A stretch of 40,626 bases of DNA from Acutalibacteraceae bacterium (GCA_963646785.1 CAVIXW010000002.1:1-40626), one strand, 5' to 3'; counted from the stretch's first letter, positions 1 through 40,626 are shown. Notes: generated by a model from the sequence alone, not told the origin. A program made the numbers and translations.

Positions 1-164
1 TATTTAAAGAAAGGATGGGGGTATGTACATACCACAAAATTAGGGTGTTAGAGTTATAACAGGCGCAACCGCGCTGTTTTGCCGCCTCGCATTCCCCGCC
101 AGGTTTCCGCACAAGGGGATATTCTCGGGATCGGAATCCGATTATATTCAAAAATGATTAATTA

Positions 165-1199
165 ATGAATATATTTTTATGTGATGATCCTATCGGACGT
201 GTGATGAACGAATCTAATGCCACAGGGTCCAGTAAAGTCATCATCAAAGATGACAGGGAAGTTCTGATCGAATGTATCAAAACTAGTAGGGTGCTTTCTG
301 AACTCCACGCTATCATGAAAAACAGGTTCGTTCCTCCGGTGGTGTCCGCCTACTCCGATATGCAGGCGGTCAGGTCCGTTTCGAGATCCGCAAAAGGAGC
401 TCCAGATCTGGAGACCATGTTCCTGGCGGGTGTTGCAAAGGAAAAGGATTTCGGAACGGATATCCATTCGGCATTGTTCCGTGCGGATATTTTCAGAATG
501 GGTTCGACACGGGAGCCCACGCTGAAGAATATCTGCGATGTACGTATCGAGTACATGCGGGGCGAGGCCGAACATCCCATTAGGAAATACGGGCCTGTTC
601 AGATCGATTTTCCCGTTGATGTTTCGAAGAGTCTGGAACATCTGTCGAAGGATGATACGAAAGACGAACTGCTGAGGGCTTTGGGCGCATTTCTTCTGTT
701 CGAGACGGATCAGCCTTTCGGAAACAACCAATATTTTTCGCTGCTTGTATTTCATATGTTCCTACACAGTTTCGGACTGTTGGAAGGCTGTTCGCTGTGT
801 CTGCTGCCCTACGAGGAATATATCAAAACGAATCAGAAGATGATCTCCGAAATCAAAAACGGGGGCGATTCGAAGGAATGGTTCCTGTTCATGCTGGAAC
901 GCGTGCGCGACGCCGCATTCGATCTGATCCGGAAAGCGTTTTCGATAAGGGTGTATGCAGACGATCTCAGAGACAGATATCAGGATATGCCGATCTACAG
1001 CGAGCGGTTGCTGAAAGTTCTGTATTCGAATATCTACATCAAAGGGGCGAATGTGATCGATGCCGGAATCGCGGAAAGGGTGACCGCCATGAAATATCTG
1101 AATACCTTGGAGGACCTGGGTATTTTGAAAAGTTCCAGGATCGGCAGAGAACGTATATTCAAAAATACCGAACTGAGCAAGATCATTCTCTGCTATTGA
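165..1199 (+). CDS. Fic-family protein with C-terminal HTH and degenerate catalytic motif
   Basis: The layout resembles Fic/DOC proteins with a C-terminal HTH (IAERVTAMKYLNTLEDLGILKSSRIGRERIF). The HPFxDGNGR motif position reads DQPFGNNQY. The start could instead be ATG 204. Confidence 0.7.
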   Translation: MNIFLCDDPIGRVMNESNATGSSKVIIKDDREVLIECIKTSRVLSELHAIMKNRFVPPVVSAYSDMQAVRSVSRSAKGAPDLETMFLAGVAKEKDFGTDIHSALFRADIFRMGSTREPTLKNICDVRIEYMRGEAEHPIRKYGPVQIDFPVDVSKSLEHLSKDDTKDELLRALGAFLLFETDQPFGNNQYFSLLVFHMFLHSFGLLEGCSLCLLPYEEYIKTNQKMISEIKNGGDSKEWFLFMLERVRDAAFDLIRKAFSIRVYADDLRDRYQDMPIYSERLLKVLYSNIYIKGANVIDAGIAERVTAMKYLNTLEDLGILKSSRIGRERIFKNTELSKIILCY

Positions 1200-1226
1200 T
1201 CATAACGACCGCGGGGAGAGCGTCGT

Positions 1227-2537
1227 TCAGTAATCCGTCATTTCGGATTTCATGAATTCTCTCATAAGACAAGTGGCGTAATTCCCTTTGGGGAGACTGA
1301 ACGAAACCCTGTACGTCTCCTGTTCTGGCAGGTATTTAAGGTCCTTAACGGGGCAGAGCACTTCCCTGTTGCTTCCTTCGGAGCTGCAGTGCGAGAGTCC
1401 CGGGACCACGAAGTTGTCCGCAGAGACCTGATGGTCGTTCAGGATCTTTCTTTCGATCTCGCCCATCTCTCCTTCGGCAAGGACGCTTTTGCTGCCGAAA
1501 AGGGTGATCGATACGAACGCCTTCTTCAGTTTTACCTGCCTTTCCACAAGATCGATGTTCTTCGCGGTTGTGAGCACAGGGTTTTCATGATGGGGAGTAC
1601 CGTCCGAATCCAACGGAATGACCAGATCTCCGACTATGGGGCGGTCAAGCGGAATGCCGCGTGCGATTCTCTCGCTGAGCATCAGATTGAAAAGGTATGA
1701 CTGATAGGCATGGACGAACATCATCTGAAGATTCGTGGGAAGAGTGGCGATCGCACCGACCCAGTCTCCGGGATTGTCGCTCAGGTATCCGACAAGTCCC
1801 TTTTCGAAGCTCATGGAGTCGGGAATTATCTTCGACATGTCGGTCCAGTCGTCGGCTTCTCTCAGGGCCTCTCTGATCTTTGCGGCATCGGTATCGTAAC
1901 TGTTCGGATCGGCAGGGTCGGTCACATAGCACCTGACCGCGCCTTCCAGGTCGCCGCGGATGATGTGTTCGCCGACCTTGTGGGTTATGGGGCGCATGAC
2001 CCCGAATCTCTGTACGCCGAAGTAATTGGGGAACCCCCGGGTTTTATTGATCTGGGAGACAACCTCGGTACAGATATCGTTTATCTCCGACATCGGTTTC
2101 GAAAGTCCGGATACGCGTATCTCGAATTCGTTACCGATCAGGTCCCCGATCTGGATTCTGCGTCTCGCAGTGTAAGGGTCGCTGATCGTTATGTCCTGAA
2201 GTTCGATTTTGTCCAATTGCGATCTGGGGCATTCAAATGACATAAGCTGGGTCGTGACGGCTCTTTTGTCCTTGGTGCCGGCGAAACCTATACGTTCCCG
2301 GGAGATGCCCATCTCACGCGACATGAGACGGATCATACGGTTTGTTTCCCAGTTTTTGGCGGTGACCGTCGCAATGGTGAATTTGCCGTCTTCGGCAGGT
2401 TCCGGGTGGGAGGAGATCTCTCTGACGACAAAGTCCTCCGCATCCGCTTTGAGCCGACCGCCGGTACCTTCGGTATCGCTGATGTAGTACAGCATTCCGA
2501 TATCGGTCTCGGCGGTCGAACATTTTTTGAAGGACAT
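1227..2537 (-). CDS. truD: tRNA pseudouridine(13) synthase TruD
   Basis: Motifs EDFVVRE, FAGTKDKRAVTTQ, FPNYFGVQRFG, HAYQSYLFN and FSLPKGNYAT. Confidence 0.96.
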   Translation of the reverse strand: MSFKKCSTAETDIGMLYYISDTEGTGGRLKADAEDFVVREISSHPEPAEDGKFTIATVTAKNWETNRMIRLMSREMGISRERIGFAGTKDKRAVTTQLMSFECPRSQLDKIELQDITISDPYTARRRIQIGDLIGNEFEIRVSGLSKPMSEINDICTEVVSQINKTRGFPNYFGVQRFGVMRPITHKVGEHIIRGDLEGAVRCYVTDPADPNSYDTDAAKIREALREADDWTDMSKIIPDSMSFEKGLVGYLSDNPGDWVGAIATLPTNLQMMFVHAYQSYLFNLMLSERIARGIPLDRPIVGDLVIPLDSDGTPHHENPVLTTAKNIDLVERQVKLKKAFVSITLFGSKSVLAEGEMGEIERKILNDHQVSADNFVVPGLSHCSSEGSNREVLCPVKDLKYLPEQETYRVSFSLPKGNYATCLMREFMKSEMTDY

Positions 2538-2545
2538 GAAAAAAA

Positions 2546-2914
2546 TCAGGCGTCGTCCGAGGAAGATTTGGCGGCCTTGCTTTTGGTCGATCTTTTGGAT
2601 GACTTGGCTTTGCCTTCGGAGGGGGCTTTGGCCGAACCGCTCTCTGCGCCGTACAGGGCGGTATCTCCGTCGGTCGAGAAGTAATCGACAACGGCTTTTG
2701 CGGCACGTTCGACGGCTTCTTTGACGGTGCCCTTCTTTACTTTGACTTCGAGCATACGGTCGGTGAGATCGGGGTGGTCTTCGATGTACCTTGCGTAGAC
2801 TACTTCGGGATCTCTGTTGAGTCCATCGATGATCTCTTCGATGATTGTGGTGTCGACGTCTTTTAGGCTGAGCCTTGCGGTGTTCTCATTTTTGTCAACG
2901 ACACTGATCTGCAT
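2546..2914 (-). CDS. rpoL: DNA-directed RNA polymerase subunit L (Rpo11) with Lys/Ser-rich tail
   Basis: MQISVVDKNENTARLSLKDVDTT...DPEVVYARYIEDHPD fits Rpo11. Start moved to ATG 2914, just downstream of a BRE/TATA-like element. Confidence 0.85.
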   Translation of the reverse strand: MQISVVDKNENTARLSLKDVDTTIIEEIIDGLNRDPEVVYARYIEDHPDLTDRMLEVKVKKGTVKEAVERAAKAVVDYFSTDGDTALYGAESGSAKAPSEGKAKSSKRSTKSKAAKSSSDDA

Positions 2915-2930
2915 ACCCTGTCCATCGCGC

Positions 2931-2950
2931 GATATATAATAAGGTTTTTC
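2931..2950 (-). promoter_or_regulatory. BRE/TATA-like promoter of rpoL
   Basis: The minus strand reads GAAAAACCTTATTATATATC, ~17-36 nt upstream of ATG 2914. Confidence 0.6.
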
Positions 2951-3032
2951 CCGTTTCCAGGCCGCATCGGGATCCCCGTCGGCGACGGATCCGGTATGTC
3001 GGGGGCCCTGTTTCGATCCGTTCGGCACGGGA

Positions 3033-4832
3033 TCAGATTTCTGGGTCTTCGGGATCCTTGTCCCTGTCTTCCTGAAGTTTGTAGAATTCGACGATCTCTG
3101 CCGACGTAGTGCACTGTTCGGGTGTCTTGTCCGTCCTGACGATCCCGGTGAAACGCGGGAATCTGAGGCCGAGTCCCGCGTCTTCTTTTACCGAACCGTA
3201 GGCGATCGTGTGGATGGGGCTGATGCTGATATCCGCCGCGGTCACTTCCAGAACAAGGTCCGGCTGGAACCATACGTCCGGAACCATCTGGGCATCCACC
3301 ATGTTCGGTTTGGTGTCGGTCTTCGATTTCTCGAGCATCTCCGGGAGGGAGGCGAGGAAGGCATCGTCGAATCCGGTTCCGAGTTTGCAGGCGGTACCGA
3401 ATTTTCCGGTTTCTGGGTCATATGCCGCCATCAGCAGAGCGCCGTAAACTCCCGCCCTTTTCCCCATGCCGTAGAATGCTCCGACGACGACCAGGTCGAA
3501 GGTGTCCACCAGGGCCTGCGTGTAATCCTTCTTGTATTTGATCCAAAGGAATCCGCGGGAACCTGCACGGTATACGGAGGTTTCGTTCAGGGATTTTGCC
3601 ATGATCCCCTCGCATTTGGCCGCTATGGCCTGGTCGAAGAAGGTCTGCGCCTGCTCGTCGGACGAGATGATGGAACGGACCGTGTAGCCGACCTTGTCAT
3701 GACCATCCCCTTTGTGTTCGGCGAACGACATCTCGAGTTTCGATCTTCTGATGCTGTAGGGTTTGAGGGTATAATCGACCCCGTCGTGGAACAGAAGATC
3801 GAACATGAAGATCTTCACGGGAACCTCTTCGACGGCCTTGTCCATGCCGTGCTTTTTCCTTCTGTGGGTGACGGTCTGGAAAGGCAGCAGTGCCCCCGTA
3901 TCGGGATCGAGGGCGACGCATTCCCCTTCGACTATCGCCTCCGTTCCCTTGAGCTGCTCCGAAAGGGATTTCGCCACGTCCGGGAAATTGGAGGTTAGAT
4001 CCTCCAGTCTTCTGGAGTACAGTTTGACGAATCCGTCCGGACCTTTTTTGATGTGGGCCTGGACCCTCATTCCGTCGTATTTGTATTCGAACGCACACTT
4101 TCCGCCCATTCTGTCCATGATGTCGGGCAGGGAGCGGAGACGTTCGGCCAACATCACCTTGATGGGGCTGCCGACGGTCACACCGATCTTTCCGAGTGCG
4201 GTCAGGCCCCCGGAGGCCAGCTGCTCGGCCACCAGGCCCATATCGCAGGTGACATTGAACGCTCTTTCGATCTCGGGACGGTCTTCCTTCGTGGCGAAGG
4301 CGGATGCGAGAGCATCCATGAGGGTCATCGCACCGGCACCGACACGCATTCTCCCGGTGACGATCCGGCAGATGTATCTCGCCTCCAAAGGATCGGCATC
4401 ATGCAGCAGCCTCGAGAGATACTTCATCTTCTTGTCCTGGGAGTTTTTCCCGGAGGAGTTTTCGATGGCGGTCAGTCCCTCGACCACCGATGCGAATGTC
4501 AGCGGTTCGGAGAACAGGGTCATCTGTTTTTTCTTTGCCACCAGCTGCTCGGCCACTTCTCCCGGGTCGCCTGTTTTCACCCATAGGTCATCGACCTCTT
4601 TCTGGGTTCTTCCGGATACCGCCGCAACGGCTTTGAGGACGAGTTTGTCGGCCATGCCGAGTTCCTGAGGGTAGAATTCCGGATGCAGCCTGCCTACGGA
4701 AAGGTAGATTATCTGGCGGAGTTCGTCCGGGTTGACGGTCTTGATGAACTCGGAGAAAATTTCCGTCATTTCCAATCTGCTGCTGGTGGATTCCAGTTTA
4801 TCGAAAACCGTGGCGAGGCTGTTGAATAGCAT
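3033..4832 (-). CDS. lig: ATP-dependent DNA ligase
   Basis: Adenylation motif EYKYDGMR, plus EGIMAK, WIKYKKDY, DLVVVGA and LRFPRF. Confidence 0.97.
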   Translation of the reverse strand: MLFNSLATVFDKLESTSSRLEMTEIFSEFIKTVNPDELRQIIYLSVGRLHPEFYPQELGMADKLVLKAVAAVSGRTQKEVDDLWVKTGDPGEVAEQLVAKKKQMTLFSEPLTFASVVEGLTAIENSSGKNSQDKKMKYLSRLLHDADPLEARYICRIVTGRMRVGAGAMTLMDALASAFATKEDRPEIERAFNVTCDMGLVAEQLASGGLTALGKIGVTVGSPIKVMLAERLRSLPDIMDRMGGKCAFEYKYDGMRVQAHIKKGPDGFVKLYSRRLEDLTSNFPDVAKSLSEQLKGTEAIVEGECVALDPDTGALLPFQTVTHRRKKHGMDKAVEEVPVKIFMFDLLFHDGVDYTLKPYSIRRSKLEMSFAEHKGDGHDKVGYTVRSIISSDEQAQTFFDQAIAAKCEGIMAKSLNETSVYRAGSRGFLWIKYKKDYTQALVDTFDLVVVGAFYGMGKRAGVYGALLMAAYDPETGKFGTACKLGTGFDDAFLASLPEMLEKSKTDTKPNMVDAQMVPDVWFQPDLVLEVTAADISISPIHTIAYGSVKEDAGLGLRFPRFTGIVRTDKTPEQCTTSAEIVEFYKLQEDRDKDPEDPEI

Positions 4833-4865
4833 ATTACCTTCCGGATAGTTTTAAACTATATATCC

Positions 4866-6413
4866 TTAGAACCAGTCCAGATCCTTCTGGTTCTTGGGAA
4901 TGCCCTTGCCCGACCTCAGATTGCGGCCGAGGGTCACCAGACGGTCCTTCATCATCTGTTCCTTCTTCTGGGCGGATGCTTCCATCACCTCGTCCATAGT
5001 GCCAGATGCCACGAGGACATACACTTCCCCGTCGTTTTTGCGTCCGGTCCTTCCGCGTCTCTGGATGGTACGGATCTCCGAGGGGATCGGTTCGTAGAAG
5101 ATCACCGCATTGGTGCTGGCTATATCGAGACCTTCCTCTCCGACGGAAGTGGAGACCACGATGTTGTATTCGCCGTTGCGGAATTTGTCGAGAATGCCGA
5201 TCTGCTCTTTCTGTTTGAGCCCTCCGTTGGCCTGCCCGATGAGTTTGCAGACCTTTGCGGCGGGGACCACCGAAAGTTTATCCGCAATGACCTCGCACGA
5301 TTCCCTGTACTGGGCAAAAACGATTATCCTGTTGTCGGGTTCGGAATCCAGTATCTGGCTCACGAGTCCGAGAAGGCGCGATATCTTGGGATGTTCCGTA
5401 TTGGACGTCCGCACGATCTCCCAGACGCTCAGATATTCGGCCCTGGCTACCAGCTCTCTGTCCGCTTTGGAGGAATCTTCGGACTCCGCCGCGGCATTCA
5501 GCGAACGGAGATACGTTTTCAGAACGGTCATCCCCTGGGTCTCGGCAAGATTGATCGCATGGAGGATCTTGATGCATATCGACTGCACGGTCAGACCGCG
5601 GTAGACCCTGTTCGTCCTCTCCCCTCTGGCGAGACGCATCTGCAGGGACTGGCCTATCTGGAGCATATGCTTTGTCGAAGGCGGCCACCCCGGCGAAGTA
5701 AGATGGAGCTGACCGAGTTCGAAGAAATAGTGGTCGAGAAGACCTTTCAGCTTATTGGAGATCTCAGTAAGGTCCTCGGGCATGCGGACGGTCAGACGGT
5801 TGACGTACGTGTCGAACACATACGGGGACACGTCCGGATCGTCATCCGTCCTGACCTCTATGTTCGTCAGACAGAGATTCGCGCAGACCTGGGCGATCTT
5901 CTTGAGGTCCGATCCCGGTGACGCGGTCATTCCGATGATCCGTGCATTGCCTGGAACATATTTTGCCACGTTCACGTAGGCATAATTGCCGGTTCCCCTG
6001 TGGGCCTCGTCGAAGATGACGAGTCCGAAGACATCGAGGGAGTATGTCCCGTTGACAAGGTCGTTGGAAACAGTCTGCGGCGTGGATACGATGAATTCGT
6101 TGTTCTCCATGATCGACTGCCGCTTCTGCGGCGCCTGCAGCCCGTTCATGACCCCGACGGAATGCCCGGAGATCATTTTTTCAAAGAACGCGTGGTGCTG
6201 TTCGACCAAAGGTTTGGTAGGTGCCAGCATGAGTACCTTCTTTCCTTTTTCAAGTATGTCGGCCGATACGAGAAGCGCCACGGCCGTCTTTCCGAGACCT
6301 GTCGGGAGGATGACAAGGGTGTTTTCCTCGAGACATTTCGCGGAAATGTTCATCTGATACCTGCGGAACTCCAGGCAGCCGGGGGCTATGCCTGGGGCGG
6401 AAACGTACTCCAT
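4866..6413 (-). CDS. hef: Hef/FANCM/Mph1-like SF2 helicase (helicase domain only)
   Basis: Motifs LPTGLGKT, PTKPLVEQH, DEAH, MTASPG, VGEEGLDI and QRRGRTGR. No ERCC4 nuclease domain follows. Start moved to ATG 6413, since the longer ORF overlaps the next gene. Confidence 0.9.
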   Translation of the reverse strand: MEYVSAPGIAPGCLEFRRYQMNISAKCLEENTLVILPTGLGKTAVALLVSADILEKGKKVLMLAPTKPLVEQHHAFFEKMISGHSVGVMNGLQAPQKRQSIMENNEFIVSTPQTVSNDLVNGTYSLDVFGLVIFDEAHRGTGNYAYVNVAKYVPGNARIIGMTASPGSDLKKIAQVCANLCLTNIEVRTDDDPDVSPYVFDTYVNRLTVRMPEDLTEISNKLKGLLDHYFFELGQLHLTSPGWPPSTKHMLQIGQSLQMRLARGERTNRVYRGLTVQSICIKILHAINLAETQGMTVLKTYLRSLNAAAESEDSSKADRELVARAEYLSVWEIVRTSNTEHPKISRLLGLVSQILDSEPDNRIIVFAQYRESCEVIADKLSVVPAAKVCKLIGQANGGLKQKEQIGILDKFRNGEYNIVVSTSVGEEGLDIASTNAVIFYEPIPSEIRTIQRRGRTGRKNDGEVYVLVASGTMDEVMEASAQKKEQMMKDRLVTLGRNLRSGKGIPKNQKDLDWF

Positions 6414-6520
6414 GGCACAACGATGATATCGGGATATATAAGCGGAACCAGTGGGTGCCTGAAAGTGCAAAATTAAAATGAACGGAGCCCCCGTCCGTCG
6501 GGGGCATCCGCCGAACGGCC

Positions 6521-6853
6521 TCAGTTGCCCGAGCAACCGCCGCCGCAGGAAGCGCAACCGTTGAAATTGGGGTTGCGGATGGACAGACCGGTCCCGAAGT
6601 TGGGATCGTCGACGAATTCGATCACGCACTCGGCGAGCGCCTTCTCGGTTTCCTCGTCGTAGTACATCTCGAAGCTTTCTGCGGACTTGTCAACCTTTTC
6701 GCCTTCTTTGGCACCCTGCTGGAAGGACATTCCGAACTGGGGGCCGGAGCATGCATATCCGGACAGGTACACTTTGATGCCCCATCCGACCTTTTGGTTT
6801 TTCTCGAGGAGTTCGTCGATGAACTTCTCTGCGTCTGCGGTAATGGATACCAT
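6521..6853 (-). CDS. HesB/IscA-like Fe-S cluster assembly accessory protein
   Basis: MVSITADAEKFI, GYACSGPQFGM and a C-terminal IRNPNFNGCASCGGGC. Confidence 0.85.
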   Translation of the reverse strand: MVSITADAEKFIDELLEKNQKVGWGIKVYLSGYACSGPQFGMSFQQGAKEGEKVDKSAESFEMYYDEETEKALAECVIEFVDDPNFGTGLSIRNPNFNGCASCGGGCSGN

Positions 6854-7014
6854 GTTCAATAGAATTCAACTCACATATTTATATCAAAGGTTTCGCCGCG
6901 GTAACCTGTATTTTTCGAAGCGGTTCGGTGATAACTCACGAACTGTAGTATCCCGTTTTAATATCGGTCGAGAACGAACACCTTCGCAGGCACAGTCGTG
7001 CCGGGAGATACTGT

Positions 7015-7701
7015 ATGTTGACCGCAGAAAGCAACAGGAAGCTCGAGGAGATCTTCTCGGGCGTTGGCAGGAAGTACGGTTTCGATACCGTCAAAGCAGA
7101 GTATGTGGTGCTGAAGGATTTCAAGATCCGTTGGCAGAGGTCCTACAAATGGGCCGATTTCAAAATTTCCGATTACCTCGAGGATGCCCCCGACGGGGTC
7201 ATCGCCGCTCTCGCGGATTCGATCTTCAGGAGGATCCTCGGAAAAGACGAATCCATCGCGAAGGAACTGATCGAGTGGGTGACGGAACCCGATTTCTGTC
7301 ATCGGAAGCAGGGGATCTATCTCGAAAGGTCCAAGAACCTCACAGGGTCGGTCGTCGGCGAATACAAGAACATCAGGGATTCCTACGACCGGCTTATCGG
7401 AGCCGGCCTGATACCCTATGACCCAGATATAGCATTCTCATGGACCAGTTACCCGGTCACGCGCAAGGCGGCCAACTGCTCGGTCCTGATGAAAGTGGTG
7501 TCGGTCTCCAAGGTACTGGACAAAGAGGAGGTTCCCGACTTCGTTCTCGATTACTGCCTGTATCACGAGCTGTGCCATCTGTTCCTGGGATACGATCCGT
7601 CGGGTACCGCGCACAACGACAACTTCTCCGCTCTGGAACAGAAATTCCCGACCAGGGTCGAGGCCCAGGTCTGGCTGAGAAAACTCTACACCTATGTCTG
7701 A
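7015..7701 (+). CDS. Zinc metallopeptidase-like protein (YgjP/DUF45/SprT-like)
   Basis: HExxH motif in VPDFVLDYCLYHELCH, followed by AHNDNF. Confidence 0.75.
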   Translation: MLTAESNRKLEEIFSGVGRKYGFDTVKAEYVVLKDFKIRWQRSYKWADFKISDYLEDAPDGVIAALADSIFRRILGKDESIAKELIEWVTEPDFCHRKQGIYLERSKNLTGSVVGEYKNIRDSYDRLIGAGLIPYDPDIAFSWTSYPVTRKAANCSVLMKVVSVSKVLDKEEVPDFVLDYCLYHELCHLFLGYDPSGTAHNDNFSALEQKFPTRVEAQVWLRKLYTYV

Positions 7702-7702
7702 T

Positions 7703-7744
7703 GGGAATGCCGGCCCGCGGAAGATCTCCCGGGCCGAATGTCCC
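7703..7744. terminator. GC-rich hairpin downstream of the peptidase gene
   Basis: CGGCCCG...CGGGCCG core flanked by GGGA/TCCC, directly after the stop codon. Confidence 0.4.
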
Positions 7745-8064
7745 CCGTTCGCTAACACACTTTTTCATCGTCCCGCGATGACGCGGGCCTCGGAGCACTG
7801 ACTTACGCCGGGGGTATGTGTCGGACCATGTGTTGGCTCCCGGTCATCGCCGCACGGCGTCACGCCGCTGCTACCGCAAGTGCCCCAATAAATTGGGATC
7901 ATGGCCGCTGTCGGCAGCCCTGTACATATGGTGTTCACATATCGCACCCCTTCGTCAGAACTGCACATCCCGGTCTATATCCTATAGATATAGTATTTTT
8001 TTCATCGACGATTGACGATTGTACAGTTCGATAATTGTATATTTAATCGTTTTTTGACGTTTTT

Positions 8065-8163
8065 TACGAAAAGAATACAAATATTGGCAGAATTTCTACG
8101 AAATTCGTAAATAATTTTTGGTCATTTTTACGAAATTCAGAAATCGTAGGTTAGGATTATAAA
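8065..8163 (+). promoter_or_regulatory. acd promoter with phased TACGAAA motifs and TATA box
   Basis: TACGAAA at 8065, 8097 and 8129; palindrome TACGAA-A-TTCGTA at 8097-8109; TTATAAA at 8157-8163, ~25 nt before ATG 8186. Confidence 0.55.
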
Positions 8164-8185
8164 GAAGAAGTTATTACAGCGGTCT

Positions 8186-10282
8186 ATGCAGGAATTCTTC
8201 AATCCAAGTTCCGTAGCCATCATCGGTGCTTCTAACGATGAGACCAAACTCGGTGGAATGCTTCTCAAGAATATGATCACTGCGGGATACAATGTCGAAA
8301 AACTCTATCCCATCAACCCGAAAGGCGGACATATCCTCGGACTCAAGGCATATACCAGTGTCACCGAGGTACCCGAACATATCGATCTCGCCGTTGTCGC
8401 GGTCAAGAACGTCCTTGTGCTTCAGGCCGTGAAGGACTGTGCCGCCGCAGGCATCAAATGCATGTCGATCCTCACCGCCGGATTCAAAGAGGACAGCCCC
8501 CAGGGTGCCGAACTCGAGAATGAGGTCGCCGAGGAGGCCAAGAAATCCGGTATCCGCATCGCCGGACCCAACTGCTTCGGCGGAATGAACGTCAGGAACG
8601 GCGTCAACTACACCTTCTCGCATCTGGTACCCGCGGTCGGTAACATTTCGATCATGTCCCAGTCCGGTGCCGTAGGTTCCTCCATCCTCGATTGGACGTG
8701 TTCCAACGGTGTCGGTCTCGCCAACTTCATCACCTTCGGTAACAAATGCGACGTCGACGAAGCCGAAATCATCAAATATTATTCGGAAGACCCCAACACC
8801 AAGGTCATCGGGATCTATTCCGAGGGTTTCAACGACGGCGAGAAATTCATCAAAGCCGTTCAGGAGATGCCCATTGACAAACCCATCGTCATGTTCAAGT
8901 CCGGCAAGACCGTCGCCGGTTCCAGGGCGGCTTCTTCGCACACCGGGTCCATCGCTGGTTCCGATGCCGTGAACAACGTCGTTCTCAAGAAGCTCAACAT
9001 CCACAGGGCCATGGACCTCGACGAGTTCTTCGACGCACTGCTTGTGTTCTCCACCTGCAGCCCCATGAAGAAGAGCGAACTCGCCATCATCACCAATGCG
9101 GGCGGTCTCGGCGTCATGTCCGCCGATGCGGCATACAACGCCACCTACTGCCACGCGGCCCAGCTCGCACCCGAGACGATCGCGGCCATCAAAGAGGGCC
9201 TTCCCAAGGTTGCAGGCATCACCAACCCCATCGACATCCGCGGAGATGCATACGCCACGGATTTCGAGATCGCCATCCGCAAGGTCATCAAAGATCCCTC
9301 CGTCGGAGGTCTCGTGGTCATGGGTTCGCCGCTCGATACCGCAGATCTTACGGCCGTCGCCAAGCTTCTCGTCAGGATCATGGACGAGATCCCCTGTGCA
9401 AGCGCTGTCTGCTTCGCAGGCGGAAAGAAGTGCGAGGAGGCCATCGAGATCCTCAGGCAGGGCAAGTTCCCCGCGTACCCCACTCCCGACAGAGCCGTCC
9501 GCGCCCTCGACATCCTGAGGTCCTACTGCATCGGAAAAGAGAAGAAGAAGACCGCACTCGCGATGCCCAAGAAATCCGGGCGCGACGTCGTCAAGAAACT
9601 TATCGAGACCGCCTCCAAAGAGGGACGCAACACGCTCACCGAGGCCGAAGGAAAGCAGATGTTCGAGGCCTACGGAATACCCGTGCCCGGTGCCGCCGTC
9701 GTAAAATCCGCCGCAGAGGCCGCCTCCTCCGCCGACAAGATCGGATATCCCGTCGTCATGAAGATCGTATCTCCCGACATCCAGCATAAAACCGATGTCG
9801 GCGGCGTCGTGGTCGGGGTCAAGAGCTCCGAAGAGGCCAAGAAAGCTTACGAGAACATTCTCAGCAACGTCTCCAAGAACGCACCGAAAGCGGCCGTCGT
9901 CGGCGTATCCGTCGAGCAGATGCTCAACGGCCCCGAGGTCATCCTTTCCATGATGAAGGACAAGCAGTTCGGCCCCGTCGTGTCGTTCGGTCTCGGAGGT
10001 ATCTACGTCGAGATCCTCAGGGAGATCTCCCAGAGGCACATCCCTCTGACCGAAGAGGAGCTGGACGAGATGATCACCTCCACGAAAGCGTTCAAACTCC
10101 TGTCCGGAGCACGCGGACTGCCCAAGTGCGACATCGACGCCATCAAGGACGTGATCAGGAAGATCGTCCTCATCACCGTCGAGAATCCCGAGATCGAAGA
10201 GCTCGAGATCAACCCCATCATCGCCGGCAAAGAAGGCCAGGGGTGCTGGGCCGTCGACTGTCTCTGCGTCCTCAACCACTGA
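8186..10282 (+). CDS. acd: Acetate--CoA ligase (ADP-forming), fused alpha/beta
   Basis: FFNPSSVAIIGAS, GPNCFG, SQSG, phospho-His motif AASSHTGSIAG, TNAGG, and an ATP-grasp with GYPVVMKIVSPDIQHKTDVGGV and ELEINP. Confidence 0.93.
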   Translation: MQEFFNPSSVAIIGASNDETKLGGMLLKNMITAGYNVEKLYPINPKGGHILGLKAYTSVTEVPEHIDLAVVAVKNVLVLQAVKDCAAAGIKCMSILTAGFKEDSPQGAELENEVAEEAKKSGIRIAGPNCFGGMNVRNGVNYTFSHLVPAVGNISIMSQSGAVGSSILDWTCSNGVGLANFITFGNKCDVDEAEIIKYYSEDPNTKVIGIYSEGFNDGEKFIKAVQEMPIDKPIVMFKSGKTVAGSRAASSHTGSIAGSDAVNNVVLKKLNIHRAMDLDEFFDALLVFSTCSPMKKSELAIITNAGGLGVMSADAAYNATYCHAAQLAPETIAAIKEGLPKVAGITNPIDIRGDAYATDFEIAIRKVIKDPSVGGLVVMGSPLDTADLTAVAKLLVRIMDEIPCASAVCFAGGKKCEEAIEILRQGKFPAYPTPDRAVRALDILRSYCIGKEKKKTALAMPKKSGRDVVKKLIETASKEGRNTLTEAEGKQMFEAYGIPVPGAAVVKSAAEAASSADKIGYPVVMKIVSPDIQHKTDVGGVVVGVKSSEEAKKAYENILSNVSKNAPKAAVVGVSVEQMLNGPEVILSMMKDKQFGPVVSFGLGGIYVEILREISQRHIPLTEEELDEMITSTKAFKLLSGARGLPKCDIDAIKDVIRKIVLITVENPEIEELEINPIIAGKEGQGCWAVDCLCVLNH

Positions 10283-10384
10283 AACCCCTGCGGGGCCCCG
10301 GCCCCGCCTTATTCATTTTATAGCACGTCTTTTACCGATGACTCCCTGTCAATCTTTATAGCAATCCGCCTATACCAGCCCATT

Positions 10385-11191
10385 ATGACCTCCGAGCTTA
10401 TTTTCGTAGGATTGGGCCTGAGCGGAGTGGACGGAATGACCGTGAAGGCACTCAACGCCCTGAAGGAATGTGATAAGATATACGCCGAATTCTACACATC
10501 CTCGCTTATCGGGGCCTCCATCGAAGACCTCGAGAAAGCGGTCGGAAAACCGATCACCGTCCAATACCGTTCCCAGGTGGAGGAGGACAAGGATCTTCCT
10601 GACATCATCAAGGATGCGAAGACGATGCGTGTCGCGTTCGTTACCGCGGGGGATACCATGCTTGCCACCACCCACGTGGATCTGAGGATCCAGGCGATGT
10701 ACGAAGGGATCCCCATCAGGATGATCACCGGCGTGTCTATTTTCACCGCCGCCCCGGCCGTGTTCGGTCTTCAGCCGTATAAGTTCGGCCGTACCGTGAC
10801 CCTTCCCTTCCTGGAGCAGGGCTATCTGCCGAAATCTCCCTACGACCACATCAAGGCGAACAGGGATCTGGGTCTTCACACTCTGATACTCTTGGACATC
10901 AGGGCGGAAGAACTCCGGTACATGACCGCCAAAGATGCCATAGAGTGGCTACTCACCGGGGAAGAGAAATGGGGAGAGGGACTGATCACGGACAAGACCC
11001 TTCTCTGCGTCGTATCCCATGCCGGTGCCGACGATATGAAACTCAATGCCGGATATCCCGAAGACCTTCTCGGCAGGGACCTCGGGGCGCCCCTCCAGAG
11101 CCTGATCCTTCCCGGGAAGCTTCATTTCATGGAAGCCGAGGCGCTGGTGGATTTCGCCGGTGCGCCGAAAGAGATCCTAGAGGATGAATGA
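10385..11191 (+). CDS. dph5: Diphthine synthase
   Basis: LIFVGLGL, YAEFYTS, ATTHVDL, GLQPYKFGRTVT and GLHTLILLDI. Confidence 0.95.
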   Translation: MTSELIFVGLGLSGVDGMTVKALNALKECDKIYAEFYTSSLIGASIEDLEKAVGKPITVQYRSQVEEDKDLPDIIKDAKTMRVAFVTAGDTMLATTHVDLRIQAMYEGIPIRMITGVSIFTAAPAVFGLQPYKFGRTVTLPFLEQGYLPKSPYDHIKANRDLGLHTLILLDIRAEELRYMTAKDAIEWLLTGEEKWGEGLITDKTLLCVVSHAGADDMKLNAGYPEDLLGRDLGAPLQSLILPGKLHFMEAEALVDFAGAPKEILEDE

Positions 11192-12201
11192 TGGTCAGGT
11201 GCATCAGGGTCCCCAGGTCCGACGGCGAACCTTTTAGGAAAGGACTTCTCGAAGAGGGGCTGCTGGATCTGGAGCACCGCATACGCCGCGACGGCGAGTT
11301 CATCCTTCTGCCGTGCGTGTGCGACGAGTACCGCGGTGTGAAGGCGGTCGAAGCAGAGCTCGGCGAGCAGGCCCGCCCCAACGGGGACTACCGTTTCTAC
11401 GTCAACATCCCGGACGACCTGAAGATACTGCTGCCGAACTCCCATGATGTCGTCGGAGACATAGCCATCACCAAACTGGACGATGATCTCCTGCCTTACA
11501 GGGAAGAGATCGGAAGGGCCATGATGTCGGTCTCTCCCAACATCCGCGCGGTTTTTCTCGACGGCGGAGTAAAAGGGGAATACAGGATCCGCGAACTCGA
11601 ACGGATCGCGGGAACCGGCGGTTCGGAGACGATACACAAGGAGTTCGGCACCCGTCTGAAGACCGATCCCTCCAGGGTCTATTTCAATCCGCGTCTCGCG
11701 AACGAGCGTTCCAGGGTGGCGGCGATGGTAGAACCCGGGGAGACGATCATCGATATGTTCGCCGGGGTGGCGCCTTTCGGCTGCGTCATCTGCAGAAACG
11801 CGAAACCGGAAAAGATCTATTCGATCGATCTGAATCCCGACTGCGAGTACTATATGAACGAGAACGTGAGGCTCAACCATATCGCGAACATGGAATGCAT
11901 GATCGGGGATTCGGTGAAGCTGACCCCGGAGCTTCCCGAGGCCGATCGCGTGATAATGAACCTGCCGCAGATGGCAGATTCGTTCCTGGATACCGCTCTT
12001 TCCGCAGTGAAGGATACGGGGATCATCCACATGCACAGGATAATGGAACGTTCCGAGCTTCCGGGTTACGGGGACGAGCTGAAAAATAAAATGGCCGGGA
12101 AAGGACTGGGCATGGAGATCCTGCGGGTCTCCGAGCTCAAGACCTACTCTCCGACCATGAGCGTCTACGTTTTCGATATAGTTCCGCGCAGACCCGAATG
12201 A
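11188..12201 (+). CDS. trm5: tRNA (guanine37-N1) methyltransferase, Trm5/Met-10 family
   Basis: DVVGDIAI, VYFNPRLANER, DMFAGVAPF, DLNP and DRVIMNLP. ATGA overlap with dph5. Confidence 0.85.
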   Translation: MMVRCIRVPRSDGEPFRKGLLEEGLLDLEHRIRRDGEFILLPCVCDEYRGVKAVEAELGEQARPNGDYRFYVNIPDDLKILLPNSHDVVGDIAITKLDDDLLPYREEIGRAMMSVSPNIRAVFLDGGVKGEYRIRELERIAGTGGSETIHKEFGTRLKTDPSRVYFNPRLANERSRVAAMVEPGETIIDMFAGVAPFGCVICRNAKPEKIYSIDLNPDCEYYMNENVRLNHIANMECMIGDSVKLTPELPEADRVIMNLPQMADSFLDTALSAVKDTGIIHMHRIMERSELPGYGDELKNKMAGKGLGMEILRVSELKTYSPTMSVYVFDIVPRRPE

Positions 12202-12209
12202 CCGAAAGG

Positions 12210-12695
12210 TCACTCTTTGGGTTTCAGGGTGACGCCCGTCTGTCCCTGATAGTGGCCGCTTCTTTTGGCGTAACTCTTTTCGGACGCGGAGGTCATGGTC
12301 TGGAACACGAGCTGGCAATATCTTTCCCCGATGGGGATCTCCAGTTCGGAATCGGAACTGTTGTACGAACCGAGGGTCAGCGTGCCTTCGAAACCGGCAT
12401 CGACCATGCCGAATGCGGCGATGGTGCCTTTTCTGATCCAGGTGGTGCGCAGCCAGAGGTTGCCGCATACGTCGTCGCCCATTCTGACCCGTTCGACGGT
12501 GGAAACGAAGAACATGGTCTTCGGAGGGATCTTTACAACTCCTGCGTCCTTCCCGTAAACGGTGCCGTTCACCGAGATCTCGGCGACCCGGAGGTCGTAT
12601 CCGTTGGGGGTGAGTCCCCTCTCGCTGAAGTCTGATATGCCGATGCGTCCGTTTTCCATGCCGTACAAAATGTCTCTGTCTGAGAGGACTGCCAT
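12210..12695 (-). CDS. dcd: dCTP deaminase (trimeric dUTPase/Dcd family)
   Basis: MAVLSDRDI, PNGYDLRV, GMVDAGFEGTLTL, QLVF and YQGQ. Start moved to ATG 12695. Confidence 0.85.
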   Translation of the reverse strand: MAVLSDRDILYGMENGRIGISDFSERGLTPNGYDLRVAEISVNGTVYGKDAGVVKIPPKTMFFVSTVERVRMGDDVCGNLWLRTTWIRKGTIAAFGMVDAGFEGTLTLGSYNSSDSELEIPIGERYCQLVFQTMTSASEKSYAKRSGHYQGQTGVTLKPKE

Positions 12696-12774
12696 AGCGA
12701 TATTATGCAGGTGGTGATATAATATGTTGGGGTGCGGCCGATCCGGCCGTATCGTCCTTTGCATAATCATTCCA

Positions 12775-14052
12775 TCAGATGAAACGCTGCTTCGAGGCGA
12801 TGATGTTCAGGATCCTGTCGATCAGGATCAGAGTCCCGGTAACTCCGATGGGGGGTTCCGGACATACGCAGACATATTTGGTCACCGGGGTCTCGATCTC
12901 GACGAATCCTTTCACGATCTTTCTCGTCATGCAGGATGAACCGATCGATCCGTTCGTGACGATAACGTCGGCTTCGGTGTTCAGGGCATCGTCGGAGCAG
13001 GGGATGTTGCGGGACCTTATGCGGGTCACCGTCTCCTCCTGCCATTTTTTTCCGTTGGAACAGGTTACCGCAACCGGTATCATTCCGAGGTAGGAGTACA
13101 GAAATTCAGACACCGCGGACGCGGTAGAACCGTCGCAGAACAGCGAGAAGGTACGTCCTTTCGGAAGCATATGGTACGACTCGACAAGTTCCAACGCACG
13201 GACGGCTTTCCTGCGGGCTTCGCGGATACGATCGAATGCCGGAGCGGGGTCTTTATCCAAAGCCTCGCAGACATTCGATACCCATTTCTCGATATTGTCG
13301 AATCCGACGGGGACCGGGCCTCCGACGAAACCGATACCGTATTCGGTACTGTAGAAGTCCGCTATCCTGTCGCCGTATTCGGGATATACAAGAACATTGA
13401 TCTTCGCCGAGGCGGAGTTTGCGATGTCCTCCGCGGACCACCCGGCGCCGATGGTGCAGTTGACCGTCACGCCGCAAAGACCCAGAAGATGGGAAAGCTC
13501 GTCGATCGTATCGGACCAGTTCTTATGTAGGGTGCTGATCCCGACAAGGTTGACGTCCTTCGTCTTCTCCGTGCGGAGCGGTTTTATCTTTTCCAGGATC
13601 TTCAGGACGGCGGTTTGGAATCCGTCCGCGCAGGTTCCGGAATATTCGGCATGGTCGATATGCACGGTGGGTATCTTTCCGTCTACGGATGCGATATCCT
13701 CCCCGGTGAGGGAGGCGCCCGGAGAATTGACTATCGTTATCAGCGAGGGGGACAGCGACTCAACTTTTTGGTACAGATCGAGCAGCCTGTCCTTCCCGCC
13801 GGTGACGAACCTGCCCATATCGAGATATGTACAGGGCAGACGGGGCTGGCTGAAGAAGTACCTGTCGGCGAATCTGAACATATTCCTGATCTCCGCCCTG
13901 CCGTCGCGTTCCGGATATCTGCTTTCCGATACGGATGCAGGATAGTATTTGCAGCCGGTGGGTCCGTGGATGATGCAGTATCCGTCGGATACCCCTTCGG
14001 CGGCCATCAGGGCCCCGAGGAAACTTTCGGGTCTTTCGTTCTCGAGCGACAT
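12775..14052 (-). CDS. Nitrogenase component-1-like oxidoreductase subunit (group IV Nif-like), one conserved Cys
   Basis: CIIHGPTGCKYY, RLPCTYLD, IVNSPGASLTGED, VNLVG and PVGFDNIEKW. ATG 14052 is preceded by a purine-rich tract (GAGGAGGGATGGAGAAAAG). Confidence 0.85.
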   Translation of the reverse strand: MSLENERPESFLGALMAAEGVSDGYCIIHGPTGCKYYPASVSESRYPERDGRAEIRNMFRFADRYFFSQPRLPCTYLDMGRFVTGGKDRLLDLYQKVESLSPSLITIVNSPGASLTGEDIASVDGKIPTVHIDHAEYSGTCADGFQTAVLKILEKIKPLRTEKTKDVNLVGISTLHKNWSDTIDELSHLLGLCGVTVNCTIGAGWSAEDIANSASAKINVLVYPEYGDRIADFYSTEYGIGFVGGPVPVGFDNIEKWVSNVCEALDKDPAPAFDRIREARRKAVRALELVESYHMLPKGRTFSLFCDGSTASAVSEFLYSYLGMIPVAVTCSNGKKWQEETVTRIRSRNIPCSDDALNTEADVIVTNGSIGSSCMTRKIVKGFVEIETPVTKYVCVCPEPPIGVTGTLILIDRILNIIASKQRFI

Positions 14053-16201
14053 CTTTTCTCCATCCCTCCTCTTTGGGAGCCAACGTACCTCTGATCCAGT
14101 CTTCGGCGAGCAGTCTTCCCGCGAACGGGTCGGCGGGCGGCGCACAGGGCAGGCGCGACTGGTAGATCGAGGGATCGACGTCGGCCGTTGCAGGTGTCAG
14201 AAGAACATCCGGCCTGAGACCGTTTATCTCCGACAGTTTCTCCGATATGTCCCGTTCTTCCACCGTTTCGACACGGGGGTCGGAGGATCCGTATGAAAGA
14301 TCCCTGCTGTAATCGGAACGGTGCACCAGTATCGCCTTCTGAAGCACCATCCCACACCTATCGACGGTTTCGAGGATCCAATCCACGTCGTCGCCCACCG
14401 TCATGATGCAGCACGTTTTGCCCTTCAGGAGGTTCCTGGGCCCCGCCATGAGCTCGGAGTAGCGGTCGGAATATTCCCTGATGACCGATTCCGCTTTATC
14501 TCCGACGTCAAAGAATCCGGCGACGCAGCGGACCCATGCGGAAAGACCGGAAATCCCTCCGCGGACAGGGGTCCGCAGGGTGGGCGTTCCGAACCTCTCT
14601 TCGAGGAACGAACAGAGCTTTTCGCTGAACCCGTCATGGTTCAATTTCAGACTGGCACAGGCATTGCCGCATTTTTCGAGATGTGCCAGATCGCAGAATC
14701 CCGGAAGAACGCAGTTTACCCCGATACCCATTTCGGAGAGTATCGAAGTGACCTGTTCCAGTTCGGACACGGAGCTGCTCGACATGGTTTTCACGCCGAC
14801 GAGATTGACCGTCATGGGCTCCGTTACCGTTCTTTTCGCATATTTTCCGATCAGAGCGGTCCCGGCATCGATGACGCCCTGCATAAAGTCTCCTGCGGCG
14901 TTGCCGTCTTCGTTCAGGACCGTGATCCTGACGCCGGGGTGTTCGGATTCCATTTCCTCTGCAACGGCAAGGACATCATCGCCTATGATCCCGGGCGGAC
15001 AGGAGGTGATGACCGCAAGGTCTCTTTTTCCTGCCGAGATCAGCCCGGAGAGTTCGGAACGAATCAAAGCGGTCCCTCCGAACACCATTTCGTTTTCCGA
15101 CATGTTCGTGCATACCACATCGGGGTCGGCGAACGTGTCCCACGCGGAATATCCTCTGGCATAAGCCCCTTTTATGCAGTTCGCATCCAGTTGTACGGTG
15201 AAATGGGCGCAGCTCTGCGGAGAATGAAGGACCGTCGTCAGTCCTTTTACGGAAGTGCATACGGAGGAGGCGCCGGAGAACGCGCATCCGTGGAGGGGGA
15301 GATCGTAGGTCAGGCCGCCTTTGTGCGGCAATGCCGGCTTCGGAACCTCCGGGAGAGTATGCCGGACGGAGGTTTCGGTCTTTTCGACCCTGACCCTTCC
15401 GAGGACCAATTTTTCCAGATCCGATTCGCCGAGATATTTCGCGCCGTATCTTTTTCCTTCAAGAACCTTATGTGCCAGATCCCGGAATATCTGTGCGATG
15501 TCGGAGTCGGGGAACAGTTCGACGACCGTCTTCCCGGCCTTTTCGGCTTCGAAGAAAAGCGGAGATCTGGGTATTTTGCAGATAACGGGGATCCCGACCG
15601 CTTCGGAGAACTGCCTGACCCTGGAATCCTCGTCCGCATCGCCTTTGCAGTTGAAGATTATGCCGCCGATACGGTCCGGATCGTAGTTGGAGGTTCCGCG
15701 CAGGATGTTGTTGGCGGCATACAGGGACATGAACTCGCCGGAGGTGACGATGTATACAGTATCCGCATAGCCTTTTCTCAGCGGTACCGCGAACCCCCCG
15801 CATACGACGTCTCCGAGAACGTCGTAGACCGTGATATCGCGGTCGATGTCGTCGGCACCGAGGGCCGAAAGGAGGTCGAAAGCGGAGATTATCCCTCTGC
15901 CGGCGCATCCGACGCCGGGTTCGGGCCCTCCCGCCTCGACACAGGTGCATCCTTTGTAGCCGGGGACCATAATGTCCTCGAGATGCCTGTTTTCCGGCGC
16001 GGTCTCCCTGAGATAATCGAGTACGGTGGTCTGAACGCCGTCGACGAGCGAAGACGTCGAATCATGTTTCGGGTCGCAACCGATCTGAAGCACTTTGCGC
16101 CCCATATCGGAAAGCGAGGCGGTGAGATTGGAGGAGACGGTCGATTTTCCGATCCCTCCCTTTCCGTAGACAGCTATTTTCCTGTCGGAGGTCCGTGGCA
16201 T
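13760..16201 (-). CDS. NifH-like Fe protein fused to a NifD/E-like component-1 domain
   Basis: N-terminal domain: YGKGGIGKST, GCDPKHDST, GGPEPGVGCAGRG, DVVCGGFA and SGEFMSLYAANNI. C-terminal domain: HGCAFSGA, HSPQSC and TSCPPGIIGDD. The likely ancestral end is ~14042; the last ~94 aa are an overlap extension. Confidence 0.9.
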   Translation of the reverse strand: MPRTSDRKIAVYGKGGIGKSTVSSNLTASLSDMGRKVLQIGCDPKHDSTSSLVDGVQTTVLDYLRETAPENRHLEDIMVPGYKGCTCVEAGGPEPGVGCAGRGIISAFDLLSALGADDIDRDITVYDVLGDVVCGGFAVPLRKGYADTVYIVTSGEFMSLYAANNILRGTSNYDPDRIGGIIFNCKGDADEDSRVRQFSEAVGIPVICKIPRSPLFFEAEKAGKTVVELFPDSDIAQIFRDLAHKVLEGKRYGAKYLGESDLEKLVLGRVRVEKTETSVRHTLPEVPKPALPHKGGLTYDLPLHGCAFSGASSVCTSVKGLTTVLHSPQSCAHFTVQLDANCIKGAYARGYSAWDTFADPDVVCTNMSENEMVFGGTALIRSELSGLISAGKRDLAVITSCPPGIIGDDVLAVAEEMESEHPGVRITVLNEDGNAAGDFMQGVIDAGTALIGKYAKRTVTEPMTVNLVGVKTMSSSSVSELEQVTSILSEMGIGVNCVLPGFCDLAHLEKCGNACASLKLNHDGFSEKLCSFLEERFGTPTLRTPVRGGISGLSAWVRCVAGFFDVGDKAESVIREYSDRYSELMAGPRNLLKGKTCCIMTVGDDVDWILETVDRCGMVLQKAILVHRSDYSRDLSYGSSDPRVETVEERDISEKLSEINGLRPDVLLTPATADVDPSIYQSRLPCAPPADPFAGRLLAEDWIRGTLAPKEEGWRKDVARERKTRKFPRGPDGRRRGIRRILHHPRTHRLQILSCIRIGKQISGTRRQGGDQEYVQIRRQVLLQPAPSALYISRYGQVRHRREGQAARSVPKS

Positions 16202-16225
16202 CAGGAATTGTTACGATAATATCAG

Positions 16226-16233
16226 AATTTAAA
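16226..16233 (-). promoter_or_regulatory. TATA box of the nif-like operon
   Basis: TTTAAATT on the minus strand, 25-32 nt upstream of ATG 16201, which is leaderless-type spacing. Confidence 0.55.
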
Positions 16234-16325
16234 GTTGCCTTCGGACTCTGCGCCTACGCATCGGTTATTTCTACCAACTATATAGTACAGTAACCTGTAA
16301 GCAATAAATACGGATAAGGATTAGT

Positions 16326-16396
16326 TAGGTTGCTGGATGAGTCTGCCAATCGGATCTTGAAAGCTCGAACAGATTCGACACAGGCAGTGCAGCCTA
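16326..16396 (+). promoter_or_regulatory. Putative structured 5' leader RNA upstream of the uptake operon
   Basis: Three nested stems (TAGGTTGC/GCAGCCTA, CTGCC/GGCAG, TCGGATCT/AGATTCGA) end 1 nt before the RBS GGTGA. Confidence 0.4.
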
Positions 16397-16406
16397 TGGT
16401 GAAATC

Positions 16407-18311
16407 ATGAGTAACAAACAATACCTTCCGATCGTCGTGGCAATCATCGCCGTTGTGGTGCTTGCGGCAACGATCGCTTGCGTAACACACAAAGACAATA
16501 ACGGGGGGGACGACGGCGAGACCTACTATTTTTATATCTCGACTGACGCCTCCACCAGCGGATGGCACTCTGCCACGGGAAAAGATGCGGCAGATGCGTT
16601 CGCTAAAGCCATGAATGATGACGACATTGCGTACGAATTCAATGAATACGGATATCTCTTCAAAATAGGGGATCAGACCGGATCCTGGTATTCCGCCAGG
16701 TATCTTTACAACAACACTAGCAAGGCCGCCGCCGATGGAAGTATCAAGTATCCTGTCAACGATCCTTACGGATCTTACTACTCCTCCAACGGTTGGAAGA
16801 CGGTCGTCGGATACGACGATTCGAGCAGGTCCGGAGACAAGCTCTGGGAGATGAACGGAAACGTGTTCTTCTTCTCGTTGTACGATCCCACCACCTTCGA
16901 GCATACGAACCCCACAACCGACACCAATTGGATGTCTACCGGTCCGTTCAAGAGCACCATTTCGTTCAACAACGGCGACGAAGTGTATAACTTCTACATC
17001 AGCTGCGGAGGCATCACCGGCTGGTATTCCGCTTCCGGAAAGGATTCGGCAGATGCGTTTGCCAATGCCATGAAAGCCGCCGATCTAGATTATAAAATCA
17101 ACGAATACGGATACCTTTCCAAGATCGGAGACTACGAGGGATTCTGGTATTCGGCCATGTACAATTACGGCAATACGAGCAAGATCGCCGCCGAAGCAAG
17201 TACCAGGTACGAGATCAAGGACAGCTACAATTCCATGTTTGCCTCCAACGGTTGGATAACGATCTGCGGATACGACGATTCGAGCAGGGCCGGAGACAAG
17301 CTCTGGGAGATGAACGGAAACGTATTCTTCTTCTCGTTGTACGATGCGACCTACGCACACGACAGCCCCCTCACCGATTCCAGGTGGATGGTCAGCGGTC
17401 CTTTCGGCGACAGCCAGTTCTACTACTTCTATATCTCCACCGATCAGTTCACCGCAGGCTGGCACACCGGTGTGGGGGCCGATGCGGCCGAGGCGTTCGC
17501 CAACGCCATGAAAGCAGACGACATCATCTACGAGTTCGGCGAGGATGGGTACCTTACAAGGATCGGAAATGAGAGCGGATATTGGTATTCCGCCATGTAT
17601 CTTTACAGCAATACGAGCAATGATGCCGCAGTTAATAGTATCCTGTATTCCGTCTACGATTCTTACGGATCTTACTACTCCTCCAACGGTTGGCGGACGA
17701 TCTACGGATACGATGATTCGAGCAGGGCCGGAGACAAGCTCTGGGAAATGAACGGAAACGTGTTCTTCTTCTCGCTGTATGATCCCGAAACCTTCGCTCA
17801 TACGAATCCCACCACCGACATCAAGTGGATGTCCACCGGCCCGTTCGAGAGTACCATGATCCTGAAGGGCTACGATGAAGAGTATTACTTCTACATCAGC
17901 TGCGAAGAGATCACCGGCTGGTATTCTGCCACCGGCGTGGATGCGGCAGAGGCGTTTGCCAATGCCATGGACGCCGTCGGCCTCGACTACGAGTTCAGAG
18001 CTGGGTACCTTTCCAAGATCGGAGACTACGAGGGATCCTGGTATTCGGCCATGTACAATTATGCCAACACGACCAAAATCGCTGCAGATAACAGTATTCT
18101 GTCCCCTGTTGAGAGTGGTTGGGGATATCAAGGCTCCAACGGTTGGTTGAACATCGCAGGGTATGATGATTCGAGCAGGTCCGGGGACAAGCTCTGGGAG
18201 ATGAACGGAAACGTGTTCTTCTTCTCGATGTATGATGATTACTGGATGCCCAGCATCAACCCCACAACCACCATCGCAGATTGGTCGACCACCGGACCGT
18301 TTGCTGCCTAA
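16407..18311 (+). CDS. Membrane-anchored/secreted protein with four ~150-aa tandem domains (possibly DUF4430/transcobalamin-C-like)
   Basis: N-terminal hydrophobic helix, then four repeats of YxFYIS..GW..A.G.DAA.AFA.AM...GYL.KIG...G.WY...GYDDSSR.GDKLWEMNGNVFFFS.YD...GPF. RBS GGTGA. The family assignment is tentative. Confidence 0.8.
   Translation: MSNKQYLPIVVAIIAVVVLAATIACVTHKDNNGGDDGETYYFYISTDASTSGWHSATGKDAADAFAKAMNDDDIAYEFNEYGYLFKIGDQTGSWYSARYLYNNTSKAAADGSIKYPVNDPYGSYYSSNGWKTVVGYDDSSRSGDKLWEMNGNVFFFSLYDPTTFEHTNPTTDTNWMSTGPFKSTISFNNGDEVYNFYISCGGITGWYSASGKDSADAFANAMKAADLDYKINEYGYLSKIGDYEGFWYSAMYNYGNTSKIAAEASTRYEIKDSYNSMFASNGWITICGYDDSSRAGDKLWEMNGNVFFFSLYDATYAHDSPLTDSRWMVSGPFGDSQFYYFYISTDQFTAGWHTGVGADAAEAFANAMKADDIIYEFGEDGYLTRIGNESGYWYSAMYLYSNTSNDAAVNSILYSVYDSYGSYYSSNGWRTIYGYDDSSRAGDKLWEMNGNVFFFSLYDPETFAHTNPTTDIKWMSTGPFESTMILKGYDEEYYFYISCEEITGWYSATGVDAAEAFANAMDAVGLDYEFRAGYLSKIGDYEGSWYSAMYNYANTTKIAADNSILSPVESGWGYQGSNGWLNIAGYDDSSRSGDKLWEMNGNVFFFSMYDDYWMPSINPTTTIADWSTTGPFAA
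16521..18303 (+). repeat. Four intragenic repeats (~440-460 bp period, ABAB pattern)
   Basis: Near-identical ~78-bp cores at about 16809, 17268, 17706 and 18159. Confidence 0.9.
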
Positions 18312-18316
18312 ACCCA

Positions 18317-18334
18317 GAGGGGGCATACCCCCTC
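18317..18334 (+). terminator. Hairpin after the repeat-protein gene
   Basis: GAGGGGG-CATA-CCCCCTC, a perfect 7-bp stem. Confidence 0.5.
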
Positions 18335-18354
18335 GAATTATCTCAGTGACCAGT

Positions 18355-19788
18355 ATGATCGATAATTCTTGGATTCACAGTTCGAATGGTACCCGTCCGA
18401 AACGTTCGATTTCGAAGATCAAAGTAAGTCTGACCTTGTCGATCTTACTGGTCGGGACCATATTGACATTATGTCTGAACGGTCTCGGAGCCAACAGCAC
18501 CCAATATCAGTCCGAAGGCATCGTCATCGATTTCGGCGGATACAAGACCGTTTGGACAGATGCCGATTACAATACGGTTTCGGATCCCGTGGAACTTTTG
18601 GACAACGCATGCAAAACCCACAGCTACACACACGCGATCGACGGTGACGGAAAAGTGGTCGAGATCAACGGAATCTCGAATACGGAGGACCATACCTGGG
18701 GTCTCTGGTATGTTCCGCGCGGAGAATTGGATTTTGTCAAAGCCGATTCGTATTCCTGTAGCGCGAAGGATTATACGGTCATGGCATGGGCGTACTGTTC
18801 TTCCGACGGTGCTCCCTCGGTCGGGGTGGATGCGTCCGGAACCAGCATTTACGGATATTCCACCGCCCGGAGCACGATCACCCTATCTCCCTCGGCAACC
18901 GAGATCCTCGGATCCCTGAATGCCGTCTCCACCCTCGTTGGAACGGATTTTTACAGCGACTATCCCAGCAGCGTCGTGGACGGCAAGGCGAACAACAGCA
19001 TCAAAGTGGTCGGGACATACACGGATCCGAGTTACGAATCCATTATGAAACTAAGTCCCGATCTTGTCATCTGCGACGGTTCGCAATACAATCACATTCA
19101 AATGGCAAAGACCCTCAGGAATTCGCAGGTCGGAGCCGTTCTCCTTTATGACGGAGAAAGCATTCAATCGATCCTCAACAACATCTTCATCGTCGGTGTC
19201 GCCATGGGTTACGAAGAGCGTTCCGAATGGGTCATCGAACAGCTGGGCGAAGCACTGCAGAATCTGGCATCCCTGATTGCAGGTCATTCCAAATCCAAAG
19301 TGATGATCGCCCTTTCGACCAGCCCGTCACCCTGGGTTGCAGGCATGGACACTTACGCTTTCGACGTCTCCGAGTCAATGGGCGGATCGAACATCTATAG
19401 CGATATGTACGGGTGGGCGCACATAAATTCGGAATATATCGGAAATAGTTCGAAATACGGCGACACCTACAACCCGGACGTGGTTATAATCCTCTCTTAC
19501 GGCGAGAACTACACCGCCACCAAAGAGTGCTATGACGAGATGATAAGCAAACTCCCGTCGAATTGGAAAAATACGAACGCATACGCCAACGAGAAGATCT
19601 ATCTCTTCTGCGAATCGCTCGGCGAGATGTCCCAGAGATCGGGGCCGAGGGTCGCCCAGTTATCGGAATTGGTGGCAAGGATCCTCTGTCCGGATTCGTT
19701 CTTCGACGGAATACCTCTTTTGAACTACCTCGGGGACGAGTATGCCAAATACCTCACGATTACCAAAGATCTCGGGTTCGGTGATTGA
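18355..19788 (+). CDS. BtuF-like ABC substrate-binding protein with N-terminal DUF4430-like domain
   Basis: Signal/TM helix; VVEINGISN...TWGLW domain; class III SBP motifs TITLSPSATEIL, VGTDFYSDYP, PSYESIMKLSPDLVI and GPRV. Start at ATG 18355 is approximate. Confidence 0.85.
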   Translation: MIDNSWIHSSNGTRPKRSISKIKVSLTLSILLVGTILTLCLNGLGANSTQYQSEGIVIDFGGYKTVWTDADYNTVSDPVELLDNACKTHSYTHAIDGDGKVVEINGISNTEDHTWGLWYVPRGELDFVKADSYSCSAKDYTVMAWAYCSSDGAPSVGVDASGTSIYGYSTARSTITLSPSATEILGSLNAVSTLVGTDFYSDYPSSVVDGKANNSIKVVGTYTDPSYESIMKLSPDLVICDGSQYNHIQMAKTLRNSQVGAVLLYDGESIQSILNNIFIVGVAMGYEERSEWVIEQLGEALQNLASLIAGHSKSKVMIALSTSPSPWVAGMDTYAFDVSESMGGSNIYSDMYGWAHINSEYIGNSSKYGDTYNPDVVIILSYGENYTATKECYDEMISKLPSNWKNTNAYANEKIYLFCESLGEMSQRSGPRVAQLSELVARILCPDSFFDGIPLLNYLGDEYAKYLTITKDLGFGD

Positions 19789-22700
19789 ATGAGGGGAAAA
19801 GTGTGTTCGGTTGCAGCAGTTCTTTTGGTTGTCATATGCTGCATTCCGAGCATCAACTCCGATGCCGCCGATTCCGATCCGTATATGCTGATCGATTACG
19901 GAAACGGATCGACCGAATGGTCGAAGGTCACGGGCGACAGCGGAACCGTTTACGATATCGTACACGGAACACTTGCAGCCGATAATCATTCCTGCGAGTA
20001 CGCAGGAGGAGTTCTCACGATCGACGGGAAATCCGCCCAGACCGTCGGACAGGCCGCCGACGGAGGATCGTATTCAGAGTCCGGAACCACGGGGGTGACC
20101 GTGTATTCGTATTGGCAGGTCTACAGATGGTCGGACAACGAATGGGCCGCGATCTCCGCCCTCGATGAAGATTACCAGGGAGATAATCTCGCGGTAGGCT
20201 ACTATCCCGAGGGAATGATCCCCGTCGAGACGCCCGAATACAGGTCCTCCTGGACCTGTATCGGGGGCGACGCCGAGAACAGCGTAAACCAGAATGCCGA
20301 GATCTATACCGGTTCCGGCGAAACGATCTGGCAGTTCGAACCGCCGAGCGGAAATAGCAAAGGTGTTTACGGCGCGGTTCTGTATGCAAGAGGCCAGGTT
20401 CTCGTGAAGTACGGTATGGCCGATGGGGATCTGCAAGGAAGCATCGTTTCGTACAACGTCAAAGACGGAACACAGAACTGGTCTTTCTCGTTCGATCTTG
20501 GCGATCAGCTGTCCGTCAGTGCTCCTCTCGTGGCGGGACAGTACATCTACGTTCAGACCTCGGATAACCAGATCTATATGTTCGATTGGAGGATCGGTCC
20601 CGGCGAGGACGGATCGAACGTCCGCACCATCGAAGGGATGCCGGTAGGGTCTGACACCCCCATCCCGGAGAGCATCGACGGCAGCGGGGTTGTCGGAGGT
20701 TACGGTTTCGGATTGACCTCCATGGTATTCGATTCCGGGTGCGTATTTGTCAAAAGCGCCAACGGAATGTTATATTGCTTCAACAACCAGCTGAATCTGG
20801 TATGGTCCTACCTCACCGGCGGCAAAGGGTATTACACGCCTCTGACCGTTCACGGAGATTATGTCGCCGCAGGAATGTACGACGGCGGGATCTATGTTCT
20901 GAACAAGGCCGACGGCAGTCTGATCGACAGTATGATCGTGTATCAGAAAGAGTATGGCAAACAGATGATCGGATGTCTCAATACGCCCGTGTTCGTGGAA
21001 GATGCCGGAACGGTATACTTATTCGCCACGTACAACGACGGCCGCGGAATGAACACGACCACGTACGGTATCGCGGTATTCACCCTTTCCGGCGGAAAAC
21101 TCGCAAAAACATATGATTACCTGGGTGTTTTCGGGGCGACCTGCAACCGTGTGACCTTGGCCCAGGATTTCAAAGGGATCTACTTCAATTCGGACCAGGG
21201 AACATACTATCTGAAAACCGACGGCTCGTCGGGACTGATATCCGATTTCCTTTCGGGCAGCTATGCAACGCACAGTGCTTCGGTCCTCGTAAACAACCAA
21301 TACCTTTACTCGACCACCTACAGTACCCAGACTCATGCGATGGTTCTTATCGAAAAGGACGGAACGGTCATCGGAACCTACGACTATCCCATCAACAACT
21401 ACTGTATGATAACTCCGACCGTGGTTGACGGGTACATACTCTGCGGTAACGACAGCGGGATTTATGTTGTCAGAGGGGATTTCAATCCGTATGTTCCCCC
21501 GGTTGATCCGCCGGTGCCTGATGTTCCTTCCGGAACAGAATCGGATAACCACGGCGGGCTGGTAGGCTATTTGATATTGGCCATAATGTTAATTTGCATC
21601 GTCGGGGTCATTTTGAGGATTATCCTGGGAAAAAAAGAATCGATCATTCATAAATGAGATGGGGGGACGGGTATGCCAAATATTTCACATTTATCAAAGA
21701 TATCGGGTTCGGTGATCGAATGAGAGGAAAAGTGTGTTCGGTTGCAGCAGTTCTTTTGGTCATCATATGCTGCATTCCGAGTATCAATTCCTCTGCCGCC
21801 GATTCCGGTCCGTATATGCTGATCGATTATGGAAACGGATCGGCCGAATGGTCGAAGGTCGCGGGCGACAGCGGAACCGTTTACGATATCGTACACGGAA
21901 CACTTGCAGCCGATAATCATTCCTGCGAGTACGCAGGAGGAGTTCTCACGATCGACGGGAAATCCGCCCAGACCGTCGGACAGGCCGCCGACGGAGGATC
22001 GTATTCAGAGTCCGGAACCACGGGGGTGACCGTGTATTCGTATTGGCAGGTCTACAGATGGTCGGACAACGAATGGGCCGCGATCTCCGCCCTCGATGAA
22101 GATTACCAGGGAGATAATCTCGCGGTAGGCTACTATCCCGAGGGAATGATCCCCGTCGAGACGCCCGAATACAGGTCCTCCTGGACCTGTATCGGGGGCG
22201 ACGCCGAGAACAGCGTAAACCAGAATGCCGAGATCTATACCGGTTCCGGCGAAACGATCTGGCAGTTCGAACCGCCGAGCGGAAATAGCAAAGGTGTTTA
22301 CGGCGCGGTTCTGTATGCAAGAGGCCAGGTTCTCGTGAAGTACGGTATGGCCGATGGGGATCTGCAAGGAAGCATCGTTTCGTACAACGTCAAAGACGGA
22401 ACACAGAACTGGTCTTTCTCGTTCGATCTTGGCGATCAGCTGTCCGTCAGTGCTCCTCTCGTGGCGGGACAGTACATCTACGTTCAGACCTCGGATAACC
22501 AGATCTATATGTTCGATTGGAGGATCGGTCCCGGCGAGGACGGATCGAACGTCCGCACCATCGAAGGGATGCCGGTAGGGTCTGACACCCCCATCCCGGA
22601 GAGCATCGACGGCAGCGGGGTTGTCGGAGGTTACGGTTTCGGATTGACCTCCATGGTATTCGATTCCGGGTGCGTATTTGTCAAAAGCGCCAACGGAATG

Positions 22701-23434
22701 TTATATTGCTTCAACAACCAGCTGAATCTGGTATGGTCCTACCTCACCGGCGGCAAAGGGTATTACACGCCTCTGACCGTTCACGGAGATTATGTCGCCG
22801 CAGGAATGTACGACGGCGGGATCTATGTTCTGAACAAGGCCGACGGCAGTCTGATCGACAGTATGATCGTGTATCAGAAAGAGTATGGCAAACAGATGAT
22901 CGGATGTCTCAATACGCCCGTGTTCGTGGAAGATGCCGGAACGGTATACTTATTCGCCACGTACAACGACGGCCGCGGAATGAACACGACCACGTACGGT
23001 ATCGCGGTATTCACCCTTTCCGGCGGAAAACTCTCAAAAACACATGATTATCAGGATGTTTTCGGGGCGACCTGCAACCGTGTGACCTTGGCCCAGGATT
23101 TCAAAGGGATATACTTCAATTCGGGTCAGGGTACGTATTATCTGAAAACCGACGGCTCGTCGGGACTGATATCCGATTTCCTTTCGGGCATTTATGTATC
23201 GCACAGCGCCTCGGTCCTCGTCAACAACCAATACCTTTACTCGACCACCTACAGTACCCAGACGCATGCGATGGTTCTCATCGAAAAGGACGGAACGGTC
23301 ATCGGAACCTACGACGCCCCCATCAACAACTACTGTATGATAACTCCGACCGTGGTCGACGGATACATACTCTGCGGTAACGACAGCGGGGTTTACGTCG
23401 TCAGAGGGGATTTCGACCCGTATGTTCTCCCGGT
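19732..23434 (+). repeat. Tandem duplication, 2 x ~1772 bp (19732-21503 and 21663-23434, offset 1931)
   Basis: Direct comparison by eye. The centre (19931-21102 vs 21862-23033) appears identical and the flanks carry substitutions. Confidence 0.95.
19789..21657 (+). CDS. Surface protein with PQQ/BamB-like beta-propeller and C-terminal TM anchor
   Basis: Signal peptide; propeller repeats (DGTQNWSF, SAPLVAGQYIYV, LVWSYLTG, TPLTVHGDYV, TPTVVDGYI); Pro-rich linker; TM helix followed by GKK. Confidence 0.85.
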   Translation: MRGKVCSVAAVLLVVICCIPSINSDAADSDPYMLIDYGNGSTEWSKVTGDSGTVYDIVHGTLAADNHSCEYAGGVLTIDGKSAQTVGQAADGGSYSESGTTGVTVYSYWQVYRWSDNEWAAISALDEDYQGDNLAVGYYPEGMIPVETPEYRSSWTCIGGDAENSVNQNAEIYTGSGETIWQFEPPSGNSKGVYGAVLYARGQVLVKYGMADGDLQGSIVSYNVKDGTQNWSFSFDLGDQLSVSAPLVAGQYIYVQTSDNQIYMFDWRIGPGEDGSNVRTIEGMPVGSDTPIPESIDGSGVVGGYGFGLTSMVFDSGCVFVKSANGMLYCFNNQLNLVWSYLTGGKGYYTPLTVHGDYVAAGMYDGGIYVLNKADGSLIDSMIVYQKEYGKQMIGCLNTPVFVEDAGTVYLFATYNDGRGMNTTTYGIAVFTLSGGKLAKTYDYLGVFGATCNRVTLAQDFKGIYFNSDQGTYYLKTDGSSGLISDFLSGSYATHSASVLVNNQYLYSTTYSTQTHAMVLIEKDGTVIGTYDYPINNYCMITPTVVDGYILCGNDSGIYVVRGDFNPYVPPVDPPVPDVPSGTESDNHGGLVGYLILAIMLICIVGVILRIILGKKESIIHK

Positions 23435-24644
23435 ACGTCAGGTGTCCAATCTCGAGAGGCTGGTGGTCTATCTTGTGCTGATCATCGTGCCGGTCACCAT
23501 TCTCTGGCTCGTTCTGAGATTCGGACTCAAGTGGGAAAAACCGTTCAGCCAAATCGTCACCTCGATCAAAACGTTCCTGTACGGGGAACAGTACACGCAC
23601 AACACCCGCAGCAAACACCGTCTCTGGCTGGTGCTGTCCATCGGAGCGATACTGACCGCGGTTCTTGCGCTGTTATCCCTATGTCTGGGTCCGGAGACGA
23701 CTTTGAGCCCGGGAGAAGCTTTGTCCGCATTGATCTCGTCCCTGTCCAAAGGCGGCAACCATCTTACCTATGAGGAGATGCTGATCTATAATTCCAGGCT
23801 GCCCCGTACACTCACGGCATTGGTGGTCGGTATCGGTCTTTCGGTTGCGGGTGCGGTATATCAGGCGACCATCAAGAACCCGTTGGTCGAACCGTACATC
23901 ATGGGTGTGTCTTCCGGTGCTGGAACCCTGGCGATTGCCGTTATAATGTTCGATTTCACTTTCTTCGGGCTGTTCTCCCATCAGAGTCCGTTCTTAACCG
24001 CCATCGCCGCCATCGTCGGAGGCCTTCTGGCATTCGGGCTTACCATGCTGCTTGCCGAAAAGACCGGCGGAAAGTCGATGAACTACGTGCTTGCGGGTAT
24101 CATAATCGGATTGGTGTTCTCGGCCGTACAGTCCCTAATGATGGTCATGGGCGGCAAGAACATCAATTCGGCCCTGTCCTGGCTGTATGGATCGTTCGCA
24201 TCGATGACCTGGGAGAAGATATGGCTGGTCCTGATCCCCGTGATCGCCCTGTCCCTGATCCCGTATATCTGGTCGAAGGAGCTGAACCTCGTCCTGCTCG
24301 GAGAGGACCAGGCCCGGCAGATGGGTCTCGATGCGGAAAGATTCGACCGGTGGATGCTCATCATCTCCTCGGTACTGACCGCATTCTGCGTGGCGTTCGT
24401 CGGGATCATCGGATTCGTCGGACTGGTGGTCCCCCACCTCTGCCGTATGATCCTCGGCGGAGACCACAGGCTGATGCTGCCCGCTTCGATGGCGTTCGGC
24501 GGAATACTGATGATCGCCGCGGACGTGCTTGCAAGAGTGCTCGTGAGCGGGTACGAGCTGCCCGTCGGAGCCATCACGACGGTCATCGGCGTGCCGGTGT
24601 TCGCATACCTGCTGATCAAGAGAGGTAAGAGCTATGATATATGA
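21720..24644 (+). CDS. Beta-propeller extracellular domain fused to a BtuC/FecCD ABC permease
   Basis: The N-terminal ~570 aa nearly equal the upstream protein. Permease motifs follow: RLPRTLTA, NPLVEPYIMGVSSGA, LGEDQARQMG, GIIGFVGLVVPH and ELPVGAIT. An alternative start at ATG 21654 has an ATGA overlap. Confidence 0.9.
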   Translation: MRGKVCSVAAVLLVIICCIPSINSSAADSGPYMLIDYGNGSAEWSKVAGDSGTVYDIVHGTLAADNHSCEYAGGVLTIDGKSAQTVGQAADGGSYSESGTTGVTVYSYWQVYRWSDNEWAAISALDEDYQGDNLAVGYYPEGMIPVETPEYRSSWTCIGGDAENSVNQNAEIYTGSGETIWQFEPPSGNSKGVYGAVLYARGQVLVKYGMADGDLQGSIVSYNVKDGTQNWSFSFDLGDQLSVSAPLVAGQYIYVQTSDNQIYMFDWRIGPGEDGSNVRTIEGMPVGSDTPIPESIDGSGVVGGYGFGLTSMVFDSGCVFVKSANGMLYCFNNQLNLVWSYLTGGKGYYTPLTVHGDYVAAGMYDGGIYVLNKADGSLIDSMIVYQKEYGKQMIGCLNTPVFVEDAGTVYLFATYNDGRGMNTTTYGIAVFTLSGGKLSKTHDYQDVFGATCNRVTLAQDFKGIYFNSGQGTYYLKTDGSSGLISDFLSGIYVSHSASVLVNNQYLYSTTYSTQTHAMVLIEKDGTVIGTYDAPINNYCMITPTVVDGYILCGNDSGVYVVRGDFDPYVLPVRQVSNLERLVVYLVLIIVPVTILWLVLRFGLKWEKPFSQIVTSIKTFLYGEQYTHNTRSKHRLWLVLSIGAILTAVLALLSLCLGPETTLSPGEALSALISSLSKGGNHLTYEEMLIYNSRLPRTLTALVVGIGLSVAGAVYQATIKNPLVEPYIMGVSSGAGTLAIAVIMFDFTFFGLFSHQSPFLTAIAAIVGGLLAFGLTMLLAEKTGGKSMNYVLAGIIIGLVFSAVQSLMMVMGGKNINSALSWLYGSFASMTWEKIWLVLIPVIALSLIPYIWSKELNLVLLGEDQARQMGLDAERFDRWMLIISSVLTAFCVAFVGIIGFVGLVVPHLCRMILGGDHRLMLPASMAFGGILMIAADVLARVLVSGYELPVGAITTVIGVPVFAYLLIKRGKSYDI

Positions 24645-24653
24645 GGTGCTCTG

Positions 24654-25748
24654 ATGTCATTCAAAACCTTCATGCTCCGCCTGATCAGGGGTACCGGAAC
24701 GACCCACATACAGATCAAGAAGCACAGTTCGATGTTCCTGTTCGTACTTGCCGTGATCGTGGTGTTCCTGGTCATCGTCCTGTCGATATCCCTCGGCCCC
24801 AGCGGATGCTACAACCCCGTCACGGCCCTATCCTCGCTGTTCTCCGCGGCCTTCGGTTCGGGCGGAATGACCGATATGGAACTTGTGGTCTTCGATCAGA
24901 GGTTCCCCCGTACCGTTGCCGCGCTGGCGGTAGGTATCGGATTGTCGATAGCGGGATGCGTCTACCAGGCTATTATTCGGAACCCCCTGGTCGACCCGTA
25001 TATCATGGGCGTGTCTTCGGGTGCCGGAACCACCGCGATAGCTTCGATAGCATTCGGATTCACCCTTTTCGGACTGGTTCCTTCCGATTCGATCTACCTT
25101 ACCGCGATCATGGCCATCATCGGAGGTCTTCTGGCATTCGCATGCACGATGATCATAGGCGAGCTGGCCGGCGGGAGCAATAACGCATACGTCCTCTCCG
25201 GAGTCGTCGTCGGACTGATATTCTCGGCAATACAGACGGTCCTCATCATATTCGCCGGAGAGCATCTTTCGAGCGTGCTTCTATGGCTGTTCGGTTCGTT
25301 CTCGGAGGTCACTTACAAACAGGCCATCCCGGTCTTCTTCGTGGCCATAGCGTTGTCTTTGATATGTCTCAAATGGTCGAAGGAGCTCAATCTGATACTG
25401 CTCGGGGAGGACCAGGCCCGGCAGATGGGACTGAACGCCCATCGTTTCAGCACGTTCATGCTCATCCTCGCATCGGTACTCACCTCGGTCTGCGTCGCCT
25501 TCGTCGGGATCATCGGTTTCGTCGGTCTCGTGGTCCCCCACTTCTGCCGTATGCTGTTCGGCGGCGACCACAGGCTGGTCATGCCCGCCTCGATCGCCTT
25601 CGGAGGCGCATTGATGGTGGCGGCGGACATCGCATCCAGGATGCTGATGTCCGGTTACGAGTTGCCTGTGGGTGCGATAACCACACTGATCGGAGTTCCG
25701 GTCTTTGCATATTTACTGTTCAAAAAGGGGAAGATGTACAATGGATGA
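24654..25748 (+). CDS. BtuC/FecCD-family ABC permease
   Basis: RFPRT, RNPLVDPYIMGVSSGA, LGEDQARQMG and GIIGFVGLVVPH. RBS GAGGTG. Confidence 0.93.
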   Translation: MSFKTFMLRLIRGTGTTHIQIKKHSSMFLFVLAVIVVFLVIVLSISLGPSGCYNPVTALSSLFSAAFGSGGMTDMELVVFDQRFPRTVAALAVGIGLSIAGCVYQAIIRNPLVDPYIMGVSSGAGTTAIASIAFGFTLFGLVPSDSIYLTAIMAIIGGLLAFACTMIIGELAGGSNNAYVLSGVVVGLIFSAIQTVLIIFAGEHLSSVLLWLFGSFSEVTYKQAIPVFFVAIALSLICLKWSKELNLILLGEDQARQMGLNAHRFSTFMLILASVLTSVCVAFVGIIGFVGLVVPHFCRMLFGGDHRLVMPASIAFGGALMVAADIASRMLMSGYELPVGAITTLIGVPVFAYLLFKKGKMYNG

Positions 25749-26547
25749 AACTACGCCGCTGTTGGAACTGCGGAGAATGAATAAGATCTACGATAACGGT
25801 TATCACGCCGACAAGGACGTTTCGTTCACGATACCGTCCGGAAAGCTGGTGGGGCTCATCGGTCCGAACGGCTGCGGAAAGACCACCATGATGCGGTGCA
25901 TCAACCGCATGCACGAGCCGTCCAGCGGAGACATACTCATCGACGGAGAAAGCGTTCTGGACAAAACTCCGGGGGAGATCGCGAAACTGGTATCGAACGT
26001 GCCGGCGGAGATGAACGCCTCCTTCGGACTTACCGTGTTCGAGACCGTGATGCTCGGACGCTACCCCTACCTTCAGAACATGTGGTGGGAGACCGAAGAG
26101 GACGAGACAATAGTCGAGGAAACCCTGAAAAAGTTCGGCGTGCACCATCTCGAGGACCGTTCCCTGAACATGCTGTCCTCCGGAGAACGTCAGAGGGTTC
26201 TGATAGCCAAAGCATACGTTCAGGAGCCGAGGCTGATGCTAGTCGACGAGCCCACCTCCCACCTTGACATGAAATACAAGCTCGACGTGATGGAATATCT
26301 GAAAGCCATGGTCAAACAGGATATGACGATCCTGGTGGCAGAGCACGACATCTCCCTTATGGCCCGTTACTGCGACCTCTGCATCATAATGAAGAAGGGC
26401 AGGGTCGTGTCCATGGGCAATCCGAAGGAGGTCATCACGGAGGAGCTGATCCGCGATGTTTACGAGGTCGAAGCCTCGGTCGGTTTGGACAAGGACGGAG
26501 AGATCTACGTTCTTCCGAAGAAGTTCATCGGAAACGGACTGATCTGA
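25741..26547 (+). CDS. ABC transporter ATP-binding protein (BtuD/FecE type)
   Basis: GPNGCGKTT, LSSGERQRV, DEPTSHLD and HD. Start moved to ATG 25741. Confidence 0.94.
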   Translation: MDETTPLLELRRMNKIYDNGYHADKDVSFTIPSGKLVGLIGPNGCGKTTMMRCINRMHEPSSGDILIDGESVLDKTPGEIAKLVSNVPAEMNASFGLTVFETVMLGRYPYLQNMWWETEEDETIVEETLKKFGVHHLEDRSLNMLSSGERQRVLIAKAYVQEPRLMLVDEPTSHLDMKYKLDVMEYLKAMVKQDMTILVAEHDISLMARYCDLCIIMKKGRVVSMGNPKEVITEELIRDVYEVEASVGLDKDGEIYVLPKKFIGNGLI

Positions 26548-26564
26548 CGATCTGTTCGTTGGAA

Positions 26565-26572
26565 TTATAATA
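26565..26572 (+). promoter_or_regulatory. TATA-like element of the cob operon
   Basis: TTATAATA, 28-35 nt before ATG 26600. Confidence 0.45.
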
Positions 26573-26599
26573 AGCGTATGCGATATCCCGACTGATCAG

Positions 26600-27715
26600 A
26601 TGCAGACAGGGCCAAGGAAGGAACTTTCAGGATTACCCAAAACCGTTCACGGCGGACAGGGTTGGAAGATCGAAGGAGTGGACGATTATAGTCAGAACCT
26701 AAACCCCTTCGGCCCTCCGGAAAGTCTCGGCAGGGTCATTTCGGATTCGTTTTCGGATACGGGACATTATCCCGATGCGGACTGTACCGAGGTTCGGAAC
26801 GCGATCGGAAAACTTTACGGGCTCGGCCCCGACTGCGTGACGATGGGTGCGGGTTCCTCCGAGATAATCCGTAACTTCCCCAACGTCTTCATACGTCCCG
26901 GGGACCGCGTTCTTATCCCCGCGCCCTCGTTCGCCGAATATACCCAGCAGTGCAGGATCACCGGTGCGGCCGTCGACCTCTTCCCGCTTCTTCCGGAGGA
27001 CGATTTCCGGATCGACGAGCAGAGGCTGTTCGGTTGCCTGGATTCCGGGAACTACCGGATCCTGTATCTGTGCAACCCCAACAACCCTACGGGACGCATC
27101 GAATGCAGAGAGAAGATCGAACGCATCGTCAGAAAATGCGAAGAGCTCGGGGTTCTCGTCTTCCTCGACGAGACCCTGCTGGAACTCGTGAAAGGCGAAC
27201 GGTCAATATCGCTTTCCGGAGAAGTCTGCAGTTTTACCAATCTCCTTGTCGCGCATTCCTTCACCAAATCCTTTGCCATCCCGGGCATAAGGGTGGGTTT
27301 CGCACTTTCCAATCCCGACATAATACGCGAGATGGAGAAGGTCAAGCTTCCCTGGAACGTCGGCACCGTCGAGCAGGCCGCCGCATTGCATCTTGTCGAC
27401 AACTGTCCCGGATACGTAGAGGATGCGGCCGACGTCATGAGCCGCGAATCCGACCGGATGTTCGCACAGCTCAGGGACATGGGATTTCCCGTCCGGGCCA
27501 TATCGGATTCCTTCTTCTACTTCCTGGACCTGAGCCCTATCGGACTGACGGGGGCGAAGTTCAAGGAACTCATGCTGAAAGAAGGCATCATGGTCCGGGA
27601 CTGCGCCTCGTTCGGCCCGCAGTACGATTCGTACGTGCGGTTCTGTGTCAAAAACAAGGAACGTAATGACCGTTTCCTGTCGGCCGTCAGAAAGGTCCTG
27701 GGTTCGCTAAGGTGA
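26600..27715 (+). CDS. cobD: L-threonine-O-3-phosphate decarboxylase (PLP class I/II)
   Basis: VHGG, DYSQNLNPFGPP, CNPNNPTG, SFTKSFAIPGIRVG and VRDC, in a cob-gene context. Confidence 0.88.
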   Translation: MQTGPRKELSGLPKTVHGGQGWKIEGVDDYSQNLNPFGPPESLGRVISDSFSDTGHYPDADCTEVRNAIGKLYGLGPDCVTMGAGSSEIIRNFPNVFIRPGDRVLIPAPSFAEYTQQCRITGAAVDLFPLLPEDDFRIDEQRLFGCLDSGNYRILYLCNPNNPTGRIECREKIERIVRKCEELGVLVFLDETLLELVKGERSISLSGEVCSFTNLLVAHSFTKSFAIPGIRVGFALSNPDIIREMEKVKLPWNVGTVEQAAALHLVDNCPGYVEDAADVMSRESDRMFAQLRDMGFPVRAISDSFFYFLDLSPIGLTGAKFKELMLKEGIMVRDCASFGPQYDSYVRFCVKNKERNDRFLSAVRKVLGSLR

Positions 27716-27719
27716 TCTG

Positions 27720-28763
27720 GTGGATATCTGGATCGACGGAGTTCTGATGGTTGTTCTCGCGCTTTTGTTCGATCGTTTCCCGGGAGACCCTCCGAACAGA
27801 TACCATCCTCTGCGCTGGATGGGGAATCTCCTGCAGGCCATCGACGACCGTCTCCGGAGAAGACTGTCCGCTACCGCCACCGTGTTGGGTTTCCTGTCGT
27901 ATGTTCTGGTCCTGCTGATATTCGGAGGCGTCGCACTGCTCGTCACCGGGTTCATCCGCATCGAGTTCGGAGACCTGGCGCAGTTCGATGCGTTCGGGAT
28001 CGGTTCCTCGGTCGGGGAGATCCTATGGATCGTCGTTTCCGCATATTTCCTGAAAATGACCTTCGCCCTGTTCGCATTCAGAAAGTTCTGCAGACCGATC
28101 GAAGCCGATCTCAGAAACGGCGATCTCGATGCGGCCGCCGACAAGACCCAGATGATGGTAAACCGCAAAATGAGGGGAATGGACCTCCCGCATATCACCA
28201 GCTCCTGCTGCGAGACCATATCGGAGAATCTGGTGGACAGTGTCCTGTCCCCGCTTCTTTACTGCGGGGTTTTCGGACTTCCCGGGGCCATAGCGTTCCG
28301 GTGTGCCAACCTGATGGATGCGATGTGGGGTAGACTGAATGATAAATACTGCTGCCTGGGTCATTTTCCTGCCAGGTGGGATGACGTGCTCGGATTCATA
28401 CCTTCGAGGCTGTCTCCGGTCTTCATACTCATCGCTTCGAAACTGATGCGCATCCGCTCTTCCGGCAGCGTTCTGAAGGCTGCCCTCCGCGAACACAGGA
28501 AGACCCCCAGCCCGAACAGCGGGTGGCCGATGACCGCGACCGCCGCCGCCATGGGCGTATCGTTCGAGAAGGAGGGAGTGTACGTAATGGGCGAAGGTCC
28601 GCTTCCCTCCGTCGACGAAATCTCCCTGTGCTATCGTCTGATCGAACTGACCTCGATCGTCTTCACCATCATCGTCGTTCTTCCTCTGACCGCATATCTG
28701 GGAATCCACGTTCAGATTATATTTGAGGACTTTATTCACGGATTATTCGGAGTGTTCAGATGA
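27720..28763 (+). CDS. cbiB: Adenosylcobinamide-phosphate synthase CbiB
   Basis: GDPPNRYHPLRWMG, ETISENLVDSV, NLMDAMWG, ARWDD and SPNSGWP. Confidence 0.93.
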   Translation: MDIWIDGVLMVVLALLFDRFPGDPPNRYHPLRWMGNLLQAIDDRLRRRLSATATVLGFLSYVLVLLIFGGVALLVTGFIRIEFGDLAQFDAFGIGSSVGEILWIVVSAYFLKMTFALFAFRKFCRPIEADLRNGDLDAAADKTQMMVNRKMRGMDLPHITSSCCETISENLVDSVLSPLLYCGVFGLPGAIAFRCANLMDAMWGRLNDKYCCLGHFPARWDDVLGFIPSRLSPVFILIASKLMRIRSSGSVLKAALREHRKTPSPNSGWPMTATAAAMGVSFEKEGVYVMGEGPLPSVDEISLCYRLIELTSIVFTIIVVLPLTAYLGIHVQIIFEDFIHGLFGVFR

Positions 28764-29872
28764 AATATATCAAATCGACCGAGGTCCGCGAGGAAGGCGA
28801 GTACGAGGGAACGGCTATTATTCGCCTTGCCGAGAGGATGGAGGTTTTCAGCAGTGCTCCGCTTAACGGCGGCCTGACGGTCACCGATACGCTGTTTATC
28901 ATGCAGGTGCCGCACAAGTTCGCCTGCAGGGATTATCTTTCAGTGCTCAAGGCAAAAGCCGAACAGTACGGTCTGCCGGAGGATTCGGTCGGGTTCATGA
29001 CCGCCGCCGAGGTCAGATACGTGTTCAACCACGCCGTCGAAACGGTGGACGGTACCGAGGTGTTTTCGGCCGCGACCGCCGGCGTGACCAATTGCGTCTG
29101 CGCGGGTGATGTTCTCGAAGACTGGGAACGCAAGGCCCGGAGGTCCGAGGAGATCTACAGGAGACTTATCGGAGGGACCATCAACATCGTGACCGTCGTC
29201 CCGGTTCCCCTGACCGACGCCGGCAAGGTCAACCTTCTTGCGCCCATGATCGAGGCCAAGGTTCTTGCGATGAGGGATCTGGGATATGCGGAGACCGGAA
29301 CGACCTCGGATGCCCTGGCCGTCGTCTCGCCCGTCGGAGAGGACAGACTTCCCTTTGCGGGGACCGGCACCGCGGTCGGTATCGCCGCCGCCCGTACCGT
29401 CAGGAAGGTCGTCGCACAGGCCCTGCATCTACGCGGCGAGTCACCGGAACCCCCCACCTCCCTGGAGATGCTCGGCCGCAAAGGCATCACTGACGAAATG
29501 CTCTGGGACTGCGCATCCGCATGCGGTCTCAACGAAGATCTCAAAGGGGAATTCGACGACGTAATCGACTCGATGGGTTCCGATCCCGACATCTGCGCCC
29601 TGATCTACGCGATACTTTCGGCCGGAGAGATGGCGGAGAAGAACTGCATCTGCAATCAGATGGACGGCGAGGTCCCGGATGTTCTGGTCGACGGTTCGAT
29701 CTCCATGTTCCTCGCGGGCCGTATCTCCGAGACCCGCGGGAGCGATGCCACCGTCGATCTGCTGAGGATGAGGCCCCTGAAGGAGGCCGGCCTTCCGGAA
29801 TATCTGGAGAACGCCGCGTACGGACTCGTGGCCGGCGTGGTCGGATACATAACGGGGTACTCGGATGAATGA
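28760..29872 (+). CDS. cbiZ: Adenosylcobinamide amidohydrolase CbiZ fused to a divergent CobZ-like domain (CbiS-like)
   Basis: SSAPLNGG, GFMTAA, TAGVTN, GTINI, IEAK and TGTTSD. The C-terminal ~140 aa (GIT..., DPDICALI, GLVAGVV) resemble archaeal CobZ. Confidence 0.85.
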   Translation: MKYIKSTEVREEGEYEGTAIIRLAERMEVFSSAPLNGGLTVTDTLFIMQVPHKFACRDYLSVLKAKAEQYGLPEDSVGFMTAAEVRYVFNHAVETVDGTEVFSAATAGVTNCVCAGDVLEDWERKARRSEEIYRRLIGGTINIVTVVPVPLTDAGKVNLLAPMIEAKVLAMRDLGYAETGTTSDALAVVSPVGEDRLPFAGTGTAVGIAAARTVRKVVAQALHLRGESPEPPTSLEMLGRKGITDEMLWDCASACGLNEDLKGEFDDVIDSMGSDPDICALIYAILSAGEMAEKNCICNQMDGEVPDVLVDGSISMFLAGRISETRGSDATVDLLRMRPLKEAGLPEYLENAAYGLVAGVVGYITGYSDE

Positions 29873-30800
29873 GGGTCCCGAAGACGGTTCTGGCGCGGAT
29901 CTCGGCATATGCGATACGGAGGAACATCCGACCATCGCCGAAGCTCCGGAAAGAGCGGGCATCGGGGGTGCTCTGAAGTGTATGGTATCCTTCTTCACCG
30001 TCATCCGTCTCGATGTCGGCGAGCGCGAGATGGAGTCCATGGAACGCAACTTCTGGCTCGTTCCCCTACTCGGTGCGCTGAACGGTCTTCTGGTGTTTCT
30101 GGTATGCATCCTTCTTTCCCTTTGCGAAATGTCCACCATGGTCATCGCGGTCGCAGCCCTTTTCACCGCATATATTTTCTCGAAGTTCCTCCATTTCGAC
30201 GGACTCACCGATTTCGGCGACGGGATCATAGTATCTTCCGGAAAGCGGGAGGACCATATCCGTGCCCTCAAGGACAGTCTGATAGGTGCGGGAGGGTTCG
30301 GTGTCGCGCTGTGTGTGGTCCTTCTGACCGTTGCGCTCTACGAGCATATCGGATCGGAGACCTATTCCATTTTCGGGTCAAAGTTCCTGTTCCTAGGTAC
30401 TTTCGCCTTCGCGGCCGAGATCCTGGTAAAGAACGCGCAGGTCGCCGCCGCCGCATTCGGAAACCCCGGCACCGGAATGGCTTCGAGACAGGTCGGCCTG
30501 ACCAACGGAGGGTCGCTGCTCAGATCGACCGTTCTGGTCGCCGTCCTGCTTCTGGCCCCGTTCCTCATCGAACGGGCCTTCATCACGAATGCGGACAGCT
30601 CCTGGACCGCGGACGTTTCTGTTCTGTGCGTCATCTACGTGTTCGGCCTGATCTCATCGATCGTTGTGGGATATCTGATGGCACGCAAGGCCAACGGCAC
30701 ATTCGGATTCGTCAACGGGGATATCCTGGGGGCCACCAACGAGATCTCCCGCTGTGTCGTCCTTCTCGTCACCGCCGTGATCCTGGGACTTATGCTGTGA
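29865..30800 (+). CDS. cobS: Adenosylcobinamide-GDP ribazoletransferase (cobamide synthase)
   Basis: Multi-TM protein with LHFDGLTDFGDG, ALKDSLIGAGG and FGFVNGDILGATNE. Confidence 0.93.
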   Translation: MNEGPEDGSGADLGICDTEEHPTIAEAPERAGIGGALKCMVSFFTVIRLDVGEREMESMERNFWLVPLLGALNGLLVFLVCILLSLCEMSTMVIAVAALFTAYIFSKFLHFDGLTDFGDGIIVSSGKREDHIRALKDSLIGAGGFGVALCVVLLTVALYEHIGSETYSIFGSKFLFLGTFAFAAEILVKNAQVAAAAFGNPGTGMASRQVGLTNGGSLLRSTVLVAVLLLAPFLIERAFITNADSSWTADVSVLCVIYVFGLISSIVVGYLMARKANGTFGFVNGDILGATNEISRCVVLLVTAVILGLML

Positions 30801-30804
30801 TAAC

Positions 30805-31401
30805 ATGGAGGCGCTGATCAATGCGGGCGGAAAAGGTACGCGGATGGGGCAGTGCACCGTCGAGAAACCCATGCAGCCTGTGGGAAAGGCCCCAATCATC
30901 CAGCATGTGATCGACGCAATGCGCAATTCTACCGAAATAGACCGTATCCTGGTTTCGGTAAGCCCCCATACCGTGAACACCGAGAAGTATCTCCGGGACC
31001 AGGGGATCGAGACGATCAGAACGAGCGGGGAGGATTTCATGATGGATCTCCGCGCGTCCTTTTCGACGCTCGAAGGGGAGCATGTGCTCACCTGTCCGTC
31101 CGACGTCCCCTTCGTCACTTCCGCGATCTTCGACCGCACCATCCGTTACTTCAAACCCGAAATGCAGTCTCTGATCGTTCTCATCTCGGAAGATACTGTG
31201 GTCAACAAAGGCATCGCTCCGTCGTACACCATGAATCTCAACGGCAGGGAGTGGGTCCTGTCCGGGGTCACGGTCATGGACAGACTTGCCACGATCGAAG
31301 GAAAATATCTGAATGAGGAATATCTGTTCACGGATTGGGAGGAGCTCGCCATGAATCTCAATACTCAGAACGAGCTCTCCCTTGCACGCAGAATGTGCTG
31401 A
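30805..31401 (+). CDS. cobY: Adenosylcobinamide-phosphate guanylyltransferase CobY
   Basis: ALINAGGKGTRMG..EKP, VSPHT, PSDVP and NLNT, in a cob-gene context. Confidence 0.85.
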   Translation: MEALINAGGKGTRMGQCTVEKPMQPVGKAPIIQHVIDAMRNSTEIDRILVSVSPHTVNTEKYLRDQGIETIRTSGEDFMMDLRASFSTLEGEHVLTCPSDVPFVTSAIFDRTIRYFKPEMQSLIVLISEDTVVNKGIAPSYTMNLNGREWVLSGVTVMDRLATIEGKYLNEEYLFTDWEELAMNLNTQNELSLARRMC

Positions 31402-31422
31402 TCCGCGATTGCTGTCTCCGCC

Positions 31423-33801
31423 TCAGGCGGTCTTTTTGGTCGATTTTCTGACCGTCTTTTTGGCAGCGGTTTTCTTTGCGGTCTTCTTCTTGCCGGTACC
31501 GGCGGTCTTGCCCCCATTGTCGGAAGCCGCTTCGGTCTCCTTGGCGGACGATCTGCGTTTCTTCCTCGTGGGGCAGTCCATGTTGATGCATTCGGTAATG
31601 GTTCCGAGGGAGATCATCGGCGCACCGCATTCGGGACAGGACTGATCCGTGGGGGTGATGGACCCCCTGGGTCTCAGAGGATAGGTCTGGGTACATTTCG
31701 GCCAGGCGGAACATCCAGCAAACCTTTTTCCGTTCTTCGAGAACATAACCCTGATGGTGCCTTCCTTGCAGGTCGGGCAGAGACCGAGATTGTTCTTCTC
31801 GGTGTTGGTGGAACATTTGGGGTCGATGCACTGAAGCGAGGGGGGCATCCCCTTCCTTACAACTTTGATCTGCGGGAGGCTGCAGACGGGGCATGCCGTT
31901 TCGGTAAGCTGCACCATGGCCCCTCTCGGCATGGGGTATGCACATTTGCAGTCGGGGTATCCGTTGCATCCGATGAAGTTCCCGTTCTTCGATTTCTTGA
32001 TCGTGAGACTGTTGCCGCACATCGGGCAGACGCCGACATACTGCTGCTTTCTGAGGGCCGATTTGATCTCGGTACCGATGGCCTCGCTGTCGTTCTCCAA
32101 TTTGACCGCGACATCGTGAAGCATATCCTGGGACTCTACGACGACGTCGTCAAGGGTTCTTTCGCCGTCGGTGATGCTGAGCATATCCCTTTCGAGTTTG
32201 GCCGTCATTTCGGGTTCGGTGATGCCGCCTCCGTGATGCTCCAATGCCTTGGTGAGGGCGATACCGCTGGCGGTCGGTACCAGGTAGTTGCCCTGGACAT
32301 AGTTCCTGGAGAACAGTTTGCCGATGATGTCGTGCCTGGTGGACTTCGTACCGAGCTGAAGGCGGTCCATCTCCTGGATCAGCGAACCCTGGTTGTAGCG
32401 GTAGGGGGGCTTCGTCTGGTCCTCCACCTTGCTGATGCTGCGGACCTCCACTTTGTCCCCGACCTTTAGTTCGGGTACGCGGGTCTCGGTCGTGTGGAGG
32501 TATTTCTTGTAGTATTTCTTCCACCCGAGTTCCTTCTGAACATAGCCTTCGACGAGGAATCTCTCTCCGTCGACCTCGAGGACCGTGTCGGTCGTTTCCG
32601 CGACCGCATTGGGGGCCACGGTGGCCAGGAACCTTCTGACGATGAGCTCGTAGAGTTTCCATTTGTCCCCTTTGAGCTTTGCCTGGGTCGCTCCCGCGGT
32701 GGGGTATATAGGGGGATGGTCCGTGGTTCTTCTCTTTCCTTTCGAAGGGATGATCTTCTCCTGTCTGAGGATCTCCTCCGCCTCCGACTTGAAATCGGAT
32801 TCTTTGAGTTTTTCGAGAACGCTCCTGAGACCCAGACTCTTCGGATACTCGGTGTTCTCGGTACGGGGATAGGAGATGTATCCGCCGGTATAGAGGTCCT
32901 CCGCGATCTTCATGGCGGCGGAAGGGGGTATGCCGATCTTGTTCGCTTCGACCTGCATCATGGTGGTGTCGAAAGGCGGGGGACGGTATTCCTCTTTCAG
33001 TCCTTTTTCGTAGGAGCTGACCACAGCCTCTTTGACGTCCTTGGTCTTGTCGAATATGGTTTCGGCTTCCTTCTCGTCCCAGATCTGACCTTTCTCGTGC
33101 CTGCCTTTGAACGCGAGCAGTCCGAATTTTCCCTCGATGACCCAGTAGGGTACGGGAACGAAGTTCTCGATCTCCTCGTTGCGGTCCACGAGAAGTTTCA
33201 GGGTAGGGCTCTGGACGCGTCCCACGGACATGAAGTTCTTTCCGACCTGTCCGGAAGAAAGGGAGATGAGCCTGGTCAGCACGGCACCCCAGGACAGGTC
33301 CACGATCTGCCTGGCTTCCGCCGCATTGGCGAGTTTCTCGTCGGGTTCGACGAGATTGGCGAACGCGTTCTCGACCTCTCCTTTGGTCAGCGCACTGAAT
33401 TTCGCCCTCCTGACCTTCTTCATATCGACATCGGCGGCTTTGACGGTCTCCATGCCGATAAGTTCTCCTTCGCGGTCGTAGTCGGTCGCGATGATGATAC
33501 GGTCCGCATCCTTCGCGAGCTCGACGATTTTGTTGAGGATGGATTTTACCTTGATCGTCTTGATCTGAGGCGCACGGACGAGATCGACAGGAGAGCCGGA
33601 CTTCCAATCGCTGTATTTCTCCGGATAGTCGAGTTCTATGATGTGTCCGCGGAGACTGACAACGGTGTACTGGTCGGACTCGGTTTCAAAGGTAAGGGCT
33701 GTGACTCCGCCTGCGGATGCCGAGTGCGAATGGCCGTCGGACAGGATCGTGGCGATCCTTCTTGCGGCATTCGCTTTCTCAGTGATGATCAGAATTTTCA
33801 T
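31423..33801 (-). CDS. topA: DNA topoisomerase IA with Zn-ribbon repeats and Lys-rich tail
   Basis: ITEK, ATDYDREGE, SVGRVQSPTL, YISYPRT, LGTKSTR and C-terminal CxxC ribbons. Confidence 0.96.
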   Translation of the reverse strand: MKILIITEKANAARRIATILSDGHSHSASAGGVTALTFETESDQYTVVSLRGHIIELDYPEKYSDWKSGSPVDLVRAPQIKTIKVKSILNKIVELAKDADRIIIATDYDREGELIGMETVKAADVDMKKVRRAKFSALTKGEVENAFANLVEPDEKLANAAEARQIVDLSWGAVLTRLISLSSGQVGKNFMSVGRVQSPTLKLLVDRNEEIENFVPVPYWVIEGKFGLLAFKGRHEKGQIWDEKEAETIFDKTKDVKEAVVSSYEKGLKEEYRPPPFDTTMMQVEANKIGIPPSAAMKIAEDLYTGGYISYPRTENTEYPKSLGLRSVLEKLKESDFKSEAEEILRQEKIIPSKGKRRTTDHPPIYPTAGATQAKLKGDKWKLYELIVRRFLATVAPNAVAETTDTVLEVDGERFLVEGYVQKELGWKKYYKKYLHTTETRVPELKVGDKVEVRSISKVEDQTKPPYRYNQGSLIQEMDRLQLGTKSTRHDIIGKLFSRNYVQGNYLVPTASGIALTKALEHHGGGITEPEMTAKLERDMLSITDGERTLDDVVVESQDMLHDVAVKLENDSEAIGTEIKSALRKQQYVGVCPMCGNSLTIKKSKNGNFIGCNGYPDCKCAYPMPRGAMVQLTETACPVCSLPQIKVVRKGMPPSLQCIDPKCSTNTEKNNLGLCPTCKEGTIRVMFSKNGKRFAGCSAWPKCTQTYPLRPRGSITPTDQSCPECGAPMISLGTITECINMDCPTRKKRRSSAKETEAASDNGGKTAGTGKKKTAKKTAAKKTVRKSTKKTA

Positions 33802-33952
33802 TAGTCCGTGAGTTGTATCATTTTATTTATAATTATGAAGGAAAAATCGGTATGCGGGGCGGAATTATCGTGCGGATTCCGACCATAAAGGCGTATTCGG
33901 CGGGGAACAAAATCTTCCGTGCATGACCGGATCGCTTCGGGATTCGGGTAGG

Positions 33953-34936
33953 TTATGGGCCGGGGCAGATCGCTCGATCGCAGTATTTCGATCCCTGGAC
34001 CGTTATGTCCCCGGTCGGGAAGTCGATAACTTTCGAAGGACAGAACACATCCAGGACCGTCCTGCCTTCCTCCGTCACCCGGTATTTCTTGGTGCCGGGG
34101 ATCTTTTCGATCCATCCCTTGGACTCCCACCTGCACACATAAACCCGGTAGTACTGAACGGCCTCTCCCCTCTGTCTCGTGACGTATTCCGATTCCTTCG
34201 ATCTGGGACACGCATATCCTTTTTCCGGAAGTTCGAGTTCGACAGACGTTCCTTTCACCGCGGCACCCTCTTCCAGGGGACCTCTTGCGAGCCATATGTT
34301 CTTCAGGATAAGATTTCTGATGACCGTCGTGTTCGAGTTCCTGATGCCGCTGTCGGAGATGACCGAGTATATTCTGAACGCCTTCAGCAGATTCTCCTCC
34401 GGCCGATCTATGGGAAATTTCTCCACGGAATACGTTTTTCCGATACAGCTGCAGCTTCCGACCAGTTTTCCGTCCTTTTTGGCATTTGCCAGCAGCCGGG
34501 AGTAATCCACGGTCCGTCCGTCATAACCTTTGCTGACGGTGAAGATTTCCACGTTCCTGAACATCATGGAGCATATGGCGGCGGCGGCCGCATATTCCGG
34601 CGTTCCGCCCGAGAGGTTCACGTACACGGACGATCTTTTCGAATCCACCTCTTCGATGAGGATCCGGTAGATCTCCGACATCATGCTTCTGAAAATGTAG
34701 GTCTCCGCATCTGAATGCTCGACGACCTCGATGCCGTTTTCCTTCAGGGTCCTTTCCGTTTCGTCGTAGAACGACATGTAGAACCGGGCACGCTCGTCTT
34801 TCATCGAGTCGTGTTTGACGTAATGGACAAGATGGATGCGGTCGATATTGTTCCGGAGTGCCGGTTCGGTGATCAGCGTCACTTCGCCGACCACGCAGGC
34901 TATCATCACTTTGTCTTTTGTCAGGCCCTGTCCCAT
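33953..34936 (-). CDS. CARF-like (DUF6293/HFX_2341-type) Rossmann domain + C-terminal winged HTH, putative regulator
   Basis: DRIHLVH and VYVNLSGGTPEYAAAAAI are a CARF-type signature. The C-terminal WESKGWIEK...YRVTEEGR is wHTH-like. Start moved to ATG 34936. Confidence 0.7.
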   Translation of the reverse strand: MGQGLTKDKVMIACVVGEVTLITEPALRNNIDRIHLVHYVKHDSMKDERARFYMSFYDETERTLKENGIEVVEHSDAETYIFRSMMSEIYRILIEEVDSKRSSVYVNLSGGTPEYAAAAAICSMMFRNVEIFTVSKGYDGRTVDYSRLLANAKKDGKLVGSCSCIGKTYSVEKFPIDRPEENLLKAFRIYSVISDSGIRNSNTTVIRNLILKNIWLARGPLEEGAAVKGTSVELELPEKGYACPRSKESEYVTRQRGEAVQYYRVYVCRWESKGWIEKIPGTKKYRVTEEGRTVLDVFCPSKVIDFPTGDITVQGSKYCDRAICPGP

Positions 34937-34953
34937 AGCCGACTTAAAGTCTG

Positions 34954-34991
34954 TTACATATATTACATTTATTACATTTATGAGTAATATA
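34954..34991. promoter_or_regulatory. Divergent promoter with triple TTACAT repeat and inverted repeat
   Basis: TTACAT at 34954, 34963 and 34972; TATATTAC (34959-66) pairs with GTAATATA (34984-91). Confidence 0.55.
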
Positions 34992-35028
34992 AATAGATAC
35001 AAATCCTCCCGGGAGTAAGGTGATTTAC

Positions 35029-35607
35029 TTGGATGACCTTAAAAAAATAGGAATATACATCGATCTGAGCAATGTGGAAGACAGTTCTGCCGACCTTAAC
35101 TGTATGGGAATGGCAATCGATTACTCGCTTTTGGTCCAGGACCTATCTGAGGGATATAGATTGACGGTGCTCAGGGCATACGACGGAGTCCCAACCACCG
35201 GATGTTCGAAATTGCAAAATTCTTTGCGGTCGTCCGGATTCGAAGTTAAATTGTATACTCCTCAGAAGTTTGTCGACGACGGGGGAAAGAAAGATTGGAG
35301 ACAGAAGGAGGTGGATACCGCCATCACGACGGACGTATCGTGGGATCTTGCAATGAAGAAGGTCGATACCGCCGTGATCGTTTCGGGGGACCGCGATATG
35401 CACCCCGCGGTCACGCGGGCCATCGAAGAGGGATGCGACGTGCGCATCGTGGCATTGAGGGATTCCCTGAGCGACGATTATCTGAAAACTCTTGAAAAGT
35501 ACACTCTGCTGGAGGATTACGAGGTCTTCCTCCTCAGCGATTCCTCGGAGCCCATTCCGAATTTCGTTTCTTCCGTTGTTTCTGTGGAGACTGTCGCCGA
35601 TGAATAA
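35029..35607 (+). CDS. NYN-domain (LabA/DUF88, PIN-like) putative ribonuclease
   Basis: IYIDLSNV, QKEVDTAITTD and IVSGDRDMHP, with the acidic active-site residues present. TTG 35029 after RBS AGGTGA is preferred over GTG 35020. Confidence 0.88.
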   Translation: MDDLKKIGIYIDLSNVEDSSADLNCMGMAIDYSLLVQDLSEGYRLTVLRAYDGVPTTGCSKLQNSLRSSGFEVKLYTPQKFVDDGGKKDWRQKEVDTAITTDVSWDLAMKKVDTAVIVSGDRDMHPAVTRAIEEGCDVRIVALRDSLSDDYLKTLEKYTLLEDYEVFLLSDSSEPIPNFVSSVVSVETVADE

Positions 35608-36637
35608 GTGCGATGTTTTTCTTACCAATGTTCCCAAGAAACTGATTAAGCAGAAGAAGAAAAAACAGAAGGAGGAAAAGAAAGCTTCTGAAAATCCTTC
35701 GGATGAGCCTGCTAAGAAGAAAATATGTACCCTGACGGTGGATTCGGAGGATAGGGTATTCACAATCGTCTCGGATGACCGGAACGGACAGCTCATGGCC
35801 TCCGACGGAGAGGACACCTATTCTATCCATAACCTCGGTAATTGTGCCGTTGGCGAAAAATGGAACGGTAAACTGATCGATATTTCCGGTGGATCGGTAG
35901 CATACCTCGTTCGGCTCAACATCGATCCGGAACCCGAAGAGAACGTCGTGGAGATATCCGAGGATGCGGCGGAAGTGAACGTCGTGGAGATATCTGATGC
36001 TTCGACGGAAGAGAACGTCGAAGATGCGCAACCTGATACCGAACCGGCCGTCGATGTCGCCGCCGTCGAAGAAAGCAGTCCCGCAGACGAGGGATCGGAT
36101 CTTGTCAAAGAGCTGAGAAAAAAGCTCAGGGATGCAAATTTGCGGATAACTGCGCTCGAAAAGCAACTCGAGGAACTGCCTCAGCTGAGAGAGGATAAGA
36201 AACGGTTGGAACGTGCCAATAAAAGTTTGACGAAACAGGTACAAATTCTTGAAAAAAAGGGCAATATCCGTGATTTCGAGAATATCTCAAGCGAGCTGGA
36301 CCGTTACAAATCAGAATGTAATGCGAAAGACAAGGAGATCGCAAGATTACGCAACCTTTTGGTATATTATGGTTCTTCTTCGAAAGAGGATGCGCCGAAA
36401 GCGTTCATCACGGGAGATACATCCATTCACTCTATGATGTTCGATTGCATGAAGTACAGAGTATACTTCAGCCCCGGTAAGAAAACACTGCGTTTCATTC
36501 CGGACGATAAGGGGTCGGTGACCGTGAATGACAAAGAGGTCACGATCCCCGCCCTCGGCAGATATAGCAATTACCTGAAACCGAGGGCTCTCAAGGTAGA
36601 GAAGAACGGGTCGGAAATACTGATCCGCCTGACCTGA
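35600..36637 (+). CDS. Hypothetical protein with acidic linker and long coiled coil
   Basis: ATG 35600 overlaps the NYN 3' end. Basic N-terminus, acidic repeats (NVVEIS twice), heptad region LVKELRKK...IARLRNL and a small beta-rich C-terminal domain. Confidence 0.75.
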   Translation: MNKCDVFLTNVPKKLIKQKKKKQKEEKKASENPSDEPAKKKICTLTVDSEDRVFTIVSDDRNGQLMASDGEDTYSIHNLGNCAVGEKWNGKLIDISGGSVAYLVRLNIDPEPEENVVEISEDAAEVNVVEISDASTEENVEDAQPDTEPAVDVAAVEESSPADEGSDLVKELRKKLRDANLRITALEKQLEELPQLREDKKRLERANKSLTKQVQILEKKGNIRDFENISSELDRYKSECNAKDKEIARLRNLLVYYGSSSKEDAPKAFITGDTSIHSMMFDCMKYRVYFSPGKKTLRFIPDDKGSVTVNDKEVTIPALGRYSNYLKPRALKVEKNGSEILIRLT

Positions 36638-36638
36638 G

Positions 36639-36719
36639 CATGGTTGCACCATGACCTGCGGCCATATGTCGAATGTGACCGCAGGACCATCCGTTCGCAC
36701 CTGCGAACGGATAAACCAT
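36639..36719. other. Cluster of three tandem hairpins (terminator or structured RNA)
   Basis: CATGGT/ACCATG; CCTGCGG-C-CATAT/ATGTG-A-CCGCAGG; ATCCGTTCGCA/TGCGAACGGAT. Confidence 0.5.
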
Positions 36720-36898
36720 TTCTGAAATTCTATCGTTGCCATTATCTCAGCCGAAGGTTCGCATGCGATCGGAGACCGTACGCTCGTATGACAAGGTGGA
36801 GTCCCCTGGGACTAACAGGGATCTTCGGGAGTGGAGCAGCCGAATTTTTTAACAGGACATAAAAAGGTTTTTTTATAGTTGGATGAATATGCCATTAT

Positions 36899-37489
36899 AT
36901 GTCCGTCAACAGAATTCTAAACAAGATTCTATCTCAGGACGGGGTCTATGACGTTTTCATTCTTGACGGCCCCTCGATGGTTCGTCTCGAAATGGAAGAG
37001 TCGAAGAATTGCGGCCTAGGCTGCAAATACGAGAACCACGCACTCACCAAAAGCAGAACCAAGGATTTCAAGGTCTGCGTTTTCTCGAAGAATTTCCTTG
37101 AAAGTCCGACCGATATGCTGACCGCGATGGTAGACGACGAGGGCACCGTGTTCGGTCATGACGTGCCGATGTGCATGCCCCGGAACAAGATTCCCGAGGG
37201 TGCGGTCTGGGCCACCAGCTCTTTTGTCGTATATCCCAATTCGATGCCGAAATCGGATCTGAAATTCGTGGTCCTTCCTCATACGCTTTCGTTTTTGGGT
37301 GAAGCCGACGGAGCGGCCAACGTGGTCGCCTTCAATCCTTCGAGGGCGTCGGATATCTTCCTCCGTGAAAAATTCGGATTCGACAGCTCGCTTCCCAACG
37401 CGATGTCGACCATCGTCGCCATGGACCTTCTGGGCAACCGAATGCCTGCGGACGGGGCATCGGACCGATGTGCCGACAGAGGAGAATGA
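36899..37489 (+). CDS. Hypothetical protein
   Basis: 196-aa ORF preceded by BRE/TATA-like AAAAAGGTTTTTTATA. No recognised motif. Confidence 0.7.
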   Translation: MSVNRILNKILSQDGVYDVFILDGPSMVRLEMEESKNCGLGCKYENHALTKSRTKDFKVCVFSKNFLESPTDMLTAMVDDEGTVFGHDVPMCMPRNKIPEGAVWATSSFVVYPNSMPKSDLKFVVLPHTLSFLGEADGAANVVAFNPSRASDIFLREKFGFDSSLPNAMSTIVAMDLLGNRMPADGASDRCADRGE

Positions 37490-37527
37490 ACCGATCTCCC
37501 CCGCCGAGGATATTCCGGGAAAAACTT

Positions 37528-37968
37528 TCAGTTTCTGGTTCCGATATAGTGAAGGTGTCCGGATGATTTGGACGCCATGGTGAGCTTGCACCTGAGGACG
37601 CCTTTGAGGGAACCCAGGTCGTTGGTGAGTTTCTTCAGGACCCCGAGTTCGCCTTCCAATGCGATGACCTCCATGCACATCTCGTGGTCGAGATGCATGT
37701 GGATGGTGGTGTAGATCGTGTCCAAGGCCTCGTGCTGGATCTCGGTGATCTTGTCGGTGAGTCCGTTCGCATCATGGCTGTAGACGATGGTGATGATCCC
37801 GCACATGAACTCCTTGTCGTTCTTCCATTCGTTTTCCGCAAGAGTGTCGCGGACCAGGTCGCGGATAGCTTCCGATCTGCTGACATATCCTTTCTTCTGA
37901 ATGACCTTGTCGAATTTGGCGAGCAGCTCGGGCTCCAACGATACGCCGATACGGGTTACGCCGTCCAT
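37528..37968 (-). CDS. nikR: Nickel-responsive regulator NikR
   Basis: RHH domain RIGVSL...SRSEAIRDLVR; Ni site QH-x10-HMH-x5-C. Confidence 0.95.
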   Translation of the reverse strand: MDGVTRIGVSLEPELLAKFDKVIQKKGYVSRSEAIRDLVRDTLAENEWKNDKEFMCGIITIVYSHDANGLTDKITEIQHEALDTIYTTIHMHLDHEMCMEVIALEGELGVLKKLTNDLGSLKGVLRCKLTMASKSSGHLHYIGTRN

Positions 37969-38057
37969 GAGCGTAATATAAGCATTATTCTAATTAAAGT
38001 ATGTGCTTAATGCATACCAAAATTTTGTTGAGTATTACGCGAACCATTCATTTATAG

Positions 38058-38873
38058 GTGGTGGAAATACACTATCCCAATATGTCCGAACTATCTCAGA
38101 AGCTCGCCGAACTGCTGCAGAGATCTGTGGCCGAATGTACCGAAGGCAGGAACGTGGCCATTGCGTTCTCGGGAGGATTGGATTCCGGACTCGTGGCGGC
38201 ATTGGCGAAAAGGTACGCCTCGTCCGTGCACCTTTACACAGTCGGTACGAAAGGTTCCCACGACGTGGAGGCCGCAAGAGAGATCGCCCCCCTCCTGGGA
38301 CTCGATCTGACCGTGATCGATCTGGAGGATGATGCGATAATCGACAATCTCCGCGACCAGATCCGCATCACGGGGACCGACAGCCCGCTCACGCTGGCTT
38401 TCGAAATGCCGCTCTACTGCGTGATGAGGGCCTGCTGCGAAAGCCTCATCCTCGGGGGACAGGGGGCGGACGAGCTTTTCGCCGGCTACTCGAAATATGT
38501 CGGAATGAAGGATCTTCCGATGAGGGACGAAATGGCCAAGGACCTGGCAAAGCTCTTCACTTCCACGAAAACCCACGAAGCGAAGATGGGGGAATTCTTC
38601 GGAAAGACGGTGAAATACGCATATCTCGACAAAGACATCGTCGCATTGTCGCGCAACGCCCCGACCTCCGCCCTCCGTTCCGTCGACGGGGACGTCCGCA
38701 AGAAACTGCTTTCGGATGCCGCAAGAGATCTGGGATACGATTTCCTCGCAGACCGCAAAAAGAAGGCCGCACAGTACGGCTCGGGGACCATGGATTCGAT
38801 CCGCAGAATCTGCAAGCAACGCGGGACCACCTACAACCAGCTGGTGGACGGATTGAAACGTTCTTCGGAGTGA
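38058..38873 (+). CDS. Asparagine synthase C-terminal (ATP pyrophosphatase) domain protein, no glutaminase domain
   Basis: AFSGGLDS, GQGADELFAGYSKY, RKKLL and KKAAQYGSG. Confidence 0.85.
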   Translation: MVEIHYPNMSELSQKLAELLQRSVAECTEGRNVAIAFSGGLDSGLVAALAKRYASSVHLYTVGTKGSHDVEAAREIAPLLGLDLTVIDLEDDAIIDNLRDQIRITGTDSPLTLAFEMPLYCVMRACCESLILGGQGADELFAGYSKYVGMKDLPMRDEMAKDLAKLFTSTKTHEAKMGEFFGKTVKYAYLDKDIVALSRNAPTSALRSVDGDVRKKLLSDAARDLGYDFLADRKKKAAQYGSGTMDSIRRICKQRGTTYNQLVDGLKRSSE

Positions 38874-38877
38874 GATC

Positions 38878-40152
38878 GTGGACCGCAGGGCCGATACGAA
38901 GGAGCGTCAGTTGAAATGGCTCTACGGCCTTCAGCTCAACGGGGTGCGCCTGGGTCTCAGGAACACCGAGGTTCTTCTGAAGAGGATGGGCAACCCCCAG
39001 AACAGGTTCCGTTCGATCCATGTCGCCGGCAGTGACGGAAAGGGGTCCGTCTGCGCGATAATGGCATCCGTCCTCCGCAAAGCGGGGTACAAGGTAGGAC
39101 TGTTCACTTCCCCGCACATCCTTTCGTTCAACGAAAGGATCTCCATCGACGGGGAACCGATATCCGATCCGAAACTGGCAGAGCATTCCGCCAAGGCGCG
39201 TCATTTCGTGGACGATATGAAGGAAAGCGAGATCTACTGCACATTTTTCGAGGTAACCAGTGCTATTGCCTTCGATTATTTCGCCTGCGAAAACGTGGAT
39301 ATCGCGGTGATAGAGGTGGGGATGGGGGGACGTTACGACGCCACGAACACAATCGTTCCGGAGGTTTCCGTGATATCCAACATCAGTCTCGAACACAAGG
39401 AGTATCTCGGCGATACGATAGAGAAGATCGCCTACCAGAAGGCGGGGATAATAAAGAAAGGCGTTCCGTCCGTGACGCTGAACACGGGCGACGCACTCCG
39501 GACCATATCCCGGGTCGCCGAAGAGATGGACTCCGATCTCACCTCCATCGATCCCGCATCCGTGACCGTGGTGAGGAATCTTCCCGACGGGTCGGAGTTC
39601 ATGTACCGGGACAGGAAGCACAAGGTTTCGATCCCGGGGAGGAACGAGGCAAAGGATGCGGCGCTCGCCATAGAGGCCCTTATGAAACTTCCGGAATACG
39701 GGGAACGTATCGCGCCCCGTCTCGAGGAAGGTCTTTCGGAGGTCAGATGGCCCTGCAGGCTGGAGGATCTCGGAAACGGATTCCTCCTCGACGTGACCCA
39801 TACCTCTGCCGGATCGCAGGGTCTTGCCAGGGATGTGGCCGAGATCTACGGGAAGGTGGTGATAGTCCTCGGACTTCTCGAAGACAAGGATGTATTCAAT
39901 ATCTCGCTCAATCTGTCCGCCGTGGCCTCGTCAATCGTGGTCACGGCACCCGGCTGCACCCGGGCCAGATCCGCCGGGAGCACTCTCGAGACGGTCAGAC
40001 GGTTCTTTCCCGCGGCGGTGGCGGCAGACGGTGTCGGCGAAGCGATAGAATATGCCGAAAAACTCCGGAAAGACCATGAGTACGTGCTTATTACCGGTTC
40101 GTTCTATATGGCGGAGGAGGCATTGAGATGGATGGGCAGGACATCTCTGTGA
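38878..40152 (+). CDS. folC: Folylpolyglutamate/dihydrofolate synthase
   Basis: IHVAGSDGKGS, FTSPH...NERI, EVGMGGRYDATN, WPCRLE and TGSFY. Confidence 0.9.
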   Translation: MDRRADTKERQLKWLYGLQLNGVRLGLRNTEVLLKRMGNPQNRFRSIHVAGSDGKGSVCAIMASVLRKAGYKVGLFTSPHILSFNERISIDGEPISDPKLAEHSAKARHFVDDMKESEIYCTFFEVTSAIAFDYFACENVDIAVIEVGMGGRYDATNTIVPEVSVISNISLEHKEYLGDTIEKIAYQKAGIIKKGVPSVTLNTGDALRTISRVAEEMDSDLTSIDPASVTVVRNLPDGSEFMYRDRKHKVSIPGRNEAKDAALAIEALMKLPEYGERIAPRLEEGLSEVRWPCRLEDLGNGFLLDVTHTSAGSQGLARDVAEIYGKVVIVLGLLEDKDVFNISLNLSAVASSIVVTAPGCTRARSAGSTLETVRRFFPAAVAADGVGEAIEYAEKLRKDHEYVLITGSFYMAEEALRWMGRTSL

Positions 40153-40626
40153 TCCTCGGGCGGATGTCCGAGGCCTACACGGGCGGGGCGTATCCCGGAC
40201 GTAATTCGGAAGGCCTGAATCCCGAATGGCCCTGCGATCCTTTTCACGTTCTTATCACAACCATTCTGTCCCAGAGGACCAAGGACGACAACACCCGCAA
40301 AGCTTCCGACAATCTTTTCCGCAGATTCGGATCCGTTGCCGAACTCGCCGATGCGGAACCTGCCGAAGTGGCAGAACTGATCCGTCCTGCCGGTTTTCCC
40401 AATCAGAAGGCCAGGGCCATCGTGGACTGCTGCCGCGTTCTCCGCGACAGGTATGATTCGCAGATCCCGGGGAGCACCGAAGAACTGATCTCGTTGCCGA
40501 TGGTCGGCAGGAAGACGGCCGCCTGCGTCCGTTCATATGCGATGAACATCCCCTCGGTATGCGTCGATACTCATGTTCATCGGATATCGAATCTGATGGG
40601 GCTCGTTCGTACGAAAACGCCTGAAG
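40128..40626 (+). CDS. nth: Endonuclease III (partial, runs off the window; absent from the ORF track)
   Basis: Manual translation from ATG 40128 (RBS GGAGG) gives DPFHVLITTILSQRTKD, the HhH motif LPMVGRKTA and VDTHVHRISN. Confidence 0.92.
   Translation, partial: MDGQDISVILGRMSEAYTGGAYPGRNSEGLNPEWPCDPFHVLITTILSQRTKDDNTRKASDNLFRRFGSVAELADAEPAEVAELIRPAGFPNQKARAIVDCCRVLRDRYDSQIPGSTEELISLPMVGRKTAACVRSYAMNIPSVCVDTHVHRISNLMGLVRTKTPE

What the first reader, a model, noticed from the sequence alone, without database searches (positions are those of the whole stretch)
12775..31401. Nitrogenase-like reductase divergently coupled to a corrinoid capture, uptake and remodelling cluster
Seen: a two-gene Nif-like operon shares a 205-bp divergent intergenic region with eleven co-oriented genes, namely surface proteins, a BtuF/BtuC/BtuD-type ABC transporter and cobD-cbiB-cbiZ-cobS-cobY. 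No nifB/E/N or cfbA/B/E genes are in the window. Established: non-fixing nitrogenase-family enzymes include tetrapyrrole reductases (DPOR, COR, CfbCD) and the C-S-cleaving MarHDK, and CbiZ-CbiB-CobY-CobS is the archaeal cobinamide salvage/remodelling route. Inference: this may be an undescribed scavenging system in which an ATP-driven low-potential reductase processes imported metallo-tetrapyrroles, for example ring or metal reduction, ligand removal or metal release from cobamides or F430-like compounds.
Basis: partly seen in the sequence, partly recalled or inferred. Interest (0 to 1): 0.85.

Follow-up and report, generated by a model that had tools for sequence, protein, structure and literature searches.

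The report
B12-regulated nitrogenase-like reductase beside corrinoid importer
A methanogen carries an unstudied relative of nitrogenase next to genes that capture, import and finish vitamin B12, and its relatives in archaea and bacteria share the control signals of B12 genes, so it is probably an unrecognised ATP-driven enzyme of B12 supply.

Summary
The layout is real: a NifH–NflD fusion and an NflK-like gene face eleven genes across 205 bp. The enzyme is not Cfb (a separate cfb cluster exists), Nif or Mar-like. It has the 3+1 Cys pattern of chlorophyllide reductase (BchY/Z), so probably one bridging [4Fe-4S] cluster. The exact divergent layout holds only in the two closest relatives, but the corrinoid link is family-wide. 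54 of 84 homologous loci lie near corrinoid, chelatase or FecCD genes (background 3 of 20). A 17-bp palindrome precedes nflHD and the cbi, cobN and importer operons. Cobalamin riboswitches head nflHD-containing runs in 7 of 30 other loci. The importer's binding protein has a transcobalamin-fold domain. The genome also has the de novo B12 genes, including cbiJ, so CbiJ replacement is rejected. Best reading: an ATP-driven corrinoid reductase, most likely taking cobalt to Co(I) for adenosylation (0.4); ring reduction or repair is the main rival. The substrate is inferred, not shown. The fusion was noted in 2012; I found no paper assigning it a function. This scan reached a similar reading on other DNA.

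The parts
14045..16201 (-). nflHD: NifH-like ATPase/reductase (about residues 1-265; P-loop, Cys99, Cys134) fused to an NflD domain (Cys306, Cys331, Cys401); probable length 719 aa
   Evidence: Pfam PF00142 + PF00148; Cys invariant in 20 homologues; below CfbC and NifH cut-offs
13760..14044 (-). Read-through tail under table 11, starting at CGA codon 720 (14042-14044) and overlapping nflK; probably not part of the functional protein
   Evidence: Orthologues L116 and L118 have TGA at this codon; the gene's nine CGA codons all lie at or after codon 720
12775..14052 (-). nflK: 425-aa K/BchZ-like subunit with a single P-cluster-position Cys (Cys34)
   Evidence: PF00148; Cys34 invariant in 18 homologues; same column as the BchZ Cys and BchB Asp
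16333..16349 (.). 17-bp palindromic putative operator (consensus YTGGAT-N5-ATCCAR; 2 mismatches here) in the divergent promoter region
16407..18311 (+). Membrane-anchored surface protein with four repeats of about 145 aa; possible DUF4430/transcobalamin-like binder (lead only)
   Evidence: No Pfam hit; top ESM Atlas hit DUF4430 cluster, score 0.87; repeats aligned; hhalign to the SBP domain not significant
18346..19788 (+). Class III (BtuF-fold) substrate-binding protein with an extra N-terminal transcobalamin/haptocorrin beta-domain (about 18502-18852)
   Evidence: PF01497; fold search of the full model; domain model pLDDT 84.7 matches haptocorrin, transcobalamin, intrinsic factor and 3u7z at Z 9.3-10.9, next fold Z 5.9
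19789..21657 (+). Beta-propeller surface protein; tandem duplicate of the front of the next gene
   Evidence: PQQ_2; 19732-21503 versus 21663-23434, 97.2% over 1,772 bp; single copy in L115 and L116
21654..24644 (+). Beta-propeller fused to a FecCD/BtuC permease (probable start near 21720)
24654..25748 (+). Second FecCD/BtuC permease, 58% identical to the fused one
25705..26547 (+). BtuD/FecE-type ABC ATPase
26600..27715 (+). cobD-like threonine-phosphate decarboxylase
   Evidence: TIGR01140 232.9 bits, best hit but below cut-off 290.55
27720..28763 (+). cbiB
   Evidence: TIGR00380 over cut-off
28760..29872 (+). cbiZ/cbiS adenosylcobinamide amidohydrolase
   Evidence: PF01955; NF038002 over cut-off
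29865..30800 (+). cobS
   Evidence: PF02654; TIGR00317 105.5 bits versus cut-off 110
30805..31401 (+). cobY-like guanylyltransferase
   Evidence: PF12804; TIGR00454 and NF045495 best hits, both below cut-off

Best explanation
NflHD-NflK is an ATP-driven [4Fe-4S] reductase of the B12/cobalt regulon. Shown in sequence: the H module keeps the P-loop and both cluster Cys; D and K offer 3+1 Cys like BchY/BchZ, and the FeMo-co Cys is absent; expression signals are shared with B12 uptake and synthesis genes. Inferred: when cobamide is scarce the regulon is derepressed, the surface proteins and importer bring in corrinoids, and the reductase lowers the cobalt of free corrinoids (imported cobinamide or cobamide, or cob(II)yrinate a,c-diamide from CbiA or CobN/ChlID) to Co(II)/Co(I). 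This would strip upper ligands and feed the adenosyltransferase, after which CbiP or CbiZ, then CobD/CbiB, CobY and CobS finish the cofactor. It would be an anaerobic, ATP-coupled counterpart of the flavin corrin reductase CobR. My odds are about 0.8 that the substrate is a corrinoid or B12-pathway tetrapyrrole, and about 0.4 for this cobalt-reducing step.
For: Neighbours bracket this step from both sides, with different partners in different lineages. cbiP is divergent and cbiA downstream in L128; cbiA is downstream in L131. CobN/ChlI/ChlD chelatase lies near 21 of 40 paralogous loci in the order; in the aerobic pathway chelation is followed by CobR reduction and adenosylation (PMC7242693, passages). 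Adenosyltransferases are in the same run in L017 (PduO type) and in L391 and L399 (CobA type). Cobalamin riboswitches head the run in L017, L018, L027 (166 nt upstream of nflHD), L030, L387, L393 and L399. The palindrome precedes nflHD in loci without cob neighbours and precedes the cbiD, cbiL/F/H/C, cobN and importer operons. The binding protein carries a transcobalamin-fold domain. NflK homologues persist in 14 of the 20 listed same-family genomes with no cbiD match, which fits a step also needed for salvage. G000 encodes a CobA adenosyltransferase.
Against: Every characterised NFL with a simple [4Fe-4S] catalytic cluster (DPOR, COR, CfbCD) reduces ring double bonds, not the metal (PMC13474568 section 2.4, PMC7242693 passages). 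G006 (one contig, 99% complete) and G101 carry nflK homologues but had no CobA or PduO match (EutT not tested). RACo/RamA ATP-dependent corrinoid activators exist in all 5 genomes tested, and free flavin is said to suffice for Co(I) formation in some organisms (PMC7242693). 30 of 84 loci had no corrinoid-type neighbour in the DNA fetched, and 19 of 30 loci scanned had no riboswitch nearby. Some genomes have up to 8 component-1 matches, which suggests several substrates. No expression or biochemical data.
Confidence: 0.4

Rival explanations
1. It reduces a macrocycle C=C bond, as COR, DPOR and CfbCD do, on an imported or oxidised tetrapyrrole (damaged corrinoid, factor-level intermediate, or metal-free corrin that CobN/ChlID then metalates). 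CbiZ-like and isochorismatase-family amidohydrolases and CbiA/CbiP would rework the side chains.
For: Cys pattern identical to BchY/BchZ. Recurrent cassette SBP-FecCD-ATPase-cbiZ-like-chlI-chlD-nflHD-nflK-cobN in L007, L008, L157, L160, L168, L171 and L401. Does not need an adenosyltransferase.
Against: The one known ring reduction of the de novo route (CbiJ) is present in G000 and in 17 of 17 same-genus genomes. I know of no described salvage intermediate that needs ring reduction (own knowledge).
Confidence: 0.27
2. Cobalt (or other metal) scavenging: the reductase weakens the metal-ring bond so that a CobN-like protein acting as a de-chelatase, as HmuS does for haem, releases the metal from imported tetrapyrroles or chelates; ABC-2 exporters remove the empty ring.
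For: CobN paralogues and ABC-2 exporters are frequent in the paralogous islands (21 and 15 of 40); CbiK follows nflK in L007 and L009. HmuS is titled a de-chelatase in PMC12583661 (listing only); its CobN homology is my own knowledge.
Against: The window's own subclade rarely has cobN within the DNA fetched (1 of 25 loci) and is tied to nucleotide-loop assembly genes that need an intact corrin. Cobalt removal from corrins is chemically difficult (own knowledge).
Confidence: 0.12
3. A B12-independent substitute enzyme: it is in the regulon because it replaces a cobamide-dependent reaction when B12 is short, as MetE or NrdD do, and does not act on tetrapyrroles.
For: metE heads the riboswitch run in L399 and nrdD lies beside riboswitches in L025. 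Most bacterial loci lack cob neighbours (11 of 15).
Against: It sits inside importer-chelatase-amidohydrolase-adenosyltransferase runs in many lineages. These methanogens cannot dispense with corrinoids (own knowledge).
Confidence: 0.11
4. F430 or haem salvage or repair, or nickel/iron supply, with the cob genes as incidental neighbours.
For: The C-terminal SBP fold cannot separate haem, siderophore and B12 binders. G000 has several other FecCD importers under the same palindrome. One perfect site lies near the cfb cluster in G026.
Against: Transcobalamin-fold domain; cobalamin riboswitches; homologues in non-methanogens; no site scoring 12 or more upstream of cfbC in G000.
Confidence: 0.07
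5. It is a known enzyme type (nitrogenase, CfbCD or MAR), or an unrelated gene that lies here by chance.
For: Best PDB sequence hits of the D domain are a nitrogenase alpha chain and the 9d9u/9fmg chains (E about 1e-23 and 1e-19). cysK lies near nflK in a few loci (L034, L133, L145, L146).
Against: Below all curated cut-offs; only 4 of 6 P-cluster Cys and no FeMo-co Cys; separate clade; own cfb cluster elsewhere; enrichment over background.
Confidence: 0.03

Closest known systems
[quoted passage not shown] 2012, PMC3464626; 'fused nifH/nifE' also listed in a table of PMC4153887)
   Same: Same architecture in archaea, Firmicutes and Deltaproteobacteria; that paper also notes nitrogenase-like genes beside ABC transporters.
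   Different: In the passages read the fusion is 'data not shown' with no function, cluster pattern, regulon or B12 link; the cobalamin remark there concerns single-subunit NflD (later CfbD). Its Figure S2 was not seen.
Chlorophyllide a oxidoreductase COR (BchXYZ) and DPOR (BchLNB), Group V NFL
   Same: 3 Cys in the D-type subunit plus one ligand in the K-type subunit at the same columns; Cys as in BchZ (Asp in BchB); no FeMo-co Cys.
   Different: Scores far below the BchY/Z/N/B cut-offs; separate clade; H fused to D; no photosynthesis context; found in methanogens, clostridia and spirochaetes.
CfbCD (Group IV-B), F430 reductive cyclase
   Same: Methanogen NFL; if the substrate is a cobyrinate a,c-diamide it resembles Ni-sirohydrochlorin a,c-diamide; often beside a CbiA/CfbB-family amidase.
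   Different: Two catalytic subunits rather than one; the genome has its own cfbC, D, E, B on C40; different clade.
Corrin reductases CobR and PduS; RACo/RamA activators
   Same: Proposed functional analogues: reduction of corrinoid cobalt ahead of adenosylation or methyl transfer; RACo is ATP-coupled.
   Different: Different families (flavoproteins, ASKHA ATPases; own knowledge); RACo homologues coexist in these genomes.
Archaeal cobinamide salvage (BtuFCD, CbiZ, CbiB, CobY, CobS) and transcobalamin/haptocorrin beta-domains
   Same: Same gene set; the binding protein's N-terminal domain has the B12-binder fold.
   Different: The importer adds a transcobalamin-fold domain, a beta-propeller fused to the permease and a repeat surface protein; no NFL is known to me in this pathway.
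Group VI NFL (Meheust et al. 2020, 10.1101/765248), MAR (IV-C), ISR (IV-F), Nfa (IV-A)
   Same: Group VI also has at most four of the six P-cluster Cys and a proposed tetrapyrrole role.
   Different: Group VI is described from Elusimicrobia, Gracilibacteria and Myxococcales beside radical SAM genes; MAR, ISR and Nfa come with a B-type radical SAM gene and, for MAR and ISR, sulfur contexts.

Membership tests
Nitrogenase superfamily (NFL) | NifH-type P-loop ATPase with two cluster Cys plus component-1 subunit(s) | tested here: met
   PF00142 and PF00148 over cut-off; P-loop, Cys99 and Cys134 invariant
True nitrogenase (Nif/Vnf/Anf) | Six P-cluster Cys and the FeMo-co Cys | tested here: not met
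   3+1 Cys; no Cys at the NifD FeMo-co column; below TIGR cut-offs
True nitrogenase (Nif/Vnf/Anf) | nifE/nifN in the genome | tested here: not met
   Only three PF00148 matches in G000 (99.5% complete): NflD, NflK, CfbD. nifB was not searched genome-wide.
CfbCD | Single D subunit matching TIGR03282, in a cfb cluster, grouping with CfbD | tested here: not met
   NflK scores 19.3 bits versus cut-off 268.4; the C40 protein scores 373.6; trees separate them
COR (BchXYZ) | 3+1 Cys ligand pattern | tested here: met
   Columns match BchY (L228) and BchZ (L061, L228)
COR/DPOR (Group V) | Family HMM cut-offs and clade membership | tested here: not met
   deep nodes weakly supported
MAR (Group IV-C) | P-cluster Cys set, L-cluster Cys, grouping with MarD | tested here: not met
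   Mar-like stand-in L283 (E 2.6e-119 to 9fmg_A; that 9fmg/9d9u are MarD is recalled) forms its own clade at UFBoot 96 and has a Cys near the FeMo-co column that the window lacks
ISR (IV-F), Nfa (IV-A), Group VI | Grouping with reference sequences | tested here: inconclusive
   No verified reference was obtained; unlabelled NFLs from a Polyangiaceae genome (L273, L282, L290), possibly Group VI, branch apart
Fused NifH-NflD/NflK family of Dos Santos 2012 | H-D fusion followed by a K/N-like gene | tested here: met
   D clade SH 0.987 and K clade SH 0.989, but D clade UFBoot only 65 in the reduced tree
Corrinoid ABC importer | Class III SBP, FecCD permease, ATPase, with a cobalamin-binding element | tested here: met
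   below Btu equivalog cut-offs; binding itself untested
Corrin reductase (function) | Reduces Co(II) corrinoids to Co(I) | not testable with these tools
   Needs an enzyme assay

The most novel reading that the evidence does not exclude
The fused NflHD-NflK family is a further functional class of nitrogenase-like enzyme, dedicated to vitamin B12. It would use ATP-gated low-potential electrons to activate or repair scavenged corrinoids for an importer that captures them with a transcobalamin-type domain, under an archaeal B12/cobalt operator and bacterial cobalamin riboswitches. Paralogues paired with CobN/ChlID chelatases would handle different scavenged tetrapyrroles.
Probability: 0.6. Interest if true: 0.88.

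Novelty: new variant of a known kind. Interest (0 to 1): 0.74.

Why it matters
A 2026 review (PMC13474568, passage from its outlook) says gene context has been of little help in finding substrates for uncharacterised NFL enzymes. Here context, an operator and riboswitches converge on B12 for one widespread clade, and give a short list of substrates and tractable bacterial hosts. A positive assay would add a new chemistry to the nitrogenase superfamily and a new step to anaerobic B12 salvage or synthesis. It would also bear on how gut and rumen methanogens compete for cobamides, and would stop these genes being miscounted as nitrogen fixation markers.

Tried and rejected
CbiJ replacement: rejected; CbiJ is in G000 and 17 of 17 same-genus genomes, and nflK occurs without cbiD. 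Loss of de novo tetrapyrrole synthesis as the driver: rejected for G000, which has hemA, B, C, D, hemL-like, cbiC, D, G, J, cbiA-like and methylases. CfbCD paralogue, nitrogenase, Mar: rejected. Rfam: no match in the window; no tRNA. Sequencing runs: none was listed, so the duplication and expression could not be checked. Pfam and hhalign did not detect DUF4430 in the SBP N-domain or the surface repeats; only the fold search (SBP domain) and the Atlas (leads, 0.81 and 0.87) did. Plasmid search: 254 records matched, all under 60% identity; the 30 listed were annotated nifD, nitrogenase component 1 or nothing. First CGA tests were contaminated by antisense frames; the cleaner test is inconclusive. 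Paper searches. None returned a paper giving this family a function; 118 and 133 returned nothing. No complex prediction was run because D and K would pass by likeness to solved structures.


Full report
OBSERVATION. The ORF map and family scans confirm the layout. On the minus strand, a NifH domain is fused to a component-1 domain (from 16201), followed by a 425-aa component-1 gene (12775-14052). Across 205 bp, eleven plus-strand genes follow: a repeat surface protein, a class III binding protein, a beta-propeller, a beta-propeller-FecCD fusion, FecCD, an ATPase, and cobD-, cbiB-, cbiZ/cbiS-, cobS- and cobY-like genes. The genome (G000, 1.92 Mb, 99.5% complete) is a Methanomassiliicoccales-type methanogen, judged from its closest named hits. 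Two details change. The first beta-propeller is a 1,772-bp, 97.2%-identical tandem copy missing from the two closest relatives. The fusion probably ends at residue 719: orthologues stop after the GW(R/K) tail, while here a CGA stands in place of their TGA.

WHAT THE ENZYME IS. The H module keeps the P-loop and Cys99/Cys134; the D domain has invariant Cys306, Cys331 and Cys401 (20 sequences); K has invariant Cys34 (18 sequences). Aligned with labelled references, this is the BchY/BchZ pattern; BchB has Asp at the K position, NifD/K have all six Cys, and the NifD FeMo-co Cys has no counterpart. I infer one bridging [4Fe-4S] cluster. G000 has only three PF00148 matches; the third is CfbD (373.6 bits, over cut-off) beside cfbC-, cfbE- and cfbB-like genes on C40. 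A FastTree of 192 of 338 non-redundant component-1 domains (loci chosen by me to keep all groups and thin the Bch set) puts the D domains of the fused family in one clade (SH 0.987) and their K partners in another (0.989). Both are apart from Nif, Vnf, NifE/N, Bch, CfbD and Mar-like sequences. A 31-sequence IQ-TREE is more cautious: UFBoot 65 for the fused clade, 94 with unfused Methanomicrobiales NflD as sister, and weak deep nodes. No verified Isr, Nfa or Group VI reference was available.

DISTRIBUTION AND NEIGHBOURS. NflK homologues occur in 123 of 201 genomes of the order, in 17 of 17 of the genus, often as several paralogues. I fetched the surroundings of 60 of the 150 listed matches, favouring high scores and long contigs. 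The window's exact layout recurs in 2 of 10 same-genus loci. In 6, nflHD faces cobD-cbiB-cbiZ-cobS-cobY with no importer between; in 1 the importer is inverted; in 1 neither is present. Other genera rearrange the same parts: the importer upstream and co-oriented in another family (L126, L129, L130); cbiP and cbiA flanking (L128); nflHDK followed by the importer and cobD-cbiB-cbiZ-cobS (L367, L368). Paralogues and distant archaea carry a cassette of binding protein, FecCD, ATPase, CbiZ-like, ChlI, ChlD, NflHD, NflK and CobN, sometimes with CbiK. Tally within about 8 kb (L155 dropped as a duplicate, L020 for lack of a K anchor): any cob, cbiZ, chelatase, FecCD or DUF4430 neighbour in 9 of 10, 7 of 15, 30 of 40, 4 of 4 and 4 of 15 loci (own genus, other genera of the subclade, paralogues, other archaea, bacteria). 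That is 54 of 84, against 3 of 20 arbitrary 20-kb stretches of one relative. Caveats: kin are not independent, many loci had only 11-13 kb in range, and the reference proteins came from some of these loci.

REGULATION. Outside those training loci it scores 12 or more upstream of nflHD in 2 of 4 same-genus loci, 4 of 7 other-genus loci and 16 of 33 paralogous loci, but in 0 of 2 other archaea and 2 of 13 bacteria. Only loci matching a P-loop regex were scored; shuffled controls reached 5-13. Many hits lie 30-80 bases from the gene, in loci with no cob neighbour. Two complete genomes hold 13 and 9 perfect sites against 0 for the reversed pattern. Sites precede cbiD and cbiL/F/H/C operons, paired cobN genes, chlI/D, FecCD importers, a second nflHD and a sodium-solute symporter; several others are in genes or beside unrelated genes. 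Independently, Rfam found cobalamin riboswitches heading same-strand runs that contain nflHD in 7 of 30 loci scanned (L017, L018 at a marginal 34.6 bits, L027, L030, L387, L393, L399). They were nearby but not heading in 4 (L013, L025, L391, L404) and absent in 19, some of them short contigs or of unknown taxon. The window itself has none.

THE IMPORTER. The C-terminal part of the binding protein is a class III fold that does not tell haem, siderophore and B12 apart. Its N-terminal domain, modelled at pLDDT 84.7, matches haptocorrin, transcobalamin, intrinsic factor and the bacterial protein 3u7z at Z 9.3-10.9 (rmsd 2.5-2.8, 87-92 residues aligned), with the next fold at 5.9. Foldseek ranks the same proteins first, though at E above 0.001. 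Sequence methods missed this link. The surface repeats have only an Atlas lead to DUF4430 (0.87, family on 17% of that cluster). A shared fold does not prove binding.

MECHANISM. G000 has the de novo route, CbiJ included, so the enzyme does not replace CbiJ; it also persists in 14 of 20 listed same-family genomes lacking cbiD. The partners seen (CbiA, CbiP, CobN/ChlID, adenosyltransferases in L017, L391 and L399, importers, CbiZ) surround one step: cobalt reduction between chelation or import and adenosylation, done by CobR in the aerobic route (PMC7242693, passages). I give that 0.4. Against it, known simple-cluster NFLs reduce rings, two nflK-bearing genomes showed no CobA or PduO, and RACo activators are present in 5 of 5. 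Ring reduction or repair (0.27), metal release (0.12), a B12-independent substitute (0.11) and F430/haem roles (0.07) remain. All catalytic statements are inference.

LITERATURE. Seen: PMC3464626 (passages; notes the fusion and ABC linkage, no function; its Figure S2 and other supplements not read and may show such neighbourhoods), PMC4153887 (passages), PMC13474568 (abstract, sections 2.4 and 7, passages; the words fusion, fused and Methanomassiliicoccales do not occur; figures not visible), PMC11423573, 10.1101/765248, PMC10418091, 10.64898/2026.08.20.746119 and PMC7242693 (passages), PMC12583661 (listing only). A 2020 review on divergent nitrogenase-superfamily members by Ghebreamlak and Mansoorabadi is recalled, not seen, and might discuss this clade. 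Ten searches of a library lacking most subscription papers gave no functional assignment. Earlier notes of this scan reached a similar corrinoid reading on other genomes; I had formed mine before that look-up, and they are not counted as evidence.

VERDICT. Real and non-random. It is an uncharacterised but previously noticed NFL architecture, now tied to B12 by three separate lines: neighbourhood, regulation and a B12-binder fold in the importer. New variant of a known kind; interest 0.74.

Noticed in passing
window 14042-14044 and genome-wide in G000: CGA is almost absent inside genes (4 of 66,812 aligned interior codons) and stands where orthologues stop in nflHD, hypF (C33) and a FecCD gene (C41); TGA/CGA swaps at 4 of 237 gene ends. 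It may act as a stop or be unassigned, but a tRNA-Arg(TCG) is present and TGA to CGA is a single transition. Inconclusive; one paper search found nothing.
   Followed up: partly
window 16333-16349 and 36879-36895; G026, G070: Palindromic putative operator shared by B12 synthesis, chelatase, importer and nflHD genes; the regulator is unidentified. The second window site lies between unannotated genes (36347-36742 minus, 36899-37489 plus); a perfect site at a similar position near topA in related loci (L337, L338; G026:1144532).
   Followed up: partly
window 19732-23434: Recent tandem duplication (97.2%) that creates a stand-alone beta-propeller gene; could be real or an assembly effect; no reads were listed.
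   Followed up: partly
G000:C4:25542-34700 (L264): Second paralogous importer of the same type (SBP, beta-propeller, permease, ATPase, large LRR surface protein) not linked to an nfl gene.
   Followed up: no
G000:C41, C45, C19 (L260, L261, L263): Two CobN genes with ABC-2 and FecCD neighbours, and chlI/chlD, in a genome that also has the early-insertion cbi route; role unexplained.
   Followed up: partly
L036-L047 (Methanomicrobiales): Unfused H + D (+ K) nitrogenase-like genes whose H passes the CfbC cut-off (L036, L044) but whose D is not CfbD; sister to the fused clade in both trees. Likely to be misannotated as Cfb.
   Followed up: partly
L117 2747-4942, L153, L154, L161, L166: The fusion is split into two ORFs at different positions in several genomes.
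   Followed up: no
G067:C6:14143-15417 (L087): In-frame TAG inside nflK of a close relative, possibly pyrrolysine read-through.
   Followed up: no
L005, L134, L143, L144, L156: nflHDK near DUF1638, URO-D/MtaA-family and hydantoinase-family genes, hinting at corrinoid methyltransferase contexts.
   Followed up: no
G266 (L027 genome): A 1.9-Mb Peptococcaceae genome with 22 component-1 matches, including Vnf and Mar-like sets.
   Followed up: no
L025: Six cobalamin riboswitch matches within 19 kb around nrdD, motAB, YitT and nflHDK.
   Followed up: no
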